In this document: piece after piece, positions 1 to 64,000 of the stretch
Numbering within the stretch: the stretch's first letter is position 1
Layout of the letters: every line of letters begins with the position of its first letter
NCBI GenBank assembly: GCA_002269645.1
Contig: NIVC01000061.1
Coordinates: 186,001-250,000 of the forward strand
Direction: 5' to 3'
Origin: Macrostomum lignano
Lineage: Eukaryota
Length of the DNA stretch: 64,000 bases
Translations under genes and position numbers: made by a program
The notes under the pieces: generated by a model
Told to the model about the DNA's origin: nothing
The model's input: only the letters and a program-made list of their open reading frames with translations
Database searches by the model: none

Positions 1-189
1 CAGGTGGGCAGAGTAGCGCAGGTGTACGCATAGGGCGGGGCTCAGAATTGAAGACACAGAGGATGAGCTACTCGAAAAGAAATCGCATCCTGAGCACGGG
101 GCAAAGCTGTCCATCTAATGACGAGGAAGTAATCAAGAGGGAGAGAACCACCGAGACATGCAGTGTTGTTACAATTGAAAAGCTAGGGC

Positions 190-381
190 CAGGGGCGTAG
201 CCAGGAATTTCCTACGGGGGGGGATACACCAAGGTGAATTTCCTACGGGGGGGGGGGTTACACCAAGGTAAAAGTGCTCACATGGTAGCATGTATAGCGA
301 AAAAGTGCAACAAAAAAGTTTTGGTCAGGCTCTTCGGGGGGGGATACATCCCCCCTGATCCCCCCCCTCCCTACGCCACTG
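190..381. mobile_element. hAT-like MITE with 11-bp TIRs and 8-bp TSD
   Basis: TIRs CAGGGGCGTAG (190-200) and CTACGCCACTG (371-381) match 10/11. Identical 8-bp flanks GCTAGGGC at 182-189 and 382-389; an 8-bp TSD is typical of hAT. Confidence 0.85.
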
Positions 382-2143
382 GCTAGGGCTGCATTGACCG
401 CGGCTTACTGCGAACAATTAGTGGAGAGTATAGGGGCTTACCGACTAATTTCTAACTAACCCCGAAACGCATCCTGCCTTCGTTTGCTTTTACTTATGAG
501 ACACGTACCGGTACGTGCGGAACAAAAGCTGACAGCTACCGCGCTAGATCTTGTCTAAAGCCTCATGCTTAAGTACCCGCCTACTCAATAGGTAGTGCAA
601 TAGTAGCACTGATGAGAAGATCACTGACTAACTGATGGTATATGTTGCTAAGAGGGGTAGAACGCTCTGTGCAGAAATTAATTATCAGACCGAAAAACCG
701 AGCAAAACAGGCGTGAAAAATCTCCAAAAATCTCCACTCTATGCTCGTAAGATGTTACTGACAAAGTTTGCAGTATTACAGATGGGCGTTGGCCTTATTT
801 ACAACAAAAAGCAAGAACCAGAAAAATTACCAGAGGATTTAAAAAACACTCCACTCCGCACTGATATTGGAATTATTTATGCTGCTAATGCTAATATTGC
901 ACACTACGTCGTTTAAGATTAAGAAAAGATTTAGCATTTAATACACTAAATGAGAAGGGCACCAACACTAACTGGAAGGATGGGAATGATGTAGATAATA
1001 AATGTACTTTAGCCAACACGAACACAGTGACTCGGACAAACACCCACCCAGCAGCAACTAACAATTGGATCGAGTCTTGAGGAAGGTCATTTTGACGAAA
1101 TTTTATGCAACTATTCTCAAATATCTCAAAAGACATGTCACACAAAATTGCATCGGAATCATCAGGTTGTTTGATTACCAAGGTTAGCTCGTAATCACCT
1201 GTCGATTAACCGATATGGCAGCAAGCCAGGCTGTTCAACAGTCGCAGGAACAGCAGACGCCACCATCTGCAGAAGCAGCCGCAACTACTGCAGCGGCGTC
1301 ATGACTGGCTGAGAAAGCCAACGCCGAGGAGGACAAGGACAGCGACACAGCAACTGGAAGCGAGGACGGCGTTGGGGACGGCAGCGGCCGCCGATCAGCC
1401 GGCGGACTCGTCGCTGTCGATGAGAAACTGACGTGACGCTGCTGCTTCAGCTGATTAGAGGACTGATGGTGCTCTGCATCCGATGCATTGGCCGCGGACA
1501 AAGAGTTTGAGTACATTGTATTTCTTAAGAAGGTGCGACAAAGAGAGTCAGCGCAGTAAAGCTTGGATTTCTGGAGGAGAGTGCAAGCTTGTTTGAAATC
1601 CACTAAATAAACTTAGCCAATAATGTCAAGCCACTGACCATTTACCAAAACGCATTGCGTTCAGTTTTTTTGCCCTGGCAAGAGCCTTACTGAATCTGCA
1701 AGCTCACTCGGCGAGAGATCCTCTTCTCCCGCCACGCCAATAGGATCAGCAGGAAAGGGCGCGATACTAAAGCACAGAATCCCAGCGCAATTTGCTGATT
1801 AGATACTTTTCCAAGCATTGCACACTACGCTAGCCATGAGACTGCCGCTAGTGTACACATGCACATAATCAATGCAAGTGCCGACTATCTAAGATGCAAG
1901 AAGACTGGGAGGAAGGTTCACAGAACTGGAGATACTGTCAGGGTTGAGGCCTGAAATTATCCAGCTAAAAGCTTTCAGTCCTACTCTCTTTGAAATAAAT
2001 AGCAAATTAATGAATTATTATGCAACAAAGAACGTAGGAGCAAGGCAAATTGTTGAGAATTGAACTCGTGTATTTTCACATAAAAACTGTTGAAATTTTA
2101 CTAGCTATAAAATGCAGCACGAAAATCAGCCAAGCCAGCCCAA

Positions 2144-2611
2144 TCACTCATCCGTGTATTTGCGCAATTCAGACAAGCTAACATTGCTACTTTTCAGTAG
2201 TATATCAAGCGCCTGCCGACTCTCAGCAGTTGACGTCAACGATTCCAAGCGCTCGGCAAGCTGGCGACGAGCCCGACTAGCCGACAGCTCAAGCTCCGAC
2301 AGGCGCCGCTCGCACAGGGTCGCGGCCGACGCCTTGGAGAGGCGGACGAAGCCGCCGCTGCCGCCGCCGCCGATGTTAAGCCAGACTCGACCGCCGCCTT
2401 CAACTTCATCAAAGTCGCCCAGCTGAGGCGGCCGACGCAGCCGACGGGCGCAGCTGTGAAGAGGCGCCAGCTGCCGCTCTGAGGCGTCAATTTGGTCGCG
2501 TAGTCGGCAGCATGTGTCCAGCAATTGAGCAGCCGCTGTCTGAACCTCCAGTGAAATCTCAGCTGACTGCGATGAGGACAGCAAAGTGTCAAGCTTAGCA
2601 CATTTTTCAGT
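2144..2611 (-). CDS. Terminal exon of a prefoldin-like protein, most similar in pattern to PDRG1; first exon not found
   Basis: GC-rich open frame after the acceptor ttggcag| at 2612-2614. Helix-hairpin-helix pattern EVQTAAAQLL...RVWLNIG...FVRLS...LSELELSASRARRQLAERLESL resembles PDRG1/prefoldin. No in-frame ATG in the exon. Confidence 0.45.
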   Translation of the reverse strand, partial: TEKCAKLDTLLSSSQSAEISLEVQTAAAQLLDTCCRLRDQIDASERQLAPLHSCARRLRRPPQLGDFDEVEGGGRVWLNIGGGGSGGFVRLSKASAATLCERRLSELELSASRARRQLAERLESLTSTAESRQALDILLKSSNVSLSELRKYTDE

Positions 2612-3006
2612 CTGCCAAATCAAATTTCTTGTACCTGCATGTCTATAATTTTTTTGGTTTATAACATTTTTAGTTCAAATAACTTTAAAAGAATAATAAT
2701 ATAATTCATGTTTGAAAAGTGAATTAGGACTATATAGGTTCATACATATATATAGTTATTTGTATAGAAAGGCAATTATATGAGTCAACTTAAAGATTAC
2801 TTGTTTAAGCAAATTAAAATATGCACAATTAATTGCTAGCATCCTTAGGGCAAACTACTCATAATTATACAAAAGTAGTTGTTGGTCTTTATATATGGCC
2901 CTTCGTTTTTGGCAATATAGATTTTTTTAATTATATTTTATCTATAATTAATTCATTCTAACCACCATACATACCCAACCTTAAAACTTCACCCATCTAC
3001 ATCTAG

Positions 3007-3540
3007 TGCAACTTAGTTTTGTCCAGATTTGCAACTTAGTTTCTCCCAATTGTGACTTATTTTCTCCCAATTGCAACTTAGTTTCTCCCAATTACAACTT
3101 ATTTTCTCCCAATTGCAACTTAGTTTCTCCCAATTGCAACTTATTTTCTCCCAATTGCAACTTAGTTTCTCCCAATTGCAACTTAGTTTCTCCCAATTGC
3201 AACTTAGTTTCTCCCAATTGCAACTTAGTTTCTCCCAATTGCAACTTAGTTTCTCCCAATTGTGACTTAGTTCCTCCTGATTGCAACTTAGTTTCTCCCA
3301 ATTGCAACTTATTTTCTCCCAATTGCAACTTATCTTCCCCAATTGTGACTTAGTTTCTCCAAATTGCAACTTAGTTTCTCCCAATTGTGACTTAGTTCCT
3401 CCTGATTGCAACTTAGTTTCTCCCAATTGCAACTTAGTTTCTCCCAATTGCAACTTAGTTTCTCCCAATTGTGACTTAGTTCCTCCTGATTGTGACTTAG
3501 TTCCTCTGAATTGTGACTTAGTTCTTCCAATTGCAACTAA
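3007..3540. repeat. 21-bp minisatellite (TTGCAACTTAGTTTCTCCCAA)n, about 25 copies
   Basis: Direct tandem periodicity; accounts for the NCNLVSP/QLGETKL ORFs. Confidence 0.95.
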
Positions 3541-3850
3541 ATTTTCACTTTGTATATGACTTTTCTTGCCTTTTTCTCTTTTCTTCTCTTTCTCTTTCTC
3601 TTTCCTCTTTCCCTTTCTTTCTTTTCCTTTCGGATGGGTTAGATGGGAGTTGGGCATGTATGCTAACCACTATAACTGGCTAGATGTTTTGATACAATGG
3701 CTTCTTTTTGATGAAATTATCCTTTATAACTTATATTACCCAAGATTGCATATTGTAACCTATCTCTTCTTTATATGATATCCAACATCATTTCTACAGG
3801 ATTTTAAAAAATAGAATCCTAAACCAAAGCTTGACTTTAAGTCTATCAGG

Positions 3851-4819
3851 GGTGCATGTCAAAACCGCCACACGCAAAATGGCCTCACGACATAATGGCC
3901 ACACCATCAAAATGGCCACATATAACAAATTTTTATAAGTTGCATATGTGTGAGTTAGTTTAGTTGAGTTGAGTTAGTTGAGTTAGTTTAATGTGGTGGT
4001 CTTGCCTTTGGAGCAGAGTGTATTTCTTTGCAGTGATGGCAGCAGGACCTGCAGGTATAGTACATAGAATATTAACGAGTAACTTAATTTCTTGATTTTA
4101 TTACATCAATTTGAGCATTTATCAGTCAGACACAGCCAATGATGCCACCTCTGACAGCCATCACTAAAAAGTGTATACTGACGCAGTTGCACAATACATG
4201 AGCATAGTGGACACAGATCATCACTACTCATTTTATTGTGGCAATGCAAAGTGGCAATTAAAATTATAATAAAATGCAAACTATAAAAGCTATCACTCTA
4301 TTCTTTTTATTAGAGACAGGGGGTTGTATGCACCCTGGTATACATATATATAGGCACATAACTGGCAAGAGGCATTATTGCCCAGGCCGCCAAGACTCCC
4401 CGGAGTAGGCATACAAGCACGCGGATACGTACGCAGGCACATACTCACTCAGGAGTGTACAGCGGCCCTAAGTTCATTTTATCATTAGGCATGTACACTT
4501 CACTACACATTGGGGGTTGGCTCTTAAGACTGTTAATTGCACAAGTGAGCCAAGCCAAGATTCCAATTAAGCCCCAAATTAATGATTGCACTTGGAATCG
4601 AGCCGGGGTTGCTGGCCCACTAGAGTAGCTACACCTGGGCTATGGCTCCCTTTATTAAACTAACATTGTGTCACACCTTATAAAAATTTGTTGTGTGGCC
4701 ATTTTGATGGTATGGCCATCCAAATTTGTTATATGTGACTGTTTTGACATATGGCCGTTTTGACGGTGTGGCTGTTCTATCGTAAGGCCATTTTGCATAT
4801 GGCCATTTTGACGTGGATT
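3851..4819. mobile_element. Non-autonomous foldback/Mutator-like DNA element with long repetitive TIRs
   Basis: 3851-3938 is an imperfect inverted copy of 4676-4819, built of CAAAATGGCCA subrepeats. Degenerate 9-bp flanks TCTATCAGG and CTTATCAGG. Confidence 0.6.
4380..4650 (-). mobile_element. tRNA-derived SINE-like repeat, same family as 34325-34530
   Basis: Reverse complement aligns to 34370-34520 (GGCTCGATTCCAA..TTAATT..GGCTTGGCTC..ACATGCCTAA.GATAAAA..TTAG.GCCGCTGT). Confidence 0.55.
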
Positions 4820-5463
4820 CTTATCAGGCCTATTAGCAAATGACAATATAGGCCTTATTATTAAGATTATTTAATTGGAACTAAGCAAATATTTTACTAC
4901 GAAAAATCTAATTTATCTTTAGGCCTGTGAAGTATAAGTGAAGTGAAGTGTAAATGTAAACTCTAAAATGTGGAATAAAAAACAATAAAACAATTTTTTC
5001 AACATTCAAGAGGCCGTAGGCCTAATATATCAAAAATTTACAAAAAAGCTTTTTGAGAGACAGTTATAAGTCTTTAAATTATTCCTAATAAAAACTATTG
5101 TTTATAATCTTTACATTGTTGAACAAATAAGTAAAAACCACAAAGAAATCATTTTAAAAGTAATATTGGAAGGTTAATTGGGAAAGAAGGTAATAAATTA
5201 TTACCTTTTAATTATTACAAAATTATGTCACCTGACAATACTAAAAGTTACAATTTCTGAATTTTTGAATTATGCCTTTCAATTATGATATTATCATAAA
5301 ATATTGTCATGTTCTGGAGCTGCCACTGTTTTGCAATATTTGTTGTACTTGTCCATTGCAATCATTAATTGTACACTCAATTAGGCTAAAATATATATCT
5401 TGTTCATATGTACATTCACCCAAATTTATTGATCGCCCCACCCCATATTGTGCTCAATCATAT

Positions 5464-6390
5464 TGTAATATGGTCGATCTTTTATTCTTACTAATAGTAG
5501 TTTTAAGCAGGTTTAATGAGCTATTTTTACTCAGCCAATTAGTGAATTTCCTTGTTTAAATCCCTAAATTGTTTTGTTTTAAATAATCTCAGCCAATGGA
5601 GTTTAATACTTTGTTAAAATTTCGTAAACTATTTTTGTTATAATTAATTTCAACCAATCAAATTGAGTTTTATCCCCTATATAAACGAAACAATTTACCA
5701 AAAATAAAAGTAACTTGCTCTTCCGCGAATCTTCGCGAGCTCGCTCTCAATCGGAGAAGCAGCGTTTGACATTCAAACCAAAACGTAAGTTGAAACCTGC
5801 GAGTCTTAGTTCTTTGTACGAATACAGGACTAGGGATCAGAATAGGGAGAAACCAGAGGTCGTGGAGACCCAGAACTAGGGATCAGAATAGGGAGAAACC
5901 AGAGGTCGTGGAGACCCAGAACTAGGGATCTGAATAGGGAGAAACTAGAGGTCGTGGAGATCCAAGATAGAGGTCTAAAAATAAGGAGAAATTTAAGGTC
6001 GTACAGACTCTAAGAAAGCCGTACTGGCTAATAATAGGTATTAGGCGCTAGGAGATTAGGCATTAGAGGAGTGAATTAGCTACTGCTGGACACCCTTGAT
6101 CCTCGGAAAACGCTAGGCTTTCGGACTAAATTAGGGAATTAGACAGTGTCTTACCGCTCGGGCACTACACACGCTATCACAAGGTTTCTGAGAAATCGTG
6201 TGAAATTAGAGAAAGGTCATAGTTTAGGGCAGCCAATACTACTAGAAATAGGCAGCTTAGTGATAAGAGCCAGAAAGTCTGTAAAGACTCGGTGGCTTTA
6301 CGGTGAAATCGCAGTTAGGAACGATTACGTCTGCGACAACTTGGTGACATCTAGTGGGATCTAGAAGAAGGAAGAAACACGTCTGTGACA
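5464..6390 (+). repeat. Gypsy 5' LTR (927 bp, 3 copies of a 46-bp unit)
   Basis: Direct repeat of 13828-14890. Confidence 0.95.
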
Positions 6391-6393
6391 ACT

Positions 6394-6404
6394 TGGTGGC
6401 AGCG
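6394..6404 (+). promoter_or_regulatory. Primer-binding site, tRNA-Leu-like (TGGTGGCAGCG)
   Basis: 3 nt after the LTR end; complementary to a tRNA 3' end ...CGCUGCCACCA, as in eukaryotic tRNA-Leu. Confidence 0.8.
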
Positions 6405-6450
6405 TAAAGGGATCAAGAAACCAGCGGAAAGCTAACTAGATAAGTGAAAA

Positions 6451-7395
6451 ATGGCAGGAATTAATGACGCATTAGCGCTACTAGCTGAAGAGCTTAGGAA
6501 TCGTTTGGAAATAGGACCAGCGAGGCATGTGAGAATTCAGAAGTACACGCCAAGCCAAGACATTAGGATCTGGTTGACAGCTTTTGATCAGAGGTGTGAA
6601 TCAGAAGGAATCGAGGAGAATCATAGGAAAACTGAGCTATTAGCTAACCTAGACTTAGCAACAGCGTTCGCCGCTGTACAGCGACTTAATCTGCCAGAAG
6701 ATCTAGGGTATGAAGAATTCAAGGAGCACTTGATCGAGAGATTTGGTAGAATAGGAAACGCGTCAGAATTTAGGGAAGAGTTTAGAGGCAGAATGCAAGG
6801 AAGGAATGAGTCAAAGGACGCTTATGCTGATGCGCTGATTGAGTTATCAGATAGGGCCTTCCCAAACATGAATGCAGAACAGCGAGAGGAAGAGATAGTA
6901 GAGCAGTTTATTAAAGGAGTTAGGATTCCGCCAGATACTAGGGAGAAGTTAATCTTCGCCCAACCTGCGAATCTGCAAGAAGCTAGGCGAATGCTAAGGC
7001 GAATTGAGGCCGCATGGCAACTATCGCACAAAGGAGGTGTTAGGATGATGAAGGAAGGAGAAGGAGAGAAGGAGAAAAAGCTCCAAGATTTAGTTCAGCA
7101 GCAGAAGAGTGAGTTAGAGCAACAGAAGAAGCTGATTCAGGAGCTGATGGCGCACAAGCCACCACCTATGGCTAGACCGCAGCCATGCCCAGCTCAGATG
7201 CCGCGACAGAGTTATCAGCAGCAACCGGCATTTCAGCCGAGAGTTCCGGCATATTATCAGCCTAGACCTAGGAGAGAGTTTCCGATTCGCTCTTATTCGC
7301 CGCAGCCAGGAAGGTTTGCATTTTGCCAGCAACCCGGCTCAATAAGGCCTGGTATAGGTCACCAGTGCCGAGTGAACCGCAAACAGGGAAACTAG
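6451..7395 (+). CDS. gag: Gypsy Gag, 314 aa
   Basis: ATG ORF just after the PBS with a retrotransposon Gag pattern (WLTAFDQRC...FRGRMQGRNESKDAYADAL...EQFIKG). Confidence 0.85.
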   Translation: MAGINDALALLAEELRNRLEIGPARHVRIQKYTPSQDIRIWLTAFDQRCESEGIEENHRKTELLANLDLATAFAAVQRLNLPEDLGYEEFKEHLIERFGRIGNASEFREEFRGRMQGRNESKDAYADALIELSDRAFPNMNAEQREEEIVEQFIKGVRIPPDTREKLIFAQPANLQEARRMLRRIEAAWQLSHKGGVRMMKEGEGEKEKKLQDLVQQQKSELEQQKKLIQELMAHKPPPMARPQPCPAQMPRQSYQQQPAFQPRVPAYYQPRPRREFPIRSYSPQPGRFAFCQQPGSIRPGIGHQCRVNRKQGN

Positions 7396-7430
7396 AGTAC
7401 AGAGGGTGGCATGAGAAGCCACGACCCTCT
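7386..7430 (+). promoter_or_regulatory. -1 programmed ribosomal frameshift signal
   Basis: G GGA AAC slippery heptamer at 7386-7392 directly before the gag TAG. Hairpin AGAGGGTGGC/GCCACGACCCTCT at 7401-7430 after an 8-nt spacer. pol lies in the -1 frame. Confidence 0.8.
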
Positions 7431-10400
7431 AGGAGAAATGAGTACAAAATGAAGGCCTCTAATTGTAAATATAGTGTAGATAGTGAAGGTTGGCGAACAG
7501 TCCCAATGCGAAAAAGACACATAGGTGGTGAGCATGTAAATAATGCGTTTGCACCAGCACCAATTTCCACTTATTCTGCGTCAGCACCTCATGCGTATGT
7601 ACCACCCGCATCACCATGTGTCGATCCTGCTTATGCTACTGAAAACCTAGCACCAGTAGTAGAAGAAGAATCCGAACCCGATTTTCGCCAGCCAAAGCCT
7701 AAGAAAATAGTTAAGCAAAAGGTTTTTCCGAAACCAAAGGTTGAATTAGTAAACCAGACAGGCTATGAAGCAATAGTAGTAGGCAATATCGATAATCAAG
7801 AAGTAGACTTTCTAATAGACACAGGCGCTCAAAATAATTTTCTAAGTAGATCAGTTTGGTCAAAAGTATTCGAGCCGAGTCAGATTAGAGAAACAAGTAG
7901 GAGAGTTTCCACATTTGATGGAACTACAGTGAAATTAGAAGGAGAAGCGAGTACTTTAGTGCAGTTCGGAGATTTAGAATTAGAAATAGAATTCCTACTC
8001 TGCAGCCACGATTGTGACAACATACTAGGCATGGAATTCTTTAAAAATCGCTGTGAGAGCATTCAATTAGCAAAAGGCATGTTAATTTTAAAAGAGGGGA
8101 CTAGTATTCCCATGCAGTATACTCATTTGCCAGTCAAAGTTTGCCGAGTATATACTCAGGAGAGAGCAGTAGTTCCGCCTAATAGCGCACTGCGAGTCCC
8201 AGTTAGATTAGCCAAAAATTCAGAAGCTAATTATGGTACGCCAATGACTATTGAGACTATTGGAAGTAGTATAAGAACTAAAGGCGAGACATTAGACATG
8301 AATCCGACCTTAGTTACTATGCGCGATGGCGTAGCCATAGTAGAAGTAGTGAATCAAAGCACGGTAGAGGTGAAATTGCCGAAATCAACCTTAGTAGGTT
8401 TAGCTAAGCCAATCAGAGCTAGAGAGCTCACTTACATGAATAATGAAGTAGATCAAACCGTGCCGCCAGATCAGCCAATCACCGGACGTGTCAATCAAAC
8501 GCAATCTACAAGTGAAACTTGGATTAGCGAAATAGATATTAGTGAAGATTTGACAGCCGAACAGAGAGATAGAGTGATTCAGCTCGTGAAAGAGCATAGA
8601 GAGGCCTTTTCTCAGCATGACCTAGATATGGGCTTAACATCATTAGTCACGCATGAGATCTCACTAAGAGATGAGACACCTGTTAGGATTCCGACTAGAA
8701 GGATTCCCCCTCATCTGCAGAAACAGGTAGATGCTCAGCTAGATGACATGTTAGCTAAGAACCTAATTAGGCCATGCTATTCGACTTATTCAACACCTTT
8801 AGTGATTGTACCGAAGAAAGATGGTACTATTCGAATAGTCAGTGACTTTAGAGTGCTGAATTCACGGGTGAATTATTTCCCGTATCCGCTGCCAAATATT
8901 CAATAGACATTTTCAAACTTAACAGGCAGTCAGTATTTTAGTAGCCTTGACCTGAATTCTGGTTATTGGCAAGTTCCGATAAAAGAGGAACACAAGTTTA
9001 TGACTGCATTTTCAACATTAACAAGAGGTCAATTTGAGTACCAAGTTATGGCTCAGGGCTTATCTAATGCCCCAGATACTTTTCAAAGGCTTATGAATCT
9101 AGTGCTAGCAGGCATTCAGCATAAATATGCCATGTCATACATAGATGATATAGTGACCTATTCTAAGCAGTTTGAAGATCATTTAGAACACCTCAGAGAG
9201 GTATTTAAAAGACTAATTAGTGCAGGACTGAAACTAAGAGCTAAAAAGTGCAACCTATTTCATAGCGAGTTAAAATATTTAGGCCATGTAATTGGAAGAC
9301 AAGGAATTAGGACTGATGAAGCTAAGATAGAAGCCATTAGGAGCTGGCCAAAGCCAAAAGATGTAAAAGAGCTAAGAAGTTTCTTAGGATTATGCAATTA
9401 TTATAGTCGCTTTGTTAAGAATTATGCTGAGGCTGCACATCCGTTATTTCAACTAACTAGGAAAGGAGTGCAGAACTTTCAGGCAAAGTGGACTAGAGCT
9501 CATGATGAAGCATTTGAAGAGCTTAAGAAAAGAATGATGTCAACAGAAGTGTTAGCCTATCCAGAGTTTGTAGACGATGAGAATGTTAGAATGGTCTTAG
9601 ATACTGATGCTAGTGATGGACGCATTGGGGCCTGTCTAGGCCAAATCCAGTCAGATGGCATCGAGAGACCTATAGCATATTTCAGTCGTGCTATGAAAGA
9701 GACAGAAAAGCGATATCCAATAACTAGGAAAGAACTATTAGCGTTAGTAGACGCAATGAAGCATTTTAGATTTTATCTGATAGGAAAGCGATTTTTAGCG
9801 CGCACAGATCATAAGGCGATTTTATGGTTGTTAAGGCAAACAGAGGCCCAAGGGATTCTAGGACGTTGGGTGGAGCGCTTAAATGAATTTCAATTTGATA
9901 TTGAGCATAGAAGCGGTGCAAAACACTCCAATGCGGACAGTTTGTCCAGAAGACCAGCAGAAGTAGCTGAGGCAACCAAAATTGAGCAAGGCGCGAAAGC
10001 CTATGAAAGTGAAATTAAACAAGGCGTGAAAGCCTGTGAAAGCGAAAAAGACGTGAAGCCAAGAGACAGCGTGAATGCTGCAGTAGGCGAGAAAGTAGAG
10101 GAAGGAGAAAGAGAGATGCAGACTTCGCATCCAGAGGACTCAGAGTCTAGGATCAAGTCATTAGTCATTTCAGGAGTAGAGGGTGCGAAGGTAAAAGATG
10201 TGTCAGCACTGAGTTCAAGCTTAACGCAACAGAACAGAGACACTGAACCTGATCACAGAGAGAGTGAGATACCTAAAGTTACAAAATTACTAACTGACTA
10301 CTTGCAAGTACCATTGAAGAAAGAGCAAATTGTTAAAGCTCAGAGGGAAGACACAGCAATCTGCACACTAATAGAGTGGAAGCAAGAAAACCTGTCAGTC

Positions 10401-12151
10401 CCGCCAATTCAGAAAAATGATTCAGTCGAACTGAAGCAGTTGAGACGAAAATATGAGAAAATGAAGTTAGAGAGGAATCTGTTGACTATAGAAGAAGAAG
10501 GAATCTGGAAAATTGTTTTGCCTAAGTCTTTAGATAAGCTAGTGTTTAGCGATCTGCATGATAGCCCGCTAGAAGGACATTTAGGTAGAGACAAAACAGT
10601 TCAGCGAGTTAGAGAGAGATTCTGGAGACCAGGCTTAGTAGCCGCAGTAGAAAAGCATGTGGCAGAGTGCATCCCATTCTTAGAAAGCAAAAGAGGCCAT
10701 AAAGTACAAGCTCCGATTCAGTCATTTCCAATTAGTGAGCCATTTCACCGATTACACATAGATGTGATAGGGCCAATTTCAAAGATTAGCAAAAGAGGCC
10801 ATCAGTATGTGTTGACAATAGTAGACAGCAATACTCGCTATCCATTTGCATTTCCAATGCGCAACCAAAAAGCTGACAATTATTAAGCTATTGCAAGAAA
10901 GGGTATTTAGTGAATATGGCCAATGCCAATGGATTCACACAGATAATGGCAAGGCATTCACTAGCAAACAATTTAGTGCATTCTGTGAGTTGTACAATGT
11001 GAAGCATACTTTCACAACTCCATATCACGCACAGAGCAATGGTTTAGTTGAGAGATTTAACAAGCAGGTCAAATCAATAGTCACATGCCTGATTGAGAAA
11101 GACCATAGTAATTGGGATTTATTAATTCCGGCAGCCTTAGTCGCAGTGAGAACTAGCGTTAATCAATCTACAGGCTATTCGCCGCATTTTTTATTGTTTG
11201 GCAGAGAGGCAGTTTTGCCCATAGACAGCGAACTTAGAGAGCCAAATCAATACGCTAATTATCCGACCTATGTAGCCGAACATGCCGAAAGATTAGAAAG
11301 TGCTAGAAAAATAGTTAAGGATAAAGAAAGTGCATGACAAAAGGCAGACAGACGCCGAGAATCAGAAAAAGCCAAAGGCTATCGAAGTAGGAAGCTTAGT
11401 GCTAATTAATAATCCACAACTTAACATTGACGAATCTAATAAGTTTCATAGGAAAAAGAGAGCCGCCTTTAGAGTGCTTAAGCAAATCTCAGAAGTAGTT
11501 TTTAATATTCAGAAAGAAGAGGAAGGCGAGTTAGTAGGTAATAAGCTCTTAGTGCATAGGGATAACATGGCCCCAGTGCCAAACTCTGTGAAAGAGCCAA
11601 TAGATAAGGGAAGCCAGGAGAGCGCTGAGACAGTAGAAATTATTAATAAGAAAAGCCAGACGAAAGCTAAGCATTCAAATGGAAGAAATCAGCAGGAGGT
11701 AGGACAATCAAGCAAGGGAAGCCACGTCAGAAAGAATAAACTAGAAGAATCAGCTATCGAATTAGGAGAGGAAAGCTCTGATGAAGAACAGCCGAAGTGG
11801 TTTTGCAAGATTCGTGAAAATGAACAATCGGTACATGAGAATGAATCAGAGTTGGAAGCAGAGTCAGAAGTTGAGATAGAAAATGCTATGCAATTTGAGA
11901 GCCTAGTGGAAACGGAGAGGTCAGAGCGAGAGGGAGGAGAAGTAACAATCGATAACAGACATGAAACAGAGCCGGGGGAAGGAGAAGGCGCGCATGCGTG
12001 CCACACCGAGAATGGGGGAACGCCAGACAAAGAGGGTAATAAAACTAAACCATATAACACACGCAGCCGCACTAGGCCGCCCGTCAGATGCCAGTGTTAT
12101 CTAAAAAAGCTGGCTACCGTTTGGAGGTTGTTAGAAAAACTAGACTTTTAG
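7386..12151 (+). pseudogene. pol: Gypsy Pol (protease, RT, RNase H, integrase) with disablements
   Basis: FLIDTGA protease, YIDD RT, DTDASD/RTDH RNase H, HLGRDKT zinc finger, HIDVIGP/HTDNG/NGLVERFN integrase. Stop at 8904-8906 and frameshifts near 10880 and 11335. Confidence 0.93.
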
Positions 12152-12354
12152 TCAGCCAATAAGAACTCAGCTGCGGTTTAAATCAAGTGTTTATTGCGCA
12201 AGAGCCAACAAGATAATTTACAAAGATTAAAACAAGCTAGTTTGTTTAAATTAACTCAGCGGGGGGGAGTCAATTTATATAAAAAGGGACACTTAGTCAG
12301 GAAGGAGTCAGGATAGAATTTAAATCTAACAGTCAAAAATTAAACTAGTTAACT

Positions 12355-13371
12355 ATGGATGAAATAGATCTTTTCGCAGACTTTGAAGATTTATTAGGAG
12401 ATTTTACTATCCCAGTAGGTGGACAAGAGGCGGTATTCGCCCAGCAGCAGCAATAGGCGGTAGTCGCCCACCAACAGCAGCAAGAGGCGGTAGTCGCCCA
12501 GCAGCAGCAGCAAGAGGCGGTAGTCGCCCAGCAGCAGCAGCAGGCAGTAGTCGCCCATCAGTCAGAAACAATAGTTAAGAACAAACAGGAAGCGTCAGAA
12601 ACGATAGTTATTGAAGATCAAGAAGCAGAGGCAGCCATCGGCCAAGGAAGAAGCACCCGACTAAAGTCTGTGGTAATACGGCCGGCAGCACAGAAGGTGC
12701 CTGTACCGCATAATCCGCAGGCTCGAGCGTCATTGCTACGTGATCAAGCCAACAGACCAGTCGAAATAAGCAACAGCATTCGCAAGCGACAGCCGCCAGG
12801 AGCGAACGCGACTCAGTTTATTACCATCAAACAGCCTAGATCCATTCTGCCGCGACAGCAGTCACGGCCGCAGCCAACAGTCATGTCATCGCAAAGTACG
12901 TCATCGGCGCAGCCTCAGGCCCCGGCCGTTGGAATGCAGGCAGCCTCGGCAGTGACACCAAGAAGCCACCGGTCGCAGAACCCAATGGCCTTGGGGGCTA
13001 ATTTCACGGCTGTGCTGCAGGAAGTCCCGACTTATCTTCAAGAACCATACAAGCAGGCCATCATGAAGATCAAGTCTTACCTGCTCAGCGTGGCTTTGCT
13101 TAGAGTAGATGGGAGAGGCTTCTTGCCTCAAACCAAAGAGCCAGAAACGGCAATCGAGGATCTTCAGGCCAACTTTACGCATGAGCAGTGTATAGCGGCC
13201 TGGCGAAGGGCTGTTACGTACGCTCTGCACGATCTCACCCAGTCGGCTTGGTTTTACCAGCAGGCACAGCTGCGGTTCGAGGTCTGCTGGATGGCCGACA
13301 AGTTGGGATGGCCAGTCAAGAACAGCTTGCCAACAGAATTCGGTATGAATATAGGTAATAGGCGTAATTAA
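12355..13371 (+). pseudogene. Extra ORF3 of the Gypsy element, unknown function, one in-frame TAG
   Basis: ATG 12355 is in frame with ORF 12670-13371. Single TAG at 12454-12456 lies within a QEAVVAQQQQ repeat. TATATAAAAA at 12276-12285. Confidence 0.6.
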
Positions 13372-13392
13372 CATTTTGCTGACACTCATGAA

Positions 13393-13655
13393 TCTGCTTA
13401 ATCTGTATTTCTTAATCTGTGCCATGGTGCTATTTTGCTTATTCATTTGCTTAATCTGTACTTATTTATTTGCTTAATCTGTACTTATTCATATTGCTTA
13501 ATCTGTGCTATGATGCTACCGTACTATTCATTTGCTTAATCTGTACTTATTCATATTGCTTAATCTGTGCTATTTTGCTTATTCAATTGCTTAATCTGTA
13601 TCCGTACTTATTCATTTGCTTAATCTGTACTTATTCATATTGCTTAATCTGTGCT
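13393..13655 (+). repeat. Degenerate TGCTTAATCTGT array in the Gypsy 3' UTR, about 11 copies
   Basis: Recurrent 12-mer with variable short spacers between ORF3 and the PPT. Confidence 0.8.
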
Positions 13656-13827
13656 ATGATGCGATTTTCCTTTAATATTTAGCTCACTCATGCTATTCAT
13701 TTGCGTAATTTGTGTTATGGTGCTGAGTATCTGTATTGTTCTCGTATGCTACTTATAGTATTATTCATGTAATTTGTATTTTTTCACTCATATAATTAAT
13801 TCAAAAATCCAATTCAGGGAAGCCAGC

Positions 13828-14890
13828 TGTAATAGGGTCGATCTTTTATTCTTACTAATAGTAGTTTTAAGCGGGTTTAATGAGCTATTTTTACTCAGCC
13901 AATCAGTGAATTTCCTTGTTTAAATCCCTAAATTGTTTTGTTTTAAATAATCTCAGCCAATGGAGTTTAATACTTTGTTAAAATTTCGTAAACTATTTTT
14001 GTTATAATTAATTTCAACCAATCAAATTGAGTTTTATCCCCTATATAAACGAAACAATTTACCAAAAATAAAAGTAACTTGCTCTTCCGCGAATCTTCGC
14101 GAGCTCGCTCTCAATCGGAGAAGCAGCGTTTGACATTCAAACCAAAACGTAAGTTGAAACCTGCGAGTCTTAGTTCTTTGTACGAATACAGGACTAGGGA
14201 TCAGAATAGGGAGAAACCAGAGGTCGTGGAGACCCAGAACTAGGGATCAGAATAGGGAGAAACCAGAGGTCGTGGAGGCCCAGAACTAGGGATCTGAATA
14301 GGGAGAAACCAGAGGTCGTGGAGACCCAGAACTAGGGATCTGAATAGGGAGAAACCAGAGGTCGTTGAGACCCAGAACTAGGGATCAGAATAAGGAGAAA
14401 CCAGAGGTCGTGGAGACCCAGAACTAGGGATCTGAATAGGGAGAAACTAGAGGTCGTGGAGATCCAAGATAAAGGTCTAAAAATAAGGAGAAATTTAAGG
14501 TCGTACAGACTCTAAGAAAGCCGTACTGGCTAATAATAGGTATTAGGGGCTAGGAGATTAGGCATTAGAGGAGTGAATTAGCTACTGCTGGACACCCTTG
14601 ATCCTCGGAAAACGCTAGGCTTTCGGACTAAATTAGGGAATTAGACAGTGTCTTACCGCTCGGGCACTACACGCTATCACAAGGTTTCTGAGAAATCGTG
14701 TGAAATTAGAGAAAGGTCATAGTTTAGGGCAGCCAATACTACTAGAAATAGGCAGCTTAGTGATAAGAGCCAGAAAGTCTGTAAAGACTCGGTGGCTTTA
14801 CGGTGAAATCGCAGTTAGGAACGATTACGTCTGCGACAACTTGGTGACATCTAGTGGGATCTAGAAGAAGGAGGAAACACGTCTGTGACA
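13828..14890 (+). repeat. Gypsy 3' LTR (1063 bp, 6 copies of the 46-bp unit)
   Basis: Direct repeat of 5464-6390; the 136-bp length difference equals 3x46 minus a 2-bp indel. Confidence 0.95.
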
Positions 14891-15705
14891 GTATTGTACA
14901 CTCATTCACCTTTAAATATCGACCTAGAGTATCTTGCTCAAAATATACTCTTTTTGTTCTTATCGCTTATAGCTAAATGTCTCGATTGTCATATAGTTAT
15001 CCTAACAACCATTTTGGTAGCAGAGCGTTCTTTGTCATTAAAGGTGAGATTTGTCCACGCAAGCCAAACATAGCAGAATGCAAGCAGATGAGAAGACATT
15101 CGAAATTGGCTGAACAGCCAGAGAAGCGTTCAACAAAAGACCAAGGGGATTTGCGACAACAAAAGACCAAGTTTAAGTCTGTGCTGACCAAGAATCAAAA
15201 CAAACTGGCCTGGCTACTACAAGACGGTTCTGAAAAGAGCGAAATTCAGCACTAATGCAAAGTCGTAACCGAGATCTTCGAGGGAACAATCAAGGCGCTG
15301 TGCAAGTTGAGCGACGAGTTGCAACGAAACAACAGCGACGCAGCACAGCACTCTCGGCTGCTCGATGAAATAGAAACCGTCGAGGAGGACTACGGCGTCA
15401 ACATGCGAGGTCCAGCGTTTCCTAGCAACTCAGCAGTCACCATCTGCAACGGCGCAAGTGCCTCAGGTGGCACCCGCGGCCTGGGAGCGGCGGCTCGCAC
15501 CCGAGACCTCAGAAGATCCGAGGCAGGCCCAGTCACAACAACAGCAGCAACAGCCACACTTGGAAATCAGTGGCTATGGTGAGTTTGGCAACGAGTTTGC
15601 TCCAAACCATGCCAGTAGACCCGAGGCAGAACAAGCTAGCTTAGCGGGAGGAACTGCTGGCAGTCAAGGTGCGAGATCTATAGAACACGAACTGTCAAAA
15701 GACCT

Positions 15706-18700
15706 TTGAAAAAAAGGCGTCGAGTTGAAATTCCTACCTTCTACGGGGAAAAACAGCAGTACAAGGTGTGGAAGGCAGCGCTCATGGCTTGCATCGATAG
15801 GGCTCCAGCAACACCAGAGTTCAAACTGCTGCAGTTGCGTCAGTACTTGCGTGGATTAGCGCTGAAGGTAATAGAGCACTTGGGTCATTCGGCTGCTGCC
15901 TACTAGGCGGCCAAGGAGAGATTGGAGCGTGAGTACGGCGGCAAGCAACGACAGTTGGCGCACTACTTGGAGGAGCTAGATAGTTTTCTACCCGTGAAGC
16001 AGAATAGTGCCAAGGAGCTGAAGAAATTCGCAAACATCCTTGATGTGGCTGTAATTAATTTGGAAGAAGCTGGTAAGAACTCCGAACTTAGTGATGGACT
16101 ACTTTATGCTAGACTGCAAAAAAGCTACTGGAACCAATGGTCACAGCATTTCGTCGATGGATCTTCGAGAAGGCGAAAGCAGAAGGCATTAGGACCCTTT
16201 GAGAGTGGGTTTTGCGCGAGGCAGAGTTCCGGACTGAGGCAGCAGAAATTGTGTACAGGGTGGCTGCATTGAGTCAGGAGCAACCAAGAAAGGACAGCAA
16301 GCAAAAAGCCTTCCATGTAGGTAGCTAAGCAAGAGCTCAAGCAAGGAGAGCTACTCCTGTGTTGTCTGCAAGGAGGCTCACGGTTTATGGAAGTGTCCGG
16401 CGTTCGCGAAGCTGTCATCTGAGAATCGATAGAAGGCTGCTCAGGAGGCCAAAGGTTGTTTCTGCTGTCTTGGCCATGGTCACACCGGTATGAACTGCCA
16501 ACGAGGTCAAAAGTGCGGCGTTGATGGATGCACCAAATCCCACCATCATCTGCTGCATTCAATAGCAAGATCGGAATCGAAAGACAAGCCAGAAGTAAAA
16601 GCCGGTGCTGAGCAAGAAATGCAGTTGCAGCCAAAAGCTGCAACCGTGACAATGGTCGCTAGAGAAGCCAGTGCGGTTTCACTTCAAATAGTTCCGGTCA
16701 TTCTTAAGGCGAATAGGCGAGCGGTGAAGGTCAATGCCTTACTTGATGATGCCAGCACAAAGATCTATTTGAATACGGCGATAGCATCTAAGCTTTGTTG
16801 CACGGCAAACAGGAATCAATACAGGTAAACGTGTTGAATGGACAGGTGGAAACCTTCATAACAGCACCAGTGTCATGCACCTTGGAGAGTACTGATGGCC
16901 AAATAAGCAAGGAGATTACTGTGCTGACGGTAGATAGAGTGACCGGGAACATAGAAGTAGTAGATTGGCAAACATTAGTGTCGAAATGGTTGCACTTAGC
17001 AAACATTCCATTTCTAAGAATGCAAACACCAGCGGAGGTTGACTTGCTGATCAGAGTTGATCATCCAGACTTACATGCATCACAGTTGGAAGTGACCGGC
17101 AACCCAGGAGATCCGCAAGCACGGCTAACACCTTTAGGTTGGACTTGTATCGGTAGAGTTGATGGAGCTTCGGAGCACGCATTGTTTGCAAACACATTCT
17201 TCAGCCGAGGCGGGTCTGAGAATCTAGCGCCACTGTTACGCCAGTTTTGGGAAGTAGAAGAAGTGAGAAGCATTGAACCATCTTCATTTACTAATGCAGA
17301 GCAGCTCGCTTTGGAAAGAACTCGATCATTGCTAAAGTTTGTCAATGGGCGATACCAAGTTGGCATTCCGTGGAAACCGGATGTCACATTTAAAGATAGC
17401 AACTTTGAAATGGCTATCAGGCGGCTTGCAAATACCAAAAAGAGGCTCCGCAAAGATCCGGATCTAGCAAAGCAGTATCAGGACGTCATCAGTTGCTATG
17501 AAAATGTTGGCTACATCAGAAGAGTACTGGAGCATGAGCAACAACTAGCGAACAGGTATCACCTTTCTCATTTCCCAGTGGTTTGGATGGATAAGGCAAC
17601 TACCAAGGTGCGCATCATCTTTGATGCTTCAGCTGGCGGTGAGGAATCATTGAATAGCCTGATGCTGGCAGGACTGAAGCTTCAGAAAGATCTGGTTGAT
17701 GTGCTCCTGCGCTTCAGGAGACATCCAGTGGCGGTTGCTTGCGACATTTCTGAAATGTACTTGCAAATTGCGATAGCACCAGAAGATCGGGCAGCGCACA
17801 GCTTTCTGTGGCGGGACATAGATCCAACAAAGGTACCACAGACATTCAAGTTCAACCGAGTGGTTTTTGGAGCAACGAGCTCACCATTTCTGGCGCAATT
17901 CGTGACTCAGGAGCACGCGAAAAAGCTGAAGCAGGAGTTTCCATCGGCTGCAGAAACAGTGCTCCAGTCAACTTACATGGATGACTGCCTGGATTCGAAG
18001 AAGACTGATTCAGAGGCTATTCAGTTGTATCAAGAGCTGAGCCAATTGTAGGAGCGAGCTGGCACTCACGCTAGGAAGTGGATTTCAAACTCAAGAGCAT
18101 TGCTTGCGTGTGTAGCACCAGAGGATAGAGTTGCGGAGGTGAGCCTGGATGGTCAGCCATTGCCAGTTTCGAAGACGCTTGGAGTAGTCTAGAAAGTGAG
18201 GACAATGAATTCACCTTTGTTGCTGATAGCAAGCTAAGGCCAGTCAAGTCAAAGAGAGATCTGCTAAAGAGATTGGCTTCAGTGTACGATCCTCTCGGAC
18301 TGATAGCACCTTTCACTACAAAGGCAAAGATACTACTGCAGGAGCTCTGGTGCAGCGGCCTTCATTGGGATGAAGCGCCAGACAAGGCTCTGCAAAGGAG
18401 GTTTCAAGCATGGTGTGCTGACCTGATGAAGCTGAACTGCTTTCGAGTTTATCGCTGTCTGCAGTTCTATTGCGTGCCTATGCATTCTCAGCTTCACTGC
18501 TTTGTCAATGCTTTGGAGAAGGCCTACGGAACAGTGTGTTATCTATGATGCAAGTACACCGACGCCTTGATATCCGTTCAGCTCATCGCTGCCAAGTCTT
18601 GAGTTGCACCCATAGCAATTATGAGCATTCCGAGGCTGGAGCTGATGGCAGTGGTCATTGGGCTGAATCTAGCGGTCAAGATTGCCAAGGCACTAGAGAT

Positions 18701-20560
18701 GAACATCAAAGATGCGGTATTCTGGTCGGACAGCATGAATGTTCTGTTTTGGATTCGTGGAAGAGGACGCTTCTTTAAACCATTCGTTACGAACCGCATC
18801 GGAGAAATCCAGCAGGCAACTGATCCGAACCAGTGGAGACACGTGCCAACGGCATGCAATCCTGCCGATCTGCTGTCAAGAGGCGCAATGATAACTCAGC
18901 TGGCCGAGGATCAGAAATGGAAAACGGTCCAGAGTTTTTACATCATGACAATTACAAGTGGCCAAGTACCAGGTTGGAGCGACCAGCAGACCTGGAGACG
19001 AAAGGTTCGGCGAAAGATTCAGTCCCGTCCAAAGCGGTCATGTGTGCAACAATAATCACCAGCGAGCAAATAAAGCATCAAGTAGAGTGGCTCGACCCGA
19101 GCAGGTTCTCTAGCTAGATGAAATTCCTGAGGGTAAATGCCTGGATTAGCAGATTTGCCAACAATTGTCGCTTCGAACCACAGTACTGAACTTGAGGAAA
19201 GCTGCAGGCGGCGGAGCTGGAAGACGCGGAGTTAAGAATCATCAAGGATGTACAGCAAGATGCATTCAGCATGGAGCTTTCCGCCTTGAGGAAGAACAAG
19301 AGCGTTTCTGAGAGCAGCAAGCTGGCTAGAATGCATCCAAGACTCAATCCTAGCGGCGTTCTTCGCTCAGAGAGCCGTCTACAGTTGGCCGAAGCATTGC
19401 CGATTACGGCGATTAGTATCAGATCACTAATCATCTTGCCAAAGTGCCATCACGTGACAGAATTAATAATCAAGCACCATCACGAAAAAGCATATCACAT
19501 GGGCACCAATCAAGTACTTGCTGCAGTGACTGCTCGATTTTGGATCCCAGCTGCCCGAGAGGCCATCCGAGCTTGGGAAGTCAAGTGTGCTGAGTGCAGG
19601 AGAAGAAAGGCACAGCCAGCTTCGCAGTTGATGGCACCACTGCCTCCCAGTCAGCTAGACCATTAAGAGCATTTACGAAAGTATCAATAGATTTTGGAGG
19701 TCCATTCCTAACAAAGCAGGGTCTGGGACGTGTGCGTCAGAAGCGGTACCTTGCGCTCTTCACTTGTATGGCAACGCGTGCAGTTCATTTAGAAATGGCA
19801 TACGGCCTTGATGCAAGCAGCTTCCTAAACGTGTTGTTTTGCATGATCAGTCACTGAGGTCAAGTTCTGGAAATCTTCTCAGTCAATGGAACTAATTTTG
19901 TTGGTGCGGATAGAGAACTAAAGGAGCTGTGCAAGTCGATGGACAAGAACGCATTGCAGTCACGCACATCTCACGTACCGATCAAGTGGCACTTTAATCC
20001 GCCTGCGGCTCTGCACTTCGGCAGCATGCATGAGTCAATGATAAAATCAGCAGAGAGCGATAAATGCGATCCTGAGATCAGCAGAAGTCAGCAATGAGCA
20101 GCTTGTAACAGCATTTGCCAGAGCAGAGTCGCTGCTGAACTCACGGCCTTTGACCTACCAGTCATCCCATCCTGGTGACAATCCAGTCCTGATGCCAGCG
20201 CACTTCCTGTACGGGCACTTTGGTGGACAGCTGGCACCGGAGATCTCGGCTGACGAGGTGTTCAACCCAACCAAGCGGTGGCGCTACGTGCAGCAGCTGG
20301 TGCAGTCATTTTGGCGGCAATGGCTCCGAGAGTGGCTGCCTGGCCTCAGTGCGAGAACCAAATGGCAGTGAGAGCAGCCCGACCTCAAGCCCGGGGACGT
20401 CGTGCTGTATATCTGTCCGGACAGCCCTCGGGGTCACTGGCCTCTGGCTTGAGTCCTAGAGGTGTACCCAGGTCGAGACAGCCATGTTCGAAGAGCAAAG
20501 GTGCAGCTGGTAGACAAGGTTCTGACGTGGCCAATGAACAGACTGTGCCCATTGATTACT
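15706..20560 (+). pseudogene. BEL/Pao gag-pol polyprotein, fragmented by many stops and frameshifts
   Basis: EIPTFYG..KLLQLRQYLRG gag, CQRGQKCGVDGCTKSHHHLLH knuckle, ALLDDAS protease, RIIFDAS/FGATSSPF/YMDD RT, IPRLELMA/NPADLLSRG RNase H, IDFGGPF/AVHLE integrase, KRWRYVQQLVQSFWRQW tail. Confidence 0.92.
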
Positions 20561-21178
20561 GATTGAAGGCTGACTATGACTCACTGATTGATGGACTGTA
20601 ACTGTTAATCCCTGTGTTGATTTGTATTTTCATTTTTGTCATTTTGTCATTATCTTTTTTGTCGCTTTCTAGACTGTTTTTTTGCGGTGTGCGAATGATT
20701 ACTTAGTTTCATTTTGTTTGTTTGTCAAATACGTTCATTTTGGTCATGTTTAAATTTTGAGCTTGGTGTTTGTTTGCCTTCGTAATTTAGGTTTTTAATT
20801 TTTTGAATCAATTATTATTTATATAATCCAAATTTAACCATGTTGCATTGCAATTTCACGTTGTCCTTTGTCTTGTAATCAGATCACTCTCTAGTAATGG
20901 GTTGATTGTCTTAAAATCATTTTTCGTGAAATGCTATACAACTGCAGTTTATGATTTGAACTCAAGAGCATTTCTTTTCTTTTTCTACATTTTCCGGTAT
21001 TGTAACAGAGCCTAGCAAGACAATTTTGTTTAGTCAAGTCTTTGTACAATTACGAAATGTGTAAGTTCTGCATCATAGTTTTTTTGCATCTGCATCTTTA
21101 TCTCATAGGCTTTTCTTCCACTGCCACTCATTTTCAAAATTTTGCGTTTTTGCCATAGACATATCAAGGTGGGGGATA

Positions 21179-21451
21179 TGTTCTAGAGCTGCCACTGTTT
21201 TGCAATATTTGTTGTACTTGTCCATTGCAATCATTAATTGTACGCTCAATTAGGCTAAAATATATATCTTGTTCGTATGTACATTCACCCAAATTTATTG
21301 ATCGCCCCGCCCCATATTGCGCTCAATCGTATTGTATGCTCATTCACCTTTCTTTAAATATCAATCTAGAATATCTTGCTCAAAATATACTCTTTTTGTT
21401 TTCATCGCTTATAGCTAAGTGTCTTGATTGTCATAGTTATTCTAACAACCA
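21179..21451 (+). repeat. BEL/Pao 3' LTR (273 bp)
   Basis: Colinear with 5310-5463 plus 14895-15011, about 16 substitutions and one small indel by eye. Confidence 0.92.
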
Positions 21452-22860
21452 TGTCACTTGACAATGTTGAAAGTTATAGCAACAGCAAAAGGTGAATAAA
21501 ATAAAATATTTTTGTCATAATATTTATCAATAATATCAATTGTAAAGAATGCAAATGTTTGCAATTATCTTTGTGTAGATTGCATTTTTTAAGCAAAGCA
21601 GCATCCCTAAAAAATTCAATAGTATTGGACTATTGGGAAAATTAGAAAATTGTATTGGAAGTTACCAAAGTCCAATGGGCCCCCTAATATAATACTGTCA
21701 AAAAGTATCAGCTTCCAATATAAAATATGCATGTATTATTTAGCATATATAGATGATGTTATTTTTTCAAACTATTTTATACATAGGCTTACTTAGGCTA
21801 CAGTTTTCTCAGAGGCCCTTTTATTCTTAGGTTACATACAGTGATACAAATAAATGGCCATGATCATATCATAGTCCATACTCTATCCATGACCATCCAT
21901 GGTAAGAGTTTATAATAGAGTTGGCCTATATTTATAGTATAGCACATTTTTATCATTTTATTCGGTTTCATTTACTATGACTAGTTGACTGAAAGAAATA
22001 GTTATAGGCCTAAATTTAGTATATTTGGATTAAAAATTACGAGCGCTCGTAATTGTGCGCGCGACAATATTTTTGCGCATTAACTTTGCTCTCTCGATTT
22101 CCCCTTTTGTTTTCTTGGAACTATGGTTTTTGTAATGTGCCAAATTAGTCATAACAAAAAGAGTTGACATGGATTCATGGAAAGCAGTATTCGCAAGCCT
22201 TTGTGCATGCTTATAGGTCGCATAACTCAGGTTCTAGTCATTTCGTCAACTGGCGTTTCGTCAACTGGCCATTTCGTCAACTCGGTTTTATCACTGGTCG
22301 TTTTGTCAACTAACCAATGAAGCGATCTCAAACCTCGGTCACTTCGTCAACTGGCCAACAGGAAGTGTTCCAACATTGGTCACTTCGTCAACTGCCAATA
22401 AACTACCCCCCGCAGCCGCAAAAATATAAAACTGAACCCCTGAAATGACTAAGTCGACAGGCTAATTAATATTCATACCCTTCTGCAACATCTGCCGGCT
22501 TTCGATCGATGCGTCTCTGACATTATACGCTTGTACATGTACTAAAAAAATATAATGCGCTCATGTGTTTGAAACGTGTGCAGCACGAAGGGGTTGATGT
22601 CCCGTGTTACACATTTGTATGTGTTAAATTTTAAATGCAGAAGTTAATTAATTGAAGTAGAACATGTAGTTGAGGAGAACCCCGACCAAAGATAACGCTT
22701 GAATTGTGGCCGGGTCCTCTATTCGCAAAACATACATATAGAAAGCATTCCAAATCAAGCCATTACATACATGAATGTGGTCATGTATGACTGCGCAGCA
22801 GGTCGCTTGGACGGAACAGGTCGGCGCAGTGATAAAGCCGCGTTGGTCACTCGCGTAGGC

Positions 22861-22974
22861 GATCTTGAAGGCGGCGCGCAGCAGGCCAGCGTGCGCCGCG
22901 TCAACTTGTTGCTCGAGCGACTTCATCAGCGTTCAGGTCTTGACAGTGTACAGCAGGACGGTCTCGATCACCGC
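22861..22974 (-). pseudogene. RTE-type non-LTR retrotransposon fragment (post-RT region)
   Basis: Translates AVIETVLLYTVKT*TLMKSLEQQVDAAHAGLLRAAFKI, matching the V.SVLLY..ETWTLT...E..LD......LLR motif. Confidence 0.7.
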
Positions 22975-23585
22975 CTCGCCTGGAACAACGCTGCCCTCTA
23001 GCGGTCAGCTGTACATTAAGCTGGCCTCGGACTGCAGGACTCCCCAGACTACATGTAAATGTACTGTAGCTCAAGCCAGTAGTGTCGGAACATATTTCAG
23101 AGTGGGGGGGGGCTATTGATGGGAGGGCAAATTGCACATAATTTCTTCTAATCTAAGGACACCCGGCAAACTCACTGCTGTTATATCAGTTTGTGGCATT
23201 ATGACATAACCAGGCCAGCCAATATTCAATTCTGTGTTGGAGTAGCCAAAAGTCTGAAAATGTTCAAATTTTCAACTCATTCAAACATTGCGCAACTGTA
23301 CTGCACTCATTTCAAGGACTGCGCTGCGCTTAAGTGACTTCGGTGGTCCTTGACTAATTTATTTAGTACGCTCGTATATAGTCATAGATATCTCAAATGA
23401 ATGAAAATTGCAAGGGCAAGACCAGTAATTTTCTGGATCTCTTGGCACTGTCTCTATTCTTTTAGCTGACGGCATTTTAGTGATTTTGGTTGCAGCGCCC
23501 GCAGCGGTTTAATTAAGTCTTGGGATTGCGGCAGACTCGAAATTTCGATCAGAGGCGCCAAAGGAGAAGGGCTAAATAGCTAAAA

Positions 23586-24145
23586 CAGGGGTCGTCAAAC
23601 TCCAGTTCGCGGGCCACATGTGGCCCGCAAAGCCTCTCTATCCGGCCCTCGAGTCCTTTGAAACTTCACAATAGAAATCCGGACCGCTCAATTTTTGTCT
23701 CTTTTCAGCTCTCTTCTCTCACCTCTCTCTTCTCTCTCACCTGTCCTCTCCTCTCCTCTCTACTTTCCTCTTATCTCCTCACCTCTCTCCTCTCCTCTTC
23801 CTTTTCTTCTCCATTCTCTTCTCCCTTCCCTCCTCTCTCGATCCTCTCCTCTCCTCTCTCTTCTATTTCGTCTCTTCTCTCCTCTCGATCGATCCTCTCC
23901 TATTTCATCTCTCCTCTCGATCGTATACTCTCTTATCCTTATTCCTTCGCCTCTCCTTTCTTCTACGAGTACGCCAGCCTCCATTTCTTTTCTCCATTCC
24001 CTATCCTCTCTCCCTCCTTTGGCTTGCAATCATCAGGGACTCCTGCGTGCATTTTGCTTAGGGGCCCAGCGAAGCGGACCCAGAAGGGCAGTCATTGCGC
24101 TAGGTTCTCAATCTGGCCCTTGAGGTAAAAAGTTTGCTGACCCTA
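23586..24145. mobile_element. hAT/Charlie-like non-autonomous element with CT-rich interior
   Basis: Left end CAGGGGTCGTCAAACT..GCGGGCCACATGTGGCCCGC; right end GGCCCTTGAGGTAAAAAGTTTGCTGACCCTA. TSD not clean. Confidence 0.6.
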
Positions 24146-25385
24146 CACGTAAAAGCACTAGGCTTAGGCACATGGCTAAGTCTTGTGCAGCTACATGAGC
24201 AGGAATGCACGAATCAAGAGCACGCCGCTGTGGTACTGCACCCAATATCACCGATCGGTTTGCGCGTCTGCCTGCAGTGCCTTTGCGTCTGTCTGCTCGT
24301 GTCTGCTTGTGCCTTCTTACAGTGCATTGTACATCTTAGTGTTAAGCATGACAGGGAGTGAAATACATGTACGGCATGATCGATCGAGGAGCGCGCGTGA
24401 ATCGTGTGTAATTATATACTCCGATCAAGAGCATTACCGGATATCAAAATTCGCTGCAGGGGCTTCGGCTGACTGTGCACAGCGGGGTGGAGTGGTGGGA
24501 ATGAGGCGCACGCAGTCCACCAATTTTCACGACTCCATATGTAGGGGACTTTTATAGCAGTCCTCGACGCGTTTTGATAGGAGAAATATGTTATGTAGTC
24601 GCATGTATGGTCGCATAATTCACACAAATACTCAAGATTCATTAATGCCCGGACGCATATGGGTATGAGTGCGCATGGGGTGACGCATTTGCATAGAATA
24701 TTTACATCGTAACATTTAACCTAATGAACATGCAGTCTGGTATTGCAAAATTGCAAAATTGCAAAATTTGTTCGTTTTAAAAAATAAGGCACTTAATAAA
24801 ACAAGTCATCGATATAACAATAATTGTAAGCTATACAAGATATGCAGCTGTATCAGCTACATACGTATATCATTCATATGAAAATTTTAGTCACTTTGTC
24901 AACAAGCAAATGGGAAGGACCTAGGCATTGGTCACTTCGTCAACCACCAGTAAAGTCGCCCCAACACTTTGGTCACTTCGTCAACCGAGTTGACGAAACG
25001 CCAGTTGACGAAATGACCATCACCCTATAATTCGACACTAAAATCCTACATGCAAAAAATCAAATCTACTAGGCCTAGGTTTCCGGCTATAGCAATTTTG
25101 CATTCAATAGTAGGCTTTAGCTATATACGCTTTGATGTCAATGTTTGATGTCTTAGTGGACATTAAGTTGTTGGATGAAATTTACTGTCTCTTCAGCCGG
25201 TGGATGTCGCGCAAAAAAGGTGGGAAAATTGAGCTAGATGTATTACCTCCTGTCAATCATCGAGCTGGTTACCTCTTTAGTTAAGTTTTTGGAGCGTCAC
25301 TTTTGGGGGTGAGTGTATAAGAGGGCCTGGCCTCCCTACTACCGTAAATAGATATAATTCAATTCAAGATGTGGCAATATTATAG

Positions 25386-25729
25386 CAAGGACTTCTAGAC
25401 TAACAGGACGTAAAACTCAAAGATCGTGCAAGTTTTTGGAGGCCACGATTTCCTGGAAAAAATAGACTGCGGAGATATAGGAAAAAATCAGTTTTCTATC
25501 AGTGTAACATCAGTTAACATGTTTTGCTTGTTAAATTAAGTCTTCAAATTAAGTCTTATTCCAATAAGAATGGTAGTCTTCACTGCCCCAGATAAAAATA
25601 CAATCACTGATTTTTTGACGAAAAACTGCTTTTTTCCTATCTCCGCAGTGTATTTTTTCCAGGAAATCGTGGCCTTCAAAAACTTGCACGATATTTTAGT
25701 TTTACATCCTGTTAGTCTAGAAGTCCTTG
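25386..25729. mobile_element. MITE with ~120-bp TIRs
   Basis: CAAGGACTTCTAGACTAACAGGA... (25386-25505) is an inverted near-copy of 25605-25729. Confidence 0.85.
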
Positions 25730-26227
25730 TACTCGTATTATAGTACGAGCGTATTTCTGAAATATGAGCTACAGTGTATAAGTATCGGTATGTACATGTA
25801 GCATTTTTTAAACGTTAGAACGGATGATCCAGTGTCATTTTTTGCTAATTATCTGTAAACATATCAATCAAGTCTCAGACTCAAACATTTTGTGGGTGAT
25901 GCAAATCCGTAAAAATATTTTGCATAGATTTTAAGATAGCTTCAATATTGTTTATTTGCATTATTAAAATTGCTTAAAATCAATTCCGTGGTCGAAATGA
26001 TAATTGATACATAACTTTATCGACATAGACTTTGATTGGTGAAGCTGAATGGAAAATTAATTAAAGCATTCACTTGAGCATGCGAGCAACGCAAATAACT
26101 AATTATTATTTGTTTAGTAATGTTTCGTGACGGTGTGCACATGTACAAGCTGGATGCGAGCAGGTTTGGTGTAATAGTCAGTGATTCAGAAGCAGTTGTG
26201 GCGATTAATTATAGGTTAAATGTGAGG

Positions 26228-28265
26228 TCAGCCTTGCCCGAATGAGCGCTGTTGCTGTTTGTTTAGCCTAGTGCAGGAGTCCAGGCTTGTGGCGCATGAG
26301 TTCAGAGTTTTTGAGCACAAGCTGAGATTTCTGACGCATAGGTTCAGGATCCATCGTTCAGGGGATTCCGGCTTCTTAGGTTCACATGGAGAGGGAGTAG
26401 TTGGAGCACGAGTGGAGGGCTCAGAAGAGTGCGTTGGAACTCTTGGCGAAGACGTTGAGGCTTCAGGTCGAGCAGTCGGTTCTTCAGGCTTAGCAGTCGG
26501 TTCTTCAGGCTTAGCAGTCGGTTCTTCAGGTTTCCTAGTCGGTTCTTCAGGCTTAGCAGTCGGTTCTTCAGGCTTAGCAGTCGGTTCTTCAGGCTTAGCA
26601 GTCGGTTCTTCAGGTTTCCTAGTCGGTTCTTCAGGCTTAGCAGTCGGTTCTTCAGGTTTCCTAGTCGGTTCTTCAGGTTTCCTAGTCGGTTCTTCAGGCT
26701 TAGCAGTCGGTTCTTCAGGTTTCCTAGTCGGTTCTTCAGGTTTCCTAGTCGGTTCTTCAGGTTTCCTAGTCGGTTCTTCAGGTTTCCTAGTCGGTTCTTC
26801 AGGTTTCCTAGTCGGTTCTTCAGGCTTAGCAGTCGGTTCTTCAGGCTTAGCAGTCGGTTCTTCAGGTTTAGCAGTCGGTTCTTCAGGCTTAGCAGTCGGT
26901 TCTTCAGGCTTAGCAGTCGGTTCTTCAGGCTTAGCAGTCGGTTCTTCAGGTTTCCTAGTCGGTTCTTCAGGCTTAGCAGTCGGTTCTTCAGGCTTAGCAG
27001 TCGGTTCTTCAGGTTTAGCAGTCGGTTCTTCAGGCTTAGCAGTCGGTTCTTCAGGCTTAGCAGTCGGTTCTTCAGGCTTAGCAGTCGGTTCTTCAGGCTT
27101 AGCAGTCGGTTCTTCAGGCTTAGCAGTCGGTTCTTCAGGCTTAGCAGTCGGTTCTTCAGGTTTCCTAGTCGGTTCTTCAGGCTTAGCAGTCGGTTCTTCA
27201 GGTTTCCTAGTCGGTTCTTCAGGTTTCCTAGTCGGTTCTTCAGGCTTAGCAGTCGGTTCTTCAGGCTTAGCAGTCGGTTCTTCAGGCTTAGCAGTCGGTT
27301 CTTCAGGTTTAGCAGTCGGTTCTTCAGGTTTAGCAGTCGGTTCTTCAGGCTTAGCAGTCGGTTCTTCAGGCTTAGCAGTCGGTTCTTCAGGCTTAGCAGT
27401 CGGTTCTTCAGGTTTCCTAGTCGGTTCTTCAGGCTTAGCAGTCGGTTCTTCAGGCTTAGCAGTCGGTTCTTCAGGCTTAGCAGTCGGTTCTTCAGGCTTA
27501 GCAGTCGGTTCTTCAGGCTTAGCAGTCGGTTCTTCAGGCTTAGCAGTCGGTTCTTCAGGCTTAGCAGTCGGTTCTTCAGGCTTAGCAGTCGGTTCTTCAG
27601 GTTTAGCAGTCGGTTCTTCAGGCTTAGCAGTCGGTTCTTCAGGCTTAGCAGTCGGTTCTTCAGGCTTAGCAGTCGGTTCTTCAGGTTTCCTAGTCGGTTC
27701 TTCAGGCTTAGCAGTCGGTTCTTCAGGCTTAGCAGTCGGTTCTTCAGGCTTAGCAGTCGGTTCTTCAGGTTTAGCAGTTGGTTCTTCAGGTTTAGCCGTC
27801 GGGGCCTCAGGTTCAGTAGTTGAGGCTTCAGGTTTAGCAGATGGGAATTCAGGTTTAGCCGTTGGGCCTTCAGGTTCAGCAGTCGCATCCATTGAGTCCT
27901 CCGGTTTCAAGGTCGAATCTGCAGAGAGAATTTTGTGCATTTATTTTATTCAAAAGCATCAGCAGAGCTGCATATAATACTGATTTATTAGTCCCAGCCA
28001 GTCCTTAATCCTTGCATGCAACTCATTGCCAAGCAGTTATTCTCGCTACTCACAGTGTGCCGGGATGCTGATGAGACACACGTGTCCGATCAGCAGCAGC
28101 TCAATCAGCAGCAGAAGGAACTTGTCTGAAAAGTACATTTGAGTTCGATTAGGAATATCAATGCAGGTTCGAATTACTTTCTTGACAACCATACTGTATT
28201 GATAAAGTATAACCGCAGCAATCTTAGTACGCGCTCGTAGTCTGCTTACGGGTTTCAGCCGCCAT
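26228..28265 (-). CDS. Secreted repeat protein A, ~592 aa: signal peptide, 63x KPEEPT(A/R), Leu/Cys-heptad tail; exons 28265-28250, 28125-28054, 27918-26228
   Basis: Canonical GT-AG junctions, all phase 1, summing to 1779 nt. N-terminus MAAETHKFLLLLIELLLIGHVCLIS. Paralogous to genes B and C. Confidence 0.8.
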
Positions 28266-28369
28266 GCAGGTCCTGACTTATTGAAATATTCTGTTGAAAT
28301 GAGTAACTTCGCAGTGCCGCGCAGTTTTCGAGCAAGGATTCCTGCTGGAATTTCTAGAAATTTGGCCTA

Positions 28370-28375
28370 TTTATA
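28370..28375 (-). promoter_or_regulatory. TATA box of gene A (TGTCTATAAA)
   Basis: Same motif 102-110 nt upstream of the ATG in genes A, B (55019-55024) and C (62280-62285). Confidence 0.65.
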
Positions 28376-29549
28376 GACAGATAAATTTTTTCCGCTAACG
28401 AGTACAAGCTAGAGTTTGTGGAGTGATTCAATTGTTATTTAAACAAAGAAATAAAAATAGACTGCCTGTCGTGCTATTCATTTATACATGAGTCAGAAAC
28501 AGCCCCAGAGCAGTCTGAGCTGTGAAAGCCACGGGAGCTGCTGACAAGAATGTGTAACGTTGCTGTAAACAGATTGCTCAGATCACCAAATTGTTTTTTC
28601 CGCCTATCTCTCTCTTGCGGTTTTCTCAAAGCAATGGGGGTTGTCTGGAAGTGAGAATTCATGGTAATGGCCATTGACACGAGCGGCCAGCTAACTTCAT
28701 TGGTCAATTTGTCCATCAGAATCCGAGTGCGAAAGGGTAATGGGGGTGTGGGGGCCACTTACAACCATAGACTATTTTATTTTACGCTCATAGACTCGTG
28801 CATTTTCTAAAATGATATCCCGGTAAATTGCTTTATTGTCAATTTCAAACAATGACCGGTCATTGCTTGAATGTCATTGCCTTAACGTAAATTACCATAG
28901 ACATTTTGAACAATGTCTCTGATGCTAGTTTCAAATTTACTTTGTGCAGCAGGCCGAGGGCCGACTGACAAGGTGTTTCACTGCACGCCCGGGCTGGCAT
29001 CGCATTAAATGGCTAAACAGAGCTGGTCATTCTGGAGCAGAATGTGACTGGACAACAGACATGCGGAGCTGTCTCAGCAGCAGTTTGTGCCATTTGCCTC
29101 TGCACTTTGGTGCGGATGTTGCTTTTTTATTTGATTTAGAATTTTTTACTTGTATGACAATATTCTCAATCTAGGTGAGACAGAGGGAATTACGAGTACA
29201 CTACTTACAAAGAAGGCACTTCGAATATTCACTAAAAGGCTCGTTTCACGGGAGCAAGAAGGTGTACGGCTCTCATAAGTGCTCATCAAGATAGACTTTC
29301 GACCGTCAGAATAATTTGAAACAAATAAACCAGACAGTTTAAGAGCTAGAGAGGCACTTCCATTGACTCGTACCTAAAGTACCTATGGGCCTAAAGTACA
29401 TCTGTCAGTTTACGAGCTATAATAAATGAGGCATCAGAGCTCCCAAATAAGCATATTACATGCAGCCAGCCAGCTATCTAAAAGAAAAGTTAAGTCTGTT
29501 GAGTTCATAAATCCATGCAGTCTCAGATCCACGGGGTGACTCTCCGTCA

Positions 29550-30646
29550 TCACTGGCGAATCAAGCATTCGAAGTTCTTCATCGAGTAGAACAGCGTCAG
29601 CTCCAGGCCAGCGTCGTGCAGATAATAGTACATTCCTCCGCCTGAAAATGCGGCTGGTGGCAGCAGGTACACTCCGTTGGGGTTGATAAAAGTGCACCAG
29701 CCGAACCACCAACCAGCTGACCTGTCATGGGCGCAGCTGCCCCCAGCCCAGTTGTCATTGTCAGCATCCGGCGTGCTGAACTGCCAGCTGTTCGGTGACC
29801 AGTCCGAATAAGTTCGCTGTCCGACACTCGACCTGCTCGCGTCCAACGGTCCCATCGAGCACCTGTACTTGTCGGTCGCTGGGCCAACAGAGAACGGAGC
29901 ATTCTCAGCCCAGTACCAGGTGCCGTTCCAGTCGCTGAACTCCCAGCGGACTCTCCATCCTCCAGTGGCGGTGAGCTGGTGCAGCTGCTCCAGCCCCATC
30001 CAGTAGTTGAGACTCTCGCCCTGACCGAATCCGTTGACGTACTCCGACCAGCCACGGTTGAAGCTGACGGAGCCGTCGACTCTGCGCTGGAACGTCGTCC
30101 AGAAAATCTCCGACGGCTCCTTGATCTGCAGTTCGAGAGACAAAGCAATGCAGTCAGTGACTGGTGCTCAGGGGCTCAAGACTCAGCTCACTCACCCACA
30201 GCATCAGCAGACTCAGCTCACTCACCCACAGCATCAGCAGACTCAGCTCACTCAGCGACAGCATCAGCAGACTCAGCTCACTCACCCACAGCATCAGCAG
30301 ACTCAGCTCACTCACCCACAGCATCAGCAGACTCAGCTCACTCACCCACAGCATCAGCAGACTCAGCTCACTCACCCACAGCACCGGCAGACTCAGCTCA
30401 CTCACCCACAGCACCGGCAGACTCAGCTCACTCACCCACAGCACCGGCAGACTCAGCTCACTCACCCACAGCACCGGCAGACTCAGCTCACTCAGTCTCG
30501 CCTTGAGCTCGGATCGATTTGAGCAGCCGGTACTCGGAGACGTCGCCTCGGAGCTGCTTCCAGCTCGTGACGGCCGCCGAGACGGCCGGCAGGGCGAGCA
30601 GGGCGGAGGCGATGGCGCAGAGATGAAGACTCAGAGTTGGACTCAT
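29550..30646 (-). CDS. Secreted fibrinogen-related domain (FReD) protein; exon 1 30646-30492, FReD exon from ~30131 to 29550; splice phase unresolved
   Basis: WTTFQRRVDGSVSFNRGWSEYVNGFG, YWMGLEQLHQLT, FSTPDADND, C..GWWF..C...NPNG motifs. Signal peptide MSPTLSLHLCAIASALLALPAVSA. Confidence 0.85.
30181..30494. repeat. 30-bp minisatellite filling the FReD intron, 10.5 copies
   Basis: Unit ACTCAGCTCACTCACCCACAGCA(T/C)C(A/G)GCAG. Confidence 0.95.
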
Positions 30647-30739
30647 TCTGTGGCTCACGTGCTTGTCTGAGAGCTCTGTGGGAATTCTAAATAGCACAGT
30701 TGGAGCGTGAGATCTCCTCTTTATTATAGACATTTGCTG

Positions 30740-31353
30740 CTATTCTTTCCTGTCATTCATGCGATGAAAACCATCTGGGGAGATCGGATATTCAGAGACT
30801 TTCCTGTTCAGGTTAGGCATCGCAGAGCGGGTCTTCCTGTAGTCGGTGGAACTGTTCCAGTGAAGCTCGTGTTGCTGGTGGAGCCACCTGTTGATATGGC
30901 GGGTGATTTTCGACAATTCGAGTCGCGAATGGTGATTTGAGATAATTCTAATTCTGTTAAGGACTGAGAGAAATTTTTCGGTGGTTAAAGCCTTGATAGC
31001 AGCTTGGCTATCAGTGTAAAAGTTAATATTAAAATTTCTTATGTTTTCCTGGAGCAGGTGCTGAGACACTGCTCAATGAGGCAACTTTCGGCTTGGAAAA
31101 CTGAGGCATTCTCACCGAGATGCAGACTTTCCTGAAAGAGCATCTCACCCTCATGAAAGATGGCGATAGCCGCTCCAGTGTGGCCGTTAAACAGCGAGCC
31201 GTCAGTGAAGTAGTCAATGCCCTGGCTGCGCCGGTTCACACCGACATCCAATGCTGGGATGGCCGTCTGGAAGCTCCTCCTGGAAGCCTCGCCCGGGGCG
31301 ATGTGGATGTTAAAAGGTCGCGACGGAAGGAGTCCGTATGTGGGATTACCCAA
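30740..31353 (-). pseudogene. Non-LTR retrotransposon RNase H and C-terminal fragment (I/R1/LOA-like)
   Basis: YFTDGS..G..G....SVFQAE and [12 protein letters not shown] motifs, split by a frameshift. Confidence 0.8.
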
Positions 31354-32238
31354 GCAACAGGTACGCGCGTATTACGCGCATAAAACGCGCGTTTTCATTC
31401 GCGTTTTACGCGCGTAAGCTACGCGCGTTTTACGCGCATTTTTTGGTAATTCTGTACGCGCGTAAGTGAACGCACAAAATATGCGCCTTTTGTAACACAG
31501 AAAATACGCTGTAATAACGCAATGCTATAACTGAACCCCAGTGGCAAAGCCGAGCTCGGCCCAAGCTCGGTCCGCCGAAATCGGGCGAGCTCGGCGGGTT
31601 GACGGCGGTTCTAGCTCGGGCCGACAACCTCGGGCCGAGGTCGGCTGACCGCGGTAATGCCGAGTAGCTTTGCACTATACTTTCTATTTAGCTTATTATA
31701 AAGCTTATATTGCTTTTCTTACAGATTGACTACACGTAGTGCCACTTTCACTTTCTATAGACTTGTACTGTACATGTACAACTCAGTATTACATGAAAAA
31801 GAAAAGGTGAATGGGAAAACGACATGACACGAATTGAAACCATCGAGTTAAAGATCCCATGTCATTCCTAGCATGTTAGTGCATTGCAGTGGTAATGTAC
31901 GCTCGTATATGAGCCTAGTTATGGTGAGCCTCTAGTATAACTAGTTTAATTGATTTCCCCTAGGAATTAGATACATATCCACCGGACTCAGTTCTCTGAC
32001 CCAACAAATATACAACCAACAACCATGTCTAGGATTAAATGATTGTGAAATAAGACAACGATTTAGAAGAACTTAAAATAATTGAATTGAAAGAACACCG
32101 CAACAGTAAATCCACCACAAGCACACTAGTGTATTATCAAATGCTAATAATGATACAAGATTAACTTTTCAACCAATAAGCAGGAAAAGAAACAGAAAAA
32201 GTAGCTAAACAGCTGAAAATAGAGGTTGAGTTAAGGGT

Positions 32239-33000
32239 TGTGATACGGATTTGGTTGAGCATTTATTAACATTATAAACTGTAAAGACTTCACTTTAGAT
32301 TGTAGAACGAGACGCTCGATACGAGGAAAGCGACTGCAATTTATATTGTAAATATTGAGCACGATACATTGGGTGTAAGAGGCTAAGGGTGGAAAGCAAG
32401 AGCGGCCAGAATGCAGAGCGCACATAAAAATGTACAGCGAAACATCGCAGAAGGGAGCACGCAGCGAAACTGGTAAAAAACCACCTCAAAACACGGAGCT
32501 AACAAAACAAACAACAATTTGCCCAGCCAAGTCACCACACTCTCCCCACAAAGATTAAGCGTTGGATAAAAACGGGAATAAAAGACGCAAATCAGTTCAC
32601 AGTCCATAGAGGAACAGTCCATGGTCACTGCTAGCGCAGCCGGTCAGGTTAAGCTCTTGCCCTGGTCGAACGTCAAAGTGGTGCCGCAGAGCTCAACTCT
32701 GGCGCCTGGCCAGGTGTCTCCGCAGGGGCCTCTGGTTGATTGTCAGGCACCTCGGCACATAGCGGTTGCTCAACTTTGGAAGGCGCCGCAGGCACTTGAT
32801 TGATGTGCCGATGGACCTCTCGACCATCGTCAAACTGGCAAGAGAGACAGCCCTGGAGCAGTCGGTCACAACAGCGGGCTTCCAGCTGCCATCAGCAGCA
32901 AAGTCCCTCGCAACGACTGCGTTGCCCATCTCAATGTGGTGGTCATGGGCATGGGTGTCATGCTGCTGCTTCTGGATTGCTTGTGGGGAGGCTTAGAATC
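32239..33000 (-). mobile_element. 3' fragment of a second Gypsy-type element: integrase tail, PPT and 301-bp LTR (32239-32539)
   Basis: QKQQHD..IEMGNAVVARDF..WKPAVV..(fs)DDGREVHRHINQV, then GGGGAGAG PPT, then TGTGGTG...TATCACA with AATAAA near the end. Confidence 0.75.
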
Positions 33001-33780
33001 TCACCCCATTTTCTCAGTGTTGTATCTAGAACATCAAGGGGGTTAGAAATGAAGCCATATGATGAAAAAGTAAAAAAATGGAATCAAATGCATAAACTGA
33101 AAAACAAAAATGAAACCCAAATCTGGCCTGCAGTGCAAAACTGATGCCAAATGTGGCATAGGGCCCTAGTATATAAAAATAGCATCAAGATCTATTCTAT
33201 AATGCAAAAATAAAATAAAAACCTATAATAGTAAAATAAGTATACTATAGTTATACTAAAGTCATTAGAAAAATAATATAGTATAATATGAATACTGTGA
33301 ATCAATTCAAAAAAGTAAAAAATCTGGCATATATAGCAAAATTACATTAAATTGCCTGCCATAAAATGCACAATTGGCATTATATCCTGGCCTATAGTAT
33401 ATAAACAATGCCTTAAATCAATACAAATATTAGTCAGTTTATGCATTAAAATGCTAGCTCGTAGGAATGTTGCCGAAAAAGGAGTTTTGATAAATGAACT
33501 GCAATTTGTATTTTAAAAAATAATTTAGGAACAAAGAGTGTAATGAAAGAGCAACTCAAATTAACTGAGTAGTGATGAGCAGTGATTAGTGATTATTAAG
33601 CATAAAAGAAAAAACTGCAAAAGCACACGAAAGTATACGAGCATACTTATGTACACAATTCTGACCGAGTTGAAAAAAGTGAAAAGTAAAAGGATTTGGA
33701 TTACCAATTATTTTCAAACAAAAAGCAACTAAATCTAGTTAAATAAGTGAATATAAATGTAAAAAGGAAACAACAATGAA

Positions 33781-34296
<516 letters not shown>

Positions 34297-34324
34297 TAGA
34301 CGGGGACGGGGAACATTGGACTTG

Positions 34325-34530
34325 CGGAAGGGGCCGCAGCCTAGCGGTCTAAGGCGGCGCTCTGATCTGCCAGCGGCCGGGGCTCGATTCCAAAGTGCAG
34401 TCACATTAATTTAAAGCTAAATTAGAACCTCGGCTTGGCTCTACCTTTGCCATTAACCCCAAGGCACAGAGTAGTGCACATGCCTAAAGATAAAAGGTTA
34501 GAGCCGCTGTGTTCACTGATTCTCTGAACA
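34325..34530 (+). mobile_element. tRNA-derived SINE-like repeat
   Basis: A-box-like GCAGCCTAGCGGTCTAAGGCG and B-box-like GGCTCGATTCC; second copy at 4380-4650. Confidence 0.55.
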
Positions 34531-34697
34531 GTGCTGCTGGTCTTGAAAAATTTAGTGACAATTTTCAGTGTGCCATTTTCACTTCCGACTTGCTTATCAA
34601 ATAGCTACAAACTCGGTCCGATAATTTGATAGCGCGGTTGTAAGCCAAGCAGTGTATTTATCAATTAAACAATTTGAAAAGTTCAAAAACCAACACT

Positions 34698-34776
34698 TAA
34701 ACACGACTGCCCGTAAACACGACTGCCCGTAAACACGACTGCCCGTAAACACGACTGCCCGTAAACACGACTGCCC
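34698..34776. repeat. 16-bp tandem repeat (TAAACACGACTGCCCG) x5
   Basis: Direct observation, just 3' of the peptide gene stop. Confidence 0.9.
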
Positions 34777-34800
34777 ATTTGCACTGTCAGCATCTGGGAT

Positions 34801-35616
<816 letters not shown>

Positions 35617-36344
35617 TCTTTCAGTTGCCAAGGTGTAGTGGACTCAATATGAATTGCAGAAGCTGGACTAAACCTATGCAATTTTTTATTCAAAGTGAGT
35701 TCGTCGTGGGAGTTGACAGCGTTGATCGCTTTTTAACTGCTTTGCAGGCTTGCATGTACAGGCTGGGCCGAGAGTTTGTCTATGGCTCAACTCGAGAGAC
35801 GGTCCCATAACCTGTACTGGCGTCAACTTGTCTTGATTTTGTCTATGGTAATAAGTCGATATTCAAGAATGGGGCTCATGCTCGCTTGCGAACAACAACA
35901 GTGTTTGGTGCTTGGATGGTTGGACCATAGACTATGGAATGAGCAACATAGAGACGGACAGAATAATAGCGAGCTCTCGAAAGCAAGGACTCTGCGTGCT
36001 TTATTAGACTGAGTGAGGTAAACCAGGGTCAATATAGAAGAATACAAGCTGTTGAAACCCGCGGATTTTGAACCCGGGGAATTCCAATCCCCGGAACTAC
36101 TTTTGCATGTATTCTGAAATCTAAGGCCATACACAAACAAAAACTTGTTAATAGTTAGTAGGATAGAGGTAGACATAAAATGAAGCACATTCGTGTAAAA
36201 TTAGGATTTGAGGCAAACATTGATATTGTTGTCTGGGGTACTGCGCAGAATGTCAGGCAATGTCTGTCTGACTCTAAAACATGTATGGGCAAACTCTGGC
36301 CTCTCCCTGCCTCTCCCTACGTCCCTTGGATCCTTTAAAATTTC

Positions 36345-36941
36345 TATCGTCTCTTCTGTTTCCTCTCTTCTCTCTCGTCCCTCGTCTCTCCTCTCTCATC
36401 TCTCCCCTCTTCTCTCGTATCTTCCCTCATCTCTCTTCTCTTTCATCTCTCTTCTCTTTCATCTCTCTTATCTCATCTCATGTCTCTTCTTTTCTCTCTC
36501 CTCTCCTCTCTCCTCTCTACTTTTTCGTTTTCTCTCTCCTCTCCTCTCTCCTCCCTACTCTTTCGTTTTCTCTCTCCTCTCCTCTCTCCTCTCTTATCTT
36601 TTCTCGTATCTTCCCTCATCTCTCTTTTCTTTCATTTCTCTTATCTCATCTCTTCCCTCTTCTTTTCTCTCTCCTCTCCTCTCTCCTCTCCCCCTCTTCT
36701 CTCGTCTCTTCCTTCTCCTCTCTATTCTTTTCTCTCTTCTCTTAACTGTCTCCTCTACTCTCTCATCTCTCCTCTCTACTCGTTCCTCTCTCTCTCTCCT
36801 CTCATCTCTTCTTTCCTCTCTCCTCTCTCCCCTCTTCTCTCGTCTCTTCCCTCACCTCTTTTTTCTCTCTCGCCTTTGCTCTTTCATCTTTCCTTTCTTT
36901 TCTTTTATCTTTTCTCTCTTATCTCTTCTCATTTCTCTCTG

Positions 36942-37019
<78 letters not shown>

Positions 37020-37760
37020 GTCTTTCTCTCTTATCTCTCCTCCTCTCTCTACTCTCTCCCCTCTCCATTCTCCTCTTTCCTCTCCTCTCTCCTCACTCAC
37101 TTCTCTACATTTGTCTCTCTTCTCTCCTCTCGTCTCCGTAATCTCTTATCTCTTCTCTGTTCTCTCTACTCTCCCATCTTTCATCTGTTCACTCTCGTCT
37201 CTGCTCTCTCATCCCCCTCTTTAATCTGGCATCTCAGTCTTATATGTTCTCTCACCTCTCTCCTCTGTACTCTTTTCTTTCCCCTCTTTTGACTCCTCAC
37301 TTTCCTTTCTCCTTACTTTTTTCTCTTCTCTTCCCTTTTCTATACTCTCTCTCCCTCTCTTCTCTCTCTCGAGTCTCCTCTCTCCTTTATCTCTCATCTC
37401 TCATTTCTCATCTCTCCTTCCACCTCTCTCATCTCTACAACCTTGGAGATGTAGAGATGTATCTTTATCTCTTCTCTCTTCCCCAGTGGTGGGAGTGAGG
37501 AGTGCCCATTTTTTCGCGCCGCAAGCTTTTTTGTGTCAATCTTTTGTGTCAACTCTCTGCTCTCCTCTCTGCTGTCTCCTCTCATCTGCAGCTCTCTACT
37601 CTCATCTCTACTCTCTCCTCTCGCTTTTCCTCTCTCCCCTCTTCTCCCCCTCTCTCTCATCGTCCTCACCCCCTCATCTCTCCTATTATCTTTTATATTT
37701 TCTTTTATCCCCTCTTTCGCTTCTCCTCTCTTCGAATCGTCTATTCCTTCTTTCCACTTT
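36345..37760. repeat. Polypyrimidine CT-rich low-complexity tract with a pure (CT)n core near 36945-37013
   Basis: Direct observation. Confidence 0.9.
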
Positions 37761-38419
37761 CATCTGCCCCTCAGCCATAAGCTGGATTCTTTATCTGGCC
37801 ACTGACATGGTTGTTCTCATGCTTTGATCACGTCATCTTTCTTGCCAATTCGCAGCCCTGAAAGGAATTTGTGTATCTTCAGCTCTACTGCAGTTTGCAT
37901 CAGTCTAACAACCAAGGAAATACGCATTTCTTAGGAGGCCATTTAAATTTTAAAGTACTTTTAAGAGAAACTTAAAATTTCCATGGTGTGCCTAATTTAT
38001 TAGGGTTGTATTTCATTGCATCGCATCGCCTTTTCATAAATCTTTCGCTTTTACAAACCATGCTGGATTCCCTCGATTTGCCAATTGCCATCCACTGTTA
38101 AACTGCTGCAGAGTTTGCCAATACAGAGAGGAGGGCAATGGTTAGAATTTCTCACTAAACTGTTATGGCTAAACGTAGCCTCTCTCCACTCTCAGGGTGC
38201 AGAGAAGGCTATAAATAAAGTTATTCCAAAACACTGTACATTTGCTATGTACATTCAGTCCTATCGCCTGACCCTTCGTCTGGCTCTGGGGGGAATGAGT
38301 GGAGTGAGTGAGTGGCACAAACAACAGAAAAAGCAGACAAACTTCACATGCTTACAGTTTCTTTTTTGGTTGAGTTACAGAGTTGAAACTTTACATTTAG
38401 ATAGAGAATGAGTCAATGA

Positions 38420-38940
38420 AGAATTGTGTCAAGTTTGAAGTCAATCGCTTTATTTGGAGCAAACTTATGGCAGCTGAAAGTTAGTCAATTTTGAAACCCT
38501 TTTACACATCTATGCCCAGATCGGGATCGAGAAAGAGAGGCAGGCGGGCGGAGGTTGGGGTGGTTGCTACGCTGAAAAAAGCAGCCTAACTTTAAAAGTG
38601 CACAGCGCCGTTCAGGATCAACTTTGAAACTCGAAATTTTACATGATTGTTCCAAAATAGTTGAAGATTATCTGTGTCAAATTTGAAGAGAATCGATAAA
38701 AGTGGAACGGCGCTATGGAGGATTTAGTGAAAAAATCGCGCATTTTGAGCAGTTTTTTGTACTTTTAGGTAGGAAGACTCAAATTTAGGAAATTAAAATG
38801 TAGCCTAAGACATTCTCCGTAGTGAGTTTAGGGTGGGTGTAAAATTTGGTGTCATTTGGTTGAGCGGTTTGGGAGTCCATAGCGATCAAAATTGTCCACA
38901 CACAGACAGACAGAGTTTTGATTTTTATAGGTATAGATAT
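38420..38940 (+). mobile_element. Helitron/Helentron-associated (HINE-like) non-autonomous repeat
   Basis: GTGTCAA(G/A)TTTGAAG..AATCG repeats, TTGAGCGGTTT, short CAGACAGACAG seed and ATAGAT end; similar motif at 57065-57140. Family assignment is from pattern recall only. Confidence 0.4.
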
Positions 38941-39165
38941 ATATATTATTTTGTGGATCCTACTTAGTTTTTTATTCATTCAAATTGGTGCGTGGCTGAC
39001 AGCTAACGGTCTGACGTGGCAGCGAGTTTACACAGACAAAGCATACAAAGCCATAGACAACAGAAACCAATCTGGTTCAAGTGCGATTAATCTGGGCCAT
39101 ATAGCTGGAATGCATGGCTAAAGTACAGAATGGCACAGAGGACCACACGCTAAAGTCGGTCTGGT

Positions 39166-39208
<43 letters not shown>

Positions 39209-39655
39209 AGTGAATGCATTGGTGAGCGCTAGTTTGGAGTTTGATGTTGGTGAAACAACCTGCAGATTGTCTGGTGATTTCACTTCTTAGTTTATGGTGC
39301 AGATGAACTCCGCTGGGCTCTTTGCAACGCACCAACGTATATTAATCATCTACCAGCATGCCAGCAGACCCAGTTAAAAAATCAGTTTGAAAAAAGTGAC
39401 GACCTCTTTGCTCTAAGTGTCAAATTAAAGGTTTTTTTCAGTTCTGATCTGTCTTTAAGTTTCTGAGCGATATTTCCATATTCTGTGACAAAACTTCAGA
39501 TGTCTGGTCTGATTATCAAAAGATGTTAGAAAAATGCATTAAATTTAATAGCTGAAAAAGCACACGAAATATTTCGGTTAGGAGTTTAACAGTTAGTTTA
39601 TTCATACGTTACAGTATACATAAATTGATTAATATCAGTTTCAATTATTTATACA

Positions 39656-39975
39656 GGGTGTTGTAGCCTCCTGGTTAGAGCGTCGGACTTACGACTTGAA
39701 GGTCGGGGGTTCGATTCCCGATCCTACACGAACAATTTGCGTCCTTGATTGAGCAAGACATTTAACTCTCTAAACTGCTTCAGTTCACCCAGCTGTAAAT
39801 GCAAAATTGGTGCCAGCATTAGCTGGGGTAATTGAGGGTGTGTACCCCCCCCCCCAGTCCTTGGACTGAACAGCCATACGCAGCCTTCAGATGCGCCGGC
39901 AATAGCTGCGGCTGAGCTGTCGGTTGCACGTCTGTCAATTAGGGCAGGTGTAATCAGTTATTATTTATTATTATT
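39656..39975 (+). mobile_element. tRNA-derived SINE with Deu/Nin-like central domain
   Basis: A box GTAGCCTCCTGGTTAGAGC, B box GGGTTCGATTCCC, core GAGCAAGACATTTAAC..TCACCCAGCTGTAAATG and (TTA)-rich tail. Confidence 0.75.
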
Positions 39976-40612
39976 GGTAGGAATAATGTTGAGTGAGCCC
40001 TGCACTATTTGAGTGGCTGACGGTCAGACAGACAGGCAGTAGGTGTCGGCTCAAGATTACCCAAGATTTGAGCAGAAATAGTGCACAGAGCCGAAAGGCA
40101 TATTATGCATGTACATGTGAGTGCACTCCACGGAGAGTGATGCGTTTAATAGGGCCTTTGGCTGTACAGTCTTCGAGATGGCCGATAGGAAATCCTTCAA
40201 ATTGGAATTCAAAACCCAAGGCTGATCTCTCTGAGACTGATTGGCGACCATTCGACAATGTCGAAGGTGAAATGGCATCAAATGGAGTTAAGAGACCGTA
40301 AAGATTCGATCGGCCTTACGCTAGGTCACCTTTTCAGCAAGCAATTAGTGCGGCCTCTCCAAATGGACATTAATTATTAATAAGCGTTCCAATATACTGT
40401 TACGTTAATATCGCTAAATTTCCAAAGTGTTTCTTGACTTCTTTGACAAGCCAAACCAAATGAATATGGACCTGACTGAAATTCCATGATCAGAACTTGT
40501 TTTATTGTCATGCTGCTACCCAAGTAAACTTATAGTAGTATTTCATGCGCTTTCACATTTCTTCTATAGATTTTAATTGTCTGGATCCCAACTTGTGCCA
40601 GTCAGCCCAGCC

Positions 40613-42517
40613 TCAGTCCACACCCCCGTCCGCTTCTTCATCAAACGGCGGAGGCGGCGGCCCCAGGCCGTTCAGCAGCTGCCGCACCGACTCCAGGAGG
40701 CCCGCCAGGCCGCCGCCACCACCGCCTTCTCCGCCCTCGGCGCCCTGGGGCTGCGGCGGCGCGCTCAGGTCGAAGTTGGGCATCAGGGAGCGCAGGAAGG
40801 CGGTCAGCAGACCGTCGTCGGCAGCGGAGGCGCCGCCAGCGCCGGCGCGAAGTCGGCGCAGCCGGTCGAGTTCGTAGCCGCACACGGAGTCGGGCGGCGG
40901 CAGCGGGTCGAAGGCGTTCAGCCCGGCCGGGTCGACGTCCGCCGGCAGGTCGGCGAGGGCGTCGCGGACCTCGGAGACGACCAGGTGCCGGAGGACGTTC
41001 AGCGGGGTGCGCCGGTAGCGGCGGCGTCGCCGCTCGGCGGCCTCAGCGATGCGAGGATCCGGCGGGGTGGCGGCGGCCGCTTCGGCGACGCGGGCGGCGC
41101 CGGACACGAGGAAGGTGACGGCGGCGGCCTCCTTCCAGCAGTGGCCGCAGCGCTGCACGTAGAGGCCGCACAGCTGGCGAAGTCCGGGACTCGAGTCCCG
41201 GTCGGCCTCGGCGGCGCTAAACAGGCGGCAGCCGGACACGGGAGGCGCGGCCTCCACGCTGAGGCGGGCGAGCAGCGGCGCCAGCACAGAGGGGAACTGG
41301 ATGAGCGCAGCGTCCAGAGCAGCGGCGGCATCGGGGCGGCCCAGGCGGAAGCGGGCGAGGGCGGCCGAGAAGGCCCAGTTGGGCAGCTGGGTCAGGTGCC
41401 TGGACGGCTCCCAGGCGTGCAGCAGGCGGAGCAGGAACTCCTCCTGGCCTGACATGAGGCAGGCGGCATCGATGAGCAGCAGGGAGCCCATGGGATCGGC
41501 GGTGGGGCTGAGGCTGAGCAGCAGCTTGCAGGTCTCCAGGCAGGCGCGGTGGCAGCAGCGGCCGGTCAAGGCGAGGGCGTGGCGCAGCAGCGCCGAGAAC
41601 AGGGCGCGGTTCTCGCGCCGGGCGAAGCTGAGGCGGCAGCGGTCGCTGGCGAAGCTGAAGCCGGGCGCAGCGGCGCATTCCATGGCGTACAGGGCGCGCT
41701 CGACCAGGTCGGCGGCGGTGGCGGCGTCCTCCTGCAGGCGGAAGACCTCGGCCAGCTGCAGCAGGGTGTCGACGTGGTAGGGCTGCCGGTGCAGGATCTC
41801 GGCCAGGCGGTCGGGCTGCCCGGACTCGACGGCGTCGGCGAAGGCCAGCTGGGTGCGCTCGTACTCGCGGCTGTGCTCAAACCGGTAGGCGGCGCTGCCA
41901 GCCGGGAAGCCGTCCGAGGCGAAGGTCTCCGCGTCCGGCGACATGGACAAGCCGAGGCGGACCACCGGCGGCCACGTGGGCTTCGGCTGGGCCAGCAGGC
42001 CGCGCCGCCAGCCGCCCGGCTGCTGCTGCTGGAGCCGCCTGATGGACGGCTGGCGGGCCGCCGACTCCCCTGCCGCCTGGCCGAACAGCCGCCGCAGCTC
42101 CTGGCCGCCGTCCAGCAGGCGGAGGTCGACGCTGAGCAGCGGCTTGCCGCCTCCGCCGCTGACGTTCGACACCGCCGAGACCGTCGCCGGAGGTGCCGGG
42201 TTCGAGTCGGCGCTGGCCAGAGCCGCTGCGAACTCGTCCTCCTCATCCACTGCGGCCTCCCCGCCCTTCCGCTTGCCTGGCTTCTTGTTCTTCTTCTTTT
42301 TCTGCTTCTGCTGCGGCGGCTGCGGGCTGCTCGGCTCCGCCTCCTCTCCGGCATCCTCAGCCTCCGACTGCGACATCAGCAGCGCGAACTGGTTGACCCG
42401 GCCAGCGGGCTCAGCATCCTCAGCTTCATCTTGAGCAGCCGCGTCCGTCTTCTCCAGCTCGGCCGCCTTGGCCGCGGCCTCCGCCTCCTGCAGCTTTCGT
42501 AAAACTCGACGGGACAT
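40613..42517 (-). CDS. TCF25: Transcription factor 25 / ribosome quality control factor Rqc1 homologue, 634 aa, intron-free CDS
   Basis: MSRRVLRKL N-terminus; FEHS..Y...Q..F..AVES, PYHVDTLLQL, LVERALY, ENRALF, CKLLLSL.P..DPMG.LL.ID motifs of the TCF25/DUF654 family. Confidence 0.93.
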   Translation of the reverse strand: MSRRVLRKLQEAEAAAKAAELEKTDAAAQDEAEDAEPAGRVNQFALLMSQSEAEDAGEEAEPSSPQPPQQKQKKKKNKKPGKRKGGEAAVDEEDEFAAALASADSNPAPPATVSAVSNVSGGGGKPLLSVDLRLLDGGQELRRLFGQAAGESAARQPSIRRLQQQQPGGWRRGLLAQPKPTWPPVVRLGLSMSPDAETFASDGFPAGSAAYRFEHSREYERTQLAFADAVESGQPDRLAEILHRQPYHVDTLLQLAEVFRLQEDAATAADLVERALYAMECAAAPGFSFASDRCRLSFARRENRALFSALLRHALALTGRCCHRACLETCKLLLSLSPTADPMGSLLLIDAACLMSGQEEFLLRLLHAWEPSRHLTQLPNWAFSAALARFRLGRPDAAAALDAALIQFPSVLAPLLARLSVEAAPPVSGCRLFSAAEADRDSSPGLRQLCGLYVQRCGHCWKEAAAVTFLVSGAARVAEAAAATPPDPRIAEAAERRRRRYRRTPLNVLRHLVVSEVRDALADLPADVDPAGLNAFDPLPPPDSVCGYELDRLRRLRAGAGGASAADDGLLTAFLRSLMPNFDLSAPPQPQGAEGGEGGGGGGLAGLLESVRQLLNGLGPPPPPFDEEADGGVD

Positions 42518-42661
42518 GGCGAGCTGCTGCCCGCCGCTCGAGTGCTGCGATCGGTAACGACTGCCGACTCAGGTCGGTGCGGATAATCTTCCCAACTTGG
42601 GAGAACTTTGCTGGAACAAGAGGGTGACTCGATTGCATGGGATGGGAATCAGCCGAGCATT

Positions 42662-43700
42662 CTGATGGGGACCTGATGGGGACCTGATGGGTATCTGATG
42701 GGGACCTGATGGGGACCTGATGGGTATCTGATGGGTATCTGATGGGTATCTGATGGGTATCTGATGGAACCCTGATGGGTATCTGATGGGGACCTGATGG
42801 GGACCTGATGGGGACCTGATGGGGACCTGATGGGTATCTGATGGGGACCTGATGGGGACCTGATGGGTATCTGATGGGTATCTGATGGGTATCTGATGGG
42901 TATCTGATGGGTATCTGATGGGTATCTGATGGGGACCTGATGGGGACCTGATGGGGACCTGATGGGTATCTGATGGGTATCTGATGGGTATCTGATGGGT
43001 ATCTGATGGGTATCTGATGGGGACCTGATGGGTATCTGATGGGTATCTGATGGGTATCTGATGGGTATCTGATGGGTATCTGATGGGGACCTGATGGGGA
43101 CCTGATGGGGACCTGATGGGTATCTGATGGGGACCTGATGGGGACCTGATGGGGACCTGATGGGGACCTGATGGGGACCTGATGGGGACCTGATGGGGAT
43201 CTGATGGGGATCTGGTGAGGATTCTGGTGGGTATCTGATGGGTATCTGATGGGGACCTGATGGGGATCTGGTGGGGATCTGGTGAGGATTCTGGTGGGTA
43301 TCTGATGGGTATCTGATGGGGACCTGATGGGGATCTGGTGGGGATCTGGTGAGGATTCTGGTGGGTATCTGATGGGTATCTGATGGGGACCTGATGGGGA
43401 TCTGGTGGGGATCTGGTAAGGATTCTGGTGAGGATTTTGGTGGGGATCTGGAGAGGATTCTGATGGGGATCTGGTGAGGATTCTGATGGGGATGTGATGG
43501 GGATCTGGTGAGGATTCTGATGGGGATCTGGTGAGGATTCTGATGGGGATGTGATGGGGATCTGGTGAGGATTCTGATGGGGATCTGGTGAGGATTCTGA
43601 TGGGGATCTGATGGGGATCTGGTGAGGATTCTGATGGGGATCTGGTGAGGATTCTGATGGGGATCTGATGGGGATCTGGTGAGGATTTATATAGTGACTC
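42662..43700. repeat. G-rich 11-bp minisatellite CTGATGGG(GAC/TAT), degenerating into CTGGTGAGGATT
   Basis: Direct observation; starts ~145 nt upstream of the TCF25 ATG. Confidence 0.95.
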
Positions 43701-44355
43701 TGGTGGGGACTTTGATGGGGATCTTGATCGGAATTCTGGTGGATATTCTGGTGGGGATTTTGGCGGGGATTTGATTGGGATTCTAGTATGGAGTTTTAGT
43801 ATATTGGATTTTTATCTGGTGGGTTCCGCTTCTGAAATACCGATCGTCACCAATTATCACCCAGACAGCAAATAAAACTCAAACTCAAACTCAAAATGCA
43901 AAACTTCTGCCCAGAGCAGCGCAGCTCAGAAGCAATGCGCCAAGCGTTTCCAATATTTTATTGTAGAGCAGCAGTGCATAAAATTGGGTCTGTGTTATAA
44001 ACAGGTTAAGCAGGCAATGTAAAGTTAGCACAGACTAATAAAAGTGAATGAACAAAGTGAGGCATGCAGTCTGCAAGCACGTCGGCAGCAATAGGGAATC
44101 CATAAGATATCTAGCAAATATATTGAATATAAATATATCGAGTATAAATACAAAATAGTGGAATCTCATCAGTAATGAAAAGTAATTCTTATTGGCAGGT
44201 AAACAAACATTCCTAGCATGCGCCAGTACGCCTAGCATAGTGCTTGCGCAGCCGCCCGTTCCACGCAACTCTGGCGGCTCGCAAATGGGAAGACTCGAAT
44301 GTTTGAATCGGGAGCAGAGAGCAAAACAGAAGGCTTAAACAATGGATTGTCTGCT

Positions 44356-44955
44356 CTCACTCAGAGATCCGGGCAAGCCCTCACTCAGAGATCCGGGCAA
44401 GCCCTCACTCAGAGATCCGGGCAAGCCCTCACTCAGAGATCCGGGCAAGCCCTCACTCAGAGATCCGGGCAAGCCCTCACTCAGAGATCCGGGCAAGCCC
44501 TCACTCAGAGACCCGGGCAAGCCCTCACTCAGAGATCCGGGCAAGCCCTCACTCAGAGATCCGGGCAAGCCCTCACTCAGAGATCCGGGCAAGCCCTCAC
44601 TCAGAGATCCGGGCAAGCCCTCACTCAGAGATCCGGGCAAGCCCTCACTCAGAGATCCGGGCAAGCCCTCACTCAGAGATCCGGGCAAGCCCTCACTCAG
44701 AGATCCGGGCAAGCCCTCACTCAGAGATTCGGGCAAGCCCTCACTCAGAGATCCGGGCAAGCCCTCACTCGGAGATCCGGGCAAGCCCTCACTCGGAGAT
44801 CCGGGCAAGCCCTCACTCAGAGATCCGGGCAAGCCCTCACTCAGAGATCCGGGCAAGCCCTCACTCAGAGATCCGGGCAAGCCCTCACTCAGAGATCCGG
44901 GCAAGCCCTCACTCAGAGATCCGGGCAAGCCCTCACTCGGAGATCCGGGCAAGCC
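44356..44955. repeat. 24-bp minisatellite (CTCACTCAGAGATCCGGGCAAGCC) x25
   Basis: 600 bp, highly homogeneous. Confidence 0.95.
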
Positions 44956-45334
44956 CACAATCTGCATAATAACCTATCTGGGATAAAGACTGAGCAGCCA
45001 TAACAAAGACACATGTAAATGTCGGCATCGGTGTGCCAGTGACAGGCTGGAACATTTAGGATGAACAGGAAGGCCCGCCATGCAGTTGGACAAAAACGCG
45101 CATTGGAAATCATAATAAAATGGGAAGTCAAAACAACCGGAGACAATTTTAATAAAAAAACAACACAGACGGGCGCAGGAGTGACTTGAGTGGCAAGGGC
45201 GTTGCGTTGCCAAGCTGAAGCCGGCATGCTGAATATAAATTGAATTTGTCACTCTGTGCATGCGTCACTCCGGGCTGTTGTCACTCAATGTTTAACTAAG
45301 ACTGTGCAACTATACAGAATGATCGCCCGCTGTC

Positions 45335-45670
45335 AATCCTTGGTAATGTCACTTAGAAATTCCACTCTATGGAATTGTCACTATAAAATTGTCACTCTAT
45401 GGAATTGTCACTCTATTAAATTGTCACTACAGAATTGTCACTCTATGGAATTGTCACTCTATTAAATTGTCACTCTATTAAATCGTCACTCTATAGAATT
45501 GTCACTCTATAAAATTGTCACTCTATAAAATTGTCACTCTAAAATGTCACTCTTTAGAATTCTCACTCTATAAAAATGCCACTCTATAGAATTGTCACTC
45601 TAACGGAGTTGTAACAGGTATGCCACTGTAAATATCACTACAGAACTGTCACTCTATACAGACTTGTCAC
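45335..45670. repeat. Degenerate AATTGTCACTCTAT array with ~16-17-bp period
   Basis: Direct observation; may be transposon subterminal repeats. Confidence 0.8.
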
Positions 45671-47039
45671 TCCGTCTAGACCTCCTCCGCGTGCTGCCGG
45701 CTATTTAAGGAAGCGGTTTTCGGCATGAGAATCCTCAAACTCCTCCGTCCTTGTCTTACTTTGGACTTGCTGTCAGACGCTGCTCTGACCTATTCGTCCA
45801 TAGGACGAACCTCTGCCGGTCCGCGGTCTGTTACCGCCAAGTTCCTTTCAGCTCCCCAAGTGAGCTCATCTGCCGGCCAGCGGTCTGATACCGCCAAGTT
45901 CCTTTCAGCTCCCCAAGTGAGCTCATCTGCCGGCCAGCGGTCTGTTACCGCCCAGCATCTTCAGCATCGCCTGAACTACATCAGCGCCTCGTCGCTCCAG
46001 CGCATCGCCGCTTCACTGTCTGCCTGTCTGCAGCCAACAGCCGTCGTCGGTCACTCCATCGCTCTCTCTCTGTGCAGCTGCCGGTAAGTTCCTGTTACTA
46101 ATTTGTGCTCTTATTGCCTTGCTTGTCCGGGTTCGCCTATTTTTCCATTGCTTGATTAGAGAGCGGAGCCAATTGTGATACCATACCTTTTGCTGTATGA
46201 TATTCAATAGTGAAGCCGCTTAATTTGCCTGATTATCTTGCCTAATGGCCAAATCGTTAACTATTACTAAACTCATCATTATTCACCTGTTCACCATCAT
46301 TTCATTCATGGCTTGCTAAGCCTTTCTCCCAGGGTGGCAAGGCATAAGGAAGTTCGGGTAAGCTAATGGCCTCCCCCCGTGCAAAGCCCGCCTGTGTGTG
46401 CGTGCTGCGGGGCCGTGTGTGCATGCAGTAGAGGGATTAGCGAGTCTTGGCACAGAATGGCAGTAGGAAGGTTGCAACCCCATGCTGACGCGTCCCTTCG
46501 CCCTGAGCAATCTAAACTATAGACAGTACATGTTCGCCTCACCCTACTCTTAGTAATTGAAACCGCAAGTCAGCCTCGATCACAGCCACAAAGGATCCCC
46601 TGCTGAGAAATCCTCCAGATTGAGCCCAGAGTTCCCGATCATGCCCCAAGCAGAGTCCCTGTACTCGGCTGCATGTGTCTCCCCTGTTAGCCTAAATCTC
46701 CTGGTAACCATCCCAGGCGGGGCTCTAGCCTCGAGAGGTCTGGTAGTAAGATCTAGGTGCGCCAGGTCACATAGAGTGGTGGCAGCCACTCGGTCATGCT
46801 ATGGCCGAGTGACCAACTATTGCACCTTGGCTACAGGCGGGGTCCATGTGGGTCCTTGGCCCTCTGGTCACGAAAGCGCTACCAAAGCTATCTATCATGT
46901 GGGCGGGACAGTCTGGTGCTGGAGGTCCGTCGAGTTTTCATTGGCATAAACACAGAAGGTGTGTTATTTATCGTTTTATCTCTGACAAGTCAAGAGGCGG
47001 ATTTCATAGCCTCCGCCCTAGTAAACAAACGAAGCAGAG

Positions 47040-47470
47040 ATAAATGAAGTGTTCAGCCCCACGAAAGGGGTTGATGGGTACGCACCTGTGATGGCGCGGC
47101 AGATGCTGCCTTGCAGCTGGTAGAGGCGCTCCCGAGCGGTCTTCTCCTCCACGCTAGACCAGATGAAGCTCGCGTACATGATGCTAGGCCGGATGATGTC
47201 GGTGTAAATCCAACGGACTGTTTTCGAGGAGAGGCCCCAGGTCGGCCCGATGACTCTGCACACTTAGGCGAAGCAGCGCTTCGCTCGACCAATGTTGTCG
47301 TCAAGGTGCTCGATCGTTCGGCGTAGATTATGCGCTAGAGTCACACCGAGATACGTGACCTCCTTCTCAAAGGGGATGTTTCTACCATAAACAGTGAGGT
47401 TTTGCATCTCCCACCCTCGGCGCTTGGTGAAGATGACAATGGATAAATAATCAGCGGTCCCAGTGCGTGA
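47040..47470 (-). pseudogene. Non-LTR retrotransposon RT C-terminal fragment (I/R1/LOA-like)
   Basis: [17 protein letters not shown]....[44 protein letters not shown] with an internal stop. Confidence 0.8.
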
Positions 47471-47866
47471 CAACGATTGTCTGGCGAGCGCCGGTGGGTA
47501 GGCGCGAGCCATAGACAAATCGTTGTCACGTGCTGCGACCGCTGATTCTTTGCATTGTTTTTCTGTTTGACGATCCTACAGACAATGCATTGTTTGTAGT
47601 AATGGATTGTTCTGCATTAAAAATGTGAATAATGATCGTCAAATTGCTAAACAATGATTGTCTTCGCGAAGCTGAATTTTAGACCATGCTACCTACCATG
47701 CTACCTGGCCCAGTAAGCCACCTTGTCAGCGGTCAGGAGCTCGACCATGACGAGATTCCACAGAAGTGGGGTACGCACGCCGCCTTGGGCGTGACTCACT
47801 CTTGTACCTCCACAACTAGCTCTACATGTAGACCATGCATGCCATTTCGTGATTTACGAAGAAAGC

Positions 47867-48273
<407 letters not shown>

Positions 48274-49194
48274 TATTGTTCTTGAGCGTCGTGAGGAGCC
48301 ATCAGAGCCCATCTTGAGCGTCATAGGTTCCGAGACTGTTAGCCGTAAAACAAATTTGTCTATTCCAGTGTTATAATTCAAGCTTTTAGCTACTACGCTA
48401 AAAGCAATTTTATTACTTGATTTTTCTGAGACACAACCGCGTTGACCTAAAGTGACCTGTATGCATAAAACTGTCTAATATTACGAGTAATAATGTGAAT
48501 TTTTCCACAGTTTCAGGACAGCCATTGAGTTGAAGCGTGTAGAATTTTTCTAGTACGAGCTAACGCAGAAAAAGTACACCTACGATTAAGGCATGTACGA
48601 GAGTAATAAAATTCACCACGCAACAATTTCGAAATTATCAACGTCCATCAAGCATTTATCTATATGTAACGCCATCAGCTATGTAATCTTGTCCAACGCT
48701 TTCACATACTCGTAGATACTCGTAGATAGTGGGCGGTGCGTCAGTAAAGTCTTTGCCAAAACTTCAAAAATTTTGCTATAATTATTACGGGAGATCGCGA
48801 TAACAGTCCGAACTCTCCACTTGAGCTTGCTCTAAGAGGAGTTTCGAAATAAATCCTAAGAGATACGGATTACGAAGCCTCAAGTTTAAAAGTGGATGTA
48901 ATAAATAGACAATGGGCTCGTAGCTTTCATCTCGGATGCTATATTTTTGAACTCCATAGCCTAGGATAAACACAAGCAGAGAATGGCAGAGTTTTAATAC
49001 TCATAGGTCACAACGATTTTCACACGCAGTTATTTCGTAAACGAATCAAGTCGCCTGATAGACAGGTTATTGATAAAATGCTAATTGTCAACGAAATAAG
49101 CAATCAATGACTTTGTTCGCCTAGGATATTCTACCAGTTTTCAGTGATGCGGATGAGAGTAAGTCAGATAAGATCAGCGTTGCCAGAACGGGCG

Positions 49195-54917
<5,723 letters not shown>

Positions 54918-55018
54918 GTAGTTCGCACGCGTTGTCCTGAACAACGATTTCTATCTATCCGATACTCTGTCTTTTGTTTTTCCGCCTGAGCTTGAGCTGA
55001 AATTCCTTTACCGACATA

Positions 55019-55024
55019 TTTATA
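55019..55024 (-). promoter_or_regulatory. TATA box of gene B
   Basis: TGTCTATAAA on the minus strand, position conserved with genes A and C. Confidence 0.65.
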
Positions 55025-55513
55025 GACAAATGCTTTGGGTTGAGCAAAGCGTTTGACCAAAATAGGAGCCGAGGACAATGGGCCAAGCAATTTCTTCGCC
55101 AGTGGCAGAGGTGATGTAAATATTTTTACGCCAACGGCAAATAAAACCTATCGGCACATCCAAGTTACTTGAGTCCAGACAGACCAATTGCATTCTGTTT
55201 TTTTCAGGGAATATTTTTTTTTGCTTTTGCTCGCACAGGCGCGCCACTACACGGCCTTGCGAAAGGAATGCAGATGTTTTTGTAAACTGGTTGGCCGGTT
55301 TCCATCTTGTTTTTCTCGGTTCAAGCTCTCTATGGGAGGCTCTCTCTCTCTCTCTCTTTAGACGACACTCTCATGACCCTTGAACTCCCTAAGACGCATT
55401 AAATTAATGGCTTTGCGAAACGAGCTTCACTGCTTGACATAATTTTTTAAAGCACTTTTGCAATGATCCCAGAGCAGCTTCACAACTCTGTTTACTCTAT
55501 TACTCTCTGTTTA

Positions 55514-55825
55514 CTCTGCTTTGGCAATAATCAATTTCTCTGCTTTGGCAATAATCAATTTCTCTGCTTTGGCAATAATCAATTTCTCTGCTTTAGCAAT
55601 AATCAATTTCTCTGTTTTGGCAATAATCAATTTCTCTGTTTTGGCAATAATCAATTTCTCTGCTTTGGCAATAATCAATTTCTCTGTTTTGGCAATAATC
55701 AATTTCTCTGTTTTGGCAATAATCAATTTCTCTGCTTTGGCAATAATCAATTTCTCTGTTTTGGCAATAATCAATTTCTCTGTTTTGGCAATAATCAATT
55801 TCTCTGCTTTGGCAATAATCAATTT
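55514..55825. repeat. 24-bp minisatellite (CTCTG(C/T)TTTGGCAATAATCAATTT) x13
   Basis: Direct observation. Confidence 0.95.
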
Positions 55826-56020
55826 TTCTGCCCACCTGTTAAAGGTGCCGACGGTGTCGGGTTGATGATTGAATGCTTGAGAGACTAGCTTAGGATGTCC
55901 AACAGTCGAGGCTTGATCGGCGAAACTCGAGAAATTCGCATCAGGGTGTTCATAGTCACCTGGTGCCACCTGTTGACGGTCCAGAAGCTCCGTCTCGGTG
56001 TAGGCCAGTGATCAACGAAG

Positions 56021-56922
56021 TCAGAGCCTGATGCAGACACATGTCAGAGCTGATGCAGACACATGTCAGAGCTGATGCAGACACATGCCAGAGCTGATGC
56101 AGACACATGTCAGAGCTGATGCAGACACATGCCAGAGCTGATGCAGACACATGTCAGAGCTGATGCAGACACATGTCAGAGCTGATGCAGACACATGTCA
56201 GAGCTGATGCAGACACATGTCAGAGCTGATGCAGACACATGTCAGAGCTGATGCAGACACATGTCAGAGCTGATGCAGACACATGTCAGAGCTGATGCAG
56301 ACACATGTCAGAGCTGATGCAGACACATGTCAGAGCTGATGCAGACACATGTCAGAGCTGATGCAGACACATGTCAGAGCTGATGCAGACACATGTCAGA
56401 GCTGATGCAGACACATGTCAGAGCTGATGCAGACACATGTCAGAGCTGATGCAGACACATGTCAGAGCTGATGCAGACACATGTCAGAGCTGATGCAGAC
56501 ACATGTCAGAGCTGATGCAGACACATGTCAGAGCTGATGCAGACACATGTCAGAGCTGATGCAGACACATGTCAGAGCTGATGCAGACACATGTCAGAGC
56601 TGATGCAGACACATGTCAGAGCTGATGCAGACACATGTCAGAGCTGATGCAGACACATGTCAGAGCTGATGCAGACACATGTCAGAGCTGATGCAGACAC
56701 ATGCCAGAGCTGATGCAGACACATGTCAGAGCTGATGCAGACACATGTCAGAGCTGATGCAGACACATGTCAGAGCTGATGCAGACACATGTCAGAGCTG
56801 ATGCAGACACATGTCAGAGCTGATGCAGACACATGTCAGAGCTGATGCAGACACATGTCAGAGCTGATGCAGACACATATCAGAGCTGATGCAGACACAT
56901 GCCAGAGCTGATGCAGACACAT
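56021..56922. repeat. 22-bp minisatellite (CAGAGCTGATGCAGACACATGT), about 41 copies
   Basis: Direct observation. Confidence 0.95.
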
Positions 56923-57172
56923 CTCTAGCATTCTGACAATGCATTTCAAGTCGAAAACTTTTGCTTGACCTTTGCAAAAAGCACGTTTTTCAAATATTTA
57001 ATCCACTTAGCAGAGAGAAAATTCTTAGCCACGACACATGTACCGTCAACAAAAAAATTCTGATCGAATGGTGCAAGTTTGAAGAAAATCGGTTGAGCCG
57101 TTTTTGCTAAATCAATCGCACACAGACAGACAGAAGATAGACAACTCATTTCAAAGGCTTACATGGGCAATC

Positions 57173-58480
57173 GCTGAGCTGTCAAAACTTGGAGAGTTGC
57201 TGAGATGTCAAGACTTGGGGAATTGCTGAGATGTCAAGACTTGGGGAGTTGCTGAGATGTCAAGACTTGGAGAATTGCTGAGATGTCAAGATTGAAGAAT
57301 TGCTGAGATGTCAAGATTGAAGAATTGCTGAGATGTCAAGACTTGGGGAGTTGCTGAGATGTCAAGACTTGGGGAGTTGCTGAGATGTCAAGATTGAAGA
57401 ATTGCTGAGATGTCAAGATTGAAGAATTGCTGAGATGTCAAGATTGAAGAATTGCTGAGATGTCAAGACTTGGGGAGTTGCTGAGATGTCAAGACTTGGG
57501 GAGTTGCTGAGATGTCAAGACTTGGGGAGTTGCTGAGATGTCAAGACTTGGAGAATTGCTGAGATGTCAAGATTGAAGAATTGCTGAGATGTCAAGATTG
57601 AAGAATTGCTGAGATGTCAAGACTTGGGGAGTTGCTGAGATGTCAAGACTTGGGGAGTTGCTGAGATGTCAAGATTGAAGAATTGCTGAGATGTCAAGAT
57701 TGAAGAATTGCTGAGATGTCAAGACTTGGGGAATTGCTGAGATGTCAAGACTTGGGGAATTGCTGAGATGTCAAGACTTGGGGAATTGCTGAGATGTCAA
57801 GACTTGGAGAATTGCTGAGATGTCAAGACTTGGGGAGTTGCTGAGATGTCAAGACTTGGGGAATTGCTGAGATGTCAAGACTTGGGGAATTGCTGAGATG
57901 TCAAGACTTGGGGAATTGCTGAGATGTCAAGACTTGGGGAATTGCTGAGATGTCAAGACTTGGGGAGTTGCTGAGATGTCAAGACTTGGAGAATTGCTGA
58001 GATGTCAAGACTTGGGGAATTGCTGAGATGTCAAGACTTGGAGAATTGCTGAGATGTCAAGACTTGGAGAATTGCTGAGATGTCAAGACTTGGGGAATTG
58101 CTGAGATGTCAAGACTTGGGGAGTTGCTGAGATGTCAAGACTTGGGGAATTGCTGAGATGTCAAGACTTGGGGAATTGCTGAGATGTCAAGACTTGGAGA
58201 ATTGCTGAGATGTCAAGACTTGGAGAATTGCTGAGATGTCAAGACTTGGAGAATTGCTGAGATGTCAAGACTTGGAGAATTGCTGAGATGTCAAGATTGA
58301 AGAATTGCTGAGATGTCAAGACTTGGGGAGTTGCTGAGATGTCAAGACTTGGGGAGTTGCTGAGATGTCAAGACTTGGGGAGTTGCTGAGATGTCAAGAC
58401 TTGGGGAGTTGCTGAGATGTCAAGACTTGGGGAGTTGCTGAGATGTCAAGACTTGGGGAATTGCTGAGATGTCAAGACTT
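57173..58480. repeat. 25/26-bp minisatellite GCTGAGATGTCAAGA(CTTGGGGAGTT/TTGAAGAATT), about 50 copies
   Basis: Direct observation; two length variants occur in blocks. Confidence 0.95.
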
Positions 58481-59228
58481 ACTTATTTGCCGTCCCAAAG
58501 GGGGGCACTAGATTGCTAGTCACAATATATGAGTACTAAATCCTATATACTAAAAATGAGTTGTTTGTATGTACGAGCGTACCAGTATGTATGTAGCTAT
58601 GCGATAGATTTGTTATATGTTTTCTTGCTACCTCTCTTTCTTTAATGTACGTGTGCGAGCTAGGTTGTTTTGTATTAGGTCTTTATGTTGCGTAATGAAA
58701 ATGAACAGTTAATAAAGGAAAGTCTTGCACCTTGCGACAGTCACATCGCTTACGCCTTATTGAAATAAAAAAGTGCGTAATAATGGTCGTTTTGAGCTGT
58801 CATTGTGTCTGGATAAAAGTTCTTTACAATGTTAGGTAATAGTTTGAGGGGCCAGAGCTAGTGAACGTTGGTTGCGAGAGGTAGAGTCAGAGAAAAGCAT
58901 GAAGGCATAGAGGGGGCGTACACTACTGTAAGTTTAAATGTTGCTAAAATTTTGACGGCAAAAAGTGGTAACAGAACAGTAGATAATGATAGACGCTATG
59001 ACGCAGCAAACTACACTCAGAAACATTGAAAAGTCGCCGCTCTATGCGCCAGTAATCAATTTCTCTTGGAATTTATTTCTGAAATAAAAGATACGAGAAT
59101 ACTGATCGGGGTAGCTTTGATCCGTCCAACCCTCGCACACCGCTCCCCCACTTCATTCCTCAACTCAAGTCTACCGCGGCGTAGCTGAGTTGCTATCTCG
59201 CAAAGATTGAGAGATTTAACCTGCACTC

Positions 59229-59345
59229 CAGGGACTACTCAAACACCGGGACGGAAAACTTTGATGCCAGCCAGCCTCGTCAGCTGCTAAAAGACCAGCC
59301 TCGTAAAAATTCCTAGTTTCCCGTCCCGGTGTTTGAGTAGTCCCT
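59229..59345. mobile_element. 117-bp MITE with ~31-bp TIRs and 9-bp TSD (Mutator-like)
   Basis: AGGGACTACTCAAACACCGGGACGG(A)AAACT (59230-59260) is inverted at 59315-59345. CCTGCACTC at 59220-59228 and 59346-59354. Confidence 0.8.
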
Positions 59346-59617
59346 CCTGCACTCTCAAATGTAGCGACCACAGACGGAATCTTCGGTGATGGCGACTTTT
59401 CGATGTTGCTAAGTATATATGCGAGCTCGAGCCGATATGGGTCAGTAGGTCCAGAGTATCACAAATCAAGTCCGCAGAACAAAAGATATTGTCAAATTAA
59501 ATGTGTAATTTGTGATTTAGTGATGCGGAATACAGTAGGTCAGATAATATCAGGCGGCGCTTTAGGTCGATTCCGTCTAAACTCCAGCTTGAGCAGTCGA
59601 AACTTGAACTGTCGAAG

Positions 59618-62177
59618 TTAAGCTCGATCAGTCAAGGCATCAGGTCGATCAGGCGCAGCTTTGGGTCGATCAGGCGAAGCTTTAGGTCGATTCAGTCGAA
59701 ACTCGAGCAGTCGAAGCTCCAGATTGAGTAGTCGAATTTCGTGCAGTCGAAGCTCGAGAAGTCGAAGCTCCTGTCTGAGCAGTCGAAGCTTGAGCAGTCG
59801 AAGCTGGAGCTGTCGAAACTTTAGCTTGAGCAGTCGAAGCTCGAGCTGTCGAAGCTCACGCTCGATTCGTCGAAGCTCCAGCTTGAGCTGTCGAAGTTGA
59901 TCAGCCGAGACATCAGGCCGATTAGTCGAAGGTTCAGGTCGAGCAGTCGAAGGTTCAGGTCGAGCAGTCGAAGGTTCCGGTCGAGCAGTCGAAGGTTCAG
60001 GTCGAGCAGTCGAAGGTTCAGGTCGAGCAGTCAAAGGTTCAGGTCGAGCGGTCGAGGCTTCAGGTCGAGCAGTCGAAGCTTCAGGTCGAGCAGTCGAAGC
60101 TTCAGGTCGCTTCAGTCGAAGCTTCAGCTCGAGCTGTTGAAGCTCCAGCTCGAGATGTCGAAGCTTCAGCTTGAGCAGTCGAAGCTCAAGCAGTCGAAGC
60201 TTCAACTTGAGCAGTCGAAGCTCAAGCAGTCGAAGCTTCAACTTGAGCAGTCGAAGCTCAAGCAGTCGAAGCTCCAGCTCGAGCTGTCGAATTTCAGGTC
60301 GATCAGTTGAGGCATCAGGTCGATCAGGCGAAGCTTCAGGTGGATTCAGTCGAAGCTTCAGCTTAAGCAATCGAAGCTCCAGCTCAAGCTGTCGAAGCTT
60401 CAGCTTGAGCAGTCGAAGCTTGAGCAGTCGAAGCTTCAGCTTGAGCAGTCGAATCTTAAGCAGTCGAAGTTCGAGCTCGAGCTGTCGAAGCTTCATCTTG
60501 AGCAGTCGAAGCTGGAGCAGTCGAAGCTTCAGCTTGAGCAGTCGAATCTCGAGCAGTCGAAGCTTCAGCTTGAGCAATCGAAGCTCGAGAAGTCGAAGCT
60601 TCAACTCGAGTTGTCGAAGTTCAGGTTGATCAGTCGAGGCATCAGGTCGAGCAGTCGATGTTTCAGGTCGCGCAGTTGAAGCTTCAGGTGGAGCAGTCGA
60701 TGTTTCAGGTCGCGCCGTTGATGTTTCAGGTCGAGCAGTCGATGTTTCAGGTCGAGCAGTCGAGGCTATAGGTTGAGCAGTCGATGTTTCAGGTTGGGCA
60801 GTCGAGGCTTCAGGTCGAGAAGTCGATGTTTCAGGTCGAGCAGTCGATGTTTCAGGTCTTGCAGTCGATGTTTCAGGTCGTGCAGTCGATGTTTCAGGTC
60901 GGGCAGTCGAAGCTACAGGTCGAGCAGTTGAAGCTTCAGGTCGAGCAGTCGAGGCTTCAGGTCGGGCAGTCGAGGCTTCAGGTCGAGCAGGCCAGGCTTC
61001 AGTTAGAGCAGTCGAGGCTTCAGCTTGAGCAGTCGATGTTTCAGGTCGAGCAGTCGATGTTTCAGGTCGAGCAGTCGAGGCTTCAGGTCGAGCAGTCGAG
61101 GCTTCAGGTCGGGGAGTCGATGTTTCAGGTCGGGCAGTCGATGTTTCAGGTCGTGCAGTCGATGTTTCAGGTCGGGCAGTCGATGTTTCAGGTCGTGCAG
61201 TCGATGTTTCAGGTCGGGCAGTCGAAGCTACAGGTCGAGCAGTTGAAGCTTCAGGTCGAGCAGTCGAGGCTTCAGGTCGGGCAGTCGAGGCTTCAGGTCG
61301 AGCAGGCCAGGCTTCAGTTTGAGCAGTCGATGTTTCAGGTTGGGCAGTCGAGGCTTCAGGTCGAGAAGTCGATGTTTCAGGTCGAGCAGTCGATGTTTCA
61401 GGTCGTGCAGTTGATGTTTCAGGTCGGACAGTCGAAGCTACAGGTCGAGCAGTTGAAGCTTCAGGTCGGGCAGTCGAGGCTTCAGGTCGAGCAGGCCAGG
61501 CTTCAGTTCGAGCAGTCGAGGCTTCAGCTTGAGCAGTCGATGTTTCAGGTTGGGCAGTCGAGGCTTCAGGTCGAGCAGTCGAGGCTTCAGGTCGAGCAGT
61601 CGATGTTTTGGGTCGAGCAGTCGATGTTTCAGGTCGAGCAGTCGAGGCTTCAGGTCGAGCAGTCGAGACTTCAGGTCGGGGAGTCGATGTTTCAGGTCGG
61701 GCAGTCGATGTTTCAGGTCGTGCAGTCGATGTTTCAGGTCGGGCAGTCGATGTTTCAGGTCGGGCAGTCGAGGCTTCAGGTCGAGCAGTCGAGGCTTCAG
61801 GTCGAGCAGTCGAGGCTACAGGTGGAGCAGGCCAGGTTTCAGGTCGAGCAGGCGAGGCTTCAGGTCCTAAAGTCGAGATTTCAAGTGGATCAGTGCAGCT
61901 AAAATCTTAAATTTTTTTCTCGTTAACTTAGAGCATGCGGATCTGTGCAAAGCTGTCATTACTCACGTTCTGTCGGGACGCAGTGACACAGGCGACCAAC
62001 AAGCAGCAGCTCAATTAAAAGCAAAAGAAACTTATCTGAAAAAAACAAAGTTAGAAACCGAATTTAACCCTTCAAATCTACAAAGTCTGGCTTAAAAATG
62101 AACTGTTAGAGCAGATCTCATCACCAGGGATTAACTAACTAATCTCAGTTTGCTCACTCACCAGTTTGGCCCGCCAT
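59618..62177 (-). CDS. Secreted repeat protein C, ~790 aa: signal peptide and ARPE(A/T)ST stalk alternating with three Leu/Arg/Lys-rich blocks; C-terminus probably truncated
   Basis: Exons 62177-62162, 62035-61967, 61905-59618 sum to 2373 nt. N-terminus MAGQTDKFLLLLIELLLVGRLCHC. The last acceptor (tttaag|AT) is weak but in phase. 61930-62590 aligns with 54690-55330 of gene B. Confidence 0.65.
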
Positions 62178-62279
62178 GTAGTTCGCAAGCTTTGTCCTGA
62201 CCAAATATTTCTATCTACTTTGTCTATCGTTTTTCCGATTGAGCATGCTGAAATTCCTTTACTGCCGACCTACGAGTTA

Positions 62280-62285
62280 TTTATA
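62280..62285 (-). promoter_or_regulatory. TATA box of gene C
   Basis: TGTCTATAAA on the minus strand, position conserved with genes A and B. Confidence 0.65.
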
Positions 62286-63189
62286 GACAAATGCTTCCTA
62301 TTGAGCAATGCGTTTGACCAAAACAGAGGCAGAGCACATTTGACCAAACAATTCCTCCGCAGCTGGCAGAAGTGATGTAAATATTTTTACGCCACGGCAA
62401 CCTATTGACATCCAAGTTAATTGAGCACAGACAGCCGGATCGCATTTTGTTTTCCAAGGAATATTTTTCCGCTCACGCTTGTTGAGGCGCACCACCGCGT
62501 GGCCTTGCGAAGGAAATGCAGATATTTTTGTAAACGGCTTGACAAGTTTTCATCTTGTTTTTCTCGGTTCAAGCTCTCTATGGGGGCGCTTCACATGACA
62601 GAGAGAATCGTCACCTGACTGAGACATCCTTATGAGTTAGTTTTACTTGCAAACAACACTCTCGGGCATTAACATTAAGTTTACACCTTTTGCTGCGCAA
62701 TTTCAACCAAACTTGCATTCTATTTCGGCACGCAGCGCTCAATTTAAACATGAAGGTATGAGGGCAGAGGCAGAAGCGGCTTAATGAGTTTTGCAAGATG
62801 GACAAAAAGGTGTGAACGGAAAAAGGTGTACTAAGAGTTCGTTCGAATGTCACGATTTCAATATCAGCTCAAGGACTACTCAATAACCCGAGATTAGTGA
62901 AAAATTTTCATACATGTACATGTAGAAGGATCTATGAACTTTCGATTCAATAAAAATAAAATAAGAGAAAAAATGTCTACTATCGTTACTTCGTACCCTT
63001 TTGTCTCTGGTTTTCGGCAGTAAAGCCTTCCGGCAACGATTCAATTGTTTGCCGGTTGTTTCAGATTGTTGATTGTTGAATTGAAGCATACAACGACGAA
63101 CAGCAACAAAAAAACAACGGAGTAATTTTGTTCCACTGTCAGAAATAAGTCCGTAAGGACAAAGCGAATAACTTGAAGCAGTCTTGTTT

Positions 63190-63500
63190 TACTTGTTCAC
63201 CTGGCGATTGACGGACGGGGATTCCAGGTGCTGTTGAATGGCCGCACGAAAACAGATGAGAGACTTTGGCGCGTAGTATGTGTTCCATCCTGCTTTCGAA
63301 GAGACGATTAGAAAAGCCTCAGATAGTCGTTCAGGAATTAATCCACTTCTCCAGAGCAGGCAGAGCTCCTTCTCATTGAGAAACTGTGGGAATCTTGCGT
63401 GAAGTGAAGTTTTCGTAGAGTCTCGGTCGATTTCGGGACAGACTCATTCACAATCCGGTCCAGCATTTGTAGATCATCGGCTCCAGACAGGACTTCGGTA
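63190..63500 (-). pseudogene. Crypton-type tyrosine-recombinase transposon fragment (DUF3504-associated family)
   Basis: Across frameshifts: LDRIVNESVPKST, LNDYLRLF*SSLRKQDGT, YAPKSLICFRAAIQQHLESPSVNRQVN. Confidence 0.65.
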
Positions 63501-64000
63501 TACTGGACGATGCATTGTCAATCTCCAGAACAAAGCGATTGCTCGACTCTCGGATGACAAAAGCCAACTTGTCCGTGGAGAGTCCACACATATTTCTCTT
63601 GCTAGTTGTTGGTAGGCCAAGCATCAAAAGGAGAATTAGGGCCAAGCCGTGGCTTAAAAAAGGCTTTGATGCCAAAACTCAAAAGGGATGCTGGGATCTT
63701 AGGTCAGATAGCTGGCTTTCTGGGCTGATGCTTTGTTTGTTTTAAACATAATTCTCCTTAAGAAGTGACTGAATAATTTCAAAAGCTACATGTAGTTTAT
63801 TAAAAAAATAGTGAACGTACTAGTAGTAGTAAATACGAGCGTACTAATAACTTAACTTATCCTGTAGGAATCCGGGAACAACCAACTACTCGTTGCTTTT
63901 CAAGTTTCAAGTAAACAAGAGTTAATGTCAACAGTCAGGAAAAAATACGGGCGGCGCATAGCCAGTGACGTCACGCCAGAATCGGTCAAGACCTGATCAG

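Follow-up and report, generated by a model that had tools for sequence, protein, structure and literature searches.

We suggest that three neighbouring, previously unannotated genes (A, B and C), all on the minus strand of a 64,000-nt stretch of Macrostomum lignano DNA (contig NIVC01000061.1, positions 186,001 to 250,000; hereafter the window), probably form a Macrostomum-specific family of paralogues coding for secreted, fast-evolving, mucin-like modular proteins. Mucin-like secreted proteins are an ordinary kind; the unusual detail here is that one 21-nt repeat is used in two reading frames in B and C. All three genes have the common anatomy proposed by an earlier sequence-only reading of this DNA: a 16-nt exon with the ATG, a 69-72-nt exon coding for a hydrophobic segment and, as the last exon, a single large exon of 21-nt repeats. 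Each also has a TATA box, 110-113 nt 5' of the ATG. The introns of these gene models, which were built from sequence, are all GT-AG and all phase 1. The predicted proteins are 592 aa (A, 3 exons), 1293 aa (B, 8 exons) and 777 aa (C, 3 exons) long, and the coordinates of their parts are given in Table 1.

Table 1. Features of genes A, B and C in the window
Feature	Position	Strand	Details and basis
Gene A TATA box (GTCTATAAATA)	28368..28378	-	113 nt 5' of ATG; conserved in alignment of the three 5' regions
Gene B TATA box	55017..55027	-	110 nt 5' of ATG; aligned 5' regions
Gene C TATA box	62278..62288	-	111 nt 5' of ATG; aligned 5' regions
Gene A exon 1, 16 nt, MAAET	28250..28265	-	Contains ATG; donor GTAAG; end phase 1
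Gene B exon 1, 16 nt, MASET	54902..54917	-	Gene model
Gene C exon 1, 16 nt, MAGQT	62162..62177	-	Gene model
Gene A exon 2, 72 nt, signal-like hydrophobic segment (HKFLLLLIELLLIGHVCLISIPAH)	28054..28125	-	Motif match and hydropathy
Gene B exon 2, 69 nt, signal-like (GKFFLLLIELLLFGRLCHCASTE)	54739..54807	-	Motif match
Gene C exon 2, 69 nt, signal-like (DKFLLLLIELLLVGRLCHCVPTE)	61967..62035	-	Motif match
Gene B CUB1 exon (type a), 402 nt, phase 1-1	54140..54541	-	Pfam CUB E=1.4e-12, 48.3 bits
Gene B CUB2 exon (type b), 372 nt, phase 1-1	53679..54050	-	Sub-threshold, E=0.06, 14.1 bits, model positions 8-110
Gene B CUB3 exon (type a), 357 nt, phase 1-1	52689..53045	-	Pfam CUB E=1.4e-5, 25.8 bits
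Gene B CUB4 exon (type a), 369 nt, phase 1-1	51791..52159	-	Pfam CUB E=9.7e-10, 39.2 bits
Gene B CUB5 exon (type b), 381 nt, phase 1-1	51300..51680	-	Sub-threshold, E=0.09, 13.5 bits, model positions 9-110
Gene A terminal exon: 63 KPEEPT(A/R) units, PTS linker, Cys-heptad tail	26228..27918	-	Array 26471-27885; tail 26231-26476; stop 26228-26230
Gene B terminal exon: ~60 RPE(A/T/V)ST(A/D) units, Leu block, linker, Cys-heptad tail, polyQ, stop	49195..51110	-	
Gene C terminal exon: 749-codon open frame, RPEAST stalks alternating with three Leu blocks, no Cys tail	59618..61866	-	
Gene B Leu block, ~105 codons, LRLLDLK x14	49471..49795	-	Entry by 1-nt deletion, exit by 1-nt insertion
Gene C Leu blocks (three)	60347-60616, 60113-60289, 59693-59899	-	+1 frame of 21-nt unit
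Gene B tail helix, Cys every 7 residues (CMKNLSVCSESLNSCASSLASC), conserved NLS sequon	49198..49350	-	Motif, A/B alignment and AF2
Gene C 3'UTR remnant, 38 nt	59516..59553	-	84% to start of B 3'UTR (49140-49177)

The paralogy of the three genes is evident at several levels, agreeing with the local family that had been proposed. A degenerate signal-exon pattern matches three times in the window (0.00 matches expected from 100 shuffles), and the KF[LF]LLLIELLL motif, the exon-1 pattern and the TATA sequence occur three times each, at matching spacing. B and C are ~75% identical over a 700-nt 5' module and also share their arrays and the start of the 3'UTR, with a pN/pS of ~0.66 in exons 1-2; intron 2 of C matches only the 5' part of intron 2 of B and then directly enters the array, which would suit gain as well as loss of the CUB cassette, and the acceptor before the last exon of C is weak. 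A shares exon 2, the array and the tail at 64-73% identity, and is the older member of the family. The interval of 26228-62290 originally assigned to the family does contain A, B and C, but it is not theirs alone, as it also holds unrelated genes. Among them are an ORF with a fibrinogen domain and a TCF25-like gene, whose 98% identity to an M. lignano protein fits the origin of the DNA, along with transposon fragments. Scanning the window for Rfam families and for tRNAs gave no matches. A paralogous M. lignano locus was considered as an independent copy and rejected: it is collinear with positions 33781-45702 of the window only, A, B and C lie outside that segment, and it is therefore unusable as a second copy of the family.

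Gene B as a whole matches the Pfam CUB model (PF00431) with E=1.6e-33 and 115.7 bits. Of the five symmetric CUB exons that had been claimed for it, all five are phase 1-1, and three (CUB1, CUB3 and CUB4) pass the curated gathering cut-off of 21.4 bits; CUB2 and CUB5 fall below it, while aligning over the full length of the model and showing 30-35% identity to type-b domains in CUB proteins of M. lignano. The layout, in which every domain has a symmetric phase-1/1 exon to itself (5/5), is that of classic exon shuffling. The CUB exon lengths are multiples of 3, making each exon symmetric, and all introns being phase 1, the reading frame would survive the addition or skipping of any CUB exon; the modular design read from the sequence earlier, with the CUB exons as in-frame cassettes, thus holds. 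The nearest relatives of these exons are the uncharacterised M. lignano CUB proteins A0A1I8G727, PAA50045.1 and A0A1I8G0Q1 (42% to CUB1, 35% to CUB5), which show the type-a/type-b alternation seen in B. Unlike B, the gene at the PAA50045.1 locus, with at least 10 CUB exons, has no family signal exon, 21-nt array or tail. Exons shuffled into B were likely drawn from the pool of such M. lignano proteins. Further to that, a homology search with the CUB region of B returned a single distant match (Branchiostoma ovochymase-like, 28%), and a profile of the five CUB exons retrieved generic multi-CUB proteins, with the signal motif, the PTS heptads and the Cys-heptad pattern in 0 of the best 150. In the protein, the five CUB domains would form a ligand-binding head at the N-terminal end of the stalk.

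The N-termini of A, B and C reach hydropathy peaks of 2.6-2.9, and no hydrophobic C-terminus was found. A cleavable signal peptide, split across the 16-nt ATG exon and the 69-72-nt exon, would route the proteins to the secretory pathway, and we infer that all three are secreted.

The terminal exons carry long Pro/Thr/Ser tandem repeats within one large exon, the feature by which mucin-like PTS proteins are recognised. TRF places the 21-nt arrays at 26471-27885 (67 copies), 49475-51087 (77 copies) and 59913-61866 (92 copies). The KPEEPT(A/R) stalk that had been described for A is indeed there, and repeat turnover is apparent from the number of distinct DNA variants (5 among the 63 units of A, 38 among 60 units of B) and from the 36-nt units that were re-amplified in C. 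Protein A consists of 24.5% Pro, 23.6% Glu and 13.2% Thr, with Ser and Thr together making up 16.4% (~21.5% in B and C), and the net charge of the stalk is -44 in A and -31 in B. The 60-100 acidic Pro/Glu/Thr(Ser) heptapeptides, in which every Thr or Ser stands 3-4 residues ahead of a Pro, would form an extended, polyanionic stalk, which we expect to be O-glycosylated.

The frame switching suspected from the sequence is seen in a frame map of B and C: each Leu block is a run of the 21-nt unit read in the +1 frame, in which RPEASTA becomes DLKLRLL. These blocks had been attributed to C, where they are present, but they are not confined to it. Their number is one in B and three in C. AF2 models the Leu block of B, from one or two sequences, as a helix of ~100 residues with a pLDDT of 82-97, and Pfam found nothing credible in the Leu blocks. 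The +1-frame stretches would give basic, Leu-rich heptads folding as long amphipathic helices. That the blocks are introns, removed by splicing, was considered and rejected: no GTRAG donor lies upstream of the entry junction in B, and there is only one in the whole last exon of C.

A second helix is predicted at the C-terminus, where the Cys tail proposed earlier exists in A and B and is missing from C, which ends in LTDRA and a stop. Between A and B the tails show 46% identity, with the C-x6-C-x6-C-x6-C pattern, the Leu three residues ahead of each of the four Cys and the NLS sequon invariant. A dN/dS of ~0.76 between the two indicates almost neutral evolution of the tail overall. The remnant of B-like 3'UTR downstream of C implies that the tail-coding segment was lost from this gene. 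In AF2 models from one or two sequences the tail is one helix (pLDDT 94-98), in which Leu and Cys would take the heptad a and d positions. Comparison of the tail with PDB sequences gave no relative, and Pfam had no match in the tails of A and B. On these models, the tail probably zips chains together into disulfide-stapled coiled-coil oligomers, which would yield multivalent, brush-like polymers in a gland secretion or surface coat.

For the two-frame repeat we tentatively propose, as one possible reading, that it is used deliberately, with both frames kept open by selection within one ORF and giving an acidic, O-glycosylated stalk in one and a basic, Leu-heptad coiled-coil helix in the other; unequal crossing-over could then yield secreted proteins resembling block copolymers in which the number of blocks varies, as between B and C. 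Over the arrays of B and C, counting every Leu block and all of C, the frame read contains 0 stops, as against 18 in the other consensus-open frame of the same DNA, which argues for selection on the ORF. Both the entry junction (GAA-CTTCGAC) and the exit junction (ACTGAAWCSACC) are common to B and C, and a Leu block must therefore predate their duplication and have been kept in both, through a divergence of ~20-25% in the flanking DNA. B returns to frame 0 exactly ahead of its conserved tail, frame 0 being the one that A keeps uninterrupted through repeats and tail, and in C the Leu blocks were amplified anew as 36-nt units that stay in frame, the other two frames being closed. These observations fit poorly with the rather unlikely alternative that A and B alone are functional, with C a truncated copy in decay and the Leu blocks frameshift debris that is tolerated, open merely because the +1 frame has no stops. 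Nevertheless, a consensus unit read in the +1 frame lacks stops by construction, and C has no conserved tail and a last-exon acceptor with a poor pyrimidine tract. Within the Leu block of B, moreover, 25 changes are non-synonymous and 4 synonymous and the hidden RPEAST frame is almost intact, so that this block could be a tolerated frameshift and not a selected module.

It is highly improbable that the 21-nt arrays are non-coding satellite DNA, with exons, frames and ORFs that are fortuitous or produced by indel errors in a long-read assembly. Non-coding tandem arrays abound in the window, ORFs of comparable length run antisense over the same repeats, and A, B and C have neither annotation nor a protein record, all of which would suit such an origin. 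However, TATA box, ATG mini-exon, signal exon, GT-AG phase-1 introns and 3'UTR start recur across the copies, real CUB exons stand between the signal exon and the array of B, and the stop count points the same way. The array periods in the exons of A, B and C are all multiples of 3 (21, 15, 36, 93 and 234), unlike those of many neighbouring arrays (4, 11, 16, 22, 26 and 46), and the frameshift junctions lie in diverged sequence outside homopolymers and recur in two paralogues. The N-terminal segment could also be an uncleaved signal anchor, making the proteins type II membrane-tethered surface mucins of a glycocalyx instead of soluble ones, which we consider unlikely. In A the hydrophobic stretch (FLLLLIELLLIGHVCLISI) spans ~19-20 residues directly after a Lys, long enough to cross a membrane, whereas the uninterrupted core of B and C has only ~12 residues and is followed by Arg and small residues (LCHC-A/V) that look like a cleavage region. 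A conserved Glu inside the core also speaks against an anchor, although it is unusual for a signal peptide as well.

Reading a repeat in a second frame has a precedent in what Ohno called the 'alternative frame of a repetitious coding sequence', exemplified by the MUC1 VNTR frameshift protein: in a VNTR of this type a 1-nt indel turns the PTS repeat into a long, basic and different repeat peptide, since the alternative frame is stop-free. In B and C, too, a 1-nt indel in a coding tandem repeat gives a long, basic, different peptide. Here, however, the switch is compensated, common to two paralogues and recurs in alternation within one ORF, and, unlike in a disease allele or in an origin event that happened once, the frame appears to be kept open by selection. 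The KPEEPT(A/R) stalk of A resembles, by analogy only, the EP/GPEET procyclins of trypanosomes, GPI-anchored protozoan coat proteins whose short Pro-Glu(-Thr) repeats form an acidic, extended rod; the C-terminus of A, by contrast, is a hydrophilic helix and carries neither a GPI nor a transmembrane signal.

Mucin-like secreted glycoproteins with PTS tandem repeats are a class by function and not by descent (Pajic et al. 2022, PMC9417175). The family resembles them in its signal-like N-terminus, in its single large Pro/Thr/Ser repeat exon, whose units and copy number vary, in its origin within one lineage and in its rapid turnover. It differs in its strongly acidic, Glu-rich stalk and in the oligomerisation proposed here, for which a simple Cys-heptad helix would take the place of a cystine knot. 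The VWD-C8-TIL and CTCK domains of the gel-forming MUC2/MUC5 and the SEA and transmembrane domains of MUC1 are absent from A, B and C in Pfam scans, which find CUB in B only. SmPoMucs of Schistosoma mansoni are likewise a species-restricted, tandemly clustered flatworm family with some truncated members, and combine a signal peptide with short tandem repeats that vary in number and a C-terminal part that is conserved (PMC2576457). In those 15-exon genes each 9-aa repeat is its own 27-bp exon in a ~1-kb genomic repeat (Roger et al. 2008, PMC2576457), whereas, comparing by description, the repeats of A, B and C are contiguous in one exon of genes with 3 or 8 exons; SmPoMucs also lack the CUB domains, Cys-heptad tail and frame switching of our family. 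The same genus also has Mlig-ap1 and Mlig-ap2, large, repetitive proteins secreted by glands, of which Mlig-ap2 is glycosylated. These have 5,407 and 14,794 aa, vWD, TIL, C8, LDL and TSP-1 (ap2) or an EGF/C-lectin core (ap1), and repeats that are GRK-rich (ap1) or 221-255 aa long (PMC8621496). An identity of A, B or C with either was rejected, as Pfam scans showed none of these domains and the repeats are absent.

The family was described as unrecognised from the outset, and this holds in the databases searched. The exact proteins A, B and C are absent from 15 billion sequences, as is the TCF25-like ORF; a signal-plus-tail profile retrieved nothing from 5.8 billion protein clusters, in which only the CUB domains of the family have relatives. 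The signal-exon DNA pattern is absent from the metagenome contigs, and the family's peptide strings do not occur in the literature searched.

A role in a gland, in mucus, in adhesion or in reproduction is a plausible guess. The family would add unannotated, lineage-restricted secreted proteins to a model flatworm for bioadhesion, regeneration and sexual conflict, fields where most of the gland products of interest are orphan repeat proteins. In addition, it would be a clean natural example of three routes by which a secreted protein family diversifies, namely gain or loss of phase-1/1 domain exons, concerted repeat turnover, and frameshifts that are compensated and turn a repeat into an entirely different structural module. 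Should the Leu-frame segments be translated, a mucin repeat would have become a coiled-coil module without any new DNA. Two-frame use of a repeat, if true, would be a simple genetic means of tuning a secreted material, and such a material could be a component of flatworm mucus, of seminal fluid or of the duo-gland adhesive/release system, the releasing factor of which has not yet been identified (PMC8621496).

We conclude that the three-gene feature is real. Reading of the minus strand and the script-assembled gene models bear out the earlier proposal of three related genes, A, B and C, and the description of the family as unrecognised in the sequence-only reading also holds, as the genes are unannotated in the resources searched and their products are absent from the protein collections searched. 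All introns of the three genes (given as twelve) are of the GT-AG type and in phase 1. A motif search returned exactly three occurrences apiece, in conserved order, of KF[LF]LLLIELLL, ATGGCGnnnSAAACYSGTRAG and GTCTATAAATA, and a degenerate 29-nt signal-exon pattern was matched three times, against 0.00 matches expected from shuffles. The ATG of each gene is preceded by a TATA box at 110–113 nt, and the first bases of the 3'UTR are common to all three. B and C are ~75% identical over a 5' module of ~700 nt that takes in the promoter, exons 1 and 2 with the intervening intron 1, and the beginning of intron 2; the likeness to A covers the TATA box, the two small exons and, again, the beginning of intron 2. 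On this evidence we judge that the likeness of A, B and C far exceeds chance and is unlike that of non-coding satellites.

Genes A, B and C and other features of the window
Feature	Position (nt)	Strand	Remarks
Gene A	28265-28250, 28125-28054, 27918-26228	minus	592 aa; script-assembled model
Gene B	54917-54902, 54807-54739, five internal exons, 51110-49195	minus	1293 aa; script-assembled model
Gene C	62177-62162, 62035-61967, 61866-59618	minus	777 aa; script-assembled model
Ty3/Gypsy-type LTR retrotransposon	5309-14890		gag, protease, RT, RNase H, integrase ORFs at 6451-12151
Second retroelement and further LTR-like piece	15922-19666, 21178-21336		ORFs split over several frames
Fibrinogen C-terminal domain ORF	29550-30143	minus	between A and B; Pfam E=2.6e-32
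Tandem array upstream of fibrinogen ORF	30179-30494		30-nt x10.5; GTGAGT in unit
Signal-like stretch upstream of fibrinogen ORF	~30491-30739
Reverse-transcriptase or RNase H fragments	31039-31353, 47018-47518
CT-rich low-complexity block	36044-38937		~2.9 kb; extra relative to L001
TCF25-like gene	40613-42517	minus	single exon; GC ~64% vs ~45% in neighbourhood
Very long microsatellites	52169-52678, 47869-48273, 33781-34296, 35049-35565
Regular arrays beside or between genes	55514-55831, 56020-56922, 57164-58480, 42661-43781, 44356-44956		periods 24, 22, 26, 11, 24 nt

The last exon of each gene carries an array of 21-nt repeats, with the unit AAGCCTGAAGAACCGACTGCT (KPEEPTA) in A and CGACCTGAAGCTTCGACTGCT (RPEASTA) in B and C, alike at 15 of 21 positions. 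The array of A is very homogeneous (63 units, five DNA variants, two peptides), those of B and C being more varied. When the register is tracked along the ORFs, all Leu-rich stretches prove to be the same 21-nt unit shifted by one base and read as GAC CTG AAG CTT CGA CTG CTC, or DLKLRLL, while the third frame of the unit contains a TGA. Such Leu blocks had earlier been ascribed to C, where there are indeed three; the single block of B (~105 codons) had been missed. The latter is entered through loss of a G (GAAGCTTCG to GAACTTCG) and left through a one-base gain (ACTGCT to ACAGAAT), downstream of which the conserved tail, a Cys-heptad C-terminus present in A and B, is back in frame 0; in A, repeats and tail are read straight through in frame 0. 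The entry junction is identical in the B block and C blocks 1 and 2, and the exit junction is identical across all B and C blocks. These common junctions show that the Leu block is older than the B–C duplication. Segmental amplification then raised its number in C, in part through a derived 36-nt (15+21) unit.

The consensus unit is stop-free in two frames, which provides an internal control for whether the frame read is maintained. It contains no stops in the B and C arrays, compared with 18 in the other potentially open frame of the identical DNA, a count in which repeat copies are not independent. The bias points the same way in each block, and this holds for the Leu blocks and for the whole of C. 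Further to that, every period of the coding arrays is a multiple of three, and consensus-type splice donors able to excise the Leu blocks are lacking. Counting against strong constraint are a dN/dS of ~0.76 in the A/B tail, a pN/pS of ~0.66 in exons 1–2 of B and C, the mostly non-synonymous changes in the B Leu block, and a hidden RPEAST frame that is almost intact within that block. The frames are thus kept open, but constraint on the Leu peptide as such may be no more than loose. Frameshift recoding of mucin repeats has precedents in the MUC1 VNTR frameshift protein and in Ohno's alternative-frame hypothesis; paralogous ORFs in which two frames alternate stably are uncommon.

The N-termini of all three products show hydropathy peaks of 2.6–2.9 and their C-termini are hydrophilic. 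Net charge is -44 for the stalk of A and -31 for that of B, and the Leu blocks have a pI of 11–12. Stalk Thr and Ser lie three or four residues ahead of Pro, with the Thr of A also immediately following a Pro, and such a context would favour mucin-type O-glycosylation, given the preferences of GalNAc-transferases. The C-terminal region common to A and B (~80 residues, 46% identical) has Cys at each seventh residue, Leu three residues ahead of every Cys and a conserved N-glycosylation sequon, its best-conserved stretch being C-x2-NLS-x-C-S-x2-LNS-C-A-x-SL-x-S-C. No relatives of this tail were found in Pfam or among PDB sequences. AlphaFold2 models it as one long helix (pLDDT 94–98) and, when the B Leu block is included, predicts a ~100-residue helix joined through a disordered linker to the helix of the tail. 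A disulfide-stapled coiled coil would need Leu and Cys at heptad a/d positions, as here. C is without the tail; its stop lies at 59618-59620, and homology to the B 3'UTR resumes 65 nt beyond it.

The five internal exons of B, first described as CUB exons (CUB1–CUB5), measure 402, 372, 357, 369 and 381 nt and are all symmetric 1-1 in phase, and Pfam detects CUB in B (E=1.6e-33). Scanned exon by exon, CUB1, CUB3 and CUB4 exceed the Pfam gathering score; CUB2 and CUB5 fall under it, yet align across the full CUB model. The exons are of two subtypes, in the order a-b-a-a-b. A five-exon profile run against 1.84 billion representatives retrieved generic multi-CUB proteins, and the top per-domain matches came from three M. 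lignano CUB proteins, all uncharacterised, in which types a and b alternate as they do in B (42% to CUB1, 35% to CUB5). The locus of one of these, L002, is a gene with at least 10 CUB exons, at which the signal exon, array and tail of the family were not found. This fits a passage of phase-1/1 CUB exons from gene to gene; B may have gained the cassette, or A and C may have lost it. In another of the three proteins (UniRef A0A1I8G0Q1), the N-terminal region consists of one 15-nt repeat read in all three frames (GASTR, APAPG and RQHQG), which runs into the middle of a CUB domain, with CUBs in the order b-a-b after it. This public model may represent a further repeat-plus-CUB locus that was wrongly joined, a hint that the family, or the design behind it, extends beyond the window.

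Tandem repeats abound in the window, which is eukaryotic DNA. The TCF25-like ORF is 98% identical to M. lignano BOX15_Mlig008420g4 (TCF25 family), whose paralogous locus, L001 (NIVC01000292.1, GCA_002269645.1), is collinear with the window only over 33781-45702, at 89–98% identity, and then diverges. The window accordingly stems from M. lignano, which is a neopolyploid with paralogous subgenomes, or from a species very close to it. The fibrinogen ORF is probably a separate fibrinogen-related gene. The LTRs of the Ty3/Gypsy-type element are 98–100% identical, which points to a recent insertion, and hold three copies of a 46-nt internal repeat in one LTR versus six in the other; an additional LTR-like piece shares 96% identity with 5309-5467. 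By eye, the second retroelement looks BEL/Pao-like. Among the microsatellites are a perfect (ACT)170 in B intron 5, a perfect (AGAC)101, and (GTCT)128 and (AGAC)133 in opposite orientation on either side of ~750 nt. The highly regular arrays are apparently non-coding, though the period of 24 nt is divisible by three; L001 likewise has the 11-nt and 24-nt arrays that precede the TCF25-like gene on its upstream side.

Most likely, the locus represents a Macrostomum-specific family of predicted secreted mucin-like proteins of four or five modules: a putative signal peptide, an optional CUB head, a putatively glycosylated acidic stalk, an optional basic helical block and, last, a helix with Cys heptads that would oligomerise. 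Its members would most likely diversify as exons are gained or lost, repeats turn over and frameshifts are compensated. The earlier interpretation, of an expanding secreted family, possibly of mucus, gland, adhesive or reproductive proteins, diversifying by exon shuffling, repeat turnover and frame switching, is supported for all that sequence can show. Mucin-like PTS proteins are a class set by function, not descent (PMC9417175), to which A, B and C belong by kind; none of the defining domains of gel-forming or membrane mucins is present in them. The nearest flatworm analogue is SmPoMuc, with a signal peptide, short tandem repeats, a conserved C-terminal part and clustered species-specific genes, but there every repeat has a 27-bp exon to itself (PMC2576457). 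The Macrostomum adhesives ap1 and ap2 (PMC8621496) are not the identity of A, B and C.

What the first reader, a model, noticed from the sequence alone, without database searches (positions are those of the whole stretch)
59618..60650. One DNA repeat read as two protein modules: gene C alternates reading frames inside a single ORF
Seen in sequence: the 21-nt unit CCT GAA GCT TCG ACT GCT CGA reads ARPEAST in one frame and LRLLDLK in the next. Gene C enters the Leu frame three times (60619-60347, 91 aa; 60292-60113, 60 aa; 59896-59693, 68 aa) by a net 1-nt loss at PE|LR (DQ|LR in block 3). It returns by a 1-nt gain at N/K-(R/P)-P. Inside the Leu blocks the repeat has diverged into 15- and 21-nt units (LRLLE, LRLLKLK), and the ancestral PE frame now has TGA stops (e.g. 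60186-60188). Inference: a cationic Leu-rich module was created by frameshifting a mucin-like repeat and is maintained by selection. It could be a membrane-active, self-assembling or adhesive segment of a secreted protein. I know of no described family with this design.
Basis: partly seen in the sequence, partly recalled or inferred. Interest (0 to 1): 0.92.

Follow-up and report, generated by a model that had tools for sequence, protein, structure and literature searches.

The report
Frame-switching repeat in flatworm mucin gene
In a secreted mucin-like gene of the flatworm Macrostomum, one 21-base DNA repeat is read in two reading frames within a single open gene, giving floppy sugar-carrier segments that alternate with long leucine-rich helices; the sequence pattern is real and shared with a neighbouring sister gene, but nobody has yet shown that the protein is made or what it does.

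Summary
Gene C is on the minus strand, with exons at 62177-62162, 62035-61967 and 61905-59618, about 790 codons. It reads a 21-nt minisatellite as PEASTAR for 61 units without any indel. It then enters the +1 frame (LRLLxLK) three times, each time through the same 1-nt deletion. It leaves each time through the same 1-nt insertion.

The junctions are homologous to each other and to the single Leu block of paralogue B (49788-49486). So there was one ancestral compensated frameshift pair, later amplified as a module. It is not an assembly error.

The mosaic frame has 0 stops in 760 codons; the other five frames have 7-85. The unused frame carries about 10 independent stop-creating variants. Amino-acid-level constraint is not detectable.

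AlphaFold2 predicts the Leu blocks as long helices between disordered linkers. The helices have no amphipathic moment at 100 degrees.

The genome is Macrostomum lignano or a close relative. No homologue, Pfam family or annotated protein was found, and there are no expression data. The general principle (tandem-repeat frameshifts that raise hydrophobicity and Arg content) is published.

Verdict: a real, unusual natural mosaic and a new variant of a known kind. Function is unproven.

The parts
62162..62177 (-). Gene C exon 1 (ATGGCGGGCCAAACTG), followed by a GTGAGT donor
   Evidence: The ATG and the donor are conserved in paralogues A, B and C; sequence.
61967..62035 (-). Gene C exon 2, a signal-peptide-like hydrophobic segment (DKFLLLLIELLLVGRLCHCVPTE), with a GTGAGT donor
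   Evidence: tblastn finds copies at 54805-54710 (B locus) and 28129-28076 (A). Alignment. Not run through a signal-peptide predictor.
59618..61905 (-). Gene C exon 3: the whole repeat ORF including the TAA stop at 59620-59618. The acceptor AG at 61907-61906 gives the in-frame join (phase 1).
   Evidence: 0 stops in this frame against 7-85 in the other five frames.
60621..61895 (-). PE array: about 61 units of 21 nt read as P-E-A/T-S-T-A-R, with no indel
   Evidence: The Leu frame here has 6 stops and many Pro/His.
60347..60619 (-). Leu block 1 (91 aa). Entry is a 1-nt deletion at 60620; exit is a 1-nt insertion at 60346.
   Evidence: AF2 helix residues 12-105 = 60628-60347.
60293..60346 (-). 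PE-frame linker 1 (NPPEASPDRPDASTDRPE), running from exit 1 to entry 2
60113..60292 (-). Leu block 2 (60 aa). Entry deletion at 60293; exit insertion at 60112. Contains a 36-nt super-repeat, LRLLE+LRLLKLK, three times.
59897..60112 (-). Middle PE segment (72 aa: PEASTAR x3, then PEPSTAR x6, then NRPDVSADQ)
59693..59896 (-). Leu block 3 (68 aa). Entry is a net 7-nt loss at 59911-59897; exit is an insertion at 59692.
59621..59692 (-). PE-frame tail NRPKASPDRPKAAPDRPDALTDRA, ending in a TAA that sits where the fourth entry's CCTGAA would be (GCTTAA)
59540..59617 (-). Vestigial fourth module after the stop: Leu block LRQFKFRLLKLEFRR (59617-59573), exit insertion at 59572, NRPKAPPDII, TGA at 59542-59540
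59516..59553 (-). Stretch homologous to the 3'UTR just after gene B's stop (TTATCTGAC..CCGCATCACT). It shows that gene C lost the Cys-containing C-terminal domain of A and B.
49195..51186 (-). Paralogue B last exon: PEASTDR array (51090-49790), entry deletion at 49789, Leu block LKLRLLD x14 (49788-49486), exit insertion at 49485, C-terminal domain with 4 Cys (49485-49198)
   Evidence: AF2 helix 23-125 = 49794-49486.
26228..27940 (-). Paralogue A: a KPEEPTA array with no frame switch, and the same C-terminal Cys motif. It serves as the outgroup showing that the PE frame is ancestral.

Best explanation
SHOWN. Gene C belongs to a three-gene, tandemly arranged family of secreted mucin-like genes (A, B, C). 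The genome is Macrostomum lignano or a very close relative. The genes share a start exon, a signal-peptide exon and a 21-nt P/E/S/T-rich coding minisatellite. The +1 frame of that minisatellite has no stop codon by consensus.

In the common ancestor of B and C, two changes set a stretch of the array into the +1 frame. One was a 1-nt deletion in the GAAGCT of a variant unit (PDASTDxPE). The other was a 1-nt insertion downstream (CTGCT to CTGAAT, giving L-N-R-P). The stretch in between now reads LKLRLLD and the downstream frame is restored. In gene C this entry/Leu-block/exit module was multiplied to four copies, the last now behind a stop. It was also remodelled into a 15+21-nt (12-aa) super-repeat, LRLLE-LRLLKLK, that has lost Asp, Pro and the PE-frame Pro codon.

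INFERRED. The mosaic frame is the one that is translated, and it is kept free of nonsense mutations. The product is a secreted chain in which disordered, probably O-glycosylated PTS stretches alternate with three cationic, 50%-Leu alpha-helices of 60-90 residues. These most likely drive self-association (helical bundling or cross-linking of the mucin-like chains), not membrane lysis.

My confidence by step: anatomy and single origin about 0.9; translated and nonsense-constrained about 0.55; self-association role about 0.25.
For: Frame map and indel positions.

The same deletion and insertion positions, and homologous flanking units, occur in C1-C4 and in B.

In B the Leu block is needed to join the PE array to a C-terminal domain that is homologous to A (44% identity, E 7e-18, 4 Cys).

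Gene structure (ATG, two GTGAGT donors, acceptors, hydrophobic exon 2) is conserved in A, B and C, while the introns carry indels.

Stops: 0 in the mosaic frame against 24, 85, 11, 7 and 19 in the other frames of gene C; 0 against 3-79 in B.

The pattern is reciprocal. The L frame has stops only in PE segments (5 distinct variants). The PE frame has stops only in Leu segments (5 distinct variants, most of them (four of the five) CTC to CTT, which is silent in the L frame and CGA to TGA or CAA to TAA in the PE frame).

Stop opportunity is higher in the used frame (0.049 against 0.034, and 0.058 against 0.043).

The Leu blocks contain no Pro, Gly or Asp, whereas the L-frame reading of the PE array has 40 Pro, 34 His and 6 stops in 414 codons.

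AF2 helices coincide with the Leu blocks (pLDDT 75-95) and the linkers are disordered.

There are no intron-like signals in the blocks (one GTRAG, no polypyrimidine-AG).
Against: There is no transcript or peptide evidence. Nothing from genes A, B or C is in the protein collections, although annotated M. lignano proteins are.

Synonymous changes are not enriched in the Leu frame (24/65 against 35% expected). dN/dS between the A and B C-terminal domains is about 1 on 43 codons.

Five of six frames of the unit are stop-free by consensus, and gene A's unused L frame is open for 514 codons. Plus-strand frames of the mosaic part have only 2-3 stops. So zero stops is only moderately surprising.

Variants spread by duplication, so the counts are not independent events.

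B's Leu block still reads as near-perfect PEAST with one stop in the PE frame.

Gene C has lost the C-terminal domain and carries a stop inside its fourth module. That fits a decaying copy as well.

The AF2 runs used a single sequence, and AF2 tends to call Leu-rich sequence helical anyway.
Confidence: 0.55

Rival explanations
1. Neutral by-product. A compensated frameshift in a coding minisatellite was tolerated because the region is low-complexity and its +1 frame has no stops. The Leu blocks have no function of their own. Gene C is a truncated, decaying duplicate of B, and its blocks multiplied by unequal crossing-over.
For: There is no amino-acid-level constraint in the Leu frame, and dN/dS is about 1 in the family's C-terminal domain. 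Gene C lacks the CUB exons and the C-terminal domain of B and has a stop in its fourth module. Open frames are cheap in this repeat. B's Leu block is barely diverged from a PE array. No annotated protein exists.
Against: All of about 10 distinct stop-creating variants avoid the used frame although it has equal or higher opportunity. Start codon, splice sites and signal exon are intact in C. The C blocks are purged of Pro, Gly and Asp and homogenised into a new 12-aa super-repeat. The design has persisted since the B/C split, over about 26% divergence in the flanking DNA.
Confidence: 0.3
2. The Leu blocks are removed from the mRNA as introns, so the protein is purely PE-type.
For: Each block plus its two indels is a multiple of 3 in length (273, 180 and 204 nt), so removing it would keep the frame. 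No transcript data are available to exclude this.
Against: The blocks have one GTRAG in total (59859) and no polypyrimidine-AG acceptor. The gene's real introns have GTGAGT donors and T-rich tracts before the AG. Block GC content and repeat structure match the flanking exon. The PE-frame decay would be irrelevant under this model, but the intact L frame would then be unexplained.
Confidence: 0.05
3. The 1-nt indels are assembly or sequencing errors in a long tandem array, and the true gene stays in the PE frame.
For: Long-read assemblies make 1-nt indel errors, and the array is hard to assemble.
Against: The indels sit at the same unit positions eight times in gene C and twice in gene B, always in the order deletion then insertion, and inside distinctive variant units. 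They bound segments with a different period (15+21 nt) and different substitutions. If the indels were 'corrected', the PE frame would hit 7 stops. The 1275-nt PE array next to them has no indel at all.
Confidence: 0.03
4. The Leu blocks are cationic amphipathic, membrane-lytic or antimicrobial helices of the LK-peptide type.
For: Composition is 49% Leu, K+R 30%, net charge +41, and helices are predicted.
Against: The hydrophobic moment peaks at 150-155 degrees per residue, with none near 100 degrees, in all four blocks. So a helix would have no polar face. The blocks are 60-100 residues long and embedded in a mucin-like chain, unlike short lytic peptides.
Confidence: 0.07

Closest known systems
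Mucin-type PTS tandem-repeat (VNTR) genes of animals
   Same: A signal-peptide exon is followed by one large exon made of a short P/T/S/A-rich coding minisatellite. There is a Cys-containing C-terminal end in paralogues A and B. The family is tandemly duplicated and evolves fast.
   Different: Known mucin repeats stay in one frame. Here 28% of the protein is the +1 reading of the same repeat. There is no sequence homology to any described mucin.
MUC1 VNTR frameshift protein (MUC1fs, ADTKD-MUC1) and MUC1-ARF
   Same: A mucin VNTR read in another frame gives a repetitive, strongly basic, unrelated polypeptide (bioRxiv 10.1101/2025.09.06.673538; PMC9923703; PMC5074479).
   Different: Those arise from pathogenic uncompensated mutations or from alternative initiation. 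Here the shift is germline-fixed, compensated, repeated three times in one ORF, and shared by a paralogue.
In-silico frameshifted tandem repeats (Osmanli et al., FEBS J 2025, PMC12871928)
   Same: That work predicts what is seen here: a tandem-repeat frameshift raises hydrophobicity and Arg content and can turn an intrinsically disordered repeat into an alpha-helical or coiled-coil repeat.
   Different: That study translated alternative frames hypothetically. This locus is a natural mosaic with both frames in one ORF, with its compensating indels mapped.
Compensated frameshift pairs as a source of protein novelty (Raes & Van de Peer 2005; Okamura et al. 2006; cited from my own knowledge, not read here)
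   Same: A -1 and a +1 indel bound a segment that is translated in a new frame.
   Different: Here the segment is a tandem repeat, so the new sequence is itself a regular repeat. The whole module was then amplified.
Leucine-zipper / coiled-coil heptad repeats
   Same: B-type units (LKLRLLD) can be put in a register with Leu at positions a and d. Long helices are predicted.
   Different: Leu also occupies b and f, and e and g are both basic. C-type blocks have a 12-residue period. There is no 100-degree moment and no Pfam coiled-coil or bZIP hit.

Membership tests
Secreted mucin-like (PTS-repeat) protein | N-terminal signal peptide | tested here: inconclusive
   Exon 2 encodes a hydrophobic segment, FLLLLIELLLVG, after a short charged N-terminus. 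It is conserved in A, B and C. No signal-peptide predictor was available.
Secreted mucin-like (PTS-repeat) protein | Long tandem repeats rich in Pro, Thr and Ser | tested here: met
   61 + 13 units of PEA/TSTAR.
Secreted mucin-like (PTS-repeat) protein | Dense O-glycosylation of the repeats | not testable with these tools
   Needs biochemistry.
Compensated frameshift pair | A -1 and a +1 indel bounding a segment whose ancestral frame is recognisable | tested here: met
   Wraparound alignment: deletions at unit position 6 and insertions at unit position 15 in C (x4) and B (x1). The PE-frame reading of the blocks is still AST-rich.
Programmed ribosomal frameshifting | The zero-frame ORF ends or is blocked and a slippery site is needed to reach the other frame | tested here: not met
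   The DNA ORF is continuous through all six junctions, so no recoding is needed.
Canonical coiled coil / leucine zipper | Heptad periodicity with one hydrophobic seam (moment near 100-103 degrees) | tested here: not met
   The peak is at 150-155 degrees and there is none near 100. The C blocks have a 12-residue period.
Canonical coiled coil / leucine zipper | Alpha-helical conformation | tested here: inconclusive
   AF2 single-sequence models give helices with pLDDT 75-97. This is a prediction only, made without an alignment.
Cationic amphipathic lytic peptides (LK type) | Segregated polar and apolar faces on a helix | tested here: not met
Leucine-rich repeat (LRR) proteins | LxxLxLxxN/C consensus recognised by LRR profiles | tested here: not met
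   No Pfam hit at E<=0.01 for the whole gene C ORF. There is no conserved Asn or Cys.

The most novel reading that the evidence does not exclude
A single coding minisatellite works as a two-state building block. Read in frame 0 it makes a disordered, glycosylatable mucin spacer. Read in frame +1 it makes a cationic leucine-rich helical association module. Paired 1-nt indels plus unequal crossing-over let selection set how many helices and spacers a secreted flatworm protein contains. That would be a natural, selected 'frame-mosaic' protein architecture, conserved in at least two paralogues.
Probability: 0.35. Interest if true: 0.78.

Novelty: new variant of a known kind. Interest (0 to 1): 0.55.

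Why it matters
If the mosaic is translated, it would be a clean natural example of something so far shown mainly in silico or in disease (MUC1fs). A frameshift inside a tandem repeat would have created a new, regular protein module with the opposite physical character (disordered and acidic/neutral turned into helical, hydrophobic and cationic). That module was then kept, compensated and amplified.

It would give protein-evolution researchers a dated, junction-resolved case, with an ancestral state (paralogue A), an early state (B) and a remodelled state (C) side by side in 35 kb. Macrostomum is an RNAi-tractable model known for secreted adhesives. A mucin with built-in helical cross-linkers could also interest biomaterials research.

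If the mosaic is not translated, the locus is a caution: repeats with five stop-free frames generate long, persuasive but meaningless ORFs.

Tried and rejected
1. Homologue searches all came back empty or with low-complexity look-alikes only. I searched with B's Leu block plus C-terminal domain and with CUB4+CUB5+C-terminal domain. I ran an exhaustive HMMER search with the 347-aa mosaic part. Its hits cover mainly the PE segment or unrelated 7-aa repeats such as LDLKVRP. Pfam gave nothing.

2. Exact-product look-ups for the ORFs of A, B, C and the TCF25 ORF found none on record.

3. I fetched the M. lignano contig around the 98%-identical TCF25 (L001) hoping for an allelic or homeologous copy of gene B. 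Synteny holds only for window 34.9-45.7 kb, and L001 has no PEAST repeat.

4. An exact scan of metagenome contigs for the Leu-block unit found 0 matches.

5. Rfam on the window found nothing.

6. A search for a C-terminal Cys domain downstream of gene C found none, only the 3'UTR homology.

7. A synonymous/non-synonymous test on unit variants gave no signal. An L-to-P avoidance test (0 of 128 T2 sites against about 3 expected) is too weak to use.

8. Full-text searches for the peptide motifs found no relevant paper. Searches for a published natural in-ORF frame mosaic also found none, only the in-silico and MUC1 work.

9. A fold search of the helix models was not run, because a lone long helix matches any coiled coil.
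Full report
**1. What the window is**

The window is animal DNA. It holds LTR-retroelement gag-pol ORFs, a fibrinogen-related ORF, CUB-domain ORFs and many minisatellites. An intronless TCF25 ORF (40613-42517, minus strand) is 98% identical to a Macrostomum lignano protein. The corresponding NCBI contig (L001 = NIVC01000292.1:163910-185826) is syntenic with window 34.9-45.7 kb at 92-98% identity. So the genome is M. lignano or a very close relative or homeologue. That contig diverges before reaching the genes of interest, and it holds no copy of the repeat.

**2. The observation**

It is confirmed in full.

- The minus-strand frame that ends at TAA 59620-59618 is open back to 61905.
- A wraparound alignment to the 21-nt unit CCTGAAGCTTCGACTGCTCGA finds no indel at all from 61895 to 60621. 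That is about 61 units, read as P-E-A/T-S-T-A-R.
- The reading then enters the +1 frame three times. Entry is a 1-nt deletion of the G in GAA-G-CT at 60620 and at 60293, and a net 7-nt loss at 59911-59897.
- It returns each time through a 1-nt insertion at unit position 15 (60346, 60112, 59692).
- The Leu-frame blocks are 60619-60347, 60292-60113 and 59896-59693 (91, 60 and 68 aa). They are made of 15-nt (LRLLE) and 21-nt (LRLLKLK) units, often as a 36-nt super-repeat.

**3. Gene model**

Paralogues A (26228-27940), B (49195-51186 plus upstream exons) and C share several features:

- a conserved ATG exon of 16 nt;
- a GTGAGT or GTAAG donor;
- an intron with large indels;
- a conserved 69-72-nt exon that encodes a hydrophobic, signal-peptide-like segment;
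- a second GTGAGT donor.

For C the in-frame join uses the AG at 61907-61906. This gives exons 62177-62162, 62035-61967 and 61905-59618, about 790 codons.

In the B locus the signal exon (about 54805) is followed by five CUB-like ORFs and a perfect (ACT)170 tract before the repeat exon. A and B end in a homologous C-terminal domain with four Cys (44% identity, E 7e-18). Gene C lacks that domain. It does retain a B-like 3'UTR motif directly after a fourth, vestigial Leu module that now lies behind the TAA. Gene C is therefore a derived, shortened paralogue.

**4. One origin, not three**

Gene B has the same design once. Its deletion is at the same unit position (49789), it has fourteen LKLRLLD heptads with no internal indel, and its insertion is at the same unit position (49485).

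All five entries (C1-C4 and B) are preceded by the same variant unit, CCT GAY GCY YCR AYT GAT CNA CCT GA|A (P-D-A-S-T-D-x-P-E). Four of the five exits read CTG/CAG|AAT CGA CCT (L/Q-N-R-P).

The frameshift pair therefore arose once, before B and C separated. Their flanking non-coding DNA is about 74% identical. In C the pair was copied as a module. This rules out random assembly error. It also means the alternation of signs is inherited, so it is not six independent compensations.

Paralogue A has no switch, so the PE frame is the ancestral one.

**5. Is the mosaic frame the one that matters?**

For:

- Over the 2280 nt of gene C the mosaic frame has 0 stops. The other five frames have 24, 85, 11, 7 and 19. 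In B the figures are 0 against 3-79.
- The pattern is reciprocal. The L frame has stops only where the gene reads PE (5 distinct variants). The PE frame has stops only where the gene reads Leu (5 distinct variants). Most of the latter (four of the five) are CTC to CTT, which is silent in the L frame and nonsense in the PE frame.
- The fraction of possible substitutions that create a stop is higher in the used frame than in the alternative (0.049 against 0.034; 0.058 against 0.043). Under neutrality the used frame should have collected at least as many stops. About 0.42^10 is roughly 2e-4, before allowing for ascertainment.
- The C blocks contain no Pro, Gly or Asp. The L-frame reading of the PE array has 40 Pro, 34 His and 6 stops in 414 codons.

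Against:

- Five of the six frames of the unit are stop-free by consensus.
- Gene A's unused L frame is open for 514 codons.
- Two plus-strand frames of the mosaic part have only 2-3 stops.
- Variants spread by duplication, so they are not independent.
- Differences from the block consensus are synonymous in the L frame in 24 of 65 cases against 35% expected, so there is no amino-acid-level signal.
- Avoidance of Leu-to-Pro is too weak to count.
- B's Leu block still reads as near-perfect PEAST in the PE frame, with one stop.
- The A/B C-terminal domain has dN/dS of about 1 on 43 codons.

My reading is that the ORF is kept open, but the sequence within it evolves almost freely, as is usual for secreted low-complexity proteins.

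**6. Splicing and recoding**

- The blocks contain a single GTRAG and no polypyrimidine-AG acceptor. The gene's real introns have GTGAGT donors and T-rich acceptors. Splicing-out is unlikely, but it cannot be excluded without cDNA.
- No ribosomal frameshifting is needed, because the DNA frame is continuous.

**7. What the product would look like**

- The blocks total 219 aa: 49% Leu, 65 K+R, 24 E, net charge +41.
- AlphaFold2 (single sequence) places three helices exactly on the blocks: residues 12-105, 122-184 and 253-324 of the query, equal to 60628-60347, 60298-60110 and 59905-59690. Their pLDDT is 75-95. The PE linkers have pLDDT of about 50.
- B's block is a 103-residue helix, and its Cys domain is a second helix. 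These are predictions without an alignment.
- The hydrophobic moment peaks at 150-155 degrees per residue and is flat near 100 degrees. As helices the blocks have no polar face.
- That argues against the LK-peptide or lytic model and against a canonical two-stranded zipper. It fits sticky, multi-faced helices that bundle or aggregate.

I therefore favour self-association or cross-linking of a mucin-like secreted chain. This is an inference with low confidence.

**8. Comparison with what is known**

- No homologue exists in the searched collections, in Pfam or in metagenome contigs.
- The principle is described. In-silico frameshifts of tandem repeats raise hydrophobicity and Arg content and can turn disordered repeats into coiled coils (PMC12871928).
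- The MUC1 VNTR read out of frame gives a basic repetitive protein, both in disease and by alternative initiation (PMC9923703; 10.1101/2025.09.06.673538; PMC5074479).
- Compensated frameshifts as a source of novelty are established (cited from my own knowledge).
- I found no published natural protein in which one repeat alternates between two frames several times within one ORF. A text search cannot prove that none exists.

**9. Verdict**

Its origin is a single ancestral compensated frameshift pair in a coding minisatellite, amplified in gene C. Translation of the mosaic is likely but unproven, and its function is unknown. I class it as a new variant of a known kind.

Noticed in passing
window 40613-42517 (-): An intronless 634-aa TCF25 (Pfam PF04910) ORF sits in a 64.5% GC island within a roughly 45% GC region. 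It is 98% identical to an annotated M. lignano protein. Several long overlapping ORFs in other frames are by-products of the GC richness.
   Followed up: partly
window 51289-54805 (-), with 52169-52678: The gene B locus has a signal-peptide exon (about 54805-54735), then five CUB-like ORFs, then a perfect (AGT)170 microsatellite between the third and fourth. On the minus strand that microsatellite would read poly-Thr, poly-Leu or poly-Tyr depending on frame. Whether it is exon or intron is unknown.
   Followed up: partly
window 26228-27977: In gene A's KPEEPTA array (about 67 units, 92% matches), the unused +1 frame (LKNRLLS, 514 codons) and a plus-strand frame (572 codons) are also fully open. 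This shows how cheaply this repeat family makes long ORFs.
   Followed up: partly
window 59540-59620 (-): Gene C's stop codon TAA sits exactly where the fourth entry's CCTGAA should be (GCTTAA). A fourth Leu module follows in frame up to the TGA at 59542-59540. This looks like a recent truncating mutation or polymorphism.
   Followed up: yes
window 5825-5964 and 14189-14466: The same 46-nt tandem repeat (CAGAACTAGGGATCAGAATAGGGAGAAACCAGAGGTCGTGGAGACC) lies on both sides of the gag-pol ORFs at 6451-12151. It is probably part of the LTRs of a Gypsy-type element. A second retroelement (pol-like ORFs) is at 16795-19666.
   Followed up: no
window 42661-43781, 44356-44956, 55514-55831, 56020-56922, 57164-58480: These are very homogeneous non-coding-looking minisatellites (11, 24, 24, 22 and 26 nt; 85-98% matches; up to 100 copies). 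Two of them fill the 3 kb between genes B and C. (GTCT)n/(AGAC)n arrays of 400-500 nt lie at 33781-34296, 35049-35565 and 47869-48273.
   Followed up: no
window 29550-30494 (-): A fibrinogen-related-domain ORF (Pfam PF00147, E 3e-32) lies immediately downstream (on the minus strand) of a 30-nt x 10.5 repeat (30179-30494). It lies just upstream of gene A's start exon and is probably a separate gene.
   Followed up: no
window 59600-61900 (repeat unit): The unit contains the 8-nt palindrome GAAGCTTC, and the Leu-block units contain CTCGAG. The entry deletion removes a base inside GAAGCTTC, so hairpin or slippage at the palindrome may have favoured the indel. This is speculation and was not tested.
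   Followed up: no
P0036: An unrelated database protein carries about 30 copies of LDLKVR(P/T), a 7-aa repeat much like the Leu-frame reading here. Similar +1-frame-like repeats therefore exist elsewhere. Its origin was not examined.
   Followed up: no
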